Source of the DNA: a virus
Strand: one strand, 5' to 3'
IMG/VR virus record: IMGVR_UViG_3300036772_000557
Location: 26,449 to 90,448 of that record
Length of the DNA stretch: 64,000 nucleotides
Part shown: piece after piece, positions 1 through 64,000 of the stretch
How positions within the stretch are numbered: position 1 is the stretch's first letter
How the letters are laid out: every line of letters starts with the position of its first letter
Notes under the pieces: model-generated
What the model was told of the DNA's origin: nothing
Seen by the model: the letters and a program-made list of their open reading frames with translations, nothing else
Database searches by the model: none
Made by a program: the position numbers and the translations under genes

Positions 1-13
1 TCGAGAGCGCGGA

Positions 14-247
14 ATGACCGATAGAGAAGACCGCCTAGAAGAGGCGCTTCACCGCATTATCGCTTGGGCAGAGGCGTACCCCTTGGACGCATTCCCGGAG
101 CCGACCAAGGAATATTATAAGAAGGCGCACGAAGTGCTGACTGCGAACGGGATGACGTTAGATCGCTTATCTGCCGCCGCCATGCGGCATGTTATAAGGG
201 GAGTCGGAAAGATCGCGCGTGACGCATTGACGGAGAGCGCGGAATGA
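14..247 (+). CDS. Small hypothetical phage protein
   Basis: 77-aa ORF, GAGAG upstream, ATGA overlap with the next ORF. Confidence 0.65.
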   Translation: MTDREDRLEEALHRIIAWAEAYPLDAFPEPTKEYYKKAHEVLTANGMTLDRLSAAAMRHVIRGVGKIARDALTESAE

Positions 248-543
248 CCGAGAGGAGCGAGCTTGTGGAACGATATCTCGGCATATTCCTTAGACATATG
301 GAGCAATCCGCCCCGAACAGCGCGACAGCCGACAATGCGAGTCGGGCCGCAGAATCACTGGTCGACGCGGTCCGCGAGGAGGGGCGGCGAGGGGCCGTGG
401 AGGATCTGGCCGAACTCCAAATGTATCGAGAAGCCGCCGTATATGACGCTTGCATGGGCGGGGCCACATTCAGAACCTGGAATAGATCGGCGCTTGACCG
501 CGCTCGCAAAGTGACAGAGCAGCGGAAGGAGAGCGCGGCCTGA
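244..543 (+). CDS. Small hypothetical phage protein
   Basis: 99-aa ORF with GGAG RBS, translationally coupled to 14..247. Confidence 0.65.
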   Translation: MTERSELVERYLGIFLRHMEQSAPNSATADNASRAAESLVDAVREEGRRGAVEDLAELQMYREAAVYDACMGGATFRTWNRSALDRARKVTEQRKESAA

Positions 544-659
544 CAGAGCCTCCGCGTTTCTTGGCGAAGTTGCGTCTGTGTCCGGCGCCCCGTTAATCCC
601 GAGTATTTTACTGTTGCAATTCCCGCATTGCAGTGATAAGCGCCACAGAGTGATCAACC

Positions 660-1211
660 ATGATCAAGGTTTGCGAGGCAGACATGACTATGACACCAGC
701 GATGCTGGTAGCAGAGAAGACCCGGCTCACGGAGCGCATCGCCAAAATCGACATCGACCGCACCAGGTTGGCGACTGAACTGTACGACATCGAAGCCGCC
801 GAGCGGGCGATGGCGAAATTCGGGACGCCGGGCGCCGCAGCGCAGCGCGCAAGGGGACGACCGAGGAAGGAGGGTATTCAGCCGGCGGCGACGGAAACGG
901 TGCATGAGGCGACCAAGCCGACCAAGCCGACCAAGCCGACCACCAATAAGATCGCTCGCCCGCGGGCCGGAGGGGCAAAGGCCGCCACCGGTAACATGTC
1001 CCTGTCCGATGCAGTGCTGGCGGCCTGCGCCTCGTTCTCCGGCGGCGCGGAGCCGTCGAAAATTCTGACCGTTGTGGAGCGGCAACGCGGTATCACCGTG
1101 CGTCCGAACCACGTTGGGGCCGCGCTGGCGCGCCACGAGCGTGCCGGCCGCCTGAACAAGCACGACGGGCTCTGGTTCGTGCCAGAGGCCGCCAAGGCTA
1201 TCGCCGCCTGA
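660..1211 (+). CDS. Putative DNA-binding protein (coiled coil, AT-hook-like RGRPRK, C-terminal winged-helix-like domain)
   Basis: RGRPRK motif, Lys/Pro/Thr linker, helical C-terminal domain ending in a beta-hairpin (LNKHDGLWFV). Confidence 0.6.
   Translation: MIKVCEADMTMTPAMLVAEKTRLTERIAKIDIDRTRLATELYDIEAAERAMAKFGTPGAAAQRARGRPRKEGIQPAATETVHEATKPTKPTKPTTNKIARPRAGGAKAATGNMSLSDAVLAACASFSGGAEPSKILTVVERQRGITVRPNHVGAALARHERAGRLNKHDGLWFVPEAAKAIAA
910..942 (+). repeat. 9-bp tandem repeat (CGACCAAGC)x3.7 encoding TKP-TKP-TKP
   Basis: Seen directly in the sequence. Confidence 0.9.
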
Positions 1212-1234
1212 GCAAAGTACGACCTGCAGGAATC

Positions 1235-1276
1235 AAAAAAGCCTGTCAGCCCCCCGCAAGGGGACTGACAGGCTTT
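1235..1276. terminator. Bidirectional intrinsic terminator between the convergent 660..1211 gene and the late operon
   Basis: AAAAAA-GCCTGTCAGcCCCC-loop-GGGGaCTGACAGGC-TTT hairpin. Confidence 0.85.
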
Positions 1277-1307
1277 CCGTTCTTTGATGCGGTGTCGTCT
1301 TAGAGGG

Positions 1308-1592
1308 TTACGGCTTCTCCCCTCTGGCGATAGCGATCGCCTTCGCTAATGCCCTGTCAGCTGCGGCCGTCGCGGGCAGCAGGCCGGTCTGCTTAGCGTG
1401 ACCGAACAGCAACGCCGCTAGCTCGAGATAGCGATAAATGCGGGCGAGCCTGGTCCCGGCGGCCGGCGTCGGCGTTATCGACGTGATGACCGAGGCCGCG
1501 ATGACGATCGAGCCCACAACCGAGAGCGCCGTCTTGACCTGCTCCGCGGTCGGGATGAGCTGGCTCAGCGTCGAGAGAGAGCAACCGTCCAT
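1308..1592 (-). CDS. Holin-like small membrane protein
   Basis: Hydrophobic segment followed by AS.ITSITPTP...Y..LE.AAL..G.AK, a pattern typical of phage holin-like proteins. Directly downstream of the endolysin. Confidence 0.6.
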   Translation of the reverse strand: MDGCSLSTLSQLIPTAEQVKTALSVVGSIVIAASVITSITPTPAAGTRLARIYRYLELAALLFGHAKQTGLLPATAAADRALAKAIAIARGEKP

Positions 1593-1593
1593 T

Positions 1594-2691
1594 TCAGCGG
1601 CCGCAGGGGGAATTGAGCAGCAACCGGCGAAGGTCGCCGGGCGGGCAGACCGCTAGCGGCTCCTTGTCCCATTTTGCGCTCTCATTTGAGGGCATTGAAA
1701 TCGCATGCAAATCCGCCTCCTGCGCGGGCGGGAAAATAAACATGGCCTTGGGTGCCGGGCCGTCCGCCCGCTGCATTCCGAGCAGCAGCATCGCAGCTGC
1801 GGCGGCTATCATCGGCACCCGCGCGATCATCGCCCGGGCCGCGGCCGCGATCGGCGCGAACACCGGGTGCGCCAGATCAAGGACGAGATGTGCCACGGCC
1901 GGCGGCGCCGCCGGCTTAACCACCGATATTGTGATCACCTGATCGGCTCCCCTCAGCGTCGTCGGGCCGAGCGCGAGAGGCGTGATTGCGAGTTCCATGC
2001 CCGCGATGCTCGCGGAGCAGACCGACGGGTCGTCGGGCGCGATCAGATCGGCGGGAATATCCGTCACTGCCGCGCCCGAGGCGTCTGTCGCGGAGAGGAT
2101 CGCGATCGTGCATTGCTGGTCGAGCGGGATCTCGAGGAGCGAGGGGGGCGGTGTGTCGATCGGGAACATGGCCAAGCTCTGAGCGTAGCGGGCCGGGAAA
2201 TTTGCATCCGCTCCAGCTGGCCAAGTCGCAATCAGCGCCGGGCTTACCGTATCAAGCTGCCCGGCCTGGAGCGCCGCGAGCAGATCGCCGCCGGCACGGA
2301 CTTTGAAATCGCGAACCGCGAGGACCCAGTTATTCGTGATCTGGCTCTGCGGCTCGACCTTGGAGTCGCCGGTCAGCGCGGCGATCTCGCCATAAGTCTG
2401 CGGCTCGTCCTGCCATACCCCGAAAGCGTGCGTGTTGTGCGCGGCATTGCCGCCCCAAGCGGGAAAGACGTCGAGCGCGTCGGTCCATTGGTGAAACCCG
2501 AATTCGCACCGGAACGGCGACCAGCTGTAGGGCCAGGCGAGCGGATCGCCGACCAGCGACTCGATCGATAGTGCGAGCATGGCCGCCTTGGCCTCTCGCG
2601 GGAGCGGCGATTTCGCGAGCTCGGCGATGACCTCACGCGCCGGGATGAAACTGATAGTCGCGGGGAGCCCCTCGACGGCAAGATCCGACAT
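1594..2691 (-). CDS. Endolysin, lambda-lysozyme/GH104-like N-terminal domain with C-terminal extension
   Basis: SIE...THAFGVWQ...TY...PQSQ...DLLAALQAG...L..TW resembles the lambda R/GH104 pattern. Lies at the end of the late operon next to membrane proteins. Confidence 0.55.
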   Translation of the reverse strand: MSDLAVEGLPATISFIPAREVIAELAKSPLPREAKAAMLALSIESLVGDPLAWPYSWSPFRCEFGFHQWTDALDVFPAWGGNAAHNTHAFGVWQDEPQTYGEIAALTGDSKVEPQSQITNNWVLAVRDFKVRAGGDLLAALQAGQLDTVSPALIATWPAGADANFPARYAQSLAMFPIDTPPPSLLEIPLDQQCTIAILSATDASGAAVTDIPADLIAPDDPSVCSASIAGMELAITPLALGPTTLRGADQVITISVVKPAAPPAVAHLVLDLAHPVFAPIAAAARAMIARVPMIAAAAAMLLLGMQRADGPAPKAMFIFPPAQEADLHAISMPSNESAKWDKEPLAVCPPGDLRRLLLNSPCGR

Positions 2692-2730
2692 TGCGTCTCT
2701 ACCTTTGGGAAAGCGCCGTGGCGCTAATTG

Positions 2731-3183
2731 TCAGGAGCGAGGCTCTCTCGACTGAGCCTGCAAATAGCACCAGAGCAGCGCTCCAACATGGAACGCGGCG
2801 GCCAGCATCGCGGGCGACTGATCGGCGATCAGAAAGGAATGATGGCGAGGCACGCCATCGGCGAACGTTGCGAGCCGCATCGCTTGCCACGCACTCAAGG
2901 CGGCCACCAACAGAACAATCTGCTGAGGCAGCATGCACGCCACCGTGCTAAGCCCGCGCATCTGCCGGAGGAGCGGCACCAGGGCAAGGCCAGCAACGAA
3001 CACGAGCAGCCACGGAAGTGTTGGGCCGATCTCGGCCAATTGGGATACGGCCGTGACGGATCTCGGCCCGTCCGGAGTCGGATCAATCCACAGGGTCAGC
3101 GCCCACACGAGATGCAATGACGAGCAATACCCAACGATCAAATGACCGCGAAAACGCATCAGGCTGCGGTGCAATTCACTCAT
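2731..3183 (-). CDS. Multi-pass membrane protein (lysis module)
   Basis: About 4 hydrophobic segments. Start taken at the ATG overlapping the upstream stop. Confidence 0.6.
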   Translation of the reverse strand: MSELHRSLMRFRGHLIVGYCSSLHLVWALTLWIDPTPDGPRSVTAVSQLAEIGPTLPWLLVFVAGLALVPLLRQMRGLSTVACMLPQQIVLLVAALSAWQAMRLATFADGVPRHHSFLIADQSPAMLAAAFHVGALLWCYLQAQSREPRS

Positions 3184-3572
3184 GAACCCAGCAGCCCATA
3201 CGCCAGGAGATATGCGGCGATTAGGGAAGCGATCAGGCCGCGGACAATTATTTCTACGGCAATCCGCTGGTCTGAGAATGAATGAGAGATCCGCCAGCAC
3301 GGTACTAGGTGGACGATTGTCCCTGCCAGAATCATCGCGTCTGGAAGGATCACCAAATCGACAACCGGCAGGTTCTCAATGTTGTTATGGAAGAAATTGA
3401 AATGTCGTAAAAAGGTCCCAGCCTGCACCAGGGCGATCCCTAGCATCAGGACCGGCAACAGGCCCGCCGCCGCATCGGTTCGCACCTTGCGCCACCACAG
3501 GGCGTAGCGGATGCTGGTCTCGCAGCAGACGCCGATCAGCAGGAGGCGCAGGACCAGAACCAGGATGTTCAT
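3180..3572 (-). CDS. Multi-pass membrane protein (lysis module)
   Basis: About 4 hydrophobic segments, ATGA coupling. Confidence 0.65.
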   Translation of the reverse strand: MNILVLVLRLLLIGVCCETSIRYALWWRKVRTDAAAGLLPVLMLGIALVQAGTFLRHFNFFHNNIENLPVVDLVILPDAMILAGTIVHLVPCWRISHSFSDQRIAVEIIVRGLIASLIAAYLLAYGLLGS

Positions 3573-3748
3573 TGCCGGAGGGCCCGCTCCAACCTCCGGA
3601 GCTCCTCCCGCAACTTCAGCGCTTCCGTATGCATGTGTTCGGCCGCGCGAGTCATCGCGCGCCGCTCTGGCTCATCGCGCAATGGCGCGATCGGGAACAA
3701 TTTTAGGCACTCCACAATTACTGTCATCATGCGCCTCAAGCGGTTCAT
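3569..3748 (-). CDS. Small helical hypothetical protein
   Basis: ATGA-coupled at both ends. Confidence 0.55.
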   Translation of the reverse strand: MNRLRRMMTVIVECLKLFPIAPLRDEPERRAMTRAAEHMHTEALKLREELRRLERALRQ

Positions 3749-4008
3749 CGTCGCCACGACCCGGGAAAGATTTGCCCGCGAAGCTCGGCTATTTGAATTG
3801 TCAGGGTCGCTAGGGAATCCGCTATCGCCTCGAAGGCTTTGGCGCGGACCGCGGCTTCTTCTTTGGCGGTCAGCCTGTCGCGTTCTCGGTCGATCCTGGA
3901 CTGGTTGAACAGCCAGGCTTGATAGATATTGCCGAGCAGCAAAGTCAGAGCGACGGTGCCGATCGCGCTCTGTAACGCCTCGATCAGGCCGTTATAGAGC
4001 GCGCCCAT
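3745..4008 (-). CDS. Single-TM plus coiled-coil protein (holin/antiholin-like)
   Basis: MGALYNG start, one TM, charged coiled-coil tail. Confidence 0.55.
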   Translation of the reverse strand: MGALYNGLIEALQSAIGTVALTLLLGNIYQAWLFNQSRIDRERDRLTAKEEAAVRAKAFEAIADSLATLTIQIAELRGQIFPGSWRR

Positions 4009-4013
4009 CGCCT

Positions 4014-4223
4014 TTAGCGCCGGCGCCCGACGATGCGGATCCCGCGCGGCCCGAAGCTCAGCGTTTTGGTTTCGGTGGTCCCGTATGCGGTGACCTGCAG
4101 GCAGCACTCCCCGGTAGTCTCGTCGGCGGCAACGATTTCGCCCGGCACATCGGTGTAGTTGTCGGTACGGACGATCCTGTAACGCCGCTTGACGGCGTCG
4201 GTTTGCCAGCCTTCGAGTTTCAT
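4014..4223 (-). CDS. Small beta-rich hypothetical protein
   Basis: Strong GGAGG RBS, 69 aa, fits the operon. Confidence 0.65.
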   Translation of the reverse strand: MKLEGWQTDAVKRRYRIVRTDNYTDVPGEIVAADETTGECCLQVTAYGTTETKTLSFGPRGIRIVGRRR

Positions 4224-4237
4224 TTGGTAGCCTCCAT

Positions 4238-4699
4238 TTAAAATAGCCGCATCTTGACGGCTGCGCCTGCAGCATCCGCGGCGGTGATTGACAACTGTTT
4301 GGTCCCGTCGTCCCCGACGGTGAGCGAGCGCGCCAGCACCAGCTGCATCCCCCGAACGGCAATAAAGCTGGGATCGCTAGAAGTCAGCGTAATTGCGCCG
4401 ACGGCCGGAACCGTTCCGTCCGAATATTGCACGGTGGCGGTGGCAACTACGGTGCCGGCTGGAGAATTATCCGGGATGCTCGGAGCCGGCGGCGCGACCG
4501 ACATCACCAGCGTGCGCGCGGGTGGCGGCGGTGGGTTTTTAATGGTGACCAGCGAGCGCGAGTTCGTGTCTGTATTAACGAGCAGGTTTAACAGCAGGGT
4601 TTTCTTCGCGTCATAGATGCGGATCGCCACCTGTTTTGACGGCAGCTTGGCCTCGTCGATAACGATGCTGTGCGCATTCGCGAGTGTTTGGGCGGCCAT
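4238..4699 (-). CDS. Protein with PPPPP linker and C-terminal cadherin-like domain
   Basis: PSIPDNSPAGTVVATATVQYSDG...LSITAADAAG matches the cadherin pattern. Confidence 0.7.
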   Translation of the reverse strand: MAAQTLANAHSIVIDEAKLPSKQVAIRIYDAKKTLLLNLLVNTDTNSRSLVTIKNPPPPPARTLVMSVAPPAPSIPDNSPAGTVVATATVQYSDGTVPAVGAITLTSSDPSFIAVRGMQLVLARSLTVGDDGTKQLSITAADAAGAAVKMRLF

Positions 4700-5802
4700 C
4701 AGGACAAGTCCTCTTCGGCACAGATCTCAAAGTCAAGAATCGCGCCGCTCGGCAACGTATCGCCGTTGCAATTGATGCAGATGAAATCATTGAGCCCGCG
4801 TAGCTCGATAGCCTTAACCGTGTCGCCGAAGGTCCAGATCGCGTCCGTACTCGGTCCGGTCGCCGCGACGTTCAGATACATGCGCTTGACGCCGGCATGG
4901 CCGCCTGCCGCAGTGCCGAGCGACCCGTAATTCGCGGTCTGGACATAGGAGACCGTGAGCGTCGCCGCCGCATCGTTGATGTCGTGCTGGAAAGCCGTGA
5001 TTGCGGTAAGCGTCGCCGATCCGAGTGTCCCGGCCGTCGAGCGCCGGATTATCTGGGCTGTAAGCTGGCCGGCTGTCGTCGCTTTGCCGCCGACCTTGAT
5101 GTATTTGATGCGGCCGGTCTTCGAAGCCGAGCCCTGGATCACGAGCACGTCGGTTGGCGTCGCTACCGGCGTGATGCCGGTCACCGAATAGCGATAGGTC
5201 GCCTTGGTCCCGTCTTGTGAGACAAGCGTAACCCCGGGACCGCCCGGCGCCTGCCGCGCTTGGTTGAACTTAAAAGCCGACGCGGTGTACGACGCGGTGT
5301 GCGTGAACAACGCGCCGCCGGCAGGGAACTGCACAGAGATGCTGGTGTTGGCGACGACCGCGGTGATCAGCGCCGATTCGTAGCTCGCCGTTCCGGGCTC
5401 GAAATTGGCCGTCCCGCCGACCACAAATCCGGTCGTGTTGGCGGTATTGAGTGTCGCCGTAACCGTTGCGGCAGCGCACGACGAGGTCATGGTCGTGAGA
5501 AATTCCTGTGCGAGGCTCGGCGCCGACGCGGGCACACCCCTCGCGGAAATCAGGTCGGAGCCGGCGTTGCGGAGCACGTCGAAATAGAGGCCCGCAGCGT
5601 TGCGCACCTTGACGACCGCGCCGACCAGCATGCTGTAGACGCCGCTGCCCAGGTTCTGGTTCTCGGCCGTATGGTTATCCACCACCGCCTGAACGCCGGT
5701 GACCGGGTCGGTGACGGAGGAGGAACTGACGTGCTGGCCGCTGACGACCTGAGTTTTCAGCGTCTGCGTGGTGCCGGAGGCGTCGGTAATATTAAGAGCC
5801 AA
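4699..5802 (-). CDS. Putative virion structural/fibre protein
   Basis: Thr/Ala/Gly-rich beta protein of 367 aa in the tail-distal module. Confidence 0.65.
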   Translation of the reverse strand: MALNITDASGTTQTLKTQVVSGQHVSSSSVTDPVTGVQAVVDNHTAENQNLGSGVYSMLVGAVVKVRNAAGLYFDVLRNAGSDLISARGVPASAPSLAQEFLTTMTSSCAAATVTATLNTANTTGFVVGGTANFEPGTASYESALITAVVANTSISVQFPAGGALFTHTASYTASAFKFNQARQAPGGPGVTLVSQDGTKATYRYSVTGITPVATPTDVLVIQGSASKTGRIKYIKVGGKATTAGQLTAQIIRRSTAGTLGSATLTAITAFQHDINDAAATLTVSYVQTANYGSLGTAAGGHAGVKRMYLNVAATGPSTDAIWTFGDTVKAIELRGLNDFICINCNGDTLPSGAILDFEICAEEDLS

Positions 5803-5912
5803 TGCAAATGCTCCGCGAGAAATAAAAGATCAAGACCAAAGGAACCACCAATAACGGCGTGCACTATGCCGCCCAGCGGTAAGCGTCGCCAACAAACAGA
5901 GATCCATTTGAT

Positions 5913-6863
5913 TCACACGAGTTGGTCGACCTGGAACGTACCCTTCCAAGTCGCGAATTGATCATTCGCGAATTGCTGATCGGTCGAGGCATATCCTGCG
6001 ACGCTGGTGCGTTCCAGGTTGTAGGTATCATCGGGGAACGGCACTACCGCGATCGGCGATGACTTGCCGTTGATTACTGCGAGGGCGAGCGGCCGCGAAA
6101 AAACCTGATCGCCGCGACCGACATAGATCCCATCCTGCAGCAGGAAATCGACGCCGAGGCTGAGTCGCCGGCTGATCGGGCGTTTGACGACATAGGTCGA
6201 GCCGAAGGTGACCCGGGTCACGTCGGAAAGATCGATGGTCGAGATCGACCAGCCGTAGGACATATTGACCGGCGCTTGCCAGATCTCGCAGGCGCCGAGG
6301 AACCCGATCTGAACCGGGATGATGCTGCCGCTGACCGAGACGTTTATCGAGTTGGCGCTTACTGGAACCGGCGGTACAAAAAATCGCGGCCGACCGAGCG
6401 CATACCATTCGACGGCCGGATAGACGCCGTTTCCGTCGTTCGCCCAGGCCGGCACATTCCCGCTCGTGTAAGTCCCCGCGGTGACCGAGATCGTGGCGCT
6501 GACGTCGGCGATAAGATTCTGAATGTGGATGAGGCCGATCGTGCGCGTTGCGCCGAGATTGAGCGTGAAGCTGACACTGCCGCCACTCGCGATCGCGGTC
6601 AGCTGAGGTCGCGGGATAAGCATGTTGCTCGCTGGCGCGTTCGCCTGAAATCCACCTCCGGTGATGCTGGCTCCCGGTGCCTGGCCCCAATCGTAGTAGG
6701 ACACGATGAGGTAGCGGTTCCCGCTGCCAAAGCTGGGGCCTGGCCCCGGCAGGGGGGGTGGCCCACCTGGCGGAGGTGGCGGCGGCGGCGGCGCCGATAT
6801 GGTCGGTGGGGTGCCTGGCGGTGCTGGTGGCTGGCCTGGGGGGGTTGGCGGACCAATCGGCAT
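5913..6863 (-). CDS. Putative tail tip/distal tail protein with N-terminal polyproline extension
   Basis: Starts MPIGPPTPP. C-terminal NMSYGW...D.S...GSTYV..RP..RRL motif typical of alphaproteobacterial phage tail proteins. Confidence 0.7.
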   Translation of the reverse strand: MPIGPPTPPGQPPAPPGTPPTISAPPPPPPPPGGPPPLPGPGPSFGSGNRYLIVSYYDWGQAPGASITGGGFQANAPASNMLIPRPQLTAIASGGSVSFTLNLGATRTIGLIHIQNLIADVSATISVTAGTYTSGNVPAWANDGNGVYPAVEWYALGRPRFFVPPVPVSANSINVSVSGSIIPVQIGFLGACEIWQAPVNMSYGWSISTIDLSDVTRVTFGSTYVVKRPISRRLSLGVDFLLQDGIYVGRGDQVFSRPLALAVINGKSSPIAVVPFPDDTYNLERTSVAGYASTDQQFANDQFATWKGTFQVDQLV

Positions 6864-6979
6864 TGCGTCGCACTGCCTCCGCCGCTAATGATGTGAGACC
6901 AGCCCATGCTGGGGGTAGGATCGCACCAGGGGAGAGGCTACGGCCTTTCCCCCCTTTTGCGGGGCTCAGAGCGCGTGTT

Positions 6980-7738
6980 TTACTGCGTCGCCTGGATCGT
7001 CACGTTTTCGATGGTGCCAGCCGCCGCGCCGACGCCCGGGCCCGACGGGTTGATGATAAGGTTCGAGCCGCTGATCGCGTAGACCCCGCCGCCGTCGTTG
7101 TATGGCGCGGCAAACCCGAGCGTGCCGGTAAAGGTCGATCCGTCGCTCCAGGAAGCGGTGATCGTGCCGACCGTCGACCCGAGGGCCGCATTATCGACAA
7201 TCGCAGGAGAAACGGGTGAGACCGAAACGCTGAGCGTGATGTCGCGCGTGATCGCCTGCAGGCTCCAAAATGTCGCGGCGCACTGCGTGTCGGCGCATCC
7301 CATGAGCCATCTTGAGCCGTTCCATTTGGCGACTACAAAGGCGAGGTAAACCCAGGATCCGGAGAGATCTCCCGAAGACAGGCTGAGATCCGCAGTTGCC
7401 AAACCCGGATAAAAACTGCCGAAAAGCGCCTGAGAGGATGTGAGCGCGACTTGCGTCCAACTCGCTCCGTCGGTGCTGTAATAAGCAAATTTGTAGACGT
7501 ATTCGGTGGTGTCGGTGGCTGAGCCTACCGTGAGGGTGGTAGCGGCCGTCGTGCAATCGACGCTGCCGAGCAGCGAGTTCGGCGGATTGAACAGGTCGTA
7601 AGCACCTGCCCAGCCCGCAGGGACGGGAAGGGACTTGGAATAATATTCGGTGCAGCTGCCGAGCGCATGAGCCGGTCCGGCGCCGAGGCTGATCGCTGCG
7701 ATTAAAGCGGCGATGGCGGTGAGCGTCCGGAAACTCAT
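6980..7738 (-). CDS. Secreted protein: signal peptide, Cys-containing N-domain, C-terminal truncated cadherin-like domain
   Basis: MSFRTLTAIAALIAAISLGAGPAHA signal; ends TIENVTIQATQ. Start moved to the ATGA overlap. Confidence 0.75.
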   Translation of the reverse strand: MSFRTLTAIAALIAAISLGAGPAHALGSCTEYYSKSLPVPAGWAGAYDLFNPPNSLLGSVDCTTAATTLTVGSATDTTEYVYKFAYYSTDGASWTQVALTSSQALFGSFYPGLATADLSLSSGDLSGSWVYLAFVVAKWNGSRWLMGCADTQCAATFWSLQAITRDITLSVSVSPVSPAIVDNAALGSTVGTITASWSDGSTFTGTLGFAAPYNDGGGVYAISGSNLIINPSGPGVGAAAGTIENVTIQATQ

Positions 7739-8430
7739 GGGGCACCAATCGTCGTGACTTGCGCGGTGCCGTCGAGGCTCGGCGAGAGCGGCGCCGCGAG
7801 GACGACGTTGAAGCCGTCGATCCCGAATAATGGATTGCTCGAGGTTAATGTCCCCCCGTATGTAGATCCATCCGACATGTTCACCGTAGCGGTCGAAAGC
7901 ACCGTCCCCGTTGGCGTGTTGTCGGGAACCGTCACGCCTGACGGGTTCAACGTTATTGATGTGGGAGTCGACGTGGTTCCCTGGCCGCCGACGGCAGCAT
8001 AATAGGTATTGCCGCCCGCCACACTTACCGCGAGTGAGACCGATTGCGCAGCGGTACTGCTCGGAGTGAACGTCACGGTGACTCGGCATGTGGCCGCAGG
8101 AGGCGGGGGCGGGGGCGACGGCGGTGGCGTAACAGGGGCTCCCGGAGCGAGCGAGCCGGCGCAGTCGTTCGTCTGGGAAAAATCAGCCGTGTTGCCGCCG
8201 GTGAATGCGATTCCGAAAGAGATCGTCGATGTTCCGTCATTGGTCACATTGATGGTTTGGGAACTCGCGGTGCCGACGCCTATCGTAGGAAAGGTCAGAA
8301 ACGCTGGGCTGAAGGTGACCGTGTTTCCGATCGAGACCGCGACGTTCACCGTGGCTGTCGTCGCGGCAAGGAGCGTGCTGCTCGCCAGCAAGGCGCCCAT
8401 CAAGAACGGCAGAAGGAATCTCTTGTGCAT
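7735..8430 (-). CDS. Secreted protein: signal peptide, N-terminal strand, ASH/choice-of-anchor-D-like Ig domain, truncated cadherin-like domain
   Basis: MHKRFLLPF signal; LTFP..VG...QT..VTN.G...DF..TNDC..SLAPGA..C.V.VTF.P Ig motif. Confidence 0.75.
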   Translation of the reverse strand: MHKRFLLPFLMGALLASSTLLAATTATVNVAVSIGNTVTFSPAFLTFPTIGVGTASSQTINVTNDGTSTISFGIAFTGGNTADFSQTNDCAGSLAPGAPVTPPPSPPPPPPAATCRVTVTFTPSSTAAQSVSLAVSVAGGNTYYAAVGGQGTTSTPTSITLNPSGVTVPDNTPTGTVLSTATVNMSDGSTYGGTLTSSNPLFGIDGFNVVLAAPLSPSLDGTAQVTTIGAP

Positions 8431-8496
8431 AAAAGAGGCTCCTTCCCAAAGGCCCAACACGAACGAAAGAAACGAATTAAACGAATAAAGCCCTCA

Positions 8497-11217
8497 TCAA
8501 GCCGACGGCGGCGCCAAAGCGCTGGTCGGGTTGTATGGTGTGACTGTCGATCCGGTGCTCTGCCAGTAGGCGACGTCAGCCGCGGTGAGATCGCCGACAT
8601 AGCCGGGCACGTTCGGATCGATCGCGGCGGTTGGCTGAATGATTTGATAAAGGCTGGCCCCGGGCCTCGGCGTCGGCAGGGTGCCTGCATATGGGGTCAC
8701 GGTGACCCCCGTGAGGCCTTGCCAATAGGCAAGATTGGCCGGCGTAAGATCCCCGACATAGGTTGGCCCGGTCGGCTGAGTGATGAAATACAGCGCCGTC
8801 GCTGGGCTTATCGTGATCGTTTCGGTGGCCGAGCCGGTTTGCCCGGCCTCCGTCGCGGCGACGGAGAAGGCGGCCCCGGGGTCGACCGTAGCCAGGTTGC
8901 GGCTGAGCACGAGATAGGTGGTGACCCCGAGGGGCAGGCCGGTCGGAGCCGTGTACGGGACGATGTTTGAACCGGTGCCCTGCCACCAGGCGACATCTGC
9001 CGCTGTCAAATCGCCGATATAGGCTGGCGCGCCGGGCTGGGGCTGGGTGATCTTATAGAGCGCCGCCCCCGGCCGCGGCGTCGGCAGGGTGCCGTTAAAA
9101 GGGGTGACCGTCGCGCTGGTGAGCTGCCACCATAGCAGGTTGCGCGGGGACAGCGCGCTAACGTAGGCCGGGCCGATTGGCTGGGTGATGCTGTAGAGGG
9201 CGGTGCCAGGCGGTGTGGTCAGGACCGGGACGGCGCTGCTGGCAGTCAGGTAATTGGTTGACCCGGCGAAAGATACCGACAGCGTCCCGGTAAATGCTGA
9301 CCCGTCGCTCATGCGGACCGAGACCGACGCGATGACTGTCCCGGCCGTCGAATTGGCCGCAATAGACACAGTCGCGGGCGTGAGGAGCACGCTCGGCACC
9401 GGAAGCCTCGCGGGGGGTGGCGGCGTCGTACCACCGCCGCCGGCGCCGGGACCACCGCCGCCGGTAGGCGGAGGCGGCGGCGTCATATAAGGCGGTGGCA
9501 AGGGCAGCGGGGTAGGCGCTGCGGGCACTGTGCCGAGGACCCCCCATAACTGCAATGTGGCCGGACCGCCACCGATGGCGCGAATCGCCGAGACGATGCG
9601 GAACGTCCCGGTGACCATCATGTAATCGAGCTCGACCGTGTCGTAGAGGATGATGTCTTCGGGGCGCATCCACGCGGTCACATCAAACACGGTGCGGTTG
9701 CCGCCCCATGCCGCGATCAGCCGCGTCTGCTCGTTGGCGGCATCGGTCGGCAAGGGGCTGGTGCCAGCGAGGAGCGGGACATCCACCGCCCGGGGCTCGA
9801 GGGCGAGCGCGTTGGGGTTCTCGTAGTGCGGCTCGTAGACCAGGCCCGGCGCCGACCATTTTGCAATGTCGGTTTGCAGCACAGCGTCGTCGAAGGAGCT
9901 CTCGGGTTGCCAGTTGCGCTGCGAGCCCACGCGGAGCCGCCACGCGAGGGGCTGGATCGTATTGAGCGCGATGCTGGCGATCTCGACTTCGGTCAGCTTG
10001 TAGCTAGCCGTGACGGCCGGCGCCGCAATCGCCGCTCCCGTCGCCCGGCCGAGCGGGTTGAACCCCCACCAACACCCGGCCGCGTTCACAAAATCATCGA
10101 TTGCGGCGAGGCGATTGACCGGTGTCGTAGTCGTGACGAGGCTGGCCAGTTGGTTTGCGGTCGCAAGATCGAGCGCGGCCAGAGCCGTCGCGTCGACCAG
10201 GCCGCCCGCGAACTGGACGACCGCCGTGATCAATTGGCCGACCGTGTAGGACGCGGCCACCCCGTCCGCCCGAACATCCTGCCCTTGTGGCGGCGAGCCG
10301 AGCTGGATGCGCTGCGGGACGCCCGCGATCGAGATTGGCGACCATTGCCCAGGCTGGGGCGGCGCGATCACCTCCGTCCACGGCACGCCGCCGACCCTGA
10401 CCTCATTGATCGTGGTGAGACCTTGCGGCAGCGATTGCAGTTCGTAGAGTTGCTGTGTCTCATCGACAATGACTGGCTGCGCCGAAAAGAACGCGCCCCG
10501 CGCCGTCGGCTTGGGCTTGCCTTGCAGCGCGACCGGAAACGTCACATCGTAAAAATTGGTGACCAGCGGGTTGTCGATGTCGAGGCTGGCGTCGGTCGTC
10601 TGGACCGTCGCGACGAGCGTGTCGTGGGTCAGCCCGAGGATGCGTCCGACATAGACCGGGACCATGTCGGCGTCGACATCAGCGACGGGGACCAAAGGGT
10701 TCGGCGGGGTGCCCTCGTAGACCCGGAAGGTTCGACCGATCCAATGGTAGGCCGTCCATATCCAGATCGACTCGTCGATGTGGAACTGGATCGCGCCGCG
10801 GTTCGGCTGCGTGCGGACTGGCTGGCCGTAATCAGTGACGGTGATCGCGGCGCCGAGTTGGATCGGTAATCCGGTGAGGCGCGGGGAATATTCAAAGAGC
10901 GCGCCGCCGAGCGTGCGAGTGACGGTGCCGCGGTTGCAGAGCATAAGGGTGACCAGCGTGCCGCTATCGTCGAGAACATCGAATTCAACCGCGACATATG
11001 GACTGACGCGCGGTGGCGGTGGCGGCGATCGCGGCGCCGCTGGCGGGGGTGCTGGCAGCGACGGTGGGGGCGCCGGCAGCGGAGGCGGTGGCGCCGGCAC
11101 GGGTGGCGGCGCGGTCGGTGGCGCTGGCGTAGGCGCTGGCGTCGGCGTCGACTCGGGTGGTGGTGCGCCCGGCAGTGCTGGCGGCTGGGATGGTGGGGTT
11201 GGTGGGCCAATCGGCAT
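8497..11217 (-). CDS. Putative tail hub/tip protein with polyproline N-terminus, cadherin-like domain and four WQ repeats
   Basis: Located downstream of the tape measure and fibre genes; LQGKPKP..RG..F...P..VD motif; 906 aa. Confidence 0.7.
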   Translation of the reverse strand: MPIGPPTPPSQPPALPGAPPPESTPTPAPTPAPPTAPPPVPAPPPPLPAPPPSLPAPPPAAPRSPPPPPRVSPYVAVEFDVLDDSGTLVTLMLCNRGTVTRTLGGALFEYSPRLTGLPIQLGAAITVTDYGQPVRTQPNRGAIQFHIDESIWIWTAYHWIGRTFRVYEGTPPNPLVPVADVDADMVPVYVGRILGLTHDTLVATVQTTDASLDIDNPLVTNFYDVTFPVALQGKPKPTARGAFFSAQPVIVDETQQLYELQSLPQGLTTINEVRVGGVPWTEVIAPPQPGQWSPISIAGVPQRIQLGSPPQGQDVRADGVAASYTVGQLITAVVQFAGGLVDATALAALDLATANQLASLVTTTTPVNRLAAIDDFVNAAGCWWGFNPLGRATGAAIAAPAVTASYKLTEVEIASIALNTIQPLAWRLRVGSQRNWQPESSFDDAVLQTDIAKWSAPGLVYEPHYENPNALALEPRAVDVPLLAGTSPLPTDAANEQTRLIAAWGGNRTVFDVTAWMRPEDIILYDTVELDYMMVTGTFRIVSAIRAIGGGPATLQLWGVLGTVPAAPTPLPLPPPYMTPPPPPTGGGGPGAGGGGTTPPPPARLPVPSVLLTPATVSIAANSTAGTVIASVSVRMSDGSAFTGTLSVSFAGSTNYLTASSAVPVLTTPPGTALYSITQPIGPAYVSALSPRNLLWWQLTSATVTPFNGTLPTPRPGAALYKITQPQPGAPAYIGDLTAADVAWWQGTGSNIVPYTAPTGLPLGVTTYLVLSRNLATVDPGAAFSVAATEAGQTGSATETITISPATALYFITQPTGPTYVGDLTPANLAYWQGLTGVTVTPYAGTLPTPRPGASLYQIIQPTAAIDPNVPGYVGDLTAADVAYWQSTGSTVTPYNPTSALAPPSA

Positions 11218-11329
11218 AGATCGGCCTCCGCCACAGCCGTCGCCTTGCCGGGATTTGCTAAATTGCGCAAAAAGCGCAAACTGAAAGAGCGTCGAATTCG
11301 ACGCTGTTTGGGGTGGTACCCCGCGCGGG

Positions 11330-11360
11330 GTTTAAATACGTTTAAATACGTTTAAATACG
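11330..11360. repeat. 10-bp tandem repeat (GTTTAAATAC)x3 overlapping the stop of 11352..12899
   Basis: Seen directly in the sequence. Confidence 0.9.
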
Positions 11361-12899
11361 GTCGATCGCGTCAATCACTACAAGCAAATCGGTACCGCCT
11401 CCGCTATCGCCGACGAACCCGGTGTAAGGGTTGGAATAAACCCAAACCGCGGTGCCATCCATGGTGGTGGCGCCTATGCCAGACGTGTTCCAGGCCGGCT
11501 CTGTCAGGCCTGTCACCCCAGTGGTGAAAAGGCCGAACACAGATGAGCGCGCGCTGTCTGTTATCACCGTCCCCCGGTTGACGAAGTGGCTTCCCCCAAT
11601 CGTAGGCTCGGTCCAGCTCGGCGGTCTGGTATAAAACGGCGCGACATAAAAGCTCGTGCCGACATATTCCCAGGTAACTGTATGATCGACGGTCGATGCG
11701 CCGACTGCGCTCGTGTCCCAGATGGGTTCCACGGAGCCCGTATTACCTGTCTTGGTACAAGCAAAGATATGTAAGCGGCTGGCGTCGGTGACAAAGATGG
11801 ACGTGCTCAAGATTCCTTGCCCCCCGCCGTAGACCCGCCAGAGCGGCGGATTGTTCGAGGGAAAATCTAGCGGCGGCCCGGTGTTCCCAGCTGCCGCAAT
11901 GTCGCCGGCCGAATTGAGGTCGATCGTGAAGATCATGTATTGATTGAGATTGAAGAAGAGACCTCCCAGCGCAGGGAATAACCCTGAAAATACGGGGTTA
12001 GGATAGAGTTGCACGGCATCGGCGCCGAGCGGCTTATAGGCGCGATCGGGTGTCACATAACAAATGAATACGGTGCTTTGGTCGCCCTGCGTGGCCACAG
12101 GAAAGGATGGAAGCGAGCTGCCGGCAGTAGATATTTGAGATGCCGGCAGCCCTGGATCGGCGTCAAAGTCACCGGCGTTTTGCAGCGACCATACGGTGAC
12201 GTGCGGGACGAATGCGGAGCTGCTGAATACGGCGGTGACCTGCAGCGTCGTGCCGGCGGCGAGGCCGCTGCAATCGGCCCACCAAGTCTCGAAATTAATT
12301 CCCTGATTGCCGCCGAGATCAGTCGAAAACAGTGACGCGGTGTAGGCGCTGCGCTGGTGCCACGTCAGCCCTTGCGTGTCCGACACACCTGTCACTGTCG
12401 GTGCCGTGGATCCAGCGGGAGGCAAGCCTTCGGTGTAGATAAAACACAGGAGCCGGGTAGGAGTTTTGAAATTGCCGATCCCGAAATCCACTGTATTTAG
12501 GCGGATGGTCAAGGTCGCCGTGGTCAGCGATGATGCGATCGGGCCAGGTGGAGGATCCGTCGATGCGTCCTGACCTGCATCAACCCTGTCCCACCATTTG
12601 ATCCGGTAGGATTTTTGGAGCGGATTGGTGCACAGGCACACGACCACCCAATCGTTATTAGCCCCATCGGCTAATAGGTGAGCGCTCCCACCGGAGTCCC
12701 GCATGCCAAGGCTGGGTAGGCCACCGATGGTTCCGCTATTGGGAAAGATGGTATGGAAGTCGCCGTTGTTCTCTGTGGTCTTGACGACGAGTTCGTAGCC
12801 ATTGCACGTATTCGCCGCTGGTATAACGGTTGTTTTACGCCCTAAATCGGTCGACCGCCACACTACCGCTGTTTCGGGCTTGGTGAGCCTTACTGTCAT
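11352..12899 (-). CDS. Putative tail fibre/receptor-binding protein
   Basis: N-domain paralogous to 12896..13186; two G.T...EP.W.TS..GA.T.D.T..W motifs; lower GC than the flanks. Confidence 0.7.
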   Translation of the reverse strand: MTVRLTKPETAVVWRSTDLGRKTTVIPAANTCNGYELVVKTTENNGDFHTIFPNSGTIGGLPSLGMRDSGGSAHLLADGANNDWVVVCLCTNPLQKSYRIKWWDRVDAGQDASTDPPPGPIASSLTTATLTIRLNTVDFGIGNFKTPTRLLCFIYTEGLPPAGSTAPTVTGVSDTQGLTWHQRSAYTASLFSTDLGGNQGINFETWWADCSGLAAGTTLQVTAVFSSSAFVPHVTVWSLQNAGDFDADPGLPASQISTAGSSLPSFPVATQGDQSTVFICYVTPDRAYKPLGADAVQLYPNPVFSGLFPALGGLFFNLNQYMIFTIDLNSAGDIAAAGNTGPPLDFPSNNPPLWRVYGGGQGILSTSIFVTDASRLHIFACTKTGNTGSVEPIWDTSAVGASTVDHTVTWEYVGTSFYVAPFYTRPPSWTEPTIGGSHFVNRGTVITDSARSSVFGLFTTGVTGLTEPAWNTSGIGATTMDGTAVWVYSNPYTGFVGDSGGGTDLLVVIDAIDRI

Positions 12900-13186
12900 A
12901 CCCTGGTGTTTCCGCAGAGACAGACCACGATCCAGTCGGTGTGCGCGGCGTCGCTTAACAGGCTGAGGCTACCGCCTCGGTCGATAAAGCTGTAGGACGA
13001 GACACCTTCGATCGTCCCAGACGTCGGGGTCACCGTGTGTGTGTCTCCGTTATTTCGCGGGGTGATGACGTCGAGGGCGTAGCCTTTGTTAGCCGAGGAG
13101 GAACCGGGGATCGACGTGCTTTTGGCGCCGGCGGCGGCCGACCTCCAGACCACGGCGGTTTTTACCTTCGATAGAGCTACCGTCAT
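12896..13186 (-). CDS. Small fibre-associated protein, paralogue of the 11352..12899 N-terminus
   Basis: Shared TAVVWRS...GY.L...NNGD.HT..P.SGTI.G...D.GGS..LL.D....DW.VVCLC. Confidence 0.75.
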   Translation of the reverse strand: MTVALSKVKTAVVWRSAAAGAKSTSIPGSSSANKGYALDVITPRNNGDTHTVTPTSGTIEGVSSYSFIDRGGSLSLLSDAAHTDWIVVCLCGNTRV

Positions 13187-13716
13187 ACGGATGTGCCGGA
13201 ATTGACGTCCTGCATATCCCAGGTGTCGTCATCAGTGCCGCTGCCGCTGCCCGAGGTGATTGTCGCTGGGCACCATTCGCCGGTCGCCGCGTCGTAAGCC
13301 AGGACCTGCCCGTTGGTCGGCGCCGTATTACACAGCGCCAGCCCCTGTACGAGGGCATGCACGAGAACGCGAGTGCGGCCGCTCCAGTTGATCGGGTTGT
13401 TGCCGTTGCTGGATCCGAGAATGATCATCCGGCTGAGAGTGCCGGCGGCAGCATTGAAGGAGCCGATGACGTATTCGGTATTAGAGCTGTGGTCAGATGC
13501 CCGATAGACTACGGTCGCGCCGTCGCCATAAGAAGCGCTGAACGTCTTCCAGCTGCCAACCGCGCCCGCCAGCATGTAAGGCCCGGTCCCTGTGGAGTAG
13601 CTGTATTCGTAGACGACAGCGGAGTCGGCGAGCGGCGGGATCTTGGCGCCCGGAACCGGCGTGGTCGCCGCCGGCGCAATCGCAGCACTGCCGACGGGAG
13701 GATCGAGAACAGCCAT
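13183..13716 (-). CDS. Tail fibre anchor-domain protein
   Basis: TGTG.Y.L.GA...F...YG.GA.V.Y.A.D....E...G.....R..IL.SSN....NW motif, paralogous to the 16168..17100 N-terminus. Confidence 0.7.
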   Translation of the reverse strand: MAVLDPPVGSAAIAPAATTPVPGAKIPPLADSAVVYEYSYSTGTGPYMLAGAVGSWKTFSASYGDGATVVYRASDHSSNTEYVIGSFNAAAGTLSRMIILGSSNGNNPINWSGRTRVLVHALVQGLALCNTAPTNGQVLAYDAATGEWCPATITSGSGSGTDDDTWDMQDVNSGTSV

Positions 13717-13718
13717 GG

Positions 13719-14192
13719 TTACTGACTGACGTCCAGAAGCATCAGGGAACCCGGGACGCCGCCAGCGCCCGCGACGCCATCGATCACTGCATACGAATTG
13801 AGCTTGGAAGCAAACTCGCCTTGCGATAGCACGGCATAGCCGTTCAGTTTTGATGCTTTCTCGTCACCACCCAGCACGGCATAACTATTGATCTTAGAAG
13901 CATTTTCGGCTCCGATAGGCTGCATCACGGCATATCCGTTTAGCTTGGAAAGGTACTCTCCCTGCCCCAGCACAGCGTAGCCATTAATCTTCGAGGCACG
14001 CTCATCAATCGCGTTCAGAACGGCGGACCCCATGATCTTCGACGCGCGCTCATCAATCGGCTGCAGGACCGCATAGCTAGTGATCTTCGATGCGCACTCT
14101 GCTGCGCTACAGACGGCTTCTGCCGGATTGCTGTGTATGATGGCGGCGAGCAAGGGCCCGGCCAGCAGTGCGCGACGCAGCCACACTGACAT
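13719..14192 (-). CDS. Secreted repeat protein with 7 x ASK(I/L)N(G/S)YAV(L/M/I)
   Basis: Signal-like N-terminus ending PAEA; 15-17 aa imperfect repeats. Confidence 0.8.
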   Translation of the reverse strand: MSVWLRRALLAGPLLAAIIHSNPAEAVCSAAECASKITSYAVLQPIDERASKIMGSAVLNAIDERASKINGYAVLGQGEYLSKLNGYAVMQPIGAENASKINSYAVLGGDEKASKLNGYAVLSQGEFASKLNSYAVIDGVAGAGGVPGSLMLLDVSQ

Positions 14193-14207
14193 ATCTTGTG
14201 CTCGTGG

Positions 14208-15314
14208 TTACGGCGTGCTCTCGATGCCGAGATTAAAGCCGCTCGCGACATCCGTGATCGCCCACGCAGCCGAGGTGTGCGGGTTTGTCGCCCAGATCTG
14301 ATTAGAGAAATTGGCGAAGGCTCCGACCGTCGGCGTGACCGTACCGGTCACATGATCGGATCCATCCTTGGTTCTTACCAGCCATTCGAAGGTTTGCGGC
14401 CCGGTCGTGCTCGTCTCGACCCGGGCCTCCTGTACGATCGCCAGCAAATTCCATGTTCCGGTCGGCGTGCTTGTGGGCGTCGTCCATTCGCTTAGCTGGC
14501 TCGACGAGGTGCTGCTGACGAAATTCGAATCAGTGATCGCCGTCGGATTGACGTTGCCGACGGTGTTCGGGGTCCAAGATTGTGTGTTCCCCGCTGCCTG
14601 CGGTGACAGGGTCCACAGCGCCATGCCGCGCGTATCGCTGTCGGCGACGATGACCTCTGACCATTGTGTGGCTGTCACCGTGCTGCCTTGGTTATTAAGG
14701 CTAGCTAACTCGACTTGATTGAGTTGGGTCGCCGCATCGGTACAGATGCTAGCGCCAGTGAAGGTTATGACCTGCGTGCCCGCGAGATACAGGTTCACCT
14801 GATCGCCGGCCGTGCACCCGTACACGATCTGCAGATCGATCGATGTGGTTGCCGTCGTAAGGTTGCCCGACGCGGTCGCCAGATCGGTGATGGTCCCGGC
14901 GGCGTTCCTCTTCGATACCTTCAGCTGTCCATTCGTACCCGTCTGCCGAACAACGATACGAGAAACCCCATCCGGGCTCCGGAAAAGGATGCCCTGCTCG
15001 TTGGCCGTCGTGGTGATACCGCCGTTGTTTTCGTTCACCTCTGCGTGAAACCACAGCGACGAGTTCGAAGTGAATGTCGGGGCCTGCATCCGGTTCGCCG
15101 GCGGGTCGGCGACCGTGGTGCTATTCTGTGTGGCGATGGAAGCCCTGGCGTACGAGCTCCGAAACTCGGAGGAAGTCCGCACGCCAATGGCCGCACCTAC
15201 GGCAGTAAAGCTGGTGTCCTCTCCTCCCGCGAAATATACGGTGACCGCGTTTGCGGCCGCTATCGGCAGCGTAAGAGCAGCTACTAGAATAAGGGCCTTC
15301 AACCCGCGCAGCAT
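14208..15314 (-). CDS. Secreted beta-sandwich protein (putative lectin/structural)
   Basis: MLRGLKALILVAALTLPIAAANA signal with GGAG RBS; Thr/Ser-rich beta protein. Confidence 0.7.
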   Translation of the reverse strand: MLRGLKALILVAALTLPIAAANAVTVYFAGGEDTSFTAVGAAIGVRTSSEFRSSYARASIATQNSTTVADPPANRMQAPTFTSNSSLWFHAEVNENNGGITTTANEQGILFRSPDGVSRIVVRQTGTNGQLKVSKRNAAGTITDLATASGNLTTATTSIDLQIVYGCTAGDQVNLYLAGTQVITFTGASICTDAATQLNQVELASLNNQGSTVTATQWSEVIVADSDTRGMALWTLSPQAAGNTQSWTPNTVGNVNPTAITDSNFVSSTSSSQLSEWTTPTSTPTGTWNLLAIVQEARVETSTTGPQTFEWLVRTKDGSDHVTGTVTPTVGAFANFSNQIWATNPHTSAAWAITDVASGFNLGIESTP

Positions 15315-15325
15315 TAGCAAGGCTC

Positions 15326-16168
15326 CTAATATTGATCGTAGAAAACGCCGAAATCCAGCGGGCCGGTCGAACTCGTATTCACGCAAAGCTGGTTGCTCGC
15401 GCCGGTGTTGAGGCCGCGGTAGAAGGCATTCGAGGCCTTGGCGGTCATGTTTGCCGTGGCTTGATGGAGGATGCCGATCTGCGTCAGCCCTCCGCACGTT
15501 CCCGACGTGCCTTTCTCAAGGAAGAAGTTTACGGCCCCGCCCGCCGAGAACTCGAAATCGCAGACGAAAATATTCGTCGATCCAGATGCGGCCAGCACTT
15601 GGGTGTCCGTCGCGCTGGTGATATGCACGAATTTGTAAGACCCGCACACATGAGCCTGTGCGTCGGCGTTGCCCGTGCTGAAATAAGAACGAGTGTTGAG
15701 CTTCGAACTCGACACAGCTCCTGCGAGAATATCGCCGCCTACGGTATAGGCGATGGTCGATCCGGAACCGGCCTCGCCGTGAACAGTCAGGGTGCCGGCG
15801 CTATAGGCGGTCAGGTTGAGCCGCACCTTTTGCAGGCCGCCGGCGGCGATGAGCCATTGGCCGGCGGTCGCGCTCAAGGTGCTGTTGACAAAGGCGAGTG
15901 GCGGGGTCGCCGTGGGATCCGCGTATGAAACGGTGAACCAATGCGTCCCGTCAGAGGTGCCCTGAAAATTATAGGTGAGCCCGCTCGCGCCGCTGCTCGA
16001 CAGGTTGAAGCTGACCGTGCCGGCCCCATTCGTCAGAAGGGCGCATGTGCCGGTGCCGGTCAGGGTGCAGTCTACCGTCGCATCGTTGTTTAACGTCGGG
16101 AGATTGGTCGCGAGCGCCGCTGACGCGCTCAGTAGAAGCATCAGCGCGCCGAAGATCAGATTGCGCAT
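15326..16168 (-). CDS. Secreted two-domain beta protein (putative structural)
   Basis: MRNLIFGALMLLLSASAALA signal; TGATG coupling to the upstream gene; Cys pairs. Confidence 0.7.
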   Translation of the reverse strand: MRNLIFGALMLLLSASAALATNLPTLNNDATVDCTLTGTGTCALLTNGAGTVSFNLSSSGASGLTYNFQGTSDGTHWFTVSYADPTATPPLAFVNSTLSATAGQWLIAAGGLQKVRLNLTAYSAGTLTVHGEAGSGSTIAYTVGGDILAGAVSSSKLNTRSYFSTGNADAQAHVCGSYKFVHITSATDTQVLAASGSTNIFVCDFEFSAGGAVNFFLEKGTSGTCGGLTQIGILHQATANMTAKASNAFYRGLNTGASNQLCVNTSSTGPLDFGVFYDQY

Positions 16169-17100
16169 CAACGGACTATCCACGTGTTGAGCGCGGCAAT
16201 CGCGCGCAATGACAAATTGCCGTAGGGCGAAGCGAGCCCTATTGTGGCCTGGGAGCCAAGGCCGGCGGCAGTGATCGTCCCGGTGCCGCCTGGCGTAATC
16301 GTTATCGGGTGAGCGCCTGAGTCGCCGAAATAGTCAAAAATGTCGAGATCATAGCCGTCATAGGCGGTCGGGTCGGGAATGCCCTGGCTCTTAGCGGCGC
16401 CCGAGCTGCTCTCCCAGGTGATCTGGGTGCGAGGCGCCGACAGGGCCGAGAGAGTGTCGCTCGATCCGCTGCTCACGCGGTGGATGGTTATTCCTGCGTT
16501 GACATCAATGCGATCAATCTGCCGCCATACCGAAAGGTCCGACGCGTAGGTCGCGGAAGACCCTGGACTGTGCGAATATGCCGTCGAGACGCCGAAGTTC
16601 TCGATCTGATCGCCGGTGTGGGGCGTAGCGTTGCACGCCGCCGTCCCGGAATTCTTCAGCTTAACACAATAGCCTTGCGGCACGGTCGATAGCGCGGGCA
16701 GCGTAAAGGTGCCGGTCGAGGCGCCAGTGAAGACGAACGATGTACCCCAATCCTGCAGCAGGACGGATTTTGAGCCGGTGAACGTCGCGACATAGGCGCT
16801 GCCCGAAATATCCCAAGCAAAAATTTGCTTGGTCATGCCGGTCCAGTTGACGGCGCTGTTGGCGTTCGAGCTCAACAGAATGGTCGCCCGCGCGATCGTG
16901 TTGGGCGTGCCGAGGGTCAGCGTGCCTACACCGATCTCGAAGCCGAATTGATTGTCGGTGGCGCAATAGGGGACGACCGCTCCATTGCCGTAGACCGCAT
17001 TAAAGGCGCGGAATGGCCCGGTCGGCGCGTCGAGCGTATAGGCCCCCGTCCCAACCGTCGTCGTCGTCTGGAGGACGCGGTCGGGGACGAGTATGCTCAA
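16168..17100 (-). CDS. Tail fibre protein (N-terminal anchor DRV.QTTTT.GTG plus two beta domains)
   Basis: Common phage fibre N-terminal motif; directly follows the tape measure. Confidence 0.7.
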   Translation of the reverse strand: MSILVPDRVLQTTTTVGTGAYTLDAPTGPFRAFNAVYGNGAVVPYCATDNQFGFEIGVGTLTLGTPNTIARATILLSSNANSAVNWTGMTKQIFAWDISGSAYVATFTGSKSVLLQDWGTSFVFTGASTGTFTLPALSTVPQGYCVKLKNSGTAACNATPHTGDQIENFGVSTAYSHSPGSSATYASDLSVWRQIDRIDVNAGITIHRVSSGSSDTLSALSAPRTQITWESSSGAAKSQGIPDPTAYDGYDLDIFDYFGDSGAHPITITPGGTGTITAAGLGSQATIGLASPYGNLSLRAIAALNTWIVR

Positions 17101-17104
17101 TTGC

Positions 17105-20100
17105 TTACCCTACGGCGCGGCGCGGAACCGGCGCGGCGATGGTTGTCCCGACGGTGCGGCGGATCTCAGCAAGGTGCGTATTGCCGGCGCGCGCGTCCTG
17201 CGCGGCCTGGACCTGACCGCCTTGGAGTTGCTTCCGGCCAGCCTGCAGCTCGGTGATGATCGCGGTCAGCTTCGCGATCGTCTCGGCCGAGGTCGCATCG
17301 GGTGCTCCGCCGCCCGCTTGACCGCCGGCCCACGAATAGGTCGGCGACCGCCAATCTGTGGTGCCGAGGGCGAAGGCCCGCCCCTCGGGCGGGGTGAGCG
17401 GGAACGGGATTATCGTTGCGCCGCCCGGCTGGTCGAGGATCTGCGGCCCGTGGACCCCGACCTGCGACCAGGAATTATCGTTCGCGGCGCGGTACCATTC
17501 CGGGCCCTGCTCGCCGACGAGGATCGCGCCAGGTGGCGTGCTCCCTGTGCCTTCGGCAAAGGCCGGCAGCCCTTTTATGAGCGTGTTGTAGGCAGTCTGG
17601 TTGTTGGGTATTTGGCTGAGCGAGGTGGCCTGCGCGTTGGCGATGGCACGGGCTCGCTGGATGATCGTGGCGTATTGCGGCTCAGAGGTCGGGTTCAAGA
17701 GGCCGGAGTTGATCGCCTGGTTGATGAGCGCCCACTCCTGGAGCGTCGGCGTGCCGTTGAGCGCATCTGAGAGGGCCTGGGAGAGCAGCTGGCTCGGGTT
17801 CGCCGCCCGCCCCGCTGCCCACTGCTGGGCCTGCTCGATGACGAGCGCATAGCCCGGCTGCGAGGTCGGCGAGAGGATGCCGGCCTGCACGGCTTGGTTG
17901 ATGACGGTCCAGTCCGCATCGCTCGCGGCGCCGGCGACGGCGTCGGCCAGCGCGCTGCTGAGCGTCGAGGCGCTCGGGTAGAGCGGGAAATTGGGCTGGA
18001 CTGCGGTGATGCCGGACCCGGTGAAACTCTGACCGGTGACCGGGTTTGTCGTCAGGCTGCTCGACGAAGACGCTCCCGATGTCGCCGTTGTCGCCAATGT
18101 CGCCGACGACGCGGCGGCCGCGGGCGCTGTATAGGGCGTGACCGTGGCTCCGGCGTTCTGCCACCAAGCCACATCGGCGGGGGTGAGATCGCCGACGTAA
18201 TCGGGCGCGGTCGGGTTGCTCGCCGAGCTCTGGGTGATGCTGTAGAGCGCGGCGCCCGCGCGCGGCGTCGGGAGCGCTCCCGTGGAGGGCGTCACCGTGG
18301 CGCCAGCGTTCTGCCACCAGGCGAGGTTTTGCGGTGTCAGGTCACCGACGTAGGACGGGCCGGAAGGTTGTGAGATCGAATAGAGCTGGGTCCCGGCCGG
18401 GGTCGCCAGCCCGGTGCCGTTGGATGTTGTGGCCGAGCCGGTCCCGGCAGTCGCGGCTGGGGCAGCGGCCGCGCCGACGGTACCGGTGCCTCCAGTCGTC
18501 CCGCCAGCTGACCCCGCGGCCGCGCCGGTAAGCGCGCTCGTCAGGTTTTGCAGCGCGGAAGTGTTCGCCCGAAGATCGCTCGTGGTGCCCGTCGCGGTCG
18601 CGCTCGCAGCGGTTCCGTTGGCGAGCGCGCTCGCTTGGCCCGTCGGATAGCCGCTCGCGGATACCAGGAACGGTGAGATCGAGGCGAGCACCTGCTCGCG
18701 CACCGAGGCGGTTTGCGGGCCGTTGCCATAAGCCTGCTGGGAGGCTTGCACGGCCGCCTGGCCGGCCGATGAGAGTTCGTTGATGAAGCTCGTGTTGCCG
18801 CCCTGGACGAGCGCGAGCACCGTGTTGAACTGCTCGAGCGCGGCGGTCACCTGATTGGCCGCGGTCAGACCGGACAGCGAACCGCCGGTGATCTCGTTCT
18901 TCAGGCTGGTGAGCTGCTGCGTCGCCTGGTACCAGATTTGCGCGATAGCGTCGGCATTCTCCTGTTGGACGCGCACGAGATTGGCGCCCGTCGCCTCGGC
19001 TATCTGCACACGCTGAATGCCGGCGGCCTGCTCCTTTTGGATGGCGAGCTGCAGCGGGGCGGTGACCGCTTCCTCGAGCTGGCCGACCCAATCCGGCAGC
19101 GGGCCGAGCGGAATCTGAGTGCCGGTCGCTTGCGCTGTCGCTTGCGCCACCTCGGCCGCGCCGAGCTGCTGGGCCTCGGCGACATTTTGGCCAGCGGCAG
19201 GCGCGGCTTGGATCTGTTCAAAGGCGAGCGCCTGGGCCTTCTGCACGGCGAGCACGCCCGCCTCGGTGATGGCCTCGGTCGCCTGCGAGAGGGCATCGGG
19301 AAGGGCGTTGCCGCTCGAGATGAGCGCGTTGATCATGGTCGTAAGCTCGGGGGCGACCGTGCCGAGCGCGGCGAGGAGTGCCTGCAGCTGGTCGGTACCG
19401 AGTCCGGCGATCGCCGGACCGGCTTGCAGCGCGGCGATCCCTTCCGGGCTGCCGTGCGCGACAAGCGCCTGCAGCGCCGCGGGATTGCTGATTTGCTGCA
19501 CGATGGCTTGCACGATCGAGGCCGTGTTGAGCGCGGCGACAGCGCTCGCGTTCTGCCCGGTGGCCCGTTGCACCTCGTTGCGACCCTGAGCTTGCGCGGC
19601 CTGCTGTTGGATCGCGAGGGCGATCGGGTTGACGATCCCCTCGAGCGCCTGGGTGATGGTGTCAGGCAGTTCGGTGCCTGTGATGATGAATTGCTGCGCG
19701 AGCGCGGCCAGGTCGGGCGCAACGTTGGCCGAGGCACCGATGAGCGCGGTCAGTTGCTGCCCGCTGAGGCCCGCCAGGGTTGGCGCGGCCTGCAGCGTCT
19801 CCTGTGCCTTCAGGTTGTTCGGGTAGACGAGCGCGTTGAGCGCGGTCGGATTGCTGAGGTTGCTCAGCACCGCCTGGATCATGTTTGCGGAGTTGAGTTC
19901 CTCGACCTTGACGAGGTCCTGGCCGGTCTGCTGCGCGACCGCGATCCTCTCCTGCCCCGCCGCCTTTTCCTTCTCGATGGCCAGCTGGAGCGGGTCGGTC
20001 AGAGCCTGAATGGCTTGCGTCAGGATATCCGGCAGGGCGTTGCCGCTGTCGATCAGGGCTTGCGCTTGCGCGGCGATTTCCGGCGCGACCTGGCCGAGAT

Positions 20101-23100
20101 CCTTAATGACCATCGTCAGCTGATCGACGCCGAGAGTCGCGAGCGTCGTTCCCGCCTGAAGCGCGGCGATGCCTTTGATCTGTTGGTTCGTCTGATCCGA
20201 CACGCCGAGCGCTGCGGCGTCCGAGGTGTTTTGGAGAAAGGCCTGGTGCACCTTGACCAGCGCGGCGACGAAATCGTTGCCGCCGCTTATCGCGGTTTGG
20301 AACGCCTCATCGAGAGAGGTCGTGAAATCGGTATTGAGGGTCTTGATGACCGCCTTCAAGCCGTTCGCGATCGGCGCGGTATCCACGCCGAATTGCGCCG
20401 CCTGAGAGGTCAGCTGGCTGAAGGTCGCGTTGATCTGAGTAAGGGCTTGGGCAAACGGCCCGACGGCATTCACGTTGCCGTTGAGGCTCGCCGTCAGTTG
20501 CGCCTCGGTGACGTTCAGCTTGTCGTAGACATCGGCGAACTGGACCGCCGCCTGAAGCTGCGACGGATCGTTGATGTTTTTGAGGACCTGCCCCAGCGTC
20601 CCGCTGACATTCGTCAGGCTTTGGATGATCTGAAGCTCGGTTTGCTGCACCGCACCAGCGGCGTTCTGATCGTATCGGCCGCCCGCGATGCCTGACCCGG
20701 TGACCCTGATTCCGGTCCTGTTGTCGGAGCTGACGACGGCAGTCGAAAGATTTGTGCCAATCGGCTGACCTTGCGCGTTGGTCAGCTGGCTCAGGGCGCG
20801 CACGAAGCTACCGATCTGGTCGGCTACCTGCTGAGATTGCTGAATGTTGGCCGCGCTGCCGCCCACCGTGTTCGTTTGGACTTGCCCGGTCGGGCCGATA
20901 ACTGCACCTGCGGATTGGCCAGGGGGGCCGCCGCCAAAAAGGCCGCCTACGCCGCCACCAAAAAGACCGCCTAAAAGGCCGCCTATCAGCGTCCCCACGC
21001 CCGGCACGATCGAGCCGATAAGGGCACCGGCCGCGCCGCCGCCGGCGCTCCCTATATTCCCACCTACGGCGTTCCCGCCGAGCAGCGAATTGAGGAGCGA
21101 TCCGGCCCCAAAGCCGGCGCCCGCGCCGGCCAGGACCGATCCGAGCGTGGCGCTGGTCGATAGGCCGAAGAGGCTGCCCTGCGAGACCGCATTCGCGCTC
21201 CCGCCCAATTCGAAGGGAACGGACGGGCCCGCAACACTGGCCGAGAACGGTGCTCCCGATATTCCTCCGATCGGTCCGGCCGCCGAAGCAAACCCGAGGT
21301 TGGGGCCGAGGTTCGAAAAGAAGCTGCCGACGTTGCCGAACAGGCCGCCTCCTCCTCCACTTCCGCCGCTCAAGAAATCTGGCAGGAAGCCAGGAAGGTT
21401 GCTGTTCAGCTTTTCGATCAGCCCGGCCAACGAGCCGATGTTCTGAAGACTGCCGAGACCGGATGTGGCCGCGGCTGGTGTGGCTGTCGCCGCGGTCGGC
21501 GCGGGCTGACCGGCCTGTGCCGCGCCGGCCGCAGAGGGAGCGGCTTGCGGCGCGATGCTGGCTGCACTCGCGATCGGCGTCTCGGTGCCCGGGATCAGGA
21601 ACACGGTCGGGCCGGCCGCGCCCGCCTCGGCCGTTGCCGCTGCCGCTGTGGGTTGCGCCTCGCCGCTCGCTGCCGCGGCCAACGCGGGGACGCTCGCCGA
21701 GATCGATGCGGCCGGTTGCTGTGCCCCGGTTGGCACAATGGCGGCGCTAAGCAGCGCCTGGAACTGTTGATCGGAAAGCCCGGCGGGGCTGGGTGCCGGG
21801 GCGGTTCCTCCGCTAGAGGCGGCCGGGGCGGTGGCTCCCTGAAGATTGAGGTTGTTGCCGCTGCCGCTCTGAAAGACGTAGCCGCCTTGCGTCGCGTTGA
21901 AGATGCCAGAGCCGCTCGAAAGGCCGCTGGCGGTGACGGTGATCTGTGAGCCCGAGATCCCTCCTGCCGACGCAGCCCCCGGATTGAGGCCGCCAAAGGT
22001 CCCGATTTGTTGTGCGGCCTGCCCAAAACCGAGGGCGCCCGCGAGCGTGCCGGTTACGGGCTTGATGAACGCCAGCTGCGCGATTTGCGAGGCAATATCG
22101 CCGAGCGTTGCCTTGAGGCCAGCCCTGAACTCGTCCCAATAATGCTTGATGTGCTCGCCCGCTTCAACCGGCGTGCGGATCAGCGCGTTGCGGATCGAGT
22201 TCGCGAGCTCGCCGTCGACAACCCCGGCGACCGAGCGGAACGCCTCGTTGAGCCTGGCGGTAGCTTCCTGGGCCTGGGTTAGCGCGGCGTTCTGCTGGAT
22301 GACGGCAGCCGTACTCGCGTAGATCGCGTCGCGCTGGCCTTGCGTCAGTTCCGTATAGCGCTGCTCGATTTCCTGCCGGGCGCGAAGTAGCTCGACCTGC
22401 GTACGGATCGCGTCGCTGCTCTGGCCTTGGATCGACAATTCGAGGGCGAGAACCTGAGACTGATCCCGGTTGCCCTGGAGTTGGTGGCCGGCTTCGATCG
22501 TCTGCTCTGCCGCGGCGCGGCGCCGTTCTTGCGCTTGCGCCGCCGCGTCGATGTCCCGCGCTACCGCTATGTAGGACAGCTTCGTCGACGCCACCGCCCG
22601 GTTTAACGCATCTTGGGTTTGAGCGGCGGCGGCGGCCTCGATTCGCGCCTTTTCCTCGGCGTCTCGGCTCTGTAATGCCGCGGCCGCGAGGCGTTCCTGC
22701 GCGGCGATCGCCGGTTCGGATAAAGCAATCCGCTCACGGCCGGTTTCTGTCGCAGCGACCGCTTGCCGGCTGAGGATATCTTGTTGCGCAGTCGGGATCT
22801 CGGCCGGCGATCCGCCCTTGGCGGCAATCTGCCGGCGGGCTTCGATCAGCGCTTGGTAGCGGTAACCTTCCGCGATGCTCGTCTGGAATGATGCGCCGAT
22901 CTTGATGTTGTCGGCGACTTCCTGTTCGTTCAGCCGGTGCTGCGTCTCTTGCGCGGTAGCCAGTTTTTGCCAGAAGCCGAGCATCCCCTCTTGCACGAAT
23001 CTGTTTTGATCGCCGAGCGGCAATTCCTTCGCTGCCACATCTTGCAGGCGTTGCCGCTCCTGCGCCGCCTCGCGCTCGACTCCTGGAAGCTGAGAGAGGA

Positions 23101-25753
23101 TGGCTATCTGGTCTTTGAGTTTCTGGTTCTGTGTCTCAATTGCGGAGTTTTGCGTCTCGGTCGGCCGGAACGGCGTCGTCGAGGTGCCCAATGCCTGCTC
23201 GGCGAAGGCAAGCCGCTGCGGCACTTCCTTCTCGTAATTGCCGGCGCCCTCGAATTTTTTTGTTAAAATCGAGTTCTGCTCTCCAAGCGTAGAGGCCGAG
23301 AAGAACTCTGGCGCCTTGGTTTGGATCTCCTTTTTTGCGAACTGCAGCTGGGTCCGATAATCCATCGGGTCGAGGCCGTTGAGTTGTGCCCAGGCCTGCA
23401 TCTGGCCCCATCGCTCGCTGTCCCACTGGAACAGGCCTTGGTGGGGGGTCCCCAATCCGGCGCCGGTATTGAACCCAGATTCCTGACGGGCTTGTCCAGC
23501 GAGCGCCGCCGCCTGGCTGGGAGTAAACCCGAGGGAGCCAGTCGCGTAATTGAGGAAGTCAGCCTGTTTGACCTCAGCGCCGCCGGTTAGCGGCCGCGGA
23601 GGTAGTGTGGCGGCCGCGCCCGGCTCTGGGTTCCCAGAGCCCGGACCATATTCAGGAAATAACTCTGCGCGCGCGCCAGCCGCGGAATGCGAGAACGGCG
23701 CCGAGAGTTTCCCTATTGAATCGGCAAGCCCTTGAATCGATGTGATGAATTCCTTCACATCGCCAAGCATGAGTTTTATTTGGGAGCTTATGACTCCCGG
23801 AACGTCACTGTGCGACAGGTCTAGAATAAAATCTTTCCAAGCGTTCTTAACTTCTAGGAGCGCCGCGCCGAGCGGGCTTAAATCTTCTGTGAATGCCGGG
23901 ATAGTTGCCCGCAGCGCGGCATACACCTGGCGGAGGGCTTCTGCCGATTGCGCATGCTGATCGAGATAATGAATGTTGGCGATCTGAGAGGCGCTGAGGG
24001 CGTGCAGCGATTCTGCGAATTTGACAGCTTCGTCGACGCCGCCACCGAAGGCTTTTATCAGGTTCTCGGCAGCAACTGGCGTGCCCGCCGCGCCTTCGCC
24101 GTTATACTCTGCAATATCCCTGGCGAGTCCCGCGAAATCTCCCGTGGATTGACCGGGCCGGACGAAGCCGGAGCGAGAAATCTCCGTTATGGTCTTCTTT
24201 GCGTCCTCGCCTGAGACGCCGGTGTGCTCTAGCTGCTCGGTGAATTTTTCCAGCTCGGCCGCACTGGTCAGGCTGCCGTCGCCCATCACCTTGACAGTCG
24301 CGCCGAATGATCGAAGATTCGCCTCGACCTGAGTCGCTTTATAAGCGGCGTCTGCCAGCACGCCGATCACTGCGGCTACGCCCAGCACGGCCGGATTTAA
24401 GAGAAGTCCCAGTGCGCCGAAGCGTTGTATTTCAATGGTCGCCGAGCCGATCAATCGGGTGAGATCGCCCCGAAAAAGCTCGCGAATTATCACGAACCCT
24501 TCGCGCACCCGGCCGCCGGCTCCAGCGGCATGTTCGCCAGCACTAGCCAATTCCTCGGTAGCCGCCGCGCCGGCATGTAAATCGCCAGCGCCACCTCGAA
24601 TGCCGGTGAACAGGTTCTTCAAGCTAGTCCAATAGGAGTCGGCTCCTTGCCGGGCTTTGTTCCACGCCTCGACGTCGACTTGGTTGATCGGATTGGTGAG
24701 TTCTAGCGGCGCGCGCGCCGCGTTAAAGGCGCCGACATTGATACCCGTCGGGCCTCTCGCGTGTTGTGCCGCCGCATCTTCGATGGACTGAAGGCTTGCG
24801 CGCTGCCCGGCCATCGCCGCGTCATGCGCGGCGGAAGCGACCGCAATAGTCCCGATGCTCTCGGCGCGCGCCTCGGCCCCGGCTATCGTGCCGAGGCTTT
24901 GCCGCTCCTCGTCCGTGACAGCACGGCGCGGCGGAGGAGGGGGTCCCGCTGGAGGGGAAACCGCCGCGGCGACCTGGGGACCCGCCGTTGCGGCTTGCGC
25001 GACAGCATTTCGGGCTTGAGTTGCAGACGCTTCCGTCGCCGCTGCGGCCCGGCTGTTTGCCGCCGCCAACCCTGCGATCTCGGTCGCCAAAAGCTGTTCC
25101 GGGGCTGGCGATGCCGCCGCGATACTCCCCGCCGCTTGCGCTGCCGAAGGTGTGGCCGCGGCCGCGACCGACTCCGAGGCGTGGAGCTTTGCGATATCGG
25201 CGCCGGCCGTCGAATCTGCAGTCTGCGCTTGCCGTACGAACCGGGTGGCCTGTGTTAGCGGACCGCCGGGGTGGATGCTGCTCAGCGCCGCATCGGTTAG
25301 GGGCGCGAGGGCCGCTGCTGTTACCGCGGTGGGCGCGAGCGACCGCTCGAACGGCATAGCGGAGATTCCGCCAGGCTCCGGGACTCTCCCAGCCTGGATA
25401 TTCTGGCGAATCTGAGTAAGCGATCCCAGCGCCGCCTGCGCGTCGAACACGTTGAACGCGCCCTGTTGCATCCGGCGGATGGTCTGCTCGTGCGCGTCCG
25501 CGAGTTCTTTAAGCGCCGCTTGGTATTTGCCGACACCGGCGATTTGCTGATCGAGAGCCGTGGCGCCTGTCGTCTGGCCGGCCCGGGCCATACGAGCACC
25601 AGTTTGGTCGACTGCCTGGCCGAGCCTATCAACAGCCGCGGTGGCCTGCTCTGATGAGCGCTGAACCCGGCCCGTCGCTGTCTCGAACTCTTGCGCACCA
25701 CGAACAGCCGGGGCTGCATCCAGAATCAGCTCGACGATCATCTGATCGGCCAT
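17105..25753 (-). CDS. Tape measure protein (2882 aa) with a phage-tail-lysozyme-like domain
   Basis: Ala/Gly/Gln-rich helical protein after the tail chaperones; lambda-H-like REL.RGD segment; QAAALAGQ..QESGFN...GLFQW..ER lysozyme motif near 23300-23540; glycine-zipper segment; C-terminal FA.GT...G..LVGE.GPE motif. Confidence 0.92.
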   Translation of the reverse strand: MADQMIVELILDAAPAVRGAQEFETATGRVQRSSEQATAAVDRLGQAVDQTGARMARAGQTTGATALDQQIAGVGKYQAALKELADAHEQTIRRMQQGAFNVFDAQAALGSLTQIRQNIQAGRVPEPGGISAMPFERSLAPTAVTAAALAPLTDAALSSIHPGGPLTQATRFVRQAQTADSTAGADIAKLHASESVAAAATPSAAQAAGSIAAASPAPEQLLATEIAGLAAANSRAAAATEASATQARNAVAQAATAGPQVAAAVSPPAGPPPPPRRAVTDEERQSLGTIAGAEARAESIGTIAVASAAHDAAMAGQRASLQSIEDAAAQHARGPTGINVGAFNAARAPLELTNPINQVDVEAWNKARQGADSYWTSLKNLFTGIRGGAGDLHAGAAATEELASAGEHAAGAGGRVREGFVIIRELFRGDLTRLIGSATIEIQRFGALGLLLNPAVLGVAAVIGVLADAAYKATQVEANLRSFGATVKVMGDGSLTSAAELEKFTEQLEHTGVSGEDAKKTITEISRSGFVRPGQSTGDFAGLARDIAEYNGEGAAGTPVAAENLIKAFGGGVDEAVKFAESLHALSASQIANIHYLDQHAQSAEALRQVYAALRATIPAFTEDLSPLGAALLEVKNAWKDFILDLSHSDVPGVISSQIKLMLGDVKEFITSIQGLADSIGKLSAPFSHSAAGARAELFPEYGPGSGNPEPGAAATLPPRPLTGGAEVKQADFLNYATGSLGFTPSQAAALAGQARQESGFNTGAGLGTPHQGLFQWDSERWGQMQAWAQLNGLDPMDYRTQLQFAKKEIQTKAPEFFSASTLGEQNSILTKKFEGAGNYEKEVPQRLAFAEQALGTSTTPFRPTETQNSAIETQNQKLKDQIAILSQLPGVEREAAQERQRLQDVAAKELPLGDQNRFVQEGMLGFWQKLATAQETQHRLNEQEVADNIKIGASFQTSIAEGYRYQALIEARRQIAAKGGSPAEIPTAQQDILSRQAVAATETGRERIALSEPAIAAQERLAAAALQSRDAEEKARIEAAAAAQTQDALNRAVASTKLSYIAVARDIDAAAQAQERRRAAAEQTIEAGHQLQGNRDQSQVLALELSIQGQSSDAIRTQVELLRARQEIEQRYTELTQGQRDAIYASTAAVIQQNAALTQAQEATARLNEAFRSVAGVVDGELANSIRNALIRTPVEAGEHIKHYWDEFRAGLKATLGDIASQIAQLAFIKPVTGTLAGALGFGQAAQQIGTFGGLNPGAASAGGISGSQITVTASGLSSGSGIFNATQGGYVFQSGSGNNLNLQGATAPAASSGGTAPAPSPAGLSDQQFQALLSAAIVPTGAQQPAASISASVPALAAAASGEAQPTAAAATAEAGAAGPTVFLIPGTETPIASAASIAPQAAPSAAGAAQAGQPAPTAATATPAAATSGLGSLQNIGSLAGLIEKLNSNLPGFLPDFLSGGSGGGGGLFGNVGSFFSNLGPNLGFASAAGPIGGISGAPFSASVAGPSVPFELGGSANAVSQGSLFGLSTSATLGSVLAGAGAGFGAGSLLNSLLGGNAVGGNIGSAGGGAAGALIGSIVPGVGTLIGGLLGGLFGGGVGGLFGGGPPGQSAGAVIGPTGQVQTNTVGGSAANIQQSQQVADQIGSFVRALSQLTNAQGQPIGTNLSTAVVSSDNRTGIRVTGSGIAGGRYDQNAAGAVQQTELQIIQSLTNVSGTLGQVLKNINDPSQLQAAVQFADVYDKLNVTEAQLTASLNGNVNAVGPFAQALTQINATFSQLTSQAAQFGVDTAPIANGLKAVIKTLNTDFTTSLDEAFQTAISGGNDFVAALVKVHQAFLQNTSDAAALGVSDQTNQQIKGIAALQAGTTLATLGVDQLTMVIKDLGQVAPEIAAQAQALIDSGNALPDILTQAIQALTDPLQLAIEKEKAAGQERIAVAQQTGQDLVKVEELNSANMIQAVLSNLSNPTALNALVYPNNLKAQETLQAAPTLAGLSGQQLTALIGASANVAPDLAALAQQFIITGTELPDTITQALEGIVNPIALAIQQQAAQAQGRNEVQRATGQNASAVAALNTASIVQAIVQQISNPAALQALVAHGSPEGIAALQAGPAIAGLGTDQLQALLAALGTVAPELTTMINALISSGNALPDALSQATEAITEAGVLAVQKAQALAFEQIQAAPAAGQNVAEAQQLGAAEVAQATAQATGTQIPLGPLPDWVGQLEEAVTAPLQLAIQKEQAAGIQRVQIAEATGANLVRVQQENADAIAQIWYQATQQLTSLKNEITGGSLSGLTAANQVTAALEQFNTVLALVQGGNTSFINELSSAGQAAVQASQQAYGNGPQTASVREQVLASISPFLVSASGYPTGQASALANGTAASATATGTTSDLRANTSALQNLTSALTGAAAGSAGGTTGGTGTVGAAAAPAATAGTGSATTSNGTGLATPAGTQLYSISQPSGPSYVGDLTPQNLAWWQNAGATVTPSTGALPTPRAGAALYSITQSSASNPTAPDYVGDLTPADVAWWQNAGATVTPYTAPAAAASSATLATTATSGASSSSSLTTNPVTGQSFTGSGITAVQPNFPLYPSASTLSSALADAVAGAASDADWTVINQAVQAGILSPTSQPGYALVIEQAQQWAAGRAANPSQLLSQALSDALNGTPTLQEWALINQAINSGLLNPTSEPQYATIIQRARAIANAQATSLSQIPNNQTAYNTLIKGLPAFAEGTGSTPPGAILVGEQGPEWYRAANDNSWSQVGVHGPQILDQPGGATIIPFPLTPPEGRAFALGTTDWRSPTYSWAGGQAGGGAPDATSAETIAKLTAIITELQAGRKQLQGGQVQAAQDARAGNTHLAEIRRTVGTTIAAPVPRRAVG

Positions 25754-25777
25754 GCTGATCTCCGGCGACTGCGGGGT

Positions 25778-26230
25778 TTATCGGTTTGGCGTTTGGGATT
25801 TCGGGTCCGGTTTGTGCAATTCCGAATAGATCGCCAGCCATTCGCCGTCGAGCGCCCGGATAACGCCGAATTCCCATGGTGTGAGCCGGTGCCCCGCCAA
25901 TCCAGCCCAGGCTGCTATTTCGGTCGCGGTCAGGCAGTTCGGGCCCCAGCCGTTGGAGCCGCGCCCGGCCGATGCCTCGGAAAACCACCGGTATAGATAT
26001 TCGCTGCCTTCGGGGAACGCGGGCCCATCTAGATCCGTCCGCATCTTCGCATAATCGGCCTCATCGTTGGGCCGGGTCAGCCGAGGATCGTCCAGTCGCC
26101 TTTCCAGGCGCTCCAGCTCCTTTTCCATTGACACGCGCAGCGCGAGACCGCGCTTATCCGGGATATTGAGCTCGAACTGATGCGAGGCAGCTTTGATCAG
26201 TTCTCTTTGGAGCTGTGGATAAACCCCACG
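25778..26230 (-). CDS. Tail assembly chaperone C-terminal (gpT-like) ORF, probably expressed by -1 frameshift
   Basis: P.....LY.WF.E....R..NG.G...LT..EI.AW..L.G..L.PWE..VIRALD motif; the -1 frame is open from 26230 and overlaps the chaperone 3' end. Confidence 0.75.
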   Translation of the reverse strand, partial: RGVYPQLQRELIKAASHQFELNIPDKRGLALRVSMEKELERLERRLDDPRLTRPNDEADYAKMRTDLDGPAFPEGSEYLYRWFSEASAGRGSNGWGPNCLTATEIAAWAGLAGHRLTPWEFGVIRALDGEWLAIYSELHKPDPKSQTPNR

Positions 26231-26661
26231 TCAGCCGCTAGGAATTGTGCGACTTGGCGGTATAGCCAAAAATAACTCGGCGAGGCGAGCAGCTTTATGG
26301 CGGCCGTGTGCGCGAATTCGAGCGGCGGCTCGTCCTTGACCAGCCGCACCGCCGGTTCCCAGCCGAGCATACGCTTGGCATAGAACTTGGCATTCTCTTC
26401 GCGGTTCTGCTCGGGCGTCTCGTCTTCGGGCTTCCACTTGCGGCCATTGACCTGGGCCGCCTCCTTCGCCTTTCGGTCCCGGATCGCGCGACGAGCGATC
26501 TCGTCGCCGAGCTCGACGCTGATCGGGTGGCCCGGCCCGGCGAAGGTGATTTTCCAGCCCGTCGGCTCGCCGGTGACCGGATGCTCGACCTCCATCACTG
26601 CAGTATCGGCATAGGCCAGCGAGGAAAGATCGAACGCCGCGCCAGCATTAGTCTCGGACAT
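26197..26661 (-). CDS. Tail assembly chaperone (gpG-like)
   Basis: FDLSSL...V.HPVTGEPTG..I...G motif; position between tail tube and tape measure. Confidence 0.8.
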   Translation of the reverse strand: MSETNAGAAFDLSSLAYADTAVMEVEHPVTGEPTGWKITFAGPGHPISVELGDEIARRAIRDRKAKEAAQVNGRKWKPEDETPEQNREENAKFYAKRMLGWEPAVRLVKDEPPLEFAHTAAIKLLASPSYFWLYRQVAQFLAADVGFIHSSKEN

Positions 26662-26710
26662 GGAACCTCGTTTTGTGGTAGACATGCAGAACCTTTGGTA
26701 GGAGGCGGCA

Positions 26711-27187
26711 ATGGCTGATCGGGAGTCTGGAGCCTATTGGATAAGGGACACAGGCGGCGACTGGGTCGTCGCTTATTGGGAAGGTGACCCCAGAGTTGCC
26801 GAGTGGTACGGCTTCGGCGACGATCGGCCGATCGACCCTAAATGGATCGCCGAGATCGGCGATCGTGTCGTTCGCCGCTCAGTAACCGCTGAGGCGACGC
26901 TAGCCGGCCGTCTCGTCGATTACGACCTCACGGCACCGACCAAATATCTGCGCTTCCCAGGCTTCGAGGAATGGCCCGAGCCGCAGCCGATCACCGAGGC
27001 GCAGAAGACCGGCGAGCGGTTCCTGGTGTGGAACGATAGCGAGTACCCTGATACTCGCGGTTGGTTCACTGCATTTTACGACGGCAAAATCGATGGTTGG
27101 CTTACGGGTGCCTTGGGTGGCTATACAGAATTAGATAGAGTTGCTGCCGTTTACCTGCCGCAGCCGACGCCGTACGTGAAACCGTGA
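26711..27187 (+). CDS. Hypothetical protein (C-terminal DUF551-like)
   Basis: GGAGG RBS; QPITEA.K.GE.FLVW...YLP.P pattern; antisense moron. Confidence 0.6.
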   Translation: MADRESGAYWIRDTGGDWVVAYWEGDPRVAEWYGFGDDRPIDPKWIAEIGDRVVRRSVTAEATLAGRLVDYDLTAPTKYLRFPGFEEWPEPQPITEAQKTGERFLVWNDSEYPDTRGWFTAFYDGKIDGWLTGALGGYTELDRVAAVYLPQPTPYVKP

Positions 27188-27202
27188 GGGCGGCCGGAGT
27201 AA

Positions 27203-27880
27203 TTACTTCAGACGCCCAATCATCCGATGGCTGTGCCGCGCGCGCCGGCTCATGAGGCCATTTTCCTCGCGCTTGACGATCTGGGTCCATTGTCCGTCCG
27301 GCAGCTGGATCCCGAGATAGCCGCCGTGCAGCAATGTCGGGACATGGCCGGGCAGCTTACCCATGAAATCGAAGGTCGGGCCGCCCTTGCCGGTGAAATA
27401 GCCCGGCAGCACAAAGTCCGTTACCTTGACGCCCATCTTTTCGTAGGCGTATTGGTCGGACTCGACGGCATCGCAGACTTCCTGGAGGCAATGCAGCGGC
27501 GTGTATGGGATCGGGAAGATGGCATTGACCTGGGGGTCGCCGAGCATTTCGAGCAGTTCGTGCGTTGCATCGACGGTCCACGCCTCACCGCGCTCGATCG
27601 CGTCAGCGGCAAAGACCTTGCCTTGCACGAGGCTGCCGTCATCATCATGATATCCACCGGCATCGGGAATGTCGGTATGGTCTAGGATGAACAGCGGCCA
27701 CATGCCCATTGGAATTGAGGCATCTTTCCCGGCGAACTGCAGCGTTGTACCACGGCCCGGCCAATGCGGCAGCCAGTCCTCGGTCACTTGCGCCTGGAAT
27801 GCGGGGATCACCGACTCGATTTCGTGATCCTGCAGAACAGTGCTACGGTTGACGAGCACAATGTCAGCAATATGAATCAT
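27203..27880 (-). CDS. Putative zinc-metallopeptidase-like protein
   Basis: GYH...THELLEMLGDP...EVCDAVE...V.DFVLP.YF motif. Confidence 0.6.
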   Translation of the reverse strand: MIHIADIVLVNRSTVLQDHEIESVIPAFQAQVTEDWLPHWPGRGTTLQFAGKDASIPMGMWPLFILDHTDIPDAGGYHDDDGSLVQGKVFAADAIERGEAWTVDATHELLEMLGDPQVNAIFPIPYTPLHCLQEVCDAVESDQYAYEKMGVKVTDFVLPGYFTGKGGPTFDFMGKLPGHVPTLLHGGYLGIQLPDGQWTQIVKREENGLMSRRARHSHRMIGRLK

Positions 27881-27915
27881 GGACAATGCTTTCCTGCAAT
27901 GAGGAGATACCTGAA

Positions 27916-28104
27916 ATGACCGACTGGCATCCGATTGAGTTGGCGACCGGAGAGGTAAGGAAAAGCATTGATCGTGCCCAACCCCCGGTCGTAGGGACTC
28001 ATATCGGGCGATGCTGTACGCTTCCAGATGGGAGATGGTTGATTATTAAGTTCAACAACCCGAGCGGCGAGCCCGAGGCCTACTTCATTTTACCGCCACC
28101 GTGA
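27916..28104 (+). CDS. Small hypothetical protein
   Basis: GAGGAG RBS before MTDWHPIE; antisense. Confidence 0.5.
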   Translation: MTDWHPIELATGEVRKSIDRAQPPVVGTHIGRCCTLPDGRWLIIKFNNPSGEPEAYFILPPP

Positions 28105-29589
28105 TCAACCGGTCATATGCTGCTGCAATAACTCGCCGAGCGTGCCGCTGTAATCGGTCTCGCCGATGTGGCTCAGCGTTATCGACGGGTCGATCCACAC
28201 TCTGCCGCCGAGATCATTCCAGCGCTCGCAGAACGCGAAGTCCTCGCCGCCATCGTTCAGATCATCAGGGTCATTCAGAAACAACTTGTAATAATATTTT
28301 GTGATCTCGGGGTCGATCGAGGCCGGCAGTGGGCGCTTCCATTCCGGGTGCGCGCCGATCATCTTCTCGATTACATGACGCTGGATGACCATAAAGGCTG
28401 CGCCGGCTTTGGTGCCTTCGGTCGTGAAGTTCCCCAAGGCATCCCATTCCATCACCGCGTTGCGCGGCGCAAAAAAGCACCAGACGCCGGCATCGCTATT
28501 CGGCCGCGCATCTTTCTTTCGCCCGACAGCGGCAATGACATCGTGCTGAGCCATAATGAGACGCAGCGCCGATTGCGGAGCCCACCCCATATCGTCGTCG
28601 ATCAGCAGCGCATGGGTGAACTGGCCACCATCGGAGGTCTTGGCGGCCATGAACTGTGCTATCAGGAAGTTCCTCGCCTTCGGAATATTTGACATGCCGA
28701 TGACGCGGCGCCGATCCCACTCGACGCCGAGGCGCTCGAAGTCGCGTATCGTCGCGCCGTAGGAGTCGGCGTATTGCCAGACCGGCCGCCCGCCGTGCGG
28801 CGTCAGGATCATAGCCTTGCAGGTCTTGAGGTATTCGATCCTCGCGAGCTCTACGGAGTGATCGGGCGAGCCCCCGATCGCTGGAGCGGCTGGCGTCGCC
28901 TGGCGCAGCTTCCGAGCGGCCGCGACGGCGACGTGGCGTTCGTCTTCGAGCCATTCCCTGAAGACGCCCGCATCCGACGCCCACAGCCCGCCAGCGGGCT
29001 GGGTGGGGTAATTGACGCCGTACACCTTCTCGTGCGTCTCGTCGGCTGGCGCATCGCCCTTGAGCACGTGGCGGTGCCGGACCATGACGCCCATGTCCAT
29101 CGTCGAGCACTCGGCCTCGCGGCCGATGGTCTCCCATACGTCGTCGACGTAGAGGTGATGCAGCCCAGGCGGAAAGATGTAGCCGATCGCGCGCACAAGC
29201 GGGCCCGAGATGACCCAGCAATTCCCGATGCGATTCGGCGCCTGCCAGCCGTCGTTGCAAGCGACGAAGTTGGACCCGTCGAGCTGGGCGACCAGCCGCC
29301 TGTCCCAGGCCGGGGTCTCGGGAACGCAGTCGTCGCCGATCAGCCCGAGCCAGGCGCAGTCTACGACCTGCTCCCAGACCATGGTGATCTTTTCACCCTG
29401 GGTCTCGCCGTGCGTGTAATGGACGAACCAGCCGAGTGGCAGTTCGAGCGCGTCGTAGGCGGCGCAATTGTCGGCGTAATCCGCGACGTCGACTAGGAGC
29501 ATACCGGGCGTCGAGCCGCCTGTCGCGTTGTAGGTGGCGAAGAAACGCTGTAGGTTGGCGACGCGCCTACGTGAAGGCAGGAGCCACAT
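28105..29589 (-). CDS. Two-domain GT-A (GT2-like) glycosyltransferase
   Basis: Domain 1: LPSR...GDD..P.T..WD...HLYVDD.W...HRH. Domain 2: ARN.L...LLIDDDM.W...GAAFMVI.R...GEDFAFC.RW..LGG.VWIDP.I.L.HIG. Confidence 0.85.
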   Translation of the reverse strand: MWLLPSRRRVANLQRFFATYNATGGSTPGMLLVDVADYADNCAAYDALELPLGWFVHYTHGETQGEKITMVWEQVVDCAWLGLIGDDCVPETPAWDRRLVAQLDGSNFVACNDGWQAPNRIGNCWVISGPLVRAIGYIFPPGLHHLYVDDVWETIGREAECSTMDMGVMVRHRHVLKGDAPADETHEKVYGVNYPTQPAGGLWASDAGVFREWLEDERHVAVAAARKLRQATPAAPAIGGSPDHSVELARIEYLKTCKAMILTPHGGRPVWQYADSYGATIRDFERLGVEWDRRRVIGMSNIPKARNFLIAQFMAAKTSDGGQFTHALLIDDDMGWAPQSALRLIMAQHDVIAAVGRKKDARPNSDAGVWCFFAPRNAVMEWDALGNFTTEGTKAGAAFMVIQRHVIEKMIGAHPEWKRPLPASIDPEITKYYYKLFLNDPDDLNDGGEDFAFCERWNDLGGRVWIDPSITLSHIGETDYSGTLGELLQQHMTG

Positions 29590-29767
29590 TTTTTGCAAAC
29601 CACCGAATTTGTTTTGCGGGGCGGCAAGTCTATTCGATACGTCGCCGAGGCGATCAGGCATGAAATCGAGCGCCTTATGTCCATCGCGGACAATCCGGCC
29701 GATCAGAATGCTCAGGCGGACGCGCTAAACGACATTGGCCTCTACGAAGCCATTCTTGCCGAGATCG

Positions 29768-30043
29768 TTAAGGCCGGATGATCGCCTCATATTCGTTGAG
29801 CGCGTCGGCTACGGACGGGCAATACCGCGGCTTCGGGACGAAGACCTTCTTTACGATTGTCGGACCGGGAACAGGAACCTCCATCGGAACGTCGACATAC
29901 TCGATCCTGGCGTGATCAAAGCCGCGCTCAAACCCGGCCTTATAGCCGCCGATGGCAAATCCGATGGCCAGTACCATTGCAATCGCCGCCGTTATCATCG
30001 GATGCCATAGCTTTTGGGACTTATCTGTATCATAACCGGCCAT
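29768..30043 (-). CDS. Small single-TM membrane protein
   Basis: One hydrophobic helix; overlapping plus-strand ORFs make the call uncertain. Confidence 0.4.
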   Translation of the reverse strand: MAGYDTDKSQKLWHPMITAAIAMVLAIGFAIGGYKAGFERGFDHARIEYVDVPMEVPVPGPTIVKKVFVPKPRYCPSVADALNEYEAIIRP

Positions 30044-30308
30044 GATCATCTTTCCCGCTGATACAGCCAGATTAATAAGCCAATCAGAAATCGATAGGTT
30101 GCAAGCCGCGCTGCGCCGTCTTGAGCGATCGGTCAGCACACCGGCGTCTACGCCTGAGCTGCCTCAGCGCGTCATCCGACGTGCGATCGGCGGGATTTAT
30201 CCTTATCGCAAGCCCGACAGCGGTGTTGGAAAATGGTGGCGGCGGCGATGGTTACGGAAGGATCCCGCAAATTCAGGATGGCTCGCCAAAGAGAAGGAGT
30301 TGATCTGA
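30042..30308 (+). CDS. Small hypothetical protein
   Basis: 88-aa ORF directly upstream of 30313..30573. Confidence 0.35.
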   Translation: MIIFPADTARLISQSEIDRLQAALRRLERSVSTPASTPELPQRVIRRAIGGIYPYRKPDSGVGKWWRRRWLRKDPANSGWLAKEKELI

Positions 30309-30312
30309 CGAG

Positions 30313-30573
30313 ATGACCTGCGAAACGATCCGGCTGACCGGCGGCGGTAGCACGGAACTGGCTGATTCTGTTCCGAGCAAACGCGCCCTCGCAGCCGCAG
30401 AGGCCGTCCTGCAACACCGCCGCATCTGGCACGCCTTCCTTGGGGGCCTCGGGCTGCGCGATGCGGTCGCGATGTTGATCGACACAGAGCGCGAGTGCTG
30501 CGCGATCATCGCCGAACATTACCCCGAGGCTGGCGGCGCCGAAATCGCCGCGCGCATCAGGGCGATGCGATGA
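30313..30573 (+). CDS. Small hypothetical phage protein
   Basis: AAGGAG upstream; ERE.CA.IAE......IAARIRA motif common in phage small ORFs. Confidence 0.6.
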   Translation: MTCETIRLTGGGSTELADSVPSKRALAAAEAVLQHRRIWHAFLGGLGLRDAVAMLIDTERECCAIIAEHYPEAGGAEIAARIRAMR

Positions 30574-30600
30574 CAGACGATAGACCGCATCGCAAACGGT

Positions 30601-30789
30601 TTACAGCTGTTTGGGCCAGCAATCGAACACGACATTGCTGTCGGGCCACCGCCGAAAGATTGGATACCAGGACTTCAGATCAGCCCTGCACAGCGCCGCG
30701 GTTGGATATGCGTTTCCAATCTCCTGGACGGTGCCTTGGGAGAAGGCAACTATTGTCCAGAATAGGATTCCAGATGCCATGAGGCTCAT
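30601..30789 (-). CDS. Small hypothetical protein
   Basis: ATGA-coupled to the radical SAM stop; Y.T...C...C.P pattern. Confidence 0.5.
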   Translation of the reverse strand: MSLMASGILFWTIVAFSQGTVQEIGNAYPTAALCRADLKSWYPIFRRWPDSNVVFDCWPKQL

Positions 30790-32018
30790 GGCAAAAGTTC
30801 CCGCACCACTGTCCGAGCGTCCGCGAACGGCTCCACCTTGACGACGTGCGCCGCGCGGTACCGTAGTCGCTCGCGGTCGATCAGATCGCCCCGGAATGTG
30901 TCGTATGGCTCCAGCTCGCCGTCGCCGCGCCGTGAGAGGTAATTGCCGTCGACCCCATCGCAGACTGGCATCGCGCGGCAAGAGCCGCATTTCTTCGCCG
31001 TGAAGACCTTGCCGGCGCCGCGGGCCGCGATAATGTCCGGCCGTTTATCGGTTGGGTCGGGCATCGTCATGTTCACTTTGAGTGGATAATGCGTCTCGTG
31101 ATCCCGCAGCGGCAGCCGCCGGCCCATCACCTCGGGATCGGCCGCACCGGGCTTCGCCATGTGGTCGATCGCGTTCATCCACTCGTGCGGGTCGTGGCGC
31201 ACGCCGACGACGCCCACGAGGTTTCGCTCGAGCCCCCGCATCGTGCACAGCGGCGCGTAGCGGACGTTGACGGCGATGCCGGCGGCCTCGAGGATGTCGC
31301 GGGCTTCAATCAGATAGGGTCGCACCTCGCTGTAATGCGCTTGCACCTCTGTCGCCTTGCCGCCAGGTCGCGACCAGGCGTGGTAGGCGTTCATTATGAT
31401 AAAATTCGCGATGTAGACGCGGTGCGCGGCGATCTCGCGCGCGATCTGCGGCAGCAATCGAAAGTTCTCTTCGCACACCGTCGTGTTGGTGCCGTAGTCG
31501 AACCCGGCGTCGAGATCGGCCATCGCCGCCAGCAATTGCCGCCAAGAGCCGCCGGTGATCGATGAGAATCGCTCCTCGTCGACGGCATGAATCGACAGCA
31601 GGAAATCGGCCACGCCGGCGTCAAGTAGGCCAGCGAGCAGCGTCGGATACCCCGCCGCTGATTTCATCTTTCGCTTCAGGTATTGCCCGAGCGTGATGAT
31701 GCGCGGCGCGAGGCCGACCTTGCGGGCGTGCACGACGAGCTCAACGATCCCCGGGTGGAGACACGGCTCGCCGCCGGTGACGTCGAAGCCGAGGAAGCCG
31801 TTGGCGTTGAGGGACGAAGCGAGCCGCTTGATATGGTCGGTCGAGTGGAACTCGGCCGTGCGCATCCCGGCGAACTGATCAGCCTCATCATTCAACCAGG
31901 AGTAGTAGCACCACTGACAGCTATGGACGCACTTCAGGCCGACATCCACGACGCCCCACCGCGACAGGCGGCCGGGTTCGTGGAGATGGACTCCAACGAG
32001 AGCCTCTTTGGAATCCAT
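30786..32018 (-). CDS. Radical SAM enzyme with C-terminal Cys cluster (SPASM/twitch-like)
   Basis: CVHSCQWC (CxxxCxxC), TGGEP, PLC and C-terminal CGSC.....CDG. Confidence 0.9.
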   Translation of the reverse strand: MDSKEALVGVHLHEPGRLSRWGVVDVGLKCVHSCQWCYYSWLNDEADQFAGMRTAEFHSTDHIKRLASSLNANGFLGFDVTGGEPCLHPGIVELVVHARKVGLAPRIITLGQYLKRKMKSAAGYPTLLAGLLDAGVADFLLSIHAVDEERFSSITGGSWRQLLAAMADLDAGFDYGTNTTVCEENFRLLPQIAREIAAHRVYIANFIIMNAYHAWSRPGGKATEVQAHYSEVRPYLIEARDILEAAGIAVNVRYAPLCTMRGLERNLVGVVGVRHDPHEWMNAIDHMAKPGAADPEVMGRRLPLRDHETHYPLKVNMTMPDPTDKRPDIIAARGAGKVFTAKKCGSCRAMPVCDGVDGNYLSRRGDGELEPYDTFRGDLIDRERLRYRAAHVVKVEPFADARTVVRELLP

Positions 32019-32087
32019 TCGATCTCCCTTGGCAAGGAAAAGCCGGCGGAGCGATAGCCCCGCCGTAGTCGGCTGCTTGAATATACC

Positions 32088-32480
32088 TTACGGCAGAGTC
32101 AGAACTGCAAATTGGACGTTGGTCGAGGTCGGGTTCAAGTAGAGCCCAGCCGGGGAAGTGTTGTTCCAGCCGGCTGGCGTCGTCTGAAATGGCCCAAAGC
32201 AGGAAGTCTTCTGCGCAAGGATCGCATAGTTCGTGATGTCGCCGGTGCGGCCCTGAGCGTCCGCCACCGAGATGATCGACAAGGTGAAGGTAGTGGTGGC
32301 GTGCGCATTAAACGCGAGCACCACGGTCTTGCCGCTGACGATCGGGACAACGTTCTCGTTGCCGCTGTCGCCAGCGGTGAAAACGAGGTCAGCCGAAGTC
32401 GCAGTAATCGGCAGGGCCGGGAAATAGGAAGCGCCACTGGCGAGCGGCAGGACTTGGGGGGTCAAAGCAGTGCGAGCCAT
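32088..32480 (-). CDS. Small virion structural protein (tail/capsid decoration-like)
   Basis: GGAGG RBS; MARTALTPQ start; beta-rich; follows the tail tube. Confidence 0.6.
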   Translation of the reverse strand: MARTALTPQVLPLASGASYFPALPITATSADLVFTAGDSGNENVVPIVSGKTVVLAFNAHATTTFTLSIISVADAQGRTGDITNYAILAQKTSCFGPFQTTPAGWNNTSPAGLYLNPTSTNVQFAVLTLP

Positions 32481-32534
32481 GAAATAGCCTCCTCAGAAAA
32501 TAACGACAGTTGGAAATGGGCAGGTTGGTAGGGT

Positions 32535-33545
32535 TTAGGTGCTGCGCTCGATGATCACCATCGTTGCGGCATTCGGCCCGCCCGAGAGGTCGATACCGAC
32601 GCGGGCATCCGGAACCTGAACGTTCCTGGTCAAAGGGCCGCCATCACGCTTCATCTCGGATTTGGTCGCTTGGCCCAAGGTCAGGTTGGGGATCGTGAAC
32701 TTGAGGACTCCGGTTCCGGGCGACGGCTCCGTAACGGTGCAGCTCAGGGCCAGCGGCGTTTCGTTGATGAAATCGTTGAAGGCCACTAGGCTCGATTCCA
32801 TGATCGTGAAGCCCGGAACCGAGACCTTCATCACGCCGTCGAATACGTCCGGCGAGACCTTGGATCCAGCCACCGCAGGCGCTACAGCGCCGAGATCGAC
32901 GGTCATCTGGAAAGAGGTAATGTCGGCCTGCAAGACTGGCGTCCCGGGCAAGGGCCCGTTACCTAGGCTTATCGACATATCGATCGCCGCCAGCGGCGTG
33001 AAGCTGTTATTGGCATAGCTCGGGCTGCTGAAATTGAACGCCGCCCCGGTCGTGCTCGTCGCTACGCCGGTCCCCATCCACGACGGTGTCGTGATAAACA
33101 TGCCGTTCGGTTGGGCGTTAAACTCGAATTTCGTCCAGACGCAATCCTGGTAGACCTGGGAAATGCCGAGATCGAGCTCGACCTCTTCGATCGTGAAGTA
33201 CCGGCGCACCAGCGCGCCGGCTGGCGGGTTGGTCAGAATATGACCGCCCAGCGAGCCGCCGCCCGTCCAGGTGCCGCGCATGACCGCCTCGAATATGGAG
33301 TCGTAATTCCCCATATTCAGCTCACCTGGGTACTGGCCCGCAGTGGCGAATGTGCCGCCCCGACCGCGCAGCGACATGCCGTCCTGACGGACCAGGATCG
33401 AGTTGATAGGCGTCTGCGTGACGTTGCCCGTCCCGCCGGATAAAGTGATGAAATTCGCGCCGGCGCCGGTGGCAAGTGTCCCTAAGCCGGATTGGGCTTT
33501 GAAGGCTGCATAGGCGTTCCATTGCCGCTGAAGTGAAAGAGCCAT
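32535..33545 (-). CDS. Major tail tube protein
   Basis: Position after the terminator; G.L....YD..FEAVM.GTW...R.FTIE motif. Confidence 0.85.
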   Translation of the reverse strand: MALSLQRQWNAYAAFKAQSGLGTLATGAGANFITLSGGTGNVTQTPINSILVRQDGMSLRGRGGTFATAGQYPGELNMGNYDSIFEAVMRGTWTGGGSLGGHILTNPPAGALVRRYFTIEEVELDLGISQVYQDCVWTKFEFNAQPNGMFITTPSWMGTGVATSTTGAAFNFSSPSYANNSFTPLAAIDMSISLGNGPLPGTPVLQADITSFQMTVDLGAVAPAVAGSKVSPDVFDGVMKVSVPGFTIMESSLVAFNDFINETPLALSCTVTEPSPGTGVLKFTIPNLTLGQATKSEMKRDGGPLTRNVQVPDARVGIDLSGGPNAATMVIIERST

Positions 33546-33577
33546 AAGTATTCTCCGCCGTGATTATTCGTGTCGGT

Positions 33578-33604
33578 CAATAAAAAAGGCCCGCACAGGC
33601 CCTT
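33578..33604 (-). terminator. Terminator-like hairpin plus TTTTTTATTG upstream of the tail tube gene
   Basis: AGGGCC-tgtgc-GGGCCTTTTTTATTG on the minus strand. Confidence 0.55.
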
Positions 33605-34076
33605 AACTGCGATAAAAGAATTCATAGGGTACAGTGACGGTGCGGACGAAGCGGTTCGCCGCCTCGACTGCGGCGACATTGTCGTCGGTGCGTGCAGGAT
33701 ACGTCGTGAGCCGCTCCCACAAGCTCGTGTCGAGCATGATGGTCTTCTGGTTCAGCCCGGCCTCGATCGCGTCTACGTGCGCGTCCAGATCCACGGTGCC
33801 GATGCCTTGCGGGTAGATGCAGTGGATTTGGAGCAGTCCGTTGCGGCGCGCCTGGCGGTTGCCTTCGCCGCCGATCGCGGTGAGCGGGGTGCCGTGGATC
33901 ACCCTCGCGTAGATGCACGGCAGCGGCGATCCGTCAGGGTTTACGGGCAGGTTGCCGTTGGAGAAATCAAGGTTCAGACCGGGCGGCCACGGCTCGTTGG
34001 GCCAGCGGATCGGCCAGTCGGTGACGATGCCTTCGAGCGCGCTGCGCAGCTCCGACTCGATAATCGTGACGGTCAC
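33603..34076 (-). CDS. Tail terminator / tail completion protein
   Basis: I.WPN...IGG.G....R.NG.LQI...YP.G.G...V.VPY motif; position. Confidence 0.75.
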   Translation of the reverse strand: MTVTIIESELRSALEGIVTDWPIRWPNEPWPPGLNLDFSNGNLPVNPDGSPLPCIYARVIHGTPLTAIGGEGNRQARRNGLLQIHCIYPQGIGTVDLDAHVDAIEAGLNQKTIMLDTSLWERLTTYPARTDDNVAAVEAANRFVRTVTVPYEFFYRS

Positions 34077-34091
34077 TGCGATGCTCCATAA

Positions 34092-34361
34092 TCAGCGCCG
34101 GGTGCGCATCTCCGCGGCGATAGCTTCGAGTTTCGCGTTGGTTGTCGCCGCGGTACGATTGATCGCGCCGAGTGCGCCGGCCGTCGCGATGCGGGTCGTT
34201 TGAATCTCGTCGGCGATATTGCGCAGATGGCTCAGCTGTCGAGCGGCAGAGATCTCTTCGTGCATTTCTTCGAGGTGAGAGTTCAGAACGTAGATCAGGC
34301 CGGCAAAGCCGAAGCTGACGACAATCAACAATGCCACGTCCAGTGCAGCCGCTAGCGTCAT
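34092..34361 (-). CDS. Small membrane-anchored protein
   Basis: N-terminal TM, ATGA coupling. Confidence 0.55.
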   Translation of the reverse strand: MTLAAALDVALLIVVSFGFAGLIYVLNSHLEEMHEEISAARQLSHLRNIADEIQTTRIATAGALGAINRTAATTNAKLEAIAAEMRTRR

Positions 34362-34975
34362 CTCGATGCCCTCACTGAAATGCTCGGGAACGCATAGGTG
34401 GCTTTGACCGGCCACGGGATCGGCACGGGCACCTCCCCCTCACTGACATAGGAGAACGTGATCGCCGCGTCGGGGAAGCGCTCGCGCGCGGCCATGGCCG
34501 TCAATTCGTAGACGCCGTCTGGCGCCTGGACCGAAAGGCCATGCTCGATCTTGCGCGCATAGGGTCTGGCGTTGACGAAGACGCATTCCGCATTCGCGCG
34601 GATTTGCATCGCCTCGGCGGCTTCAGGCACGTCGACCCAAACGCCGTCGACGATCAGCCAGTGAACCTGGAAATAGTGAGGCTGACCGCGCTCGGGGCCG
34701 ATCGGCGAGTGCGTGACGAGCTCGTGCCAGATCCAATCGAGGATCGGGCCGAGGTCGAGAAAGATAAAGCGAATGTTGCCGAACGGCCGGACGCTATCGA
34801 GCGGCGCTCCAGGGCGCCCGTCGACCAGCGTTCTCGACGGCGGACCTTGCTTGGCCTGCAGCGCGGCGAGTTGTTGCCGCGCCAGGTTCGCTGTGAGGCG
34901 CGGGACGTCCTGCTCGCGCAGGCGTGTGACGAGCGCGGTGGCCTGCGCGGTGGTGATCGGGCGGCTTGCTCGCAT
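34358..34975 (-). CDS. Neck/tail-completion protein (HK97 gp10-like)
   Basis: SP.....Y...H...N.RPYARKIE.G.S.QAP.GVYE motif. Confidence 0.75.
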   Translation of the reverse strand: MRASRPITTAQATALVTRLREQDVPRLTANLARQQLAALQAKQGPPSRTLVDGRPGAPLDSVRPFGNIRFIFLDLGPILDWIWHELVTHSPIGPERGQPHYFQVHWLIVDGVWVDVPEAAEAMQIRANAECVFVNARPYARKIEHGLSVQAPDGVYELTAMAARERFPDAAITFSYVSEGEVPVPIPWPVKATYAFPSISVRASR

Positions 34976-35021
34976 CTGCAAACCCGCCCGGAATTATGCA
35001 AAGTCTATGCGCGATGGGGGG

Positions 35022-35051
35022 TAGGCCCGGTTAGGCCCGGTTAGGCCCGGT
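35022..35051. repeat. 10-bp tandem repeat (TAGGCCCGGT)x3, intergenic
   Basis: Seen directly in the sequence. Confidence 0.9.
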
Positions 35052-35063
35052 AAGTGCCGACGC

Positions 35064-35255
35064 TCACGATTTCGGCCCCGTGACAATCACCCCGCCGCTA
35101 ACGCGAGGATCAGGATAAGCAACCTCAAGAGCTTCGATCAGCCCATAGGCCGTGGCACAGCACGGACACCCTGGCGCGTTATTGTGGCCCCAGGCCTTCA
35201 TTTTGTCCCGGATTAACTTTATAACACGGGCCTTATCCATCGGTTCGGTCGGCAT
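35064..35255 (-). CDS. Small hypothetical protein
   Basis: 63 aa, GAGGGG upstream. Confidence 0.45.
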   Translation of the reverse strand: MPTEPMDKARVIKLIRDKMKAWGHNNAPGCPCCATAYGLIEALEVAYPDPRVSGGVIVTGPKS

Positions 35256-35274
35256 TATCTGTCGCGCCCCTCTC

Positions 35275-35649
35275 TTAGCCTCTGACCAAAAGATTGATCC
35301 TCACGACTTGCTCGCTGATTTTCAGCACATCCACGCCCTGCACATTCCGCTGAAACCCGGCGTAGCTGACCTTGTCGGTTGCGCGCGGTGCCGTGCCGAG
35401 GCGCTGTGCGAGAGAAGGGATCGAGTCGCCCTCGATGGCGATATTTGAATCGCCTTGCATAAGACTGCCGCCCGGGATGATTTCCTGTGGTCGGTAATTG
35501 CGCACGAAGCCGGGGCATGAAGCCGAGACGGTGGTCGGCGGCGTCGTCCTGACGTCGATGATCCGCGTAAAGGTGATTGTGGTTCCGTTGCCGCCGAGCC
35601 CGGGATCGATAAAGGCATTCGTGAGCTCGATCGCGTCGCTCGGATCCAT
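35275..35649 (-). CDS. Head-tail joining/closure protein
   Basis: VR.Y.P.E..GG..QGD...P...DKV...L.VRG motif; position. Confidence 0.75.
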   Translation of the reverse strand: MDPSDAIELTNAFIDPGLGGNGTTITFTRIIDVRTTPPTTVSASCPGFVRNYRPQEIIPGGSLMQGDSNIAIEGDSIPSLAQRLGTAPRATDKVSYAGFQRNVQGVDVLKISEQVVRINLLVRG

Positions 35650-35665
35650 GAGGCGCTACCTACGA

Positions 35666-36019
35666 TTATTGGGTCGCGACGATGCTAACCATTTGTGTAG
35701 TGTCGCCATCGGCTCCGAGACCCGGCCCATCCGGATTGACGATCACATTATTTCCGGAGAGCGCAAACGTCGAGGAATCGTCAGAAAATGGTGTCGTGAA
35801 GGCAATCGTTCCCGTGAACGGTGCCCCGTTCGACCAAGTCACATTGACTGCGCTGACCACCGTGCTTCCAGACGCATCAGACGAGAGCGACGGCGTCGGT
35901 GGATCGAAGGTTATGACCAGCTGGGGCACGTGATGCAGGATTACGTTCCCCATGACATTTATGGCCAGCATCATCGCCGTCGAAATGGCGAATAGGAACC
36001 AAAACAGCCGCTGATTCAC
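35666..36019 (-). CDS. Secreted single truncated cadherin-like domain protein (candidate pilin-like subunit)
   Basis: GTG start overlapping the upstream TGA; signal NQRLFWFLFAISTAMMLA; ends TTQMVSIVATQ. Confidence 0.7.
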   Translation of the reverse strand: MNQRLFWFLFAISTAMMLAINVMGNVILHHVPQLVITFDPPTPSLSSDASGSTVVSAVNVTWSNGAPFTGTIAFTTPFSDDSSTFALSGNNVIVNPDGPGLGADGDTTQMVSIVATQ

Positions 36020-37005
36020 TGCACGAACACGGTAAGGACACCGACAGCGCTCCCGGCGGCCCAATTGCCCCCGGTCGAGATAAGGCCCAGCCGATCCCCG
36101 GCCGCGAGCGATGTAGTCGTGACCGTTAACAGCTGTTCCGTCGCCGCGGTGCCGTTTGCGTCGAACGAGCCGGAATGAAGGACGGTGCCAGAACTGAGAG
36201 CCGTTCCGCTCGCGGCCTTGACGATAGAAATGGTGCCAGCGGCCCCTATGGGGACCTCGACAGTCCCGCGAATTGCCACGATCGTCATCGCCTGTCGTAT
36301 ATCCGCGAATGGCGTATTGCCTGGATCTAGCCCCGCCTGATAACTGATTGATAGGGGGATCGTTTGCTCAACCAAAGAGGGGCCGCCGATGGGCGTTCCG
36401 CCGAGGAGAATTCCGGAGATCGGCGCGACCCGGCGCCGTAGGTCGAGATCGCGTTGCGTTTCGGGCAGCAACATGGCCACAGAATACGTGCGCGACCCTA
36501 TGCCCGCAGCGCTCTCGCTCGACACGCCGATGCGCGTGCGCTGCCGATATTTCTGCGCGACCAACTCGATGCAGGCCTGCTCGATGTCGGCCGGGGCCGT
36601 GGTATAGCCAGCAGTGTACGAGAACGAGACGCAGAGCGGGAGGAGCGGGACGGAAACGCCGTAAAACACCAGCTTGTCGGCGAGCGCCGCATAGCCGACT
36701 GAAAACGCCGCGGTCATCGGCAAGGTGAGCGGTGGAATCGCCTGGCCCGCGACGCTGACCGCACTCACCGCAGAGACCGGCCGCGCCGCGAACACGTAGG
36801 TCGGGTTGCGGATGTAGAGCCCGACCCCATCGCGATATTCGGTGTAATTGGCGGCCAGGAAATTATCGCTGCAGTAATTGATTATCCACTGCGTCGCGCC
36901 GGTGATGAGCTTGTCGATCTCGGCAACGTCGAAGCTGTTGGCGTTCGCGCTCGTCTGCAGGTAGGCGATGACTGCGTCGGACGTCGTGAAGTCGCCAGCC
37001 GCCAT
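36016..37005 (-). CDS. Head-tail connector (gp6/gp15-like) with a fused C-terminal beta-sandwich domain
   Basis: LI..AT..I..YC...F...V.FSYTAGY...PADIEQAC.ELVA..Y..R.R.G..SES motif, plus about 125 extra aa. Confidence 0.85.
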   Translation of the reverse strand: MAAGDFTTSDAVIAYLQTSANANSFDVAEIDKLITGATQWIINYCSDNFLAANYTEYRDGVGLYIRNPTYVFAARPVSAVSAVSVAGQAIPPLTLPMTAAFSVGYAALADKLVFYGVSVPLLPLCVSFSYTAGYTTAPADIEQACIELVAQKYRQRTRIGVSSESAAGIGSRTYSVAMLLPETQRDLDLRRRVAPISGILLGGTPIGGPSLVEQTIPLSISYQAGLDPGNTPFADIRQAMTIVAIRGTVEVPIGAAGTISIVKAASGTALSSGTVLHSGSFDANGTAATEQLLTVTTTSLAAGDRLGLISTGGNWAAGSAVGVLTVFVQ

Positions 37006-37093
37006 GATCGCCTCTTAAAAATAACCGCCCCCTAGCTCTCCGCGTTGAGCTGGGGGCGGTTCTCGCCAGGTTATTCGCGGCCCGGCGAAACCT

Positions 37094-37600
37094 CTATTCG
37101 TCCCCGCTCTCGCGCTTGGTGCGCCGGCTCTTCGAGCCAGAGGACGCATTGTCCTCGAGGACCGGCGCCGGCGGCTCGCTCGGATCAGGTGGCGGTGCCG
37201 GAGGCGGCATGAAGTCCGCCATGGACAGAACCGACACGCCTTGATGCACGCCGACGACGTCCGCCACGCCTTCGGACGGGAACGCCATGACGTGCTGCAG
37301 TTCCCCGTTGGGCATCGTCGTCTCTTCGGAATGATATTCGACACCATCGAACGATAGCGAGAACGGGCCGTCTGTGTGCACCAGCGGCATCGTTTGGCCG
37401 GATAGTTCACGGCGTTTGACGAATCCTGGCAAGGCAAAGCCTCCTTTGTGCAAAAACTCGGCGGCTGCGGCCGGCGTCACGTTGACTAGCCAGCGGTCGC
37501 CCGGGGCGGCGCGGTAAGGCTCGAAGCTGCGGTCGTGCGAACAAATCGGGAAGCTATAGGTCTCGCCGAGCGGGCAGACCAGCGTGATTAGCTCTTCCAT
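37094..37600 (-). CDS. Hypothetical protein with a Pro-rich tail
   Basis: Start set at MEELITL; C-terminal PPPAPPPDP. Confidence 0.55.
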   Translation of the reverse strand: MEELITLVCPLGETYSFPICSHDRSFEPYRAAPGDRWLVNVTPAAAAEFLHKGGFALPGFVKRRELSGQTMPLVHTDGPFSLSFDGVEYHSEETTMPNGELQHVMAFPSEGVADVVGVHQGVSVLSMADFMPPPAPPPDPSEPPAPVLEDNASSGSKSRRTKRESGDE

Positions 37601-37863
37601 GGTTTTGCTTTTCCCTGTTCTGCCGCCAACTCGGCGACGATTGCGCGGCGCGTGCGGGCTATCGTTTCTGTGATCGCCTCGCTCAGCACGGCCGATATCG
37701 CCTGCTCCTGGTGCTGGCGATGGTCGCCGGTTTTGCGGCTGACGCGGAGGGCGCAATTCTCGCGGTTCCGCTCGGCGCGCCATGCGACATAATCTGGATC
37801 GCGGTTGTGCTCGTATTCAGACGCGCGGGCGACCCCGCTGCGATCGTATTCGCCTCGTGGCAT
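37588..37863 (-). CDS. Small hypothetical protein
   Basis: 91-aa ORF in operon orientation. Confidence 0.4.
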   Translation of the reverse strand: MPRGEYDRSGVARASEYEHNRDPDYVAWRAERNRENCALRVSRKTGDHRQHQEQAISAVLSEAITETIARTRRAIVAELAAEQGKAKPWKS

Positions 37864-37962
37864 TTGCGGTCTTTCAAAATGGAAACGGCCCCGGAAAGGG
37901 GCCGAGTTACTGCAGGTGTCTGCAGCTAGCCGACCGGCGGTCGGTTAGCTGTGGTCGCCACC

Positions 37963-38271
37963 TCACCGAATCAGCGGTCTTGTGTTATAGGGATCGAGGT
38001 ATTGAGGACTCAGCGTCCTCTCCGTCGCCCTGATCAGGCTCTTGGCATCGTTGTTAGACATGGCGCGATCTATGATGCGAGCGCATTCGCTCGCCGATTT
38101 GTTGTGTTCCGCCGGCGATCCGTGTGGGGTCGGCTTCGCCCAACGCCCAGGCCGGACCGCGGTGCCGCCCTTCTTGGGCTTGTTCTGCACGATCCGGCCG
38201 TCCTCGGTGATCCACACCGTGATCGCGAGCCCATCGGCTAGGTTCTGTGCCTTCTCTTGCGTCGTCAGCAT
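37963..38271 (-). CDS. Small hypothetical protein
   Basis: 102-aa ORF in operon orientation. Confidence 0.5.
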   Translation of the reverse strand: MLTTQEKAQNLADGLAITVWITEDGRIVQNKPKKGGTAVRPGRWAKPTPHGSPAEHNKSASECARIIDRAMSNNDAKSLIRATERTLSPQYLDPYNTRPLIR

Positions 38272-38330
38272 GCGGCTATCCTAGCACAATTTGACGGGTG
38301 GCAAGCGCCGCCTTGCAGAAGGCGAAGAGT

Positions 38331-38597
38331 TCAAGGTTCGTCATCGGGCGGCGGCCAATAATGTGCATCGGGCGGCGGCCAAAAATCTGCGAACAGCTGC
38401 AAGAGATGAAGCATGAAGCGTCGTAACGATTCGTTTGGGTCATCCGAGGCCAAGCATAGATTCACAATGACGTCCGCAAGCGCCGGTAATGCAGTGTATG
38501 GCGAATAACCGCCTTCGTTAATGTCGCGGCCTATCTTCTCGATCAGGTCGCCCACGCGCTCGACGAACTCGTCGCCTTCGAGGTCATCGTCGCTCAT
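38331..38597 (-). CDS. Small acidic protein with duplicated WPPPD tail
   Basis: 88 aa; 24-bp duplication at about 38342-38390. Confidence 0.55.
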   Translation of the reverse strand: MSDDDLEGDEFVERVGDLIEKIGRDINEGGYSPYTALPALADVIVNLCLASDDPNESLRRFMLHLLQLFADFWPPPDAHYWPPPDDEP

Positions 38598-38613
38598 TTG
38601 GGCTGCGCCGTGG

Positions 38614-39231
38614 TCATGCTCGGCCCTTTGGGGTCGCGATCATCAACGCTATAATGGGCTTGTCCGCCAAGTTTACTACCGTGCGGCACATCTCAACGAA
38701 TTCATCGTCAGTGAAACGCTGTCGCGCGACATTCGCCCAATGCGTCACTAACCGCACATTACTCCGAACATAGGGACCAACCGCATCTATTCTGTCAATC
38801 GATAGCGTATCAGGGCCTCGATTGCTGTCGATTCCCCATTTTAATTCTCGCCCCGTTAACGCGCATTTGCCGTCCTGGTGTTCGTATATCGCCAGCACAT
38901 CGTCAGTCGTTAGGGTAAAAAGAATTTTGGCTTTGCGGCATTGTTGCCGACGTGTGGTCAGATTGGTGTTGACCCAACCACGAAGGTTTGATCTGTTCCT
39001 GACGTATTTAGCGCGCGCGTGCCGCCGGAACATTTCCACATTCTTAGCATAATACGCCTTCCGCCCCGCTGGATTTTTCGCCCGCGATGCGCGGGTCCTT
39101 ACTCCGAAACAGATCTTGCACTCTGGCTTATGTTTTCCCGGTTGATCGGACCGCCGATAAAATTCGGAGATAGGTTTTACCTGTCGGCATTTGCTGCAGC
39201 GTTTTTGGTCGGATAAGATAAACAGAGCCAT
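38614..39231 (-). CDS. Free-standing HNH-type (beta-beta-alpha-Me) homing endonuclease
   Basis: N-terminal CxxC..K...EFY..CxxC zinc finger; GKCALTG...SIDRID...Y...NVRLV..WAN; lower GC. Confidence 0.85.
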   Translation of the reverse strand: MALFILSDQKRCSKCRQVKPISEFYRRSDQPGKHKPECKICFGVRTRASRAKNPAGRKAYYAKNVEMFRRHARAKYVRNRSNLRGWVNTNLTTRRQQCRKAKILFTLTTDDVLAIYEHQDGKCALTGRELKWGIDSNRGPDTLSIDRIDAVGPYVRSNVRLVTHWANVARQRFTDDEFVEMCRTVVNLADKPIIALMIATPKGRA

Positions 39232-39334
39232 GACCGCGCTCCTACGCGATTGTGGTGAGGGGGTCGAGAGACGGTTGCCACGTCCTCGATCCCCGCCATC
39301 ATATCGCGCCTAGAGCTAACGTCAACTCCTATCG

Positions 39335-40864
39335 TCAGCCGTTTGCAATATTACTGATGACGCCCATAGCAAAAGGAGCATAGACGGCCAGTACCTCTTC
39401 CGCATAAACACCGACTTGTCTCTCTCTGGTAACTATCGGCCAGTCTAACTGATAGTAGTCCTGCCTCACTTTAACCTCAGCTACATTAGGAACCTCGTTC
39501 GACTGGTACTGGATCGGGAGGTTCTCGGCCCAGCCGACGATGGTGCCTGATGGCAGGTTGGGGTGCAGCCGGATGGGGATGCGCAGGCCGCCGTTGAGGG
39601 CGAAGGGGTTGTAGTAATATTGGATCACGCCCGATGCGGTCAGCTGGTACTCGCCGCCGCTTCCGTCTGCCGGGCTGTCGTAGCGCAGCAGCGGGCCCGC
39701 GGTATTGGACAGCACCTTGCTGGTGATGTTCTTCAGCTCTTGCGAATTGACGTACAGCACGGTCGGGCTGACCCGGAACGTATCCCACATCTTTTGGAAC
39801 ATCGTGTCGATCTCGACGACCGAGCCGCGGCCGGAAGCGGTCAACGTTGTGCCGGTGCCGGCGGTGCCGGTCGCCAGGGTGTTGACATAGGCGTTGTTCG
39901 CCGAGTTCAGGGCTGTGGTCAGGAGACCATCGAAGGCGGTGGTCGTCCCGCCGGCGAGGGAGCCGTTGTTGGCCGAATGATCGCCGGTGACGGCGGTCAC
40001 TAATTGGCCTGTTCCGAGCAGCGGGGCGCTGAACGCTGCGCTGTTGATCGTGGTGATCGCCTCAAGCTTCTCGGCGCCACTGGTGGTGCTGACATACCAG
40101 GCATAGGCGACGGCACCCTGGATGGCGGCAACTGAGCAAAACAGCGTGTTTCCAAGGGTGACGGATTGGGATGCTTCGGCGCTCGCCGCCGAAGAACCAC
40201 CATTCTGGACATAATTCTTACCGTCCGCGCCCGTGATGGAGTTCTGCACCGCGACCCCGGCGGTGAGGCTCGCGGCGCTGTATCCCTCGAGCGTCAGGGC
40301 GACGACCTTGACATAATAGGTAGTCGGCGAGCCCGGCAGGGTGGCGCCTGAACCGGAAGCCGAAAGGGTCGGCGTGCCGGGGGTGCCGAGTGCGATGCTG
40401 AAATTGCCGCCGAGCAGCGCGAACTCTTCTTTTTCCATCATCATCTGCAGGAGACGGAAGGCCATCATCGCCTGGATGTCTTCGAAGGTACGACCTGCGC
40501 TGATCGCTTCGAAGGTCGCCGAGTCCTCTTCGCCGAGCGTGACGAACGAGGCGCTCTTATTCGCCGTCGTGTAACTCATCTTGGCCGAGCGCTGGCCTTC
40601 AGGGACCCAGCCCATCGAGCGCACGCCTGAGCCGAGGATGGCGGAAACGACGCGCCAGTTGGTCATCGTGCCGACGCCCCCGCCGATGCGCGGCAGTACG
40701 TTGCGGATCGGGGTGATGAACGGATAGAGGTTCTTGGCCGGCGCCTGGAGATCGTAAGCGACCAAGCCCGTGCCGGCGACGGAAATAGACTTTGCTAGAT
40801 TATCGTTGGGTGCCCGCAGGGCCTGTTTCATCAGGTCCAGCGATTCTTGGGTAATGGTATCCAT
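39335..40864 (-). CDS. Major capsid protein with an inserted FN3/Ig-like domain
   Basis: Follows the protease/scaffold; GGAGG RBS; GL.AYDL.APAK.LYP..TP.RN..PR motif; internal PGTPTLS...YYVKVVA insert. Confidence 0.88.
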   Translation of the reverse strand: MDTITQESLDLMKQALRAPNDNLAKSISVAGTGLVAYDLQAPAKNLYPFITPIRNVLPRIGGGVGTMTNWRVVSAILGSGVRSMGWVPEGQRSAKMSYTTANKSASFVTLGEEDSATFEAISAGRTFEDIQAMMAFRLLQMMMEKEEFALLGGNFSIALGTPGTPTLSASGSGATLPGSPTTYYVKVVALTLEGYSAASLTAGVAVQNSITGADGKNYVQNGGSSAASAEASQSVTLGNTLFCSVAAIQGAVAYAWYVSTTSGAEKLEAITTINSAAFSAPLLGTGQLVTAVTGDHSANNGSLAGGTTTAFDGLLTTALNSANNAYVNTLATGTAGTGTTLTASGRGSVVEIDTMFQKMWDTFRVSPTVLYVNSQELKNITSKVLSNTAGPLLRYDSPADGSGGEYQLTASGVIQYYYNPFALNGGLRIPIRLHPNLPSGTIVGWAENLPIQYQSNEVPNVAEVKVRQDYYQLDWPIVTRERQVGVYAEEVLAVYAPFAMGVISNIANG

Positions 40865-40890
40865 TGGGAAAATTCCTCCCGTCTGGGGGG

Positions 40891-40916
40891 CAATAAAAAA
40901 CCCGCCGGCGGCGGGT
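40891..40916 (-). terminator. Hairpin plus TTTTTTATTG between the protease and capsid genes
   Basis: ACCCGCC-gcc-GGCGGGTTTTTTATTG on the minus strand. Confidence 0.7.
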
Positions 40917-40941
40917 CGGTGAAATTACTGTGATGCCAGAG

Positions 40942-43470
40942 TTAGCGGGGCGGAGCCTGGCGGTCGCGGAGTTCCGATAGGCCGGCGAGCGATCGCGGCA
41001 GCGGCATCGGCGTGCGCGTGCCTTTGAATATCGCTAGGTCGCGGTCCTGCGGGCTCATAGCCGCGAGCGCATCGGCAACGTCGTTATGCGTGGGCTGTTG
41101 ACCCGAGCCGGCCGGCGCGTTGTCGGCCGCTTTCGTGGTCGGTGTTCCGCCGCGCACGACCGCCATCGGCGGGAATGGTGTGCTGGCGATCTGCTCGACG
41201 CGTCCGCCCATTTTCTCGACCCACTCCTGCAACTTGGTGAGCATCGGCACAATCGCGGTAACCGTTTTGACCAACTCCTCGTTCAGAGCGGTCTTTAGAG
41301 CGAGCTCGCCCTGCACCTTGGCAAGCGCATCGGGCTCAGCAACAACGGCCTTTGCGGTGCTTGATGCGCCCTGGCCTTCCTCCTCGCCCTCCGGCATCGG
41401 AGTGCCGCCCGGGGTCTCAGCCGAGTGGGCATGATCCGCCCCACCGGCGCATGTGACCCCGCCGACTTGGGTGAGACATCCGTGTGCCTTGTGCATGCTG
41501 GCCATGGTTTGCCCGTCATGCCGTTCCGGATCTGGCACATCGGCTTTGCAGGTCGAGCCATCGCAAAATGCGGCCACCGACTTGTGGGCCATCTGGACGA
41601 GGACCTGGTGCGGCTTGGCGCCGGCCTTCTGCATATCGCCGGCGAGCCCCGCGAATTCGAGGACGAGCTCGGCTTGCTCGCCGCCCGCCTTCGAAAGGTT
41701 CGATGTCATCTTGCTGAGCGCGTTCGCGAGCAGCGAGGTGTCCGAGGCCTTCGGCATCGGCGATGCCGGCACGGCGCCGGCGGATGACTGCGGCGTTGCA
41801 ATCTCTCCGTTCCTGCCGGTGTCTTGCGTCGCATTCGGCGGCGGCGAGCCCAAAGGCGGGCCGGCCACCGAGCAGGCACCACTATCGATGACCGCTTTGC
41901 GCGCGTCGCCGAGAGCCACCTTGTCGGTCTTGCTCGGCCCCGACATATCCAGGGCCAAGCCTATCGCGTATGCGGCATTGTCCGCATGCACCGTATCGGA
42001 TGCGCTGAACCGCGCGCCCTTCTCTACCACGCTGTTCACTAGCGCCTCCAATATTGCGGGATCTGAAATGGTTTTGTGCAATGACGTGATGATGGCCGAC
42101 ATATTGACGGGGCCCACTCCGAGGGGGCCGACCATCATTTCGCTATCGGAGACAATCTCCTGAGTCTCTTCGGCGACGAGCGCATTCAGAAAGTCGCAGA
42201 GCTCGGCGACGATCGTCTGAAGCCGGGACGGCTGCGGGCTGTCGTCTCCCTCCATCTCGGCCTCGATCGCGAGCCACGACGATAGCGAGTCGAGGCGGAG
42301 GATGGTGTCGGCGACTTGGGCGACATCCATCAAATGCTTGGCGAGGTCCTCGCGGGTGACCGCCTTCTCGCTCGCCGACGGCGGGCCGTCCTTGTCAATC
42401 TTCGACTTCCAAGCCGAGATGATCTTCGACTTGATCGCCTTGAGATCCTCGGCGCTGTATTTTCCGGCGTTCTTGGGCTTATTGATGTAATTCCACGCCG
42501 CCCGGATGTGCTCCGGGGTGTCGATCGGGTAGCGCTTCTTTCCGTCGGCCTGATGCCCCGAGTCCGCGTAGGATACGTCGCCGTAGGGCTTCGATCCGTC
42601 GCCCGAAGCATCGCCGCCTTTCGCCGCAGGATCTTCCTCGGCCTCGGTCGCCTCGCCCTGGATAGCCGGAGGCTCGACAGGCGCGCCCATGCGTGCCAGC
42701 ACGGCCTGCCCGCGCTCCATCGCCGCCCGAGCGGCTTCGAGCGCGGCCTGTGTCTCGTCCGGAGCCGCTGTGGCATGCTCGGCGGTCTCGGCCGGGGTTT
42801 CGGTGCCGGCGCCGGTCTCGGCGACCGTAGCGCCTTCTGCGGGGCTCTCAGCCGCCTTCGCGGTCTCCTCGTCGAGGCACTTAACCGCCTCGGCCTTCGC
42901 GAGGTGCCGATGCTCGGCGTTGCCGCAGGCCCACACCTGGACCGGCTCGGCACGCGCCTGCTTGGCCGCGAGGATTTCGCCGATATTGGCGAGCCCATCG
43001 GGCATGTCGGGTGTTCCTTCAATTGTTTCGGTGACTGCGGCGGCTTTCCAGCAGTCGAAAATAGCTTCCGGGTTTGCCGGTCGGTCAACGAGGCTAATCT
43101 CGTTTAATCTTAGACCAGTAATGATCTTACGATTGGTATGATCGCGTTCAGTAACCTGACCACCAATCGAGAAGCCTCGATAGACCTGATTTCTTACCTT
43201 GGCCACCGCAACCGGATCGACAACATGGGCGACAATGCGGGTAGTGCCGTCCTCGGAGACTTCGGCTTCAAGGGTCGATCCGGCGGCGGAAAGCTGGTGC
43301 ATTTCTCTGAGAGCGGGGAACCGCATATAGTCCGGGATCGCCGCACGAATGGCATCCGAGCGGACTATCTCTCCCTGGTCGTCGATCGCCTCGCTTGATG
43401 CGATTCCCTCTACCTTGACAGTGCCGTCGTCTTGCGGCTCTACCTTGCTAATGACGCCATAGAGCCGCAT
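40942..43470 (-). CDS. Prohead protease (HK97/U35-like) fused to a DUF6582-like domain and scaffold
   Basis: VEG.AS.E..D.QGE...LREMH...GFSIGG...EISLVDRPANPEA; YGDV.YAD.G...DGKKRYPIDT.EHIRAAW.YI. Confidence 0.9.
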   Translation of the reverse strand: MRLYGVISKVEPQDDGTVKVEGIASSEAIDDQGEIVRSDAIRAAIPDYMRFPALREMHQLSAAGSTLEAEVSEDGTTRIVAHVVDPVAVAKVRNQVYRGFSIGGQVTERDHTNRKIITGLRLNEISLVDRPANPEAIFDCWKAAAVTETIEGTPDMPDGLANIGEILAAKQARAEPVQVWACGNAEHRHLAKAEAVKCLDEETAKAAESPAEGATVAETGAGTETPAETAEHATAAPDETQAALEAARAAMERGQAVLARMGAPVEPPAIQGEATEAEEDPAAKGGDASGDGSKPYGDVSYADSGHQADGKKRYPIDTPEHIRAAWNYINKPKNAGKYSAEDLKAIKSKIISAWKSKIDKDGPPSASEKAVTREDLAKHLMDVAQVADTILRLDSLSSWLAIEAEMEGDDSPQPSRLQTIVAELCDFLNALVAEETQEIVSDSEMMVGPLGVGPVNMSAIITSLHKTISDPAILEALVNSVVEKGARFSASDTVHADNAAYAIGLALDMSGPSKTDKVALGDARKAVIDSGACSVAGPPLGSPPPNATQDTGRNGEIATPQSSAGAVPASPMPKASDTSLLANALSKMTSNLSKAGGEQAELVLEFAGLAGDMQKAGAKPHQVLVQMAHKSVAAFCDGSTCKADVPDPERHDGQTMASMHKAHGCLTQVGGVTCAGGADHAHSAETPGGTPMPEGEEEGQGASSTAKAVVAEPDALAKVQGELALKTALNEELVKTVTAIVPMLTKLQEWVEKMGGRVEQIASTPFPPMAVVRGGTPTTKAADNAPAGSGQQPTHNDVADALAAMSPQDRDLAIFKGTRTPMPLPRSLAGLSELRDRQAPPR

Positions 43471-43520
43471 GGCGAGCCTCCTTCTCGTGATTTTATTGCT
43501 ATCGAAAAATTAGAGGCGGA

Positions 43521-44123
43521 TTAAAATACGAAGCCCCAGATGTAGACGTCTGCGGTCGCGGCCGCACCCTGCGCAGTCGTGAGCGAAAGAATCGGCGGCG
43601 TGGATTGCGCGAGATATTGGTTCAAACCGCCGGCCGCAGCAGCGATGTACTGATCAGTAAGCCCCGTCCCGGTGCAGCCCGTAAACGCCTGGGTGGTGCC
43701 GCTGCCGATAATGATCGTGCCGCCCTTGCTCGCCGCTGGATAGACCGCTCCGGCGGCTGTCGTCAGGGACACGCTGCAGTTTTTTGCCACCATGTAGAGT
43801 GGGATATAATGCTGCGACGAATTGATCAGCAGCGTGACTGTTTGGTCGGCGGTGGAGTTCATATTCGCGCCGATCAGCCGCCCGATCAATGTTGGGCCGC
43901 CGATGCCGACTTGCACACAGCCGGACTGCTCCAGATCGATAATGTCGTTCGCAGCGACGCCGGTCACGATGCCGTCGGCGGCTGCTGTATATGGGCCGCT
44001 CGACGGGAAGGGGTTGGGCGCGATCGTTTGAAACGGTGCACACTGCATTGTGGCGGCAAACGAGGGGCTTGCCGTTGCCAATGCAAGCGCCGCAGCGAGC
44101 CCGAACTTCGTAATATGACGCAT
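43521..44123 (-). CDS. Signal-peptide protein with a capsid-decoration-like jelly-roll C-domain
   Basis: MRHITKFGLAAALALATASPSFA signal; ANMNSTADQ...SLTTAAG.VY.AASKGG...LSLTTAQGAAATADVY.WG. Confidence 0.65.
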   Translation of the reverse strand: MRHITKFGLAAALALATASPSFAATMQCAPFQTIAPNPFPSSGPYTAAADGIVTGVAANDIIDLEQSGCVQVGIGGPTLIGRLIGANMNSTADQTVTLLINSSQHYIPLYMVAKNCSVSLTTAAGAVYPAASKGGTIIIGSGTTQAFTGCTGTGLTDQYIAAAAGGLNQYLAQSTPPILSLTTAQGAAATADVYIWGFVF

Positions 44124-44160
44124 GATGAAAAAACCTCCGGGGTTTGGAAAATCGTAAAAC

Positions 44161-44796
44161 CTAATTTGCGGTCGCGGTCCAAATCGTCTGGATCGTCGGA
44201 CTGAAGAGCAGCGCGCCGGGGTCGCCGGTTGCGGTCCCATTCAGGGCTAAGTACCGGCCGGTGGTAAGATCCTTGATGATCCAACCGCCCCCGGATGCGG
44301 TAATCGAAAATTTATCGCCGGAAGCGGCGAGACGAGCACGACCGGAGGAATCGACCAGGTATCCTGTAATCCCGACGCAAGAGCCAAGATTGGGCGTCTG
44401 TAGAGTGCTGCCGTTCCAGATCCACTTCTGGCAGCTATTTCCAGAACCCGATGACCCATAGGTCCCGACGTCCGGACTCCATCCGGCATCCGCGGCAAGT
44501 CCGTTAGGAGATGCCTTGCCGTTCCACACCGTGTATCGGCCGCTGGCGAGAGGGCCGCCGGGAGGCGGCGGCGGTGGCGGCGGAGGAGGAGGAACAACGG
44601 GCATGGCGAGGCTGGCCGCCATAGTGGTGACGTTGGTACACGTCATGACCTGCGGATGCGCACTAGAGATCGTGCATCCCTTGGAGGGGGCAGACCATGT
44701 CCCCGACGAAGCCGTGATTGTACCGGTAAATGTCTGAGCCATCGCGGGCGAAGACAATATAGCCAAGGTAACGGCTGCTCCTAAAATCCTATGCAT
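44161..44796 (-). CDS. Secreted protein: small N-domain, P11 linker, ricin-B/beta-trefoil-like lectin domain
   Basis: Signal ending SPAMA; QKW and QTIW motifs; W.IK...TGRYL. Confidence 0.6.
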   Translation of the reverse strand: MHRILGAAVTLAILSSPAMAQTFTGTITASSGTWSAPSKGCTISSAHPQVMTCTNVTTMAASLAMPVVPPPPPPPPPPPGGPLASGRYTVWNGKASPNGLAADAGWSPDVGTYGSSGSGNSCQKWIWNGSTLQTPNLGSCVGITGYLVDSSGRARLAASGDKFSITASGGGWIIKDLTTGRYLALNGTATGDPGALLFSPTIQTIWTATAN

Positions 44797-45712
44797 GTGC
44801 CCGCTCCTCTGATCGGAATAATTGGGGTGACTGCTTTACGACAGCGAAGGCCAATCCAATGGAAGCCCGCACTGCTGGATCGCTGAGCTTGTAGACCCAG
44901 CGGTCGTAGAGGAAGTGCACGAAGCCCAGCCCGGCGCGTAACGCCACGGCGGTCACCGTTATCCGCATTGAGAGCCCTGGCGCGTAGAACAGCAGCCAAA
45001 AGACGATGGCGCCGACGATGAGCAGCAGAGCAACGAATAGCCACGGCGACCGCCCATGCTGGTTCGCCATCACATGGCTCGATATCCCGATGGCCGTCAG
45101 CGAGTGGTTGAAGATGAGGAAACCCAACATGAACAGGGACTCCTGGTGGAGCGCCCACGGGCTCAGATAACCTCTCATCTCGGCGAAGGGCATGAGAATC
45201 CTTGGTAGCAGGATCATTCCAAGGAGGGTCGTCAGGACAAGGCAAAGCGTCATGGCGACGCGGCGCTGGCCTACGACATCGGCACCTCTATGCTTTCTCC
45301 TGTAGATCTGGATCACGCCGAAGTGCTGCATCCCGAAGTGGTAGGCGTTCCAGAAGAAATAGATCACCAGCATGATCACAAAGGGCTGGCGGTAGTCGCT
45401 CCAATGGTAGACCCGCACTCCCAAAGTGGCAGGGTTTATCTCGTAGACCTTGTCGACGAAGACCCCGCTGAGCATCGCCGCGAGCATGATACAGGCCGGA
45501 ACCAGGATGAACTTCACCCAGCGCTCGACCATGATCTGGCGGAACGACCGGCTTCCCCAGGCGACAGCCAGGGGCATGATGAGATGCGCGGAGTTGAAGA
45601 CAACGAAGAGACCCATCATAACCGGAAACGGGGCAAAGAGCATCGCCACCCCGACCACCGGCCCGCTCAAGATCCATACGCCGTCCCACAGCGGGCCGCG
45701 TATCCAGGTCAT
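44789..45712 (-). CDS. Polytopic membrane protein with conserved His motifs (possible membrane metalloenzyme)
   Basis: About 8 TMs; NSAH, WNAYHFGMQHFG, FNH and HFLYD motifs; ATGA-coupled start. Confidence 0.7.
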   Translation of the reverse strand: MTWIRGPLWDGVWILSGPVVGVAMLFAPFPVMMGLFVVFNSAHLIMPLAVAWGSRSFRQIMVERWVKFILVPACIMLAAMLSGVFVDKVYEINPATLGVRVYHWSDYRQPFVIMLVIYFFWNAYHFGMQHFGVIQIYRRKHRGADVVGQRRVAMTLCLVLTTLLGMILLPRILMPFAEMRGYLSPWALHQESLFMLGFLIFNHSLTAIGISSHVMANQHGRSPWLFVALLLIVGAIVFWLLFYAPGLSMRITVTAVALRAGLGFVHFLYDRWVYKLSDPAVRASIGLAFAVVKQSPQLFRSEERAHA

Positions 45713-46827
45713 GGCGTGAGCTTTATCCCTGTGTTGCACTGCCCACTTGCCCAGTTGGCGCAGGAGAATACACGGATGTATTGAACGCGCATGTGCTGAG
45801 TCACGTTGGGGGCGGCGCAGGGGCCACCGAAGTAGCACTGCTGGAACTCCTGGGCGCCCAACATCAGACCCCAGAATTGACGTTGACTGTATTGAAAGCC
45901 GGCGCTTCCGCCGTCCCAGTGCTCGTAGCAGCCGGTAGGGCTGGCGCCCTGGTTGCCGGTAGTGGTATGAACACCGTCTATATAGGTGCACTTGGCAATA
46001 CCCGTCGCGCCGTCAGTGGTCAGCAACACCCCATAATCGTGGTAGCTGAACTCGTTGTTGGGAGCGGGCGAACCGCCATTCCACAAGAAGTTGCCGCCCG
46101 AGTACGCGAACGCGCCGTTGCCACTATAACCCGTGTCCGACTCTATGAAATCCCACTCGTTGAATGGCCCCGCTGTATTGAGGCTGAAGAAGCCGAACTC
46201 CTCGCAGTAGGTGCCTCCCGGCTGGCCCTGGGCGCAATCGGGCACACCGGCGTATGGGTTGACATCGCTCGGAAGTATTTGCAAGGCAAACTGCAGGTAG
46301 ATGCCCTGTGGAAAGTTATTGGTCTGGGCTGGGGTTCCCCCGCCCCACCCTCCGTTGCCCAGACTCATGGTCGTTGCCGAGACGCCGTTGTTGCCATCGG
46401 CGTTGGTGAATGCCATCTCGAGGACGTTCTTTCCGATCGACGAGTCGTTTATTATATTGAAGTCGGAGCAGGGCGCCGTGCCGGGCGAGTTATACGATGA
46501 GGGCCACCACAGCGCCGTGCTCTGTCCATTGCACCCAAGCCAGGTGGCTATATTCGAGAAGTTGTAGGTATTGCCGTTTACGGTGAAATCGTTCGTGGTC
46601 GAGAAGTCGTAATTGGCGGCGCAAGTCGTGTACCCTGCCGCCACTGCGGGGGCCGGCAGGTCGCCGATAATGTCTGGGCCAATGTCGCAGTGGGTGCCGC
46701 CACCCGACGTGGGCGCGGGCACCACAGTTACCGTAAGGTTCGCAGTCGGTGCGGCGAAGATGGCTGCTGGCGTTAAGACCAACGCTCCAGCGAATATAAT
46801 GGCCGTCGCTTGCTTTAAAACGCTCAT
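45709..46827 (-). CDS. Secreted GH16-like glycoside hydrolase (Cys-rich)
   Basis: Signal peptide; EWDFIE (ExDxxE) catalytic motif; YHDYG..., YIDG, MRVQYIRV. Confidence 0.7.
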   Translation of the reverse strand: MSVLKQATAIIFAGALVLTPAAIFAAPTANLTVTVVPAPTSGGGTHCDIGPDIIGDLPAPAVAAGYTTCAANYDFSTTNDFTVNGNTYNFSNIATWLGCNGQSTALWWPSSYNSPGTAPCSDFNIINDSSIGKNVLEMAFTNADGNNGVSATTMSLGNGGWGGGTPAQTNNFPQGIYLQFALQILPSDVNPYAGVPDCAQGQPGGTYCEEFGFFSLNTAGPFNEWDFIESDTGYSGNGAFAYSGGNFLWNGGSPAPNNEFSYHDYGVLLTTDGATGIAKCTYIDGVHTTTGNQGASPTGCYEHWDGGSAGFQYSQRQFWGLMLGAQEFQQCYFGGPCAAPNVTQHMRVQYIRVFSCANWASGQCNTGIKLTP

Positions 46828-46880
46828 TTACAACAACCTCTCCGATCAAAAATACGGTCAGGGAGCATGATCGTCATACT

Positions 46881-48263
46881 CTACCTAGTTGTCCCGACGA
46901 ACGTCGTTATGCCGTAAGGAACGGTGGACGTGAACACGCCGGCACTGGGAACCAGATAGGACGGCACGCCAGAGGACGCGGAGCCCGCAGATAGGTTGCC
47001 GTCTGTCCCCAGCCACCCGATGGGTGTGCCGGAAGTGATGTAGGGGGTGACATTGCCGGTTATGGTAGCATTCTGAAGGCCGAACGTGATGCTCGGAGCG
47101 TCTGAGCCGTAGTTGAGGGCGATGATCGCGAATTTGGCGCTGTCTGGGCTCTTGAAAGCTGCGATAAAGATGTTCGGATACCCCGGCCCCGATGTCCCGA
47201 TCCGCACCCACCCGGGCCGGACAAACCTCGACCAGTTCCCAAAACCATAGTAACGCTTGGGGATCTGACCGAGGCCCAACGCAACGTCACCCACAACCCC
47301 GCCATTGCAGTTGCACACCGCGTTCCAGTAGTTCCAGGCGTTGACCCCACCAGTGACAACCGCGTCGTATATCCAGTGTTGAGACCCGCCGAGGGCGTCG
47401 TTGATGTCGTAGTTCGCGGCACCGGAAAAATCAGATGCCTCATCCTCCCAGACATGGCGCGTGCCGTCCACGGTCATGCAGGTGATGCAACCGTATTGGT
47501 GCGTCGAAAACATATCGACCTGCGCGTTCGCTGTGGGATTTCCCTCGATCGCCGAAATGTAGGAATTGAAATTATCCGGGGCCTCCGTTTCGGGAGAAAT
47601 CAACTTGACTGGCGGATTTAACGCATGCAGCAGGGGTCCAAGGACGGCCGCATAATTTGCTGTGGCGTCCGCGGAATAGAGGAAACCGCCGCAGCAATCG
47701 GGTTCATTTTCCGTCGTCATAGCGTATATGGGAATACCGGCGGCAGCCTGACCGGCAGCCCAGTTGGCGAGCCCTTGAGCCGAGATCTGATAGTTAGCCG
47801 AGGCCCCATAGGTACTCGGGTTGACCGTCCACGCGGTCGCGAACAGCGTGGCGCCGCGCGCCTTAGCGCCAGCAGACGAGACAGCGGAGGGAATGCCCTG
47901 GCCATCACCCGCCACTATAGTGTCTTTAAATGTTACGCCGTTGTCCGGGGTATCTATGCCTTCCCGCAGCAAGGTCAATCCAATGCCCGGCCCCGAGCAC
48001 CCCGGATCAGTGGCGTCCACGCAGTACAGCGCATCCAGCGTGGGGGGATTGAGGTTCCCGACCCAGGCGTTGGAGGCTCCGAAACCGTCTATGGTCTGGT
48101 GCACGTCGCTAAAGTTGGCGACGAAGGCGGCTGGAGGGGGCGGTCCGTCCGCAACGATCTCTACCGATAAGGTCGCGGCGGACGTGGCGGCCTGCACCGC
48201 GCGCGGTACACCCGCCAAAAGCACAGCCAGGAGTGCGACCGAAGCCACCCACGATACTCTCAT
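46881..48263 (-). CDS. Secreted GH30 glycoside hydrolase
   Basis: QTIDGFGAS, GIGL..LR, ENEPD (acid/base), WEDE (nucleophile), AW.YW, KRYY..G.WSRFVRPG.VRI. Confidence 0.88.
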   Translation of the reverse strand: MRVSWVASVALLAVLLAGVPRAVQAATSAATLSVEIVADGPPPPAAFVANFSDVHQTIDGFGASNAWVGNLNPPTLDALYCVDATDPGCSGPGIGLTLLREGIDTPDNGVTFKDTIVAGDGQGIPSAVSSAGAKARGATLFATAWTVNPSTYGASANYQISAQGLANWAAGQAAAGIPIYAMTTENEPDCCGGFLYSADATANYAAVLGPLLHALNPPVKLISPETEAPDNFNSYISAIEGNPTANAQVDMFSTHQYGCITCMTVDGTRHVWEDEASDFSGAANYDINDALGGSQHWIYDAVVTGGVNAWNYWNAVCNCNGGVVGDVALGLGQIPKRYYGFGNWSRFVRPGWVRIGTSGPGYPNIFIAAFKSPDSAKFAIIALNYGSDAPSITFGLQNATITGNVTPYITSGTPIGWLGTDGNLSAGSASSGVPSYLVPSAGVFTSTVPYGITTFVGTTR

Positions 48264-48329
48264 GATCCTAAACTCCTCCGGGCCCCGGACAATAGAAATG
48301 CCCGGCACGACTCCGGGCCGACGTCACCA

Positions 48330-49127
48330 CTAATGGATGGACGCGCCCATCATGACAGTAGTGCAACCTGTGCCATCACTGGGACTGCCGTCCGAACATT
48401 GCGACGCATTCCAGTAAGGGTCCTGCCACGTGAACGTGACTGGCCCGGGGCCTACGGCGCCGGGGCTGCCCAACACGGTAATTCCGTCTGTGTTGCAGTC
48501 ATCAACTAATACAGAATAGCCACCAGGATCGATGTTATTTCCCTGACAGACGTCCCCCGCGGAGAACACCCAGAGTAGGGATGAATACGCTGTCGGCGAT
48601 ATCGTCATGGACGGATTTAACGCGTCTTGATCAATCGGTCCGGTGATCGTATCGACAGAGGCCGCGCCGGAATACTCGACAATTCCGCAGTCGCAGAAAT
48701 TATCAGAAGGAAGGGTACCTGTATAGTTAACAAATATTTGCGTTGGATTTCCCGTAACGCCCACTTTGTACCACATTAATATGTATTCACTATACGGATC
48801 CCATGTAACTGGCGGGGTAAGGTTGTAAGAATTACCGGCATTGTCCGTGATAGAAGTCGGAGCGGAACCATTTTGGTGAGAATATGCAACCACAGTATTG
48901 CCACTGCCGATCGCCGCCGGAAGGTTCCAGGTAACCGTACTGCCTGAAATCGTGGTACTGTGATGACTTGTTACTCCACGTACCACAGCGACGCCGCCAC
49001 CTGAGGGCTGGGAGGGCTGGATGGTCATCGTCAGGGTTGCGCTGGGCGCGGCCGTGCCAGCTACTGCCGGCACCAGAGTCAGCGCCGCGGCGGCCATAAG
49101 GCCAGCAACTCGCGTTGCAACACGCAT
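48330..49127 (-). CDS. Secreted beta-sandwich protein, paralogous to the N-terminal repeats of 50047..53010
   Basis: Signal peptide; SGN.VV....ITD.AGNSY motif. Confidence 0.7.
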   Translation of the reverse strand: MRVATRVAGLMAAAALTLVPAVAGTAAPSATLTMTIQPSQPSGGGVAVVRGVTSHHSTTISGSTVTWNLPAAIGSGNTVVAYSHQNGSAPTSITDNAGNSYNLTPPVTWDPYSEYILMWYKVGVTGNPTQIFVNYTGTLPSDNFCDCGIVEYSGAASVDTITGPIDQDALNPSMTISPTAYSSLLWVFSAGDVCQGNNIDPGGYSVLVDDCNTDGITVLGSPGAVGPGPVTFTWQDPYWNASQCSDGSPSDGTGCTTVMMGASIH

Positions 49128-49221
49128 GGATGCGAAAATCCTCCTGGCCCCGGACAATAAAAATCGCCGGGCGGGACGCCGCACCGGCGTCACCATGAAA
49201 TTGCGCCGTATAACGGCGTTA

Positions 49222-49812
49222 TTACAGAAGCGAGAGGTCCGCGCGATTGCGATCGAAAGTCAGGAAGAAGGGCATCGTCAGCCGTTGCCTTCCCTCTACT
49301 CGCGTCACCCCATGCTCGTGATCTAAACTGGCGGTAAACGCGATGAGCATGCCCGTCTTCGGCTTGATCACTATATCGAGACCGGTGAAATAGAACTCTC
49401 CACCCTGATACTCGTCATTGAGGTAGACGATTCCAGAGAAGTCACGGTGAGCCATGGCGTGCAGTGAGCCGTCTGGATTAGCATTATCGGCGTGCGGCGG
49501 CATTTGGGTGCCCACCGGCCAGCTCATGATTTGCAGCAGGTCTGGATAAACCGGTTGCTTCAGCCGATACAACTCCGCGATGAGGGCTGTCGCCCGGCGC
49601 AACGCATCACGCATATGGCCAGCCAGCTCGCAGTACACCTTTGCCACATCTGAATACCAGATGAAACGCTTATCCCAAAAGCCAGGCGCGCGATTGACAA
49701 TTAGAGTCGACAGGTTTCGGTATGCTTCGCAAAGGTCGTCACAAACAGTGGCTTCGAGAAACTTTTCCCTGATCAAGCACGTTTCGCCCGCCTCCGGCAG
49801 GTTTACTGCCAT
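49222..49812 (-). CDS. 2OG-Fe(II) oxygenase, prolyl-hydroxylase-like
   Basis: PHAD...RDFSGIVYLNDEYQGGEFYF...KP..G..I.F....HGV..V...R (HxD...H...R). Confidence 0.9.
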   Translation of the reverse strand: MAVNLPEAGETCLIREKFLEATVCDDLCEAYRNLSTLIVNRAPGFWDKRFIWYSDVAKVYCELAGHMRDALRRATALIAELYRLKQPVYPDLLQIMSWPVGTQMPPHADNANPDGSLHAMAHRDFSGIVYLNDEYQGGEFYFTGLDIVIKPKTGMLIAFTASLDHEHGVTRVEGRQRLTMPFFLTFDRNRADLSLL

Positions 49813-50042
49813 ACGGCTACAATGTTCGTCGCGGCTGTTCCGGTGCTCCACACCCGTTTCACACGGATCGGATGCCAGCCCGCCGCCGCGGCAGTAAAGG
49901 TCACCGTCTCGCCATTCAGCATGGTCACCGTTAGATCTCCGGCGATTCCGACATAGAGCGCGGTCGTCTTTGCCGGCAAGTCGACGCTGTCGCTGGGCGT
50001 TACCGCGACGGCATTTGGAACCGGATCGGAAATGTCAGCCAT
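49803..50042 (-). CDS. Head-spike base protein (RcGTA Rcc01079-like)
   Basis: AVTPSD..DL...T.ALYVG.AGDL.V....G..VTF....AGWHPIRV.RV..TGT.A..IVA pattern, 79 aa. Confidence 0.75.
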   Translation of the reverse strand: MADISDPVPNAVAVTPSDSVDLPAKTTALYVGIAGDLTVTMLNGETVTFTAAAAGWHPIRVKRVWSTGTAATNIVAVWQ

Positions 50043-50046
50043 ATTA

Positions 50047-53010
50047 TCAAACCACCCACGTACCGAAGCCGAGGCGGATTTTGAAGAGGCCGCCCGCGGA
50101 GAAGCCGACGCCGCCATACGCCCCGATATTGAAGCGCGAGGCTAGCGGGATCGTGTTGCCGTAGAAGTCCTGCGGCCCGGGGTTGATGGAATACGCGGCG
50201 CTCAAATCCAGCCCCGCGCCGATCATCGGCGAGCTCGGCAATAGCTGGTAGGCAGTCGGTTGCGGCCGCCCATATCCACCCACTACGCCACCCGAGCCAG
50301 CTTTCACGAGCTTCGGGTCCACCGATAAGCCGTTCGCTTCCTGGCTCGCGCCGGATTTGAAGGCAGCAAACGAGGTGTAAGAAGTGCCGTTGTAGCTGAC
50401 GTGAAAATTAGTTGGCTGCAGGTAATCGTTGCCGTTCAACGTCGCTCCCGAGCCGTACACGGCGACGGGTTGACTGCTACCACTTACGATCGAATAGAAG
50501 ATGTTATTTGTTATGTGACCAGTAGTAGCGTTGTACTGCACGACAATGGCCGATCGCCCCGTCGTGTAAACCGTATTGTTATGCACGAGTACGCCAGTAG
50601 GCGCATTACCTGACGAATCCGAGCCGATCGAGATATCCGCGTAGACAGAATTGGCGGTGGCAAACGAGTCGTTTCCTTCAAGGATATTGTACCGCGCCAC
50701 ACAACCCGAATGCGTGCCACCGCTAAAGTTATAGAAAAAGATCCCGGCACCAAAGCACTCATGGATATAATTGTACTCCATGACGCAATTCTGGCAGTCG
50801 ATATCAAAATCTATGCCGTCGCCGTCTATATTCACGTTGCACTTCTGCAGGTAGACTTCATTGAATTTTATGACGGAGTCTGTGGCCCAATTATATTCGA
50901 TGCCAGCGTTGCCTTGGTTGTCCGCAGCGCCGCAATTATTGACGTAATTGAAACTTATCTCTGAATTGGTACACTGCGTTACGAGGATGCCGGAACCGCT
51001 CTGGTATGTTGGGCCCGATCCTGACCCCGGGCAAGCCGAGACCACACAGCGCGTCACCAGCACATTGTCGAAGAGCCGATGAGTTGAAAATCCAGATGAG
51101 CCGGTATTAAGCCACGGCCCGCTGAAAGCGATACCGGCAGCGCCGCCGACCGAACCTGTCGCGCCCGTGCAATTTGAGACGGTGCAATCCTCGATTGTAA
51201 CGTTGCTCAGCACAGCGGTCGCATGGTCGGCAGCGATGCAGAGGATGCCACCACGACCAAAGGCGCTGATATCGAGGTTCGACAGGACGATGTCGGAGAG
51301 ACCGGTTGTGACTGTTATGTTGAGGAAGACTCCGCTAAAGCCGGTTGAGCCATCTCCTGTAATGACGAGATCGTGGACCACGATGTCGCCGATATTGGTC
51401 AACTCGACCCCATGCGCGCCCGCAGCTGATATGGTGGCCGTTCCCGTCCCATAACTCCCGATCGTCAGAGGGCTCGCGGATGTTGGAGGGGTACCTGAGT
51501 AATTTGCAGTGCCGAGCGCCAGGCCACCCGTGAAAACATTGGCACCCTCGAAGAGGATCGTGTCCCCCGCAGAATAGGTCTGTGCCGCGACGTGAGCAGT
51601 CGTCTGCCAAGGAGTGGACGGAGAGGTGCCGTTGTTCGAATTGCTGCCGGAATTCGCCACATAGTAGGTTGTGCCGCCCGGTGGAGGCGGAGGAGGTGGA
51701 GGAGGCGGTGCGGATCCCAGAGAAAAACCCCATAGAGCACTGCCGTCACCGCTTCCTGTGGTTGCTGATACAGTATCCGTCGAACCTGTACCATCTTTCC
51801 ATTCTGACAGCCACGTGCTGGAAACGTTCTGGGCCGATGTAAAGCCTGACCCGATAGTGACCGAACCACTTCCGACATCGACACAATAGCCGAGGACCAA
51901 GTCCGAAGCGTCGGACGGTATCGAAACCGAAAGCGTAGAAGCGCCACTCGTGGCGTTTGTAGGGCTGGAGCCGGTCTCGGAATATGAGCCGGAGAATCCA
52001 GACCATTCGTCGATCATCATGACAGCAAAAGCTGGTGACGTGCCGCCGTCAGATATCGTCGCCGTTATGGTCGATGGACTATTTGTTAGCTCTGCATTCG
52101 AAAAGAATGTCGCCCAATAGTATGGAGTACCGCCGCCGCCTGAATAAAACCCATACTTCGTCCCGACGACAGTGTAGGAATTCGACTTGTCATCAGTGAC
52201 CGAGGCCAGAGTGGCCAGGCCGCTGCTTGCGCCGACCCATCCCACGACCCCAGTAACAACGTCGCCGGACGTAACCGGAGACGTAAAGGTGGCGGCGGGA
52301 TTATCACCGGATTGCCCACTGGTTGCTTTACCCTGGACATGAGCATAACTCGGGGGCGGTGGCGGTGGAGGCGGAGGTGGCGGAGGCGCCCCCGATGGAA
52401 TTAGCGCCATAGCCTTTATATATGCCGCGGCCGCGCCTGTATACGTCGGCGCCATAACCTGACTGGTGCCGGTCGCTGTGGTCCATTCACCTAAAAAGAA
52501 ATTATTATGCTCAGTTACCGGCAGATCCGCCGTAAGAACCGAACCTCCACCATATGCGTCCGCATACGCGATACACAGATCGCCGACATTGATCGGTGAG
52601 AGCGTAGTCGAAATCGTCCCGCTACCCGCGCTGTTTATTGTACTGCTGTCTGCCGAGGACGACACGGCGCCGGAACCGAGGCCATTCCATTCGTCAATTA
52701 TCAAACCCGCGAAGTTCGCCACTGAGCCGGTAATTGTCCCCGTAACGATGGTCGGTCCATTGGTAATCGGATTAGTGGAATAAAATGCTACTATATACCA
52801 ATTGTTGCCGCTATCGAATAGGTGAGGAAGAGTCGTGTACGCATTGGACTGATCGTCTGTTACCGTAAGGGTATCGGTACCGGATGAATTTCCCTGCCAT
52901 CCCACATGGCCAGTGACAACATTCCCAGACGTGACGGCAGTAGAAAACGTTGCGCTAGGAGTATTGCTGCCGGGTTGGTTTAAGGTGCCTTGGACATGAG
53001 TAAATGACAT
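50047..53010 (-). CDS. Large head-fibre/spike-like protein: two repeat domains, two polyproline linkers, right-handed beta-helix
   Basis: TTYYVA.SGS.SN.GTSPS.PW.T...GD.ILF start of the helix; DG.GIDFD..CQN.V.EYNY.H repeats; adjacent to the spike base gene; no signal peptide. Confidence 0.8.
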   Translation of the reverse strand: MSFTHVQGTLNQPGSNTPSATFSTAVTSGNVVTGHVGWQGNSSGTDTLTVTDDQSNAYTTLPHLFDSGNNWYIVAFYSTNPITNGPTIVTGTITGSVANFAGLIIDEWNGLGSGAVSSSADSSTINSAGSGTISTTLSPINVGDLCIAYADAYGGGSVLTADLPVTEHNNFFLGEWTTATGTSQVMAPTYTGAAAAYIKAMALIPSGAPPPPPPPPPPPPSYAHVQGKATSGQSGDNPAATFTSPVTSGDVVTGVVGWVGASSGLATLASVTDDKSNSYTVVGTKYGFYSGGGGTPYYWATFFSNAELTNSPSTITATISDGGTSPAFAVMMIDEWSGFSGSYSETGSSPTNATSGASTLSVSIPSDASDLVLGYCVDVGSGSVTIGSGFTSAQNVSSTWLSEWKDGTGSTDTVSATTGSGDGSALWGFSLGSAPPPPPPPPPPGGTTYYVANSGSNSNNGTSPSTPWQTTAHVAAQTYSAGDTILFEGANVFTGGLALGTANYSGTPPTSASPLTIGSYGTGTATISAAGAHGVELTNIGDIVVHDLVITGDGSTGFSGVFLNITVTTGLSDIVLSNLDISAFGRGGILCIAADHATAVLSNVTIEDCTVSNCTGATGSVGGAAGIAFSGPWLNTGSSGFSTHRLFDNVLVTRCVVSACPGSGSGPTYQSGSGILVTQCTNSEISFNYVNNCGAADNQGNAGIEYNWATDSVIKFNEVYLQKCNVNIDGDGIDFDIDCQNCVMEYNYIHECFGAGIFFYNFSGGTHSGCVARYNILEGNDSFATANSVYADISIGSDSSGNAPTGVLVHNNTVYTTGRSAIVVQYNATTGHITNNIFYSIVSGSSQPVAVYGSGATLNGNDYLQPTNFHVSYNGTSYTSFAAFKSGASQEANGLSVDPKLVKAGSGGVVGGYGRPQPTAYQLLPSSPMIGAGLDLSAAYSINPGPQDFYGNTIPLASRFNIGAYGGVGFSAGGLFKIRLGFGTWVV

Positions 53011-53013
53011 GAT

Positions 53014-53760
53014 TCATTTATCCCGACAGTCTAGGGGTTTACGAGCGCGCAATTTATTGACATGACCATCAACGGGCGTGCCGTCTGGGTGCCGGCCCAT
53101 GAAGTAGTGCTTTCGCCAAGCAGCCTTTAGCGTGTCTGCATCGCCAGCATGAAACCGACGCATGAAGTCGTTACGCGAAGCCGTGAAAGCCGCATATCGG
53201 GTCTGCAGCTCACGGTTCCCCGAGAGGTCTCGGAGTTCGGGATGACAGTCGCTTATCGCCTGCTTGCGTACCGGGAAGATGAAGCAGAAGGGCTCCCCCT
53301 TCTCAAAGGCGACCGATCCTGGCGCCGTCATCCGCCAGTTCATCGTGAAGGGATACGGCAACCAGTCGCTCTCCATGATCCCGGTCAGCGGAGAGATCCC
53401 GTGTTTGGGCGAATTGAACGGCCCGGTGGCAAGCAAATCCCATTCCGCGTCGGTCTGAAAGATGTAGTCGGTGTGAAACGTCACGACGCCGCTCGTGAAG
53501 TGAGAGCGGCAGAAGTTTGCCACGTATTGGTTGGGCTCAAGCGAACGGACGATCAGGTCCTCGGCCCGTGGCCCGCCGTTCCATTCGAGCGATACGCCAA
53601 ACGGGCAGAGAATGTCCCAGCCGTGGGCATTGGCTATCGTCAGCGGCAGACAGCGATAGGCATGGCGCGCCGGAAATTCGTCCATCCATTTGCGTGCTAC
53701 CTGCGCTGGTGCAATTTCGGGCGGCTGTCGATTGAGCGCAAAACAAGTGAGGGCGGTCAT
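53014..53760 (-). CDS. DUF6065 family protein
   Basis: R.WMD.....AYRCLPL.IAN.HGW...WNGG...GP.N.PK.GI.PL.G..E.DW.PYPFTMNW...FEKGEPFC..FP. Confidence 0.8.
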   Translation of the reverse strand: MTALTCFALNRQPPEIAPAQVARKWMDEFPARHAYRCLPLTIANAHGWDILCPFGVSLEWNGGPRAEDLIVRSLEPNQYVANFCRSHFTSGVVTFHTDYIFQTDAEWDLLATGPFNSPKHGISPLTGIMESDWLPYPFTMNWRMTAPGSVAFEKGEPFCFIFPVRKQAISDCHPELRDLSGNRELQTRYAAFTASRNDFMRRFHAGDADTLKAAWRKHYFMGRHPDGTPVDGHVNKLRARKPLDCRDK

Positions 53761-53761
53761 T

Positions 53762-55750
53762 TTATTGTAGACACGTCGGCATCATCCCATGCTCGTAACA
53801 GTATTTCGCAGGCAGTGTATATGTGGTTCCCGACAATGGATCGACCAACGGCCACCGATCCGAACCGAAGAACACTGGCTTCGAGCTCAGATAAAACGAG
53901 AGCGGTATATTCTGATCGCTAATGGCCGGATCCCATACAACCGCATTGTGGAAAAAGTCGTAATTTCCATGACGGATCGCGGGACACTTGTCCCCGTTCG
54001 CCGATACACAGGACGCGGCGGCAGAGCCGATATCGCTCAGAATCTCAGGGTCTCCCCCGTGCCCATAAGCAGTATCGTTGGCTTCGCCGCCGAGCGAGAA
54101 GATGGCAGGGCCAGGGGAGTTGAAAACGTAGCTCTGGTAAACCCAACCATGCGCCGCGTCGCTGCGTCCAGGAGTACCCATGACGTTGCCAATAAAGGAG
54201 TGCCAGTAGTAATAAGACGCTAATTGAGAGGCGCGGATCGGGTAGCAGCAGCCGCCTGGAGTCCCATTGATGTCATCGTATGTAATGTTGTTGATATAAT
54301 CGGTAAACTTCGTACGATACCCGGTCAATTGATTGCGGAAATAGGTCTGATATGGATTCGACCCCCACGTACCATCACCATCGACACTAAAGGACCAGTT
54401 GCCCTCGAACAGAACGTGGTGTGCGCCCATCCAGTGACTAGCGTTGAGCCCGCTCTCGATATTCGGCCCCTCACTAAAGCCGAAGGCGTCATCGACGTAG
54501 TTGTACGCGATCACCGAGCCGTTGCCACCCTTCCGCATCACCATCGGCTTGTTATTAAGCATCGAGATGCTGTTTTCGATCAGAACCTCAGACGTCCCTT
54601 CATCAAGCGTCCAGTTGTAGCCGGCGCCGCCACTGGTCGGCCACGCTCCCTTGTGGTCGTAAACCCCTTCTACCTGATCACGAAAGCCGGAAACGATCCA
54701 GATCGTTCCGTTCGCTGAGATTGTGTCCTCGACGTTTTTGACCCAGCAATAGGCACACACGACCATGCGCACATCCGCAAAGTCCGCATTTCGCAGGGTC
54801 ATATCTTCAAGGCCAGCATAAGTCGTAAACGTCTGGCTAAACCGCGCTAGATGCGCCGCCCGACTGGTTCGATAGGTGATCATTACCGGATCATCAAACG
54901 TGACCGTGCAACTCGTTCCAGGGCATGGACCAGGTCCGACCGTCGCGATTTGTTTCATCTCCTCAATGTAACGATCACAGCCATCATTGCAAAAAAAGTC
55001 AGGCGGTTGGCCACCCGCTTGATCGTTGGGCAAAGCCGGATTGTGTCCGTTAAACGAGATCCGCCGATCGGGCGTTGCCAACACCTGACCGCCGAATGCC
55101 CAATCTGGTTGCCATCCCAAATTCGAGGATTCATCAAGCAAAACGATCTGCCCGACCGAGAGACCAGACGTACTGGCAACTTGTATAGTGTTCGACCCAG
55201 ATACTGCATCGACAGCCAGATTCGTGCTCCCGGCAAGGCTGTTATCGAATTCATTAGGCCCCATAATGAAGTGCGCCGAGGCGCAGTTTCCGCCTTGAAC
55301 GCCGACGCTTGCCCCGTCTGTACGTTGAATAAGCGTTCCGTCCGTCCCTGCCCCCGCGCCACGCACAGTTACGGATTTGTTGATGAATACTTGGTGGCAA
55401 TCACCGATAGTGAATGTTCCAGCAGAGAGCGAGACTACTTGACCAGTGGGGCAGCCATCCACGGCAGCTTGAATGCTCGCGGCGTCGTCCATACCGCCGC
55501 CCCTCGGGCTGACCGTCGCACACACGGTGCTGCGGCTCGGAATGCCGCCCACCGATTGCAACCCCGCCATTTTCCAATTTGCGTATGCGCTCCTCTCGGG
55601 TGGAAGCAGGCCCACTGTCGGATCGCTGCCACCTCCGCTAGCCGAGGTGACTGTGATCGCGAGATTCTTCGTCACACTGGCCGCATGCGCAGTCGCCATC
55701 GCCATCGCGGATGCAAAGACGGCCACAGCAAAAAGAAGAGGTTTTCCCAT
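53762..55750 (-). CDS. Secreted pectate-lyase-superfamily/GH55-like beta-helix protein
   Basis: Signal ending ATAHA; DDAA.IQAAVD.CP.G.VV.L.AGTF...S.TVRGAG; GAGGAG RBS. Confidence 0.8.
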   Translation of the reverse strand: MGKPLLFAVAVFASAMAMATAHAASVTKNLAITVTSASGGGSDPTVGLLPPERSAYANWKMAGLQSVGGIPSRSTVCATVSPRGGGMDDAASIQAAVDGCPTGQVVSLSAGTFTIGDCHQVFINKSVTVRGAGAGTDGTLIQRTDGASVGVQGGNCASAHFIMGPNEFDNSLAGSTNLAVDAVSGSNTIQVASTSGLSVGQIVLLDESSNLGWQPDWAFGGQVLATPDRRISFNGHNPALPNDQAGGQPPDFFCNDGCDRYIEEMKQIATVGPGPCPGTSCTVTFDDPVMITYRTSRAAHLARFSQTFTTYAGLEDMTLRNADFADVRMVVCAYCWVKNVEDTISANGTIWIVSGFRDQVEGVYDHKGAWPTSGGAGYNWTLDEGTSEVLIENSISMLNNKPMVMRKGGNGSVIAYNYVDDAFGFSEGPNIESGLNASHWMGAHHVLFEGNWSFSVDGDGTWGSNPYQTYFRNQLTGYRTKFTDYINNITYDDINGTPGGCCYPIRASQLASYYYWHSFIGNVMGTPGRSDAAHGWVYQSYVFNSPGPAIFSLGGEANDTAYGHGGDPEILSDIGSAAASCVSANGDKCPAIRHGNYDFFHNAVVWDPAISDQNIPLSFYLSSKPVFFGSDRWPLVDPLSGTTYTLPAKYCYEHGMMPTCLQ

Positions 55751-55761
55751 TTGCCCGCTCC

Positions 55762-56616
55762 TCACTGCACGGCGGTGAGGGTGACGTTCTGAACGGTTCC
55801 GCCGTCTTTGCTGACGCCGGAGCCTGCCGGATCGATGTAGAGGCTGCTTCCAGATAGGGCAAAGGTGCCCCCGTCATTACTGTAGGGCTGCGCAAAACCA
55901 ATGGTGCCAGCAAATGGGTGGCTCCCGTTCACATCGTCGCTCCAATCCACATTTACGGTAGCGACCGCGGTGCCGGGAGGGCTATCGGCTGTGATCGTCG
56001 GATTAGCTGGATTGAAGCTCATCACGAGGCTCGGAGGCGGCGGCGCGCTCGGGGTAAAGGAGATATCCACCCAATAGTTGCTCGCCTGCCAGGTACTGTT
56101 AGGCCGCAGCAGTGACGATCCGTAGATGTAGACCCCGTTTCCCAAAGGCGCGGCGCCGTTTGCCAGCGCGATCAGCGGCCCCGAGGTTACCTGATTGGCC
56201 AACCCTTGCTGGTCATCGGCGTAATGGCCGCCCTTGACGAAATAGGTCGCGATGTAGGTTTTGTTGGCCGTGATCGTCAGCGGCGTGGAGAAATCCAGCT
56301 CTTCCCAACATGGCACCGAGCGGCAAGGTTCGGTGGAGACGCTCTTGAAGGCCAGCCGCGCGCCGCTCGTGTCATCAAAGATGCCGACCGAATATCCGCT
56401 CGAGCTCTTCGCGCCTCGGTAAAACCGCACGCCCTTAATGGTTCCGGCCTGCGTGCTGTAGAACTGCACGCCGAGAGTGACCGAGTTCGTGTCGGGATCG
56501 ACCGGTGTCTTGGGAGTGTCGGTCCCGAAAAGCGTAACCACCGTCTGCGCGTGAGCCGTCATGGAGAGGAGGGCTGCCGCAACAATCAACAGCCACGCCG
56601 TCGAGCCGATTTTCAT
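55762..56616 (-). CDS. Secreted DUF4082-domain protein with C-terminal truncated cadherin-like domain
   Basis: D..SV.LGV.F.S..AG.I.GVRFY...W....F.TP..I.AN.TY.A.Y...NGVY.YG....P...SNYWVD..F; ends TVQNVTLTAVQ. Confidence 0.85.
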   Translation of the reverse strand: MKIGSTAWLLIVAAALLSMTAHAQTVVTLFGTDTPKTPVDPDTNSVTLGVQFYSTQAGTIKGVRFYRGAKSSSGYSVGIFDDTSGARLAFKSVSTEPCRSVPCWEELDFSTPLTITANKTYIATYFVKGGHYADDQQGLANQVTSGPLIALANGAAPLGNGVYIYGSSLLRPNSTWQASNYWVDISFTPSAPPPPSLVMSFNPANPTITADSPPGTAVATVNVDWSDDVNGSHPFAGTIGFAQPYSNDGGTFALSGSSLYIDPAGSGVSKDGGTVQNVTLTAVQ

Positions 56617-56631
56617 AACGATCCCCCAGCT

Positions 56632-56652
56632 TGTCATGCAAATGTCATGACA
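56632..56652. promoter_or_regulatory. Candidate operator: TGTCATG direct repeat (11-bp period), second copy in the palindrome TGTCATGACA
   Basis: Lies just downstream of the predicted promoter and next to a divergent RHH gene. Confidence 0.5.
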
Positions 56653-56660
56653 GGAGCAAC

Positions 56661-56689
56661 ACGTTATGGTTCAACCAGCATTATGTCAA
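56661..56689 (-). promoter_or_regulatory. sigma70-like promoter TTGACA-N17-TAACGT driving the accessory block
   Basis: Perfect -35 (56684-56689), 17-bp spacer, TAnnnT -10 (56661-56666). Confidence 0.65.
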
Positions 56690-56712
56690 CACCGCTGTCC
56701 TAAATGCGACCG

Positions 56713-56898
56713 ATGAAAACCGCGAACATGCAGGTCCGCCTGACGCAACCGGAGAAGGAAGCGTTTGAGAAAGCAGCGCAATTGTCCGGAATTTCGCTGT
56801 CGTCCTGGGTGTGCGAACGGCTCCGCAGGGCGGCGATCGTCGAATTGCGCGAAGCGGGTCTCTCGATCCCGTTCCTGGAGGGATTCGGTGACGATTAG
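56713..56898 (+). CDS. Ribbon-helix-helix protein (DUF1778/CopG-like)
   Basis: MQVRLT..EKE.FE.AA.LSG.SLSSW....L..AA. Confidence 0.8.
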   Translation: MKTANMQVRLTQPEKEAFEKAAQLSGISLSSWVCERLRRAAIVELREAGLSIPFLEGFGDD

Positions 56899-59408
56899 TC
56901 TGCCATCCAGGGGGTAAGCCAGCAGCGGCACCCGTTATGCGCGAGCGGCGCGGCATGTCCTGACGGGAACAGATGCCCGAGCCGCACCGGGCTCGCGGCC
57001 TCGTTCAATAGACACGTCGCCTCGACTTTGAGGTCAGCGACGGTATTCCAATACGAGCCCTTGACCCGGTTGCTCGCCTTGAAGGCCCGCATCGTCGCGT
57101 CGTGCAGCGCGCTCTTCGTCTCGTAATCGGCGATCGCGCGCGCTCGAGTTGGCGAGAAGGCGTAGGTATTTTGGAGTACGCCGGTCAGCTCCTCGACCGT
57201 GGACTTTTGCGCGATCGCCTGACGCACATTTTCGGCAATCATGCGCGCGGTCGAATCCGTGATGTCGAGATCGGCGGTCGTGTCCGGGATAGTCCGGCCG
57301 CCGACATGGCTGCGTCCGACGAGCTCGGCTGCCCGGTCCCGGGCCCATTTGCGTGCCTCGGCCTTGGCCGCCTCGACCTGAGCGTCGGTCAACTCCGCAT
57401 GGACCGCAGCAAGCGTATCGGAGATGGTCTGTGTCGCCGTGTCCTCGAGGTGCGGCGCGATCTCGCCGACGATGTCGTTCCACCGCGCGAAGTCGATGCC
57501 GGCGATTGCTGCGGCGGCTGCTGCCGAAAGCTGTCGATTCCGGTGCGCATCTGCGGCCGGGGTGACGCCGTGCTGATCCGGATCCGTGTGGTCGGAGGCC
57601 TTCGAGTTATAATTTGAGTTATAATTTGAGTTATATTTTGCGGTCGTTTTCCGCGCGAGCACGTCGCGCGCGACGCGTGGCGCCTCGCCCTTAAAGAAGA
57701 CCTCGATGCTCCGGGCTATGCCGTCCCGCGCCGTCGCCAGATAGCGCCTCGACGCCGGATCGCCAAAAGGGTCGGTGCCTGCTTTGGCTACCCCCTGAAC
57801 TTTAGCAGATTTAGCAGGGGCTTTTCCGGTTGGAGCCGGCTTGCCCTTGGGCTTGGCCGGCCCCTTCCCCGGCGCACCGCCGCCGCCCATGCCCGCGCCG
57901 ATCGGCGGGGGCGGTGGCGGGTTTGCCATGTTGTCGCTGATCGCCGCGACATCGCTCAGGAGCACGGGACCGGTTGGTAGATAGATCATCGGATCATCGC
58001 CGCCCTCGACCGGATCCATGCCGAGCACGTCGCGCGCCTCATTAAGCGTGTAGCTCCCGTTCCGCACATAGGTATCGAGGATCGTGGCCTGTTCAGCCGG
58101 ATCGAGGTCGCGCTTCTCGGCCCACGCGAACTCCAGGTCCGCATAGCCCATCAAATCCTGGATCACCCCGTCGCACAGACGCTTGACCCAGGCCATGATC
58201 GGGGCGAGGCCTTCCTCGAGCGCCACCTCTTGCGCGGTCTGCGCGGTCGCTCGGTTGACCTGATGCGTGAAGGCGCTCGGCGGCAATGAAAAGGCGTAGC
58301 ACACGATGCGCGCTAGCCACTCGTCGAACTCGTCCTTGTAGGGCGGCTCGGTGAAGGGCTGGTATTTGGCTCCGAACGGGCCCCAGATAAGGCGTGTCTG
58401 ATTTTGCAGATTGCCCGCCAGGATGGAGTTGAACCATTCCGCGTATTCGGCGATCTGCTGGGGACTCCAGCCTTCGGGACTATTCAATAGCCCGGGCGGT
58501 ATGTTCCCGTCCGTGAAATGAAGTAACTGCTTGGCCTGCCGGCGCAAGCCGATGTTGATGGTCGTGTAAATTTGCTCGATTGGGCTGAAGCCGTAGCCCT
58601 TATAGATCCGCGGGTTGCGGGGCAGGTAGATCAGCTGGCCGTCGTTGAACTGGTTGACGACGTCGCCCTCGTCGGTATTGGCCCTGCTGCCGTCTTCGAG
58701 GAGCACCCATGGCCGCCCGTGAATGACCTGCTCGTAGGCCGGCGCCGGGGGTCGCGGGCGGCGCCCCGTCTCATCGAGCAGCACTTTGATGGTCGAGCCG
58801 TCGACTTGGTCGAGGCCGATGATCTCGTTCGCGCGATTGCGGCGCACTTCGAGCGCTGGCGCATCGATCACCAGCACGTCGTCGAGGAGCTCGCGGATCC
58901 AGGTCGCGAACGGCCTGATCCCATCTGGCTTGCGAAAGAAGTCTTCGATCTCGTCGCAGCGACTGTCCGCCTCTTTTTTCGGGTCGCGCGGCTTAACCTG
59001 AAATTGCTGGGACTCGATTTGATCCTTACGCGTCTCGATCGCAAGCCGGGTGATGTCGTGGCCGCTTGCCAGCGCGCGCAACTCCTCAAAGCCGATTGGC
59101 TCATAGGATCGCGGCCGATAATTCGTGTTCCACGCTGTGGGGTAATTCCACAGCCGCACATTTTGCCGGTCAGTTGGCACCAGCGGATAGTTCGGCGAGA
59201 ACATTCCCGCCGTCGGCTGGAACACCGGCGCGAACTGCGAGATGTCGCCGCGCGCATTGCCGCTCAAACCAGTCGGATCATTGCCCATAGTGTAGCTGGC
59301 GATTGGCGCGCCTTTTTTCTGCTGCGGCTGCCCACGGAAGCGCGAGGTCAGCCAGCTCACCATGCCGGCAAGAGAGGTTTGCGAGCCGCCAGAACCGGGA
59401 GCAGGCAT
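56895..59408 (-). CDS. Portal protein fused to a Mu gpF-like minor head domain
   Basis: AIETRKDQ...YGFSPIEQI...F.DGN.P...DEFDEWLARIVC.AF..PP...TLNEAR..LG.DP..GGD; C-terminal RAR.IA..ET...P.AH.GCRC. Confidence 0.92.
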   Translation of the reverse strand: MPAPGSGGSQTSLAGMVSWLTSRFRGQPQQKKGAPIASYTMGNDPTGLSGNARGDISQFAPVFQPTAGMFSPNYPLVPTDRQNVRLWNYPTAWNTNYRPRSYEPIGFEELRALASGHDITRLAIETRKDQIESQQFQVKPRDPKKEADSRCDEIEDFFRKPDGIRPFATWIRELLDDVLVIDAPALEVRRNRANEIIGLDQVDGSTIKVLLDETGRRPRPPAPAYEQVIHGRPWVLLEDGSRANTDEGDVVNQFNDGQLIYLPRNPRIYKGYGFSPIEQIYTTINIGLRRQAKQLLHFTDGNIPPGLLNSPEGWSPQQIAEYAEWFNSILAGNLQNQTRLIWGPFGAKYQPFTEPPYKDEFDEWLARIVCYAFSLPPSAFTHQVNRATAQTAQEVALEEGLAPIMAWVKRLCDGVIQDLMGYADLEFAWAEKRDLDPAEQATILDTYVRNGSYTLNEARDVLGMDPVEGGDDPMIYLPTGPVLLSDVAAISDNMANPPPPPPIGAGMGGGGAPGKGPAKPKGKPAPTGKAPAKSAKVQGVAKAGTDPFGDPASRRYLATARDGIARSIEVFFKGEAPRVARDVLARKTTAKYNSNYNSNYNSKASDHTDPDQHGVTPAADAHRNRQLSAAAAAAIAGIDFARWNDIVGEIAPHLEDTATQTISDTLAAVHAELTDAQVEAAKAEARKWARDRAAELVGRSHVGGRTIPDTTADLDITDSTARMIAENVRQAIAQKSTVEELTGVLQNTYAFSPTRARAIADYETKSALHDATMRAFKASNRVKGSYWNTVADLKVEATCLLNEAASPVRLGHLFPSGHAAPLAHNGCRCWLTPWMAD
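57604..57639. repeat. 12-bp AT-rich tandem repeat (GAGTTATAATTT)x3 encoding YNSN repeats in the portal-gpF linker
   Basis: Seen directly; the third copy has one mismatch. Confidence 0.9.
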
Positions 59409-59441
59409 TTTCAGCTACTCCCTTATTCCAGCGATATTAAT

Positions 59442-60587
59442 TCAAGCAGCTGAGCGTAATTTTGCTGCTGCTCGATCTGTGGATTTCGGCGCGCTGATGC
59501 GGCGCTCGGCCATCGCGGCGTAAGCGGGGTTGAGTTCGATGCCGATGCAGTCGCGCCCTAGCCGATCGGCGACCAGCGCTGTCGTTCCGGCACCGAGGAA
59601 CGGATCGCAGACAGTGGCCGGTATTGGATCGCCAGCATTGCAGGAGCAGGAGGGGCGCCAGCCGATGGTCGCGTTGCTCGAATACCAAGGCGCCTCACAC
59701 TTCGGGCAGACGCCCCGAGCGGAGGTGCCGGCGAGGATGCACGGCTCGACCAGAGCCGGCGGGAAGGTCGCGAAATGCGCCTCGGGATAGGGCGAGGTCG
59801 CGATCGTCCAGACCGAGCGCTTGTTGCGCGTCCCAGACGATGAATATTCTTGGTCGCCCCGATGCGCATTGGCGGCGACCAACTGTTCCGAGCGTCCAAA
59901 GCGAGATAATGATCCGCCCCGAGACTTTCCGGCTGGATCGACGCTTGGCTCCTTGATCGCCTCGCCGTCGTAGTAATAATGGGCCGTTTTGCTCAGCAGA
60001 AACAAATATTCATGCGCCGACGTCGGGCGATCACGCACCGATTCCGGCATTGGGTTAGGCTTCGACCAAATGATGTCTCTCCGCAGCCACCAGCCATCGG
60101 CCCGTAGGGCGAGCGCCAGCTGGGCGGGAATCATTAGGAGGTCTTTGGGCTTATATGCCGTTTGCAGCGACCGTGAGCCTTCATCTTTCGCTTCGGTATT
60201 GCCGGGGAAAGCCGGGTTCCTCGCCGCCGCCGCAACTTGTACTGGGGATAGGGACTCGAGTTTTGGTCCTCCCCCAATGTGCCCATTGCCACGCAATGTA
60301 GAATGTTTGCTCGGCGGGCCACCTCGGCTCTGTCCCAAGGAAGCGTAGCTATCCCCGATATTGAGCCACAGCGTGCCGTCCTTGCGGAGCACCCGCCGCA
60401 CCTCGCGGAACACCGCAACCAATGCGGCGATATATTCGTCAGGCGACTTCTCAAGTCCAATCTGCCCCGACACCCCATAGTCGCGCAGTCCGTAGTACGG
60501 CGGGCTCGTCACGCAGCAATGCACGCTGTCGGCAGGCATGGCACGCAGGCACGCCAACGCGCTGCCGATCTGAATCGAGATCGCCAC
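59442..60587 (-). CDS. DNA methyltransferase (N4-C/N6-A, beta class)
   Basis: TSPPY, IW.KPNPMPESV.DRPT.AHE, HFATFP, DPF.G.GTT. Confidence 0.93.
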   Translation of the reverse strand: MAISIQIGSALACLRAMPADSVHCCVTSPPYYGLRDYGVSGQIGLEKSPDEYIAALVAVFREVRRVLRKDGTLWLNIGDSYASLGQSRGGPPSKHSTLRGNGHIGGGPKLESLSPVQVAAAARNPAFPGNTEAKDEGSRSLQTAYKPKDLLMIPAQLALALRADGWWLRRDIIWSKPNPMPESVRDRPTSAHEYLFLLSKTAHYYYDGEAIKEPSVDPAGKSRGGSLSRFGRSEQLVAANAHRGDQEYSSSGTRNKRSVWTIATSPYPEAHFATFPPALVEPCILAGTSARGVCPKCEAPWYSSNATIGWRPSCSCNAGDPIPATVCDPFLGAGTTALVADRLGRDCIGIELNPAYAAMAERRISAPKSTDRAAAKLRSAA

Positions 60588-62015
60588 TCAACCACCATCT
60601 TCTCGCTGCTGCATTTCGTATTCCACGCTGCCCCGCGCATATACTGGCTTTGGCGCCGGCGGCGGTTTCGGTTTCAGAGACTCGGCTTTAGCCTTGGCCC
60701 AGAGGAAATGACCCTCGCTCGCCATCTGCTCGACGAGGAGATCACTGAATGCCCAGACCAGTGCGTCGACGCGGTCGGGCGAAAACCCTGCCGCGACGCG
60801 GTCAAAATCCGTCGTGAACCCGCACATCTGATCTTCGAGTGTCGGGAACGCGCCGACGTGATGGATGCGGCCTTGCTCGTACAATGCCGCGACGGGCTCA
60901 GCCCGCACGACTTTGCCACGCGTCGCTCGCACTGCGGAATAACTCACATTATTGTCGACCATGCGAATGGTCGCTTCGACCATGTCGCCGCCGTTGTTGA
61001 CCTCGGCGACGATGCGGTCGGCCTTGTGCTGCCGGTAGAGAGAGATTGCCTTGCGCGCCCATTCGGTAGGCGGATAGCGCCCGGATTGATCGGCGAGCAC
61101 ATAACCGTGTCCGTCGGCGTCTTTGCCGGCGACGATGATGCCCGTTTCGTCCGAGTCCTCGCCGGTGGACACTGCAGGATCGATTGCTACTGCGATCCGC
61201 ACTAGGTCAGGCACATTCTTGTGCACTGGCCAGCGCGATGCTTCGAGCAATTCGCGGTTCCACAGTGCGCCCGGAACATCGTCGAGGAGCTCGGCGTTGA
61301 GTTCCTGGCGGCCGAGGCGGGTGCCCTCGTACTTGCGGATGATCTGGTGCAGAAAGCCCGGTGCCAAATTGGCCCGGTTGTCGTATGTCGAGCCGCGCGT
61401 GATCACCGTGGTTGGGTCGGTGAGGAGCTCGCGGATGATCTTGATCGGCTTTGGCGTGGTGGTAACGACGACGCGCGGGTCATCACCGAGACGCAGCCCG
61501 AACATGAGCATGTCCCAGGCTTCCGGGTAGCGCCAGCTAGCTATCTCATCGCACCACGCGGCGTCGTGCTGCGGCCCGCGTAATCGCTCTGGTTCGTCGG
61601 CGCTGTAAGTCGTGGCGATGGCCCCATTGGGCCAAGTGAGCCGCCGCTTCGAAGGTTCGTAAAGCGGCCGCTCTTGCGGTAACCCGATCGCAAGAATTCC
61701 GCTCTCGCCCTCGACCATGACATCGCGGGCGTCGCCAGCCGTTGGTGCAACTAGAGCGATCCGGCGCCGACCGTGGTTGATAACCTGATCTTGCACATAT
61801 TCCGCGCCGGTTCGGGTCTTGCCGAAGCCGCGACCAGCCAACAATAGCCATGTGCGCCAGGCACCGGCCGGCGGTAATTGATTAGGCCGCGCCCACCATT
61901 TCCAGCCATGCTCAAAGACGGCAATATCGTCCTCATTCAGGCTTCGTAAAAACGCCGCTCGCTTCAATGGCGGCAGCAATGCGATCGAGCTTACGTCCGA
62001 CACGTTCTCGTGCAT
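60588..62015 (-). CDS. terL: Terminase large subunit
   Basis: AGRGFGKT Walker A, W.DE Walker B, VTTTP, AIDPA and SPDR.DALVWA nuclease motifs. Confidence 0.95.
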   Translation of the reverse strand: MHENVSDVSSIALLPPLKRAAFLRSLNEDDIAVFEHGWKWWARPNQLPPAGAWRTWLLLAGRGFGKTRTGAEYVQDQVINHGRRRIALVAPTAGDARDVMVEGESGILAIGLPQERPLYEPSKRRLTWPNGAIATTYSADEPERLRGPQHDAAWCDEIASWRYPEAWDMLMFGLRLGDDPRVVVTTTPKPIKIIRELLTDPTTVITRGSTYDNRANLAPGFLHQIIRKYEGTRLGRQELNAELLDDVPGALWNRELLEASRWPVHKNVPDLVRIAVAIDPAVSTGEDSDETGIIVAGKDADGHGYVLADQSGRYPPTEWARKAISLYRQHKADRIVAEVNNGGDMVEATIRMVDNNVSYSAVRATRGKVVRAEPVAALYEQGRIHHVGAFPTLEDQMCGFTTDFDRVAAGFSPDRVDALVWAFSDLLVEQMASEGHFLWAKAKAESLKPKPPPAPKPVYARGSVEYEMQQREDGG

Positions 62016-62358
62016 TCGACGCGTCTATTTCCTTGTGTTCGATCACCGCGGTCTCTTTCCAGCCCATCTGCGTCTTGGCAAAAAAGATCGCGGCGGCGAC
62101 GCGCGCGCGCCCGTCAGTGACAGGCGGCCGGTTGGGAATCGGCATTCCGATGATCGTCGAGAAGATAAATTCGCCGACCTGCACCTTTGCCTTCGTCGCG
62201 CCCGTTTCGAGCTCTTCCTTGAAGTGCTTCAGCAGCGTCGGTTTGGTTATGCCGATCGCGCGGGCGGCTTCGTCGTGATTGATCCCGTAGCGAGCCATTG
62301 CCTCGACTTGGCCGCGCTGCCTCTCTGTCGGCTCAAATCCGGGGCGGCCACGGGTCAT
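61933..62358 (-). CDS. terS: Terminase small subunit
   Basis: HTH (IGI..PTL.KHF..EL..G) and AAIFF.KT..GW.E motif, directly upstream of terL. Confidence 0.85.
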   Translation of the reverse strand: MTRGRPGFEPTERQRGQVEAMARYGINHDEAARAIGITKPTLLKHFKEELETGATKAKVQVGEFIFSTIIGMPIPNRPPVTDGRARVAAAIFFAKTQMGWKETAVIEHKEIDASNARERVGRKLDRIAAAIEASGVFTKPE

Positions 62359-62448
62359 TAAAATATTCTCACGTTAAAGCGGAATTCAACTGGACTTCGT
62401 GCACGCGTGGAGCGTGTCTGTGTCTGCGTCGTTATTGGAGTAGGCCAA

Positions 62449-63174
62449 ATGGAACAGACCACTTTCACGAAGCGCAACAATGCCAAGCGGGCGGCGGAGC
62501 GCATGATCGCTAAGGGCGATGCACCTAGCATCGATTACAAACTGCACGAACGCGAAGACGGCCGTCTCGAGATTCAATGGAAGACCGGCGTAGTGACGAC
62601 TGAGGAAACCAGCGAAGACCCTTGGGCTGATCCCGAAGAGGAAACGCACGACGGTGCTGAAGATAACGGCTTAGGCCCAGACCCCTGGCCCCCGGGCGCT
62701 CGCGTCCGAGTAGCGGTGACGAAACGCAAGATCCGCACGGGAACCGTCGACTACCAAGTCGACGAGAAATATTGGCGCGTGTTTCTCGACGGGCCCGCTA
62801 AAATATCCAACCTCTACCGAGGCGACCAACTCTCGGCACCCGGCGCCGATGCTCCAGAGCCGGCGCCGAAGGCGCGCGCAAAAAAGGAGCGGGCGGCGGC
62901 GGCGGCCCCGAAACGTACGAGCAAGACCGCAGAGTTAGACGCGGCGGCCGCTCGCGGCGTGATGCCCGAAAAGCCGATCTGCACCTCAGAAGCCAATAAA
63001 AAGCAGTATCAGCCGCGCTTCGACTTCCTCGCCGAGCGCGCTGCAGCGGGCGATTGGGACGCCGTGCGAAATTACGAGGTCAAGGGCGTCAACAGCTACG
63101 CGAAGATGGTGAAGCAATACCGCGAGCGGCTGCTCACCGCGCACGAGGCACAGCAGGCGAGCGAGGCCGCGTGA
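62449..63174 (+). CDS. Hypothetical protein, antisense insertion between methylase and terS
   Basis: GGAG RBS before MEQTTF; 241 aa; good coding character. Confidence 0.65.
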   Translation: MEQTTFTKRNNAKRAAERMIAKGDAPSIDYKLHEREDGRLEIQWKTGVVTTEETSEDPWADPEEETHDGAEDNGLGPDPWPPGARVRVAVTKRKIRTGTVDYQVDEKYWRVFLDGPAKISNLYRGDQLSAPGADAPEPAPKARAKKERAAAAAPKRTSKTAELDAAAARGVMPEKPICTSEANKKQYQPRFDFLAERAAAGDWDAVRNYEVKGVNSYAKMVKQYRERLLTAHEAQQASEAA

Positions 63175-63347
63175 TGGAAGGCATAATCACGCCTTGCCGC
63201 TGGTGGCTGCGGTGGTTTTGCCGCGCGCCTATTCAGCCATGCGCGCTGGACTGGCAATGTACGGTCTGCAAAAAGTTCCCGAGCCGCCTTAAACACCGGA
63301 CGGAAGTCGATCAGGCAGCGGCCTCGGGCCTCGGCGCCGCTTGCTGA
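63174..63347 (+). CDS. Small Cys-containing hypothetical protein
   Basis: TGATG coupling to the upstream gene. Confidence 0.35.
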   Translation: MEGIITPCRWWLRWFCRAPIQPCALDWQCTVCKKFPSRLKHRTEVDQAAASGLGAAC

Positions 63348-64000
63348 GGCACCCGCTGGGCGGCGACGTCGTCGAATCCTCGACCGTCGCCGTCTAGCGT
63401 TGCCTGCTTGCCTGTGAAATCCTGCCAGCGCTTGACCGCCATGTCGGCGTATTGCGGGGCGATCTCAATCGCGTGCGCCACGCGGCCGGTCATTTCGGCC
63501 GCGATAATCGTTGTGCCGCTGCCGCTGAACGGCTCGTAGACCGCCTGCCCGGGCGACGAGTTATTCTCGATCGGGCGCTTCATGCACTCGACCGGCTTCT
63601 GGGTGCCGTGTCCGGTCTCCGATTTCAAATTCTTGTCGATCTTCCACAGCGTGGTCTGCGTCCGGTCGCCGGCCCAATGGCCGGTGGCGTTTTTTTTGAC
63701 GGCGTACCAGCACGGCTCGTGCTGCATGTGGTAATGACCGCGGCCGATCGCGAAATTGTTCTTCGCCCAGATGATCTGGGTCCGCACCTCGATACCGCAG
63801 GCCGCCAGGCTCTCCTGGACGATCGCAGCTTTAGTACAAGCGTGCCACACATAGGCGACGGCGCCGGGGAATAGGGCCCAGGCCTCGCGCCAATCAGCCC
63901 GGTCGTCATTCACGACCTCGCCGATGGCACGCGATGCCTTTTTCTGCCCGATGATCCCCTGGGCTGCGGCGCGATTCCGCCACGCCGGATCGTAACTCAC
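63311..64000 (-). CDS. DNA methyltransferase (adenine, ParB-MTase type), 5'-truncated by the window edge
   Basis: IIWAK...GRGHYH.QHEPCWYAV, HGTQKPVE.M.RPI.N.S, YEPFSGSGTT. Confidence 0.92.
   Translation of the reverse strand: MSYDPAWRNRAAAQGIIGQKKASRAIGEVVNDDRADWREAWALFPGAVAYVWHACTKAAIVQESLAACGIEVRTQIIWAKNNFAIGRGHYHMQHEPCWYAVKKNATGHWAGDRTQTTLWKIDKNLKSETGHGTQKPVECMKRPIENNSSPGQAVYEPFSGSGTTIIAAEMTGRVAHAIEIAPQYADMAVKRWQDFTGKQATLDGDGRGFDDVAAQRVPQQAAPRPEAAA

Follow-up and report, generated by a model that had tools for sequence, protein, structure and literature searches.

The window, i.e., the whole stretch of 64,000 nt that was analysed, carries 58 called proteins (19,094 aa, 6.5% proline). Fifteen of them contain at least one PPP, including the portal, tape measure, protease-scaffold and large terminase (TerL) proteins. 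All of the polyproline tracts listed in the original prediction were located, and all are on the minus (coding) strand. They had been described as occurring in more than ten unrelated proteins; the tracts stand, but the proteins are not all unrelated, as several have a C-terminal module of ~85 aa in common and two have their first ~20 residues in common. Several of the tract proteins have apparent signal peptides, as judged by eye.

Number, codon usage and density of the tracts

Runs of three or more prolines number 27 in the 15 proteins, compared with a mean of 6.98 (sd 2.52, maximum 17) in 1000 within-protein shuffles. There are 14 runs of P≥4 in ten proteins (shuffle mean 0.64), six of P≥6 (mean 0.01) and three of P≥10 (mean 0), and none of the 1000 shuffles reached the observed values. 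Among the 58 called proteins, no residue other than proline forms a run of eight or more. An uncalled ORF of 88 aa (38331–38597) holds two further PPP. The coding strand holds all 23 (CCN)6 windows of the 90 kb genome and the opposite strand holds none, leaving no poly-Gly counterpart; the run lengths yield the same number of P6 windows. The codons within runs are mixed (CCG 61, CCT 27, CCA 26 and CCC 20; total 134), and the share of CCT plus CCA is 40% in runs compared with 23% elsewhere (chi2 19.1, p 2.6e-4). Mixed codons had been taken to exclude slippage, but the P91, P42 and P22 tracts found in related metagenome-assembled genomes (MAGs), which are hardly anything but expansions, also mix CCG, CCA and CCT.

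The frequency of PPP is not ordinary for this GC content, as had been anticipated. At 3.66 PPP windows per 1000 aa, the window is 7–17 times as dense as comparators of the same GC, of which the head-module set covers head and not tail genes, and the tail-module set consists, except for phage G019, of proteins only. The corresponding values are 0.28 for head-module loci of capsid relatives in IMG/VR (80 loci, 224,558 aa), 0.40 for 23 MAG prophage loci (122,423 aa), 0.27 for Brevundimonas phage Polewnik (14,708 aa), 0.51 for MAG chromosomal regions (43,097 aa) and 0.22 for this genome's own first 26.4 kb.

Tract positions in head, tail and surface proteins

The tracts are found between a catalytic or binding domain and the C-terminal ~85 aa module, at the joints of a beta-helix with swapped or duplicated N-domains, at the point of a portal–MuF fusion, ahead of a GH30-like domain, at the N-termini of two tail proteins and in one Ig-like surface loop. 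Twelve of the 14 runs of P≥4 are at module junctions or in N-terminal extensions, one is the Ig-like loop insertion, and one, in the tape measure, is outside both groups as counted. Alignment to homologues bore out the expectation that the tracts are lineage-variable, since tract length differs, or the tract is absent, at the same sites.

In TerL, a PPP (60657–60665, minus strand, as are all tracts and genes below; residue 451) lies in the C-terminal tail, past the Pfam terminase domains, which end at residue 424. The portal protein (Pfam portal, residues 128–463; Mu F, 724–831) has a P6 tract (57903–57920) at the junction of the portal domain with an extra Gly/Lys/Pro-rich segment and MuF-like domain. 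The portals of the 21 relatives examined end 2–28 aa past a common ...GPV(L/P/Q)L... end, where the window protein has P6 and the fused domain, and a 93% identical portal (L145) carries NPPQPPP at the tract site, i.e., PPQPPP compared with PPPPPP.

The product of gene 55762–56637 has a P4 linker (56032–56043) between its DUF4082 domain (residues 40–190) and the C-terminal ~85 aa module. At this junction L145 has P5, G019 (a complete phage of 69.8 kb) has P4 and L146 has none. The linker sequence TPSAPPPP(S/T)L is kept between DUF4082 homologues at 45% overall identity. A P5 linker (4520–4534) likewise precedes the C-terminal ~85 aa module of protein 4238–4699; over residues 57–96, this protein aligns with the DUF4082 homologue of G019 across the linker and the beginning of the module. 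In gene 46881–48308, a P4 tract (48132–48143; residue 56) is directly ahead of a GH30-like domain (XynC-like match, residues 64–449). In the secreted protein 44161–44796, a P11 tract (44560–44592) separates a small N-domain bearing Cys from a repeat-beta C-domain, and the C-terminal residues 103–197 of the protein match designed propeller/trefoil repeats. A P5 tract (24929–24943) occurs at residue 271 of the 2882 aa tape measure protein, and PPPAPPP (37187–37207) near the C-terminus of protein 37094–37600.

The 906 aa tail protein (gene 8497–11217) begins with a Pro-rich stretch of ~68 residues (11011–11217) that includes six P3–P5 runs (11011–11163). None of 11 homologues has this extension, and they start ~10–25 aa ahead of a conserved AVEFD. 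At the joint between its conserved body and C-terminal modules is a Pro/Gly-rich linker (9412–9498; PPP, P5 and P4); all 11 homologues are Pro-rich there and 9/11 have at least one PPP by reading of the alignment, with differing length and sequence. Protein 5913–6863 has a Pro-rich N-terminal extension of 49 residues (6717–6863) containing P8 (6768–6791) and a PPP; alignment from residue 1 is seen in three of 101 cluster representatives, and the best full-length representatives begin at query residues 50–53. The first ~20 codons of these two genes are ~85% identical. The N-terminal MPIGPPTPP...PG common to the two different tail proteins, with similarity starting exactly at the ATG, runs counter to a spacer role, and its sequence is more suggestive of a docking or recognition element that the two proteins share.

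The sequence PPPSPPPPPP (8098–8127) makes up the core of 14 residues inserted into a loop of the ASH/HYDIN-type Ig-like domain of the protein encoded by 7735–8430. The original prediction that a tract interrupts this domain was confirmed: the 14 residues are absent from an 81% identical homologue (P0003), in which the Pfam match is continuous (model positions 3–94 of 100), and the ASH/HYDIN matches of the window protein end just ahead of the insert. An AF2 model of low confidence (pLDDT 44), the sole model covering a tract, places the insert between strands 83–90 and 113–122. A pair of near-identical homologues (94% identity) differ here in length, with PPPS--PPPPPP in one and PPPSLPPTPPPP in the other. 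This insertion is not between domains, an observation that sits awkwardly with a spacer role.

The beta-helix protein and its operon

The three longest tracts (P12, P10 and P11) are all in a 13 kb accessory block with a hydroxylase-like operon, and two of them are inside the operon; this clustering is a further observation counter to a purely spacer role. The first operon gene encodes a DUF6065 protein (53014–53760; PF19541, E 7e-92), and its stop is 3 nt ahead of the start of the beta-helix gene (50047–53010). A small phrog_12296 ('tail fiber protein') gene (49803–50117; E 2.3e-24) follows, its ends overlapping both neighbours, and then a prolyl-hydroxylase-like 2OG-Fe(II) oxygenase gene (49222–49851; PF13640), the likely start of which is the ATG at 49812, giving 196 aa. 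The P12/P10 gene is therefore placed in one tight operon between the DUF6065 and oxygenase genes. In a MAG (G015), chromosomal genes for an oxygenase (73% identical) and a DUF6065 protein (64% identical) directly adjoin, and so the phage tract gene sits inside the enzyme pair.

In the 987 aa beta-helix protein, P12 (52351–52386) joins N-domain 1 to N-domain 2, and P10 (51679–51708) joins N-domain 2 to the right-handed beta-helix domain. Homologues have one N-domain only. The nearest relative of the first domain is P0016 (59%) and those of the second are P0015 and P0017 (60–63%), compared with 44% identity between the two domains. With different nearest relatives and single-domain homologues, the P12 tract is therefore placed at a recombination joint. 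The junction between N-domain and beta-helix, P10 in the window, is PPVPPP in P0015, P7-T-P6 in P0016, P5 in P0017 and without a tract in P0018.

The oxygenase retains the HxD...H...R motif, with H107, D109 and H167 invariant and R177 nearly so among 11 sequences. Its PDB sequence matches include P3H1 (8e-9) and B. anthracis P4H (4e-4). The top fold matches of its AF2 model (pLDDT 86.6) are P3H1 (TMq 0.79), PBCV-1 vCPH (5c5t; TMt 0.74), BaP4H, PPHD and PHD2, so that the predicted fold is closest to prolyl hydroxylases. Human P3H1 (leprecan; 8k0e, 8k0m), the best match by both sequence and fold, differs in acting on collagen in a complex with CRTAP and PPIB. PBCV-1 likewise is a virus encoding a small enzyme of this fold together with Pro-rich proteins, but identity is 17–19%, and the present system has a bacterial host, a DUF6065 partner, a homopolymeric candidate substrate in the operon and an enzyme activity that is predicted. 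Weak oxygenase homologues occur in 63 GenBank phage records, mostly cyanophages, among them genes annotated as 'leprecan protein' in Synechococcus myophages, whose records name no substrate. At E≤1e-3, DUF6065 homologues are absent from the GenBank phage records. Lake phages in IMG/VR (L005, L190–L242) do carry a cassette of the same two enzyme families, with a Pro-rich tract gene no more than a few kb away on the same strand, but they differ in GC (34–46%), in having 2–11 oxygenase copies and aromatic Pro repeats, in gene order, and in showing 25–33% identity to the window proteins.

Spacers, substrates and other explanations

The tracts occur where independently folding modules are joined, and probably they are polyproline (PPII-type) spacers kept there by selection at the protein level. 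The original prediction, that they serve as tags or substrates rather than as linkers, fits poorly with 12 of the 14 longer runs being linker-like in position. Proline-rich spacers of modular secreted and surface proteins are familiar in the TonB and PT types. A review (PMC12856214) places polyproline segments often in inter-domain linkers and near N-termini. Interdomain linkers of this kind resemble the present tracts in lying between independently folding domains, in varying between homologues and in having small flanking residues. The phage runs differ in being pure proline of up to P12, not Pro/Thr or Glu-Pro/Lys-Pro mixes, in their unusual density (15/58 proteins, 7–17 times comparators) and in one run being inside an Ig-like fold. 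The same tracts in phages lacking the modifying enzymes had been named as evidence against selected tags or substrates, and this was found in part: G019, without PF13640 and PF19541, has 1.39 PPP windows per 1000 aa, and two of its homologues match, with the same TPSAPPPP(S/T)L linker in the DUF4082 protein and P5 at the beta-helix junction. In related soil Alphaproteobacteria MAGs, the C-terminal ~85 aa module recurs on proteins with giant tracts, some even longer than those of the window (P12, P13, P22, P42, P91 and (APPP)~45), far from any PF13640 gene.

A different proposal, which is possible though doubtful, is that the operon of DUF6065 protein, beta-helix protein, small fibre-type protein and oxygenase makes hydroxyproline in the beta-helix rods, and perhaps wherever else the phage exposes a polyproline linker. 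By analogy with plant and Chlorella-virus P4Hs acting on Pro-rich repeats, the rods would become stiffer or be primed for glycosylation; according to a review (PMC3634087), PBCV-1 P4H hydroxylates Pro-Ala-Pro-Lys repeats. The tight gene order, the retained motif, the model and the position of the tract gene inside a pair that adjoins in G015 favour it. So do 80 loci from IMG/VR, each carrying a DUF6065 homologue, of which 51 also have oxygenase homologues (up to 11 copies): a Pro-rich tract on the same strand occurs in 28/51 with oxygenase and 2/29 without (odds ratio 16, p 1e-5), although these loci are closely related among themselves and the p value overstates the support. The tracts of the 28 loci are mostly (PPFF/PPYF)n, 2–6 kb upstream, and L191 (36% GC) has a P7/(ASPPP)n/P6 tract 1.8 kb upstream of DUF6065. 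Against this, G019 has tracts and neither enzyme. No polyproline protein is encoded within 8 kb of the G015 pair, where a lipoprotein with 16% Pro and a C-terminal tail, ...LLPPPPVAVPDAP, come closest. PPP density is ordinary (0.51 per 1000 aa) in nine PF13640 neighbourhoods from four MAGs, the giant-tract genes of the MAGs are not near PF13640 genes, and three high-GC viral DUF6065 loci have no run of P≥4. Prolyl hydroxylases with this fold have EF-Tu or HIF-type targets as well; P. putida PPHD and B. anthracis P4H, which act on EF-Tu (4iw3, 5v7y), are, like PHD2, among the top matches of the phage enzyme. This offers elongation factor Tu as an alternative, non-structural candidate target, and the ordinary chromosomal context of the G015 pair is no less compatible with a cellular target than with another.

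Neutral expansion is an unlikely explanation. A lineage prone to CCN-repeat expansion could leave tracts with no selected function at tolerant sites (linkers, termini and loops), where they are indeed found, and the length polymorphism between 94% identical homologues and the P91, P42 and (APPP)~45 tracts of related MAGs indicate that expansion is active in the group. The strict strand and frame bias, the absence of tracts from equal-GC capsid relatives and from the opening 26.4 kb of this genome, and the TPSAPPPP(S/T)L linker kept in divergent proteins argue otherwise. CCC is under-used and CCT and CCA are enriched in runs, which points to selection against C homopolymers with the prolines kept. 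PPP motifs stall ribosomes and need EF-P, and tract genes would plausibly depend on EF-P as a consequence. That the tracts are a translational device, in which EF-P-dependent pausing times or lowers late-gene expression or aids co-translational folding or export of an upstream domain, is very improbable. Their spread over 15/58 proteins, including structural and packaging ones, two N-terminal tracts and the apparent signal peptides would suit it. In the first review (PMC12856214), linkers, sites before membrane segments and sites near N-termini are given as possible pause sites for such tracts. However, homologues manage without a tract at the same site, position and length are not conserved as a timing device would need, and the phage encodes neither an EF-P N-domain nor a tRNA, both of which were looked for, to tune pausing.

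Under the preferred spacer reading, tracts would arise and rapidly change length as CCN repeats are inserted or deleted, single bases change and the joints recombine, which would account for P0 to P13 at the same site with conserved flanks. Each would keep its flanking domains apart as a stiff, protease-resistant rod, and ribosome stalling, with the resulting need for host EF-P, would be a side effect and not the purpose. Because the gene of the two operon tracts lies between the DUF6065 and prolyl-hydroxylase-like genes, the longest tracts may additionally be hydroxylated by the operon's enzyme; such hydroxylation is compatible with a linker role and adds a modification to it. The high tract density would follow from the heavily modular nature of the tail and accessory genes. 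In this soil prophage, runs of 4–12 prolines connect the modules of many tail, portal and surface-binding proteins, to a far greater extent than in its relatives, and from their sequence contexts the tracts may be read as marks of recombination joints.

Organisation of the late region and its accessory block

The window is the final 64 kb of a single-contig virus record of 90,448 bp, a provirus by IMG/VR class with a CheckV completeness estimate of 83%. The GC content is about 62%, with almost every gene on the minus strand. The late region is of the siphovirus type by Pfam and PHROGs matches, with genes for TerL (60588-62015), portal (56895-59408), a protease-scaffold protein (40942-43470), capsid protein (39335-40864), connectors, tube (32535-33545) and a tape measure of 2882 aa (17105-25753), and with tail-tip genes extending down to ~4.2 kb. 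A phage tail lysozyme domain lies inside the tape measure (residues 732-854), a radical SAM gene (30786-32018) and a glycosyltransferase-like gene (28105-29661, phrog_14945) are found within the tail/connector region, and the terminase region is flanked by two N6/N4 DNA methylase genes (59442-60587 and 63311-64000). The capsid protein shows ~74% identity to 80 soil IMG/VR fragments and 24 prophage loci of soil Alphaproteobacteria/Stellaceae MAGs, and 38% identity to Brevundimonas phages Polewnik and Strzyga.

Between portal and protease is a 13 kb accessory block (43521-56637) with a GC content of 56-59%, lower than the rest. It encodes a GH30-like enzyme, a membrane protein, a beta-helix protein, DUF6065, DUF4082 and an oxygenase, as well as proteins with apparent signal peptides (judged by eye). 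The corresponding gap is ~0.9-6.7 kb in 22 relatives where both genes are visible, and holds none of the window's accessory-block genes. Viral contigs scanned with 8497-11217, 50047-53010 and the homologue P0010 gave no usable tail-module or accessory-block DNA, and neither of the metagenome scans yielded anything, so the tail comparisons are built on proteins together with G019 (a CheckV-complete phage of 69.8 kb) and the loci L145 and L146.

Frequency of polyproline tracts and a probable dependence on EF-P

All the tracts named in the original prediction were found in the window. The 58 called proteins (19,094 aa, 6.5% Pro) contain 27 runs of at least three prolines, spread over 15 proteins, of which 14 reach at least four residues, six at least six and three at least ten (a run of n prolines is written Pn). 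Shuffling within proteins gave expectations of 6.98±2.52, 0.64, 0.01 and 0, and the observed counts were reached in none of 1000 shuffles. Ala is twice as abundant as Pro and has no run of eight or more in the called proteins. The genome has 23 (CCN)6 windows, every one on the coding strand and none on the opposite strand, and this number equals that of the P6 windows computed from run lengths. Their density in the phage is 254 per Mb, against 10-13 per Mb in three host-like MAGs; MAG counts take in other reading frames too, and that of a fourth MAG is inflated by C homopolymers.

Ordinary PPP frequency for this GC content does not account for the tracts. The window (18,855 aa) has 3.66 PPP windows and 0.69 runs of at least four prolines per 1000 aa, compared with 0.22-0.51 PPP windows across the reference sets, although the head-module comparators do not extend to tail-tip genes, which hold many of the window's tracts. 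The corresponding values were 0.28 and 0.01 for 80 IMG/VR capsid-relative loci (60.7% GC; 738 ORFs, 224,558 aa), 0.40 and 0.02 for 23 of the 24 MAG prophage loci (122,423 aa; L103, at 3.1 kb, was too short to include), 0.22 and 0 for the first 26.4 kb of the window's own genome (22 ORFs), and 0.51 and 0.05 for MAG chromosome around PF13640 genes (43,097 aa). In phage Polewnik (59% GC), the first 50 kb, with 69 annotated CDS, gave 0.27 PPP windows per 1000 aa and two P4 runs in total. The tracts are thus real and strongly enriched. A Pfam scan of 59 proteins found no polyproline-binding reader domain (SH3, WW or other).

A review describes PPP motifs as requiring EF-P (PMC12856214). Essential virion proteins are among the 15 of 58 that carry PPP, and it is therefore reasonable to infer that the phage is strongly EF-P-dependent; it would be expected to be unusually sensitive to host EF-P. 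Such dependence would be a consequence of the tracts and does not speak for a purpose. Genes for tRNA are absent from the phage, as is an EF-P N-domain (the control matched 14 of 14 genomes). The radical SAM gene was considered as an EpmB-like modifier of EF-P, and was rejected because its best matches are to viperin, NirJ and MoaA types, far below cut-off.

Positions of tracts within proteins

Twelve of the 14 runs of at least four prolines are placed at a domain edge (Pfam/NCBIfam), at a break point in homology or in an N-terminal extension. The others are a loop insert and a P5 in the tape measure. At the beta-helix, DUF4082 and tail-protein junctions, tract length and sequence differ between homologues while the flanks are conserved.

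In the portal protein (837 aa) the portal domain (Pfam) extends to residue 463 and P6 is at 497, with a C-terminal part made up of a Gly/Lys/Pro-rich segment and then a Mu-F-like head-morphogenesis domain (724-831). A portal match was seen in 22 relatives and 21 were examined (L035 was left out); all 21 portals are unfused and stop 2-28 residues past the shared end, near residue 490-515, and therefore the P6 opens a lineage-specific fusion. The L145 portal (93% identical) has the same Mu-F fusion, with NPPQPPP at the tract position. The DUF4082 protein (55762-56637) has its domain at 40-190, P4 at 199 and then a recurrent C-terminal module of ~85 aa; the junction carries P5 in L145, P4 in G019 and no tract in L146. 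The GH30-like protein has P4 at residue 56, directly ahead of its XynC-like match (64-449), and in protein 44161-44796 a P11 stands between a small N-domain and a repeat-beta C-domain.

The longest tract, P12, parts the two N-domains (D1 and D2) of the 987-aa beta-helix protein (50047-53010), and P10 parts these from the beta-helix. Five homologues have a single N-domain each, and a helix junction consisting of PPVPPP, P7-T-P6, P5 or no tract. D1 is nearest to homologue P0016 (59%) and D2 to P0015/P0017 (60-63%), while D1 and D2 are 44% identical to each other; D1 was therefore probably acquired by recombination, the joint being marked by P12.

The ~85-aa module (...PDN.P.GT.V.T..V..SDGS.F.G.L...) has no Pfam match. 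It is attached to six otherwise different proteins (4238-4699, 6980-7738, 7735-8430, 8497-11217 at aa ~605-660, 35666-36064 and 55762-56637), and three of the copies are preceded by a polyproline run. One of these is the P5 of protein 4238-4699, in which residues 57-96 can be aligned with the G019 DUF4082 homologue over its linker and the beginning of its module.

Tail protein 8497-11217 has a Pro-rich N-terminal extension of ~60 residues that is missing in all 11 homologues (43-72% identical). A Pro-rich stretch follows the conserved body end (...ATLQLWG.LG.VP) in all 11, and by eye this linker contains at least one PPP in nine of them, in differing sequences. For protein 5913-6863, only 3 of 101 cluster representatives align from residue 1 with a similar MPIGSPTPPGSPGALPG... 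start, and the best full-length representatives (P0020-P0026) begin at query residues 50-53. These two genes share ~85% DNA identity over ~60 nt from the ATG, with unrelated sequence upstream, so that the first ~20 residues, MPIGPPTPP.QPPA.PG.PP, are common to two different tail proteins (6804-6863 and 11158-11217). This shared start may serve for docking or recognition.

The loop insert is in the Ig-like domain of protein 7735-8430, which reads ...DCAGSLAPGAPVTPPPSPPPPPPAATCRVTVTF.... at this point. The 94% identical homologue P0002 has PPPSLPPTPPPP, and the 81% identical P0003 has ...NCGGSL------TAAPHGNTCQVTVTF.... P0003 passes the HYDIN_VesB_CFA65-like_Ig cut-off (26.0 against 25.5 bits) with a contiguous match over model positions 3-94 of 100. 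The window protein is itself below Pfam cut-offs (Cep192_D4, 23.9 against 35.5 bits; ASH, 23.0 against 27), its ASH and HYDIN matches end at model positions 61-69, right before the insert, and its Cep192_D4 match takes 100 residues for a span covered by 86 in P0003. The proposal of a tract inside a conserved fold is upheld, with the reservation that the window protein falls short of these cut-offs. An AF2 model of 7735-8430, the only model covering any tract, puts a strand on either side of the insert, which is itself coil, at low confidence (3 sequences; mean pLDDT 44). A PDB sequence search with this protein gave nothing useful.

Proline codons in the runs are mixed, with CCT/CCA making up 40% compared with 23% elsewhere (chi2 19.1, p 2.6e-4). 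Mixed codons had been taken to exclude slippage, a deduction that fails on the giant tracts of related-MAG proteins carrying the same C-terminal module (P12, P13, P22, P42, P91 and (APPP)~45), which are equally mixed in CCG, CCA and CCT, with CCC nearly absent. On the simplest reading, tracts would arise by multi-codon repeat indels and point changes (PPQPPP vs PPPPPP), with selection against C homopolymers. The module proteins with huge tracts are at soil alphaproteobacterial MAG loci L128 (G015:C5; P91), L119 (G008:C6; P22 and P42), L125 (G009:C1; (APPP)~45) and L121/L133 (G007:C3; P12, P13 and (P7APPA)n). A neighbour of the P91 gene is a homologue (27% identical) of window gene 45709-46827.

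The oxygenase, DUF6065 and the longest tracts

The beta-helix gene belongs to a tight series that runs, in order, DUF6065 (53014-53760), beta-helix protein, a small phrog_12296 gene and, last, a PF13640 oxygenase (49222-49851). The best PDB sequence matches of the oxygenase are prolyl 3-hydroxylase 1 (P3H1, 8e-9) and Bacillus anthracis P4H (BaP4H, 4e-4). H107, D109 and H167 do not vary among 11 sequences and R177 hardly does, giving an HxD...H triad plus a basic residue, which we take to be the iron triad and the 2OG-binding residue; their counterparts in the alignments are H127/D129 in the BaP4H chain and, in P3H1, the distal His and Arg. The AF2 model (pLDDT 86.6, pTM 0.85) is closest to P3H1, the PBCV-1 enzyme vCPH, BaP4H, PPHD and PHD2, and among the 35 Foldseek matches listed there were 33 prolyl hydroxylases (those five and one from Trichoplax), one lysyl hydroxylase and one uncharacterised oxygenase. 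The protein is thus modelled as a double-stranded beta-helix closest to known prolyl hydroxylases, and may hydroxylate peptidyl proline, here polyproline. A PDB sequence search with DUF6065 gave nothing useful, and its atlas name, 'vanillate O-demethylase oxygenase-like C-terminal', serves only as a lead.

In soil MAG G015 (L157, G015:C3:612897-614356) a DUF6065 gene directly abuts an oxygenase gene, their products being 64% and 73% identical to the window proteins, and the chromosomal surroundings are ordinary; the phage tract gene therefore sits inside a pair that adjoins elsewhere. By sequence, this points to capture of the phage enzyme genes from a host-type genome.

The best explanation of the tracts is that they are polyproline spacers, putatively in an extended, solvent-exposed PPII conformation, at joints formed by recombination or fusion in a highly modular phage, with two additions: one genuine loop insertion and one shared Pro-rich N-terminal motif. 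Linkers rich in proline are well known as such. Hydroxylation of the longest tracts as putative substrates, on top of this, is a live possibility, though less likely than not. The location of the P12/P10 gene between DUF6065 and oxygenase speaks for it, as do oxygenase loci at which a window-based count of Pro-rich neighbours found (PPFF)n tracts: the lake-phage locus L005 combines a (PFFPPFF)n tract with five oxygenase paralogues and a DUF6065 homologue, and L008, L012 and L013 carry that tract ~5 kb from an oxygenase. A DUF6065-alignment scan gave 80 IMG/VR loci (median GC 37%) of at least 537 relatives, with a same-strand Pro-rich tract at 28 of 51 oxygenase-bearing and 2 of 29 oxygenase-free loci (odds ratio 16, p 1e-5), a generous test since the loci are closely related; they hold 18 distinct tract sequences. 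Every minus-strand tract was excluded and counting was on the plus strand only; minus-strand 'tracts' in L200, L210, L213, L215, L216 and L220 are apparent antisense frames of Gly-rich fibre genes, confirmed for L215. Against hydroxylation, G019 lacks both PF13640 and DUF6065, yet its PPP windows number 1.39 per 1000 aa, its beta-helix junction carries a P5, and it shares the TPSAPPPPTL linker. No run of at least four prolines was found in three high-GC viral DUF6065 loci, the G015 pair has no polyproline neighbour, nine PF13640 neighbourhoods show ordinary PPP density, and the giant-tract MAG genes are distant from PF13640 genes. Matches to (CCN)6 near PF13640 genes in MAG G007 were ruled out, as the called ORFs there lack runs of at least four.

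The low-GC lake-phage contigs (L190-L242) carry (PPFF/PPYF)n tracts of 40-100 residues (e.g., L195 7581-7877 and L223 5771-5971), followed downstream by 2-11 oxygenase paralogues and a DUF6065 gene. In some lake phages Gly-rich fibre-type proteins (G6-G9; L215 4327-7315) adjoin oxygenase genes, and their antisense mimics polyproline ORFs, misleading six-frame counts.

The speculative extension, to which we give well under even odds, is an extensin-like system in a bacterial virus: a host-derived DUF6065 and prolyl-hydroxylase pair, split by a beta-helix (depolymerase-type) fibre gene, would hydroxylate the P12/P10 rods, and the same enzymes would serve the (PPFF)n rods of lake phages. Literature searches at the level of titles and abstracts gave no description of a polyproline-enriched phage proteome, nor of a prolyl hydroxylase encoded by a phage and targeting phage proteins. 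We know of no substrate for this widespread class of phage oxygenase, and the longest tracts, lying between DUF6065 and the prolyl-hydroxylase-fold gene, provide a concrete candidate. If true, this would supply a substrate for many unexplained phage 'leprecan/P4H-like' genes, and place hydroxyproline in phage particles or secreted phage proteins. Read as spacers, the tracts, with a quarter of proteins carrying PPP and pure runs of up to P12 exactly at fusion, swap and insertion joints, give a clear natural record of the assembly of modular tail and surface-binding proteins, and reveal the speed of evolution at such joints.

Follow-up and report, generated by a model that had tools for sequence, protein, structure and literature searches.

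Four exported proteins of a prophage end in a cadherin-like domain that lacks its last strand, G, and five exported N-termini of the same prophage begin with a strand that, judged by sequence, matches the G strand of this domain family. We consider it probable, and the best explanation of our data, that the two parts of this split domain join a secreted binding protein to a secreted enzyme. The window, meaning the whole stretch of 64,000 nucleotides analysed here (positions 26,449 to 90,448 of the IMG/VR provirus record IMGVR_UViG_3300036772_000557), shows four acceptors ("sockets") and five donors ("plugs") of the prophage. All genes concerned lie on the minus strand of the record, and most of them belong to a glycan-targeting cassette flanked by the portal and protease genes.

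Four exported prophage proteins stop at strand F

A first-pass annotation of the window had described four exported proteins with a C-terminal cadherin-like domain ending at strand F. We confirmed all four, each with a stop codon immediately after the strand:

55762-56616, minus strand: acceptor-only protein; signal peptide, DUF4082 module, A-F domain at 55762-56031, ending ...LTAVQ-stop
6980-7738, minus strand: acceptor-only protein; signal peptide, Cys-containing N-domain of no assigned family, A-F domain at 6980-7237, ending ...IQATQ-stop
35666-36019, minus strand: small acceptor-only protein; hydrophobic N-terminal signal-anchor, A-F domain at 35666-35926, ending ...IVATQ-stop
7735-8430, minus strand: candidate donor and acceptor; signal peptide, ATTATVNVAVS at 8332-8364, choice-of-anchor-D/ASH Ig domain, poly-Pro linker, A-F domain at 7735-7974, ending ...TTIGAP-stop

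The acceptor domain measures ~85 aa (strands A-F), and in an alignment the copies at 6980-7237, 7735-7974, 35666-35926 and 55762-56031 are 33-45% identical to the first copy. A domain search of the record recovered all four (E 1e-52 to 1e-4), along with an extra copy in 4238-4699 that had been overlooked. We ruled out that a pseudogene or a frameshift had produced the truncation, because a complete signal peptide and start codon separate the two halves.

The modules that precede the acceptor domain differ. DUF4082 (PF13313) matches residues 33-183 of 55762-56616 at E 7.5e-35, with 120.4 bits against a Pfam gathering cut-off of 28.4; a literature search on the function of DUF4082 returned passing mentions only and nothing relevant. 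The Ig domain of 7735-8430 matches choice_anch_D (NCBIfam, E 1.9e-7) and ASH (Pfam, E 9.5e-5), both under cut-off. This gene overlaps 6980-7738 by ATGA, and a database protein near-identical to the product of 6980-7738 (P0011) likewise has ATQ at its C-terminus. The small protein 35666-36019 is flanked by a head-tail adaptor gene and head-tail genes; a homologue (P0015) has the identical layout, and a viral search seeded with 35666-36019 gave no match. This protein had been proposed as a possible extender, a role we reject since it carries a signal-anchor only and no donor strand: its hit to the G-strand matrix described below falls within the hydrophobic anchor.

Two further copies of the domain are complete:

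4238-4699 (domain 4238-4510), minus strand: complete copy with its own C-terminal G strand, AAVKMRLF; no signal peptide
8806-9390, minus strand: complete copy inside tail protein 8497-11217; A-E at about 9205-9390, an insertion of ~110 aa, F-G at 8806-8874

The copy in 4238-4699 is a comparison case and not an acceptor. The copy in 8497-11217 does run on into a G strand as previously read (GQTGSATETITIS, 19.0 bits on the G-strand matrix) and is a complete domain, but the ~110-aa insertion interrupts it.

Truncation is the norm in the wider family

A profile search of the database with the domain found 545 proteins at E<=1e-3. Among the best 150 of these, 81 terminate precisely where the profile does and 11 extend one residue further, so that 92 of the 150 best family representatives share the ending ...VTIVATQ-COOH. 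In proteins with tandem arrays (P0001, P0002, P0005 and P0007), internal copies continue into a seventh strand, G-x2-S-x-S-A-N-I-x-I-T-V-T, whereas the final copy ends ...ATQ. The G strand of internal copies begins 8 residues past the Q in 27 of 38 cases.

We built a G-strand matrix from 33 such internal strands, taken from unrelated database proteins only, and scanned 226,555 six-frame positions with it. About 20 of the top 30 matches lie directly after a signal peptide, and the five prophage plugs rank 11, 14, 28, 42 and 65.

Exported enzymes begin with a candidate G strand

A lone strand at the mature N-terminus, in four cases with a Gly/Pro linker behind it, had been noted on five other exported N-termini, and these too were confirmed. 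A regular expression located the strands at 55646-55681, 48153-48188, 46720-46752, 49017-49049 and 8332-8364, and found no further match in the whole 90-kb record. Besides 7735-8430, whose ATTATVNVAVS scores 11.2 bits (rank 65), the plugs are:

53762-55750, minus strand: candidate donor-only enzyme; signal peptide, putative detached G strand ASVTKNLAITVT at 55646-55681 (18.9 bits, rank 11 of 226,555), Gly linker, large beta-helix-type domain
46881-48263, minus strand: candidate donor-only GH30-like enzyme; signal peptide, strand ATSAATLSVEIV at 48153-48188 (18.0 bits, rank 14), Pro linker
45709-46827, minus strand: candidate donor-only GH16-like protein; signal peptide, APTANLTVTVV at 46720-46752 (14.4 bits, rank 28), Gly linker; ExDxxE motif EWDFIE
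48330-49127, minus strand: candidate donor-only 265-aa protein of no assigned family; signal peptide, APSATLTMTIQ at 49017-49049 (12.9 bits, rank 42), Gly linker

Corrected starts were assigned to three of the donor genes (ATG at 55750, 48263 and 49127). For 46881-48263 the XynC-like match (E 1.2e-19) is under its NCBIfam cut-off, and the GH16-like protein 45709-46827 has four database homologues and no match in Pfam or NCBIfam. The 265-aa protein shows weak similarity (E 9e-5) to the N-terminal repeats of 50047-53010. Signal peptides are also present on many tail-module proteins of the phage.

Fused relatives place the strand within the same domain. P0106 and P0111 combine a module, the Ig domain, its G strand, a Gly linker and an enzyme homologous to 53762-55750 (35% identity, E 2e-101 for P0106). 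P0154 is a fused form of the GH16-like family, and its last Ig strand aligns with the plug of 45709-46827. Another fusion of Ig, G strand and GH16-like enzyme, P0030, was rejected as a relative of 45709-46827 because the two enzymes lack homology; it is evidence for the principle alone. The matrix, built on internal strands, bears out the proposal that the enzyme N-termini are the missing strand, and we conclude from these sequence comparisons that the plug N-termini correspond to the family's G strand, preceding loop included.

Acceptor and donor genes are neighbours in host genomes

Synteny was assessed in genomes of one alphaproteobacterial order and one viral contig. Within the host order, 36 of 244 genomes carry the module; sampling 401 genomes across the class added no match beyond the centre genome. 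Most occurrences in the host order are chromosomal; the module is not specific to phages, and the earlier description of a phage-encoded system is not supported.

In 10 of 14 host-clade loci, a gene ending ...ATQ-stop is followed by a strand-first enzyme gene, either overlapping it or within 120 nt, and the downstream gene encodes a signal peptide, a strand, in some cases an Ig/ASH domain, and a beta-helix enzyme. The plug strands score 14.3-25.1 bits in 8 of these 10 loci, whereas among 895 ORFs the share at 14.9 bits or above is 1.7%. The 10 loci are partly orthologous and hence do not represent 10 independent events. One locus (L008) carries the same gene pair as 55762-56616 and 53762-55750. 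In the prophage the two genes of this pair are translationally coupled, with a junction that reads TGA-GGAG-N7-ATG. A second viral contig (L064) has the same acceptor-donor pair 3' of a portal gene, and the donor-plus-ASH layout of 7735-8430 recurs 3' of acceptors in four loci (L020, L022, L023 and L045). Most frequent by a wide margin is a single acceptor-only gene with a single donor-only enzyme gene behind it. Conserved synteny and the fused relatives together uphold the proposed linkage of acceptor and donor genes.

Several loci argue against pairing. Within the window, no adjacent plug gene lies beside 35666-36019 or 6980-7738. At six host loci the gene beside that of the GH16-like plug encodes a protein whose domain is complete with a G strand of its own (...ATQGGQALSMEFSI-stop). 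A second acceptor subfamily, ending ...ITLIATQP-stop, is without a signal peptide, yet its downstream plug proteins have one, and at many loci the plug gene is reduced to decayed remnants.

Predicted structure of the acceptor domain and of one candidate pair

Predicted alone by AF2 from 60 sequences, the acceptor domain of 55762-56616 has six strands, as anticipated, and ends with the sixth at its C-terminus, with a pLDDT of 92.4 (64.9 with only 13 sequences). This confidence on strands A-F in the absence of a partner is a point against completion being needed.

The term cadherin-like rests on fold comparison, because no family in Pfam or NCBIfam, cadherin (PF00028) included, matched any of the four acceptor domains. 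By VIA-align, cadherin EC domains make up all of the top 50 structural neighbours, at Z scores of only 5.8-7.2 over 71-85 residues (rmsd 2.4-4.0), and in single-domain targets the aligned range ends about 15 residues short of the chain end. Foldseek searches of PDB and BFVD yielded nothing at E<=0.001; the best match had E 0.089 (prob 0.98), and its weak top rows were cadherins. A sequence-profile search of the PDB brought up cadherins with E values no better than 0.14. Judged by eye, the inter-domain calcium-binding motifs DRE and DxNDN occur neither in the domain consensus nor between the repeats of tandem proteins.

Complex prediction for the acceptor 55762-56031 with the donor 55562-55681 lent weak support to the expectation that the peptide completes the sheet: the pair scored 0.55 and the best of three controls 0.00. 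In calibration, 58 of 80 solved complexes and 2 of 110 mismatched pairs attained the mark; only 7 of the 80 solved complexes, but both passing mismatches, did so with a score of <=0.60. The runs agreed in at least 95% of contacts, with a partner pLDDT of at least 53.

Discussion

In the mechanism we propose, gene fission would have cut a cadherin-like beta-sandwich exactly in the F-G loop. Sockets would consist of a binding (or unassigned) module and strands A-F with the conserved ...VTIVATQ carboxy-terminus. Plugs would be exported separately, and signal-peptide cleavage would expose a detached G strand, laid out as about 5-8 residues, an alternating L/I-x-V/I-x-V stretch, a flexible Gly/Pro linker and a glycan-active domain. 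Outside the cytoplasm the plug strand would insert beside socket strand F, completing the fold and tying the enzyme non-covalently to the binder. The principle would be donor-strand complementation, heterotypic and operating without chaperone or usher. The tip, extender and cap roles suggested by the first-pass annotation fit this scheme, with 55762-56616 and 6980-7738 acceptor-only, the enzymes donor-only, and 7735-8430, having both ends, potentially able to bridge or chain. We infer socket-plug binding, partner choice and stoichiometry, and the joined proteins may act in degrading or remodelling host surface polysaccharide.

The strongest competing account, which we nevertheless regard as unlikely, is that fission left a relic: the six-strand remnant is stable alone, the enzyme strand is a partnerless leftover linker and the proteins act independently. 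It is favoured by the AF2 fold of A-F at pLDDT 92 without a partner, by acceptors that have no neighbouring donor and donors that sit beside complete domains, and by the weak complex prediction. However, a useless 12-residue strand would not go on scoring like an internal G strand in several enzyme families and in many genomes, nor would the cut stay fixed at a single residue in 92 of the 150 family representatives.

A homopolymeric fibre, in which plug-and-socket proteins assemble head to tail as pilins do, leaving the enzymes and DUF4082 proteins as minor end pieces, would suit two loci (L062 and L063) with arrays of small proteins made of a signal peptide, a strand and A-F, with a 2-residue spacer, in a pilin-like layout; the window contains one plug-and-socket protein, 7735-8430. 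We think such a fibre very unlikely, given that one acceptor-only gene with one donor-only enzyme gene is so much the commonest arrangement and that usher and chaperone are absent from the phage and three of four host genomes. Least probable to us is that the open edges serve other partners, the socket pairing with an envelope or virion protein and the plug acting as a signal by which a component of secretion or of the outer membrane sorts or tethers the enzymes. In sequence the plug matches the G strand of its own family, down to the loop before it; in fused proteins this strand is part of the same domain; and no candidate third partner was found. These points weigh more with us than the membrane anchor of 35666-36019 and its place within the head-tail module, the lack of signal peptides in the ...ATQP-stop subfamily, or the signal peptides on many of the phage's tail-module proteins.

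Donor-strand complementation and exchange are known from chaperone-usher pili, with FimH as the tip and FimG as a following subunit. FimH resembles our acceptor-only proteins in being a two-domain lectin whose C-terminal Ig-type domain lacks G; the missing strand comes from an N-terminal extension of the subunit that follows, and two-ended subunits extend the fibre. In the present family, likewise, 92 of 150 representatives end at F where internal copies have G, and the G-strand scores of N-termini behind signal peptides point to a strand-supplying extension. The differences are that the fold is cadherin-like rather than that of a pilin, that the donors are large enzymes, and that they would form mostly 1:1 pairs, not polymers. 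Neither the PapD-like chaperone (PF00345) nor the usher (PF00577) was found in the phage record or in host genomes G001-G003; each had its sole match in G004, on another contig than the pair, and the E. coli control for the usher was positive.

In cellulosomes, cohesin and dockerin are each a complete domain, and the two dock through their surfaces with calcium. There, too, glycan-degrading enzymes carry a small docking element and binders or scaffolds the receptor, and partners are modular and exchangeable, whereas here one domain would be shared between two chains. The engineered SpyTag/SpyCatcher pair derives from an Ig-like domain cut before its last strand and is locked by an isopeptide bond; its strand peptide re-docks on the truncated domain in a similar way, and isopeptide chemistry is not indicated here. 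A literature search combining donor-strand complementation with glycoside hydrolases returned nothing relevant.

Strand donation without an usher builds filaments of TasA (PMC9674648), archaeal bundling pili (PMC9245690), threads (PMC9715654) and cannulae (bioRxiv 10.1101/2024.12.30.630787). In these, as proposed here, secreted proteins donate a terminal strand into a neighbour's sheet outside the cytoplasm, but they are homopolymers of one subunit, whereas here a binder and enzymes would join, and the split is a demonstrable fission of one domain with fused relatives. A precedent in phages, contrary to the earlier remark that no such system was known to be described in them, is the baseplate of Lactococcus phage Tuc2009, whose crystal structure shows a hairpin of BppU completing the Ig-like sandwich of BppA, the composite resembling a titin Ig domain (PMC4742702). 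There also a carbohydrate-binding accessory protein is attached through a short piece that completes a partner's beta-sheet; that piece, however, is the C-terminal beta-hairpin of a virion protein in a baseplate assembled in the cytoplasm, whereas here it would be a single N-terminal strand of Sec-exported enzymes.

It is possible, though we hold it doubtful, that plugs and sockets form a horizontally exchangeable, chaperone-free standard, in which any phage or host plug enzyme docks on any socket lectin, membrane anchor or extender, prophage glycanases on host sockets or the reverse, giving cellulosome-like complexes or short fibres on the envelope or outside it. If the pieces join at all, they could yield an orthogonal protein-tagging pair of a 12-residue tag and an 85-residue catcher. 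They would also represent a natural, widespread way of assembling secreted multi-protein machines from separately exported parts, with no need for a chaperone, an usher, calcium-dependent docking domains or covalent chemistry. Such joining would explain the presence of Sec-exported enzymes in phage structural operons, and would give a role to DUF4082 proteins and to hundreds of "hypothetical" proteins that end in ...ATQ.

Gene layout of the provirus

All genes of the window, which spans bases 26449-90448 of a 90-kb IMG/VR provirus record, lie on the minus strand, and several of them mark a phage.

Phage marker genes (window coordinates)
60588-62015, minus, terminase
56895-59408, minus, portal
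40942-43470, minus, protease/scaffold
39335-40864, minus, major capsid-like protein
36016-37005, minus, head-tail adaptor
17105-25753, minus, tail protein of 2882 aa

Exported glycan-related proteins are encoded in a ~13-kb cassette that separates the portal gene from the protease gene and that also has genes for a 2OG-Fe(II) oxygenase and for a DUF6065 protein (49222-49851 and 53014-53760). The structural region includes a radical SAM protein (30786-32018), and three further tail-module proteins carry classical signal peptides (13719-14192, made up of ASKINGYAVL-like repeat units, 14208-15320, and 15326-16171). Tail-region proteins 5913-6863 and 8497-11217 (minus) share a proline-rich N-terminus, MPIGPPTPP and then a long poly-Pro tract, and poly-Pro linkers are common to many proteins of the phage and to acceptor proteins of the host clade.

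An exported domain that stops at strand F

As the first-pass annotation had proposed, four proteins share one C-terminal domain of ~85 aa that stops at the same point, with the stop codon right after strand F. We call these proteins acceptors.

Acceptor proteins, with the residues directly before the stop
6980-7738, minus, ...IQATQ
35666-36019, minus, ...IVATQ
55762-56616, minus, ...LTAVQ
7735-8430, minus, ...TTIGAP

The 90-kb record has two more copies of the domain, both running on into another strand; the annotation had seen the one in 8497-11217 and missed the one in 4238-4699. An insertion interrupts the copy in 8497-11217. In the C-terminal part of this protein (window 8497-9300), a ~45-aa unit (ALYxITQPxGPxYVGDLTxAxxAxWQ...VTPY) occurs four times, with two copies inserted between strands E and F of the cadherin-like domain and two after it. 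The small acceptor gene 35666-36019 overlaps the stop codon of the head-tail adaptor gene by 4 nt, and the adaptor itself is extended at its C-terminus by ~140 aa, finishing with ...LTVFVQ-stop.

The domain is not recognized by Pfam or NCBIfam. A profile of the four window copies, searched against 1.84 billion representative proteins, gave 545 matches at E<=1e-3, and database members of the family are all annotated as 'hypothetical' or 'DUF4082'. Among the best 150 of the 545, the last profile position was the exact protein end in 81 and fell one residue before it in 11, with a strongly kept consensus ending of ...(D)GGT-x-Q-N-V-T-I-V-A-T-Q-COOH. In the tandem proteins P0001, P0002, P0005, and P0007, G-x2-S-x-S-A-N-I-x-I-T-V-T stands between each internal copy and the one after it, and the last copy ends at ...ATQ. 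Thus, the family has a seventh strand that is systematically absent from C-terminal copies.

AlphaFold2 (60 sequences) modelled the 89-residue domain at 55762-56031 with a pLDDT of 92.4 and pTM of 0.81, a confidence in the six-strand form that is silent on a groove; the strands are 2-7, 22-31, 37-39/43-46, 57-60, 63-66, and 85-88. Its best 50 structural neighbours among 48,161 PDB representatives were all cadherin EC domains (Z 5.8-7.2 over 71-85 residues, rmsd 2.4-4.0). These Z values are middling, and we therefore use 'cadherin-like' to describe a fold, with no claim of family membership. For single-domain targets, the aligned range ended ~15 residues short of the chain end (2wbx, 6..87 of 102; 2ee0, 11..96 of 114), which is consistent with a model comprising strands A-F only.

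The missing strand at enzyme N-termini

Five window proteins, one of them the acceptor 7735-8430, begin with a classical signal peptide, then A-x-[ST]-x-x-L-x-V-x-[IV], then a Gly/Pro linker. A regular expression for this donor strand picked out only these five in the 90-kb record, bearing out the earlier description of five mature N-termini that start with a lone beta-strand, four of them with a linker. In undivided domains, an alternating hydrophobic strand begins 8 residues past the Q in 27 of 38 internal segments after ...ATQ; the mature N-terminus of the donors lies 5-8 residues ahead of the strand, matching this Q-to-strand spacing. A 14-column matrix built from 33 internal strands, a training set without any donor, was run in six frames across the window and the fetched loci, 226,555 positions in all. 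Roughly 20 of its 30 best matches fell directly after a signal peptide, and the remainder included genuine internal G strands. The window donors scored 18.9, 18.0, 14.4, 12.9, and 11.2 bits, with the 99.99th percentile at 14.9 bits. Judged from sequence, the plug at the enzyme N-termini is the missing G strand of the acceptor domain.

The 265-aa donor protein 48330-49127 shows weak similarity (E 9e-5) to a domain of ~200 aa repeated twice in the N-terminal region of 50047-53010, a 987-aa beta-helix protein without signal peptide or donor strand.

Acceptor and donor genes are linked in phages and hosts

Within the alphaproteobacterial order that contains a 'Stellaceae' MAG, 36 of 244 genomes have the domain, against only 1 of 401 genomes in a class-wide sample. 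Fourteen loci have an ...ATQ-stop gene, mostly for a DUF4082 protein, and at 10 of them the next gene overlaps it or begins at most 120 nt away; these 10 syntenic loci are partly orthologous and so represent fewer than 10 independent events. That next gene encodes a signal peptide, the strand, an optional Ig or ASH domain, and a right-handed beta-helix enzyme. Eight N-termini of these enzymes scored 14.3-25.1 bits, 14.9 bits being reached by 1.7% of 895 ORFs, donors included. A second viral contig has the gene order of the window: terminase, portal, DUF4082 acceptor, strand-first beta-helix enzyme. The junction of the window pair reads TGA-GGAG-N7-ATG, and an ATGA overlap joins 7735-8430 to 6980-7738; no plug gene adjoins 35666-36019 or 6980-7738.

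At six host loci, a GH16-like plug gene adjoins a protein whose domain keeps its own G strand (...ATQGGQALSMEFSI-stop); these loci also carry an equivalent of the membrane-protein gene 44789-45718, and their genomes hold G-less acceptors elsewhere. This multi-pass protein (MTWIRG...), kept in phage and host genomes, is encoded directly downstream of the GH16-like plug gene (window 44789-45718, L057:2803-3558, L061:2811-3548). A second acceptor subfamily (...ITLIATQP-stop) lacks a signal peptide; the plug gene downstream is intact at loci L048 and L054, and short decayed remnants stand in ~7 others. At L046, L049-L053, and L055, the downstream short ORF has a signal-peptide-like start (MMRLIAFLAA...) and then breaks off, apparently a decayed plug gene. 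At loci L063 (G439:C41:34500-38800) and L062 (G461:C12:41600-45900), small genes stand in arrays of two or three, and every one codes for a signal peptide, plug strand, 2-residue spacer, and A-F domain ending ...TASQ(P), a pilin-like layout; at L062, the gene of a plug-bearing beta-helix enzyme comes after the array.

Fused relatives and predicted docking

P0106 (910 aa) consists of an N-module, strands A-F, the G strand, GGGG, and an enzyme with 35% identity to 53762-55750 (E 2e-101), the alignment beginning at the strand and linker of the window protein. P0111 has the same fused architecture for the L008 enzyme, judged by a matching C-terminus, and in P0154 (signal peptide, Ig domain, GH16-like domain) the last Ig strand aligns with window APTANLTVTVV. 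Split and fused forms of one architecture therefore coexist, the classic argument for split parts still working together.

A single complex prediction, of the acceptor domain 55762-56031 (with alignment) and the first 40 mature enzyme residues, gave 0.55 versus 0.00 for the best of three controls and was graded 'weak support'. In the calibration, 58 among 80 solved complexes attained the mark, as did 2 among 110 mismatched pairs; just 7 of these solved complexes, and both of the passing mismatches, did so with a score of <=0.60. Runs agreed in at least 95% of contacts, with partner pLDDT of at least 53, and the output listed no interface. The prediction is compatible with docking without establishing it. 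What the first-pass annotation saw holds up, and its interpretation is supported in part. The domain is split, the plug is its missing strand, and the genes are linked; docking of the plug strand on the socket is the most likely mechanism, a prediction we consider fairly probable.

Relation to known systems

Searches of the phage record and of three of the four pair-carrying host genomes found neither an usher (PF00577) nor a PapD-like chaperone (PF00345); in the fourth genome, both lie on a contig other than that of the acceptor-donor pair. Strand donation, if it occurs, would be chaperone-free, as in TasA, archaeal bundling pili, threads, and cannulae. The logic of lectin, G-less Ig, and N-terminal extension matches FimH/FimG of chaperone-usher pili, but the two defining components of those pili are absent here and the fold differs. 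In phage Tuc2009, a BppU hairpin completes the Ig-like domain 2 of BppA, the composite resembling titin (PMC4742702). There too, one chain completes the Ig-like sandwich of a carbohydrate-binding partner, although that joint belongs to the virion and is assembled in the cytoplasm, whereas the enzymes here are Sec-exported. Because of this precedent, the annotation's claim that no such system had been described in phages was too strong. Our literature search brought up nothing on what DUF4082 does, nor any paper that connects strand complementation to glycoside hydrolases.

We conclude that the split domain is probably a variant form of donor-strand complementation, widespread in one bacterial order, and that the prophage carries this module as a multi-part set.
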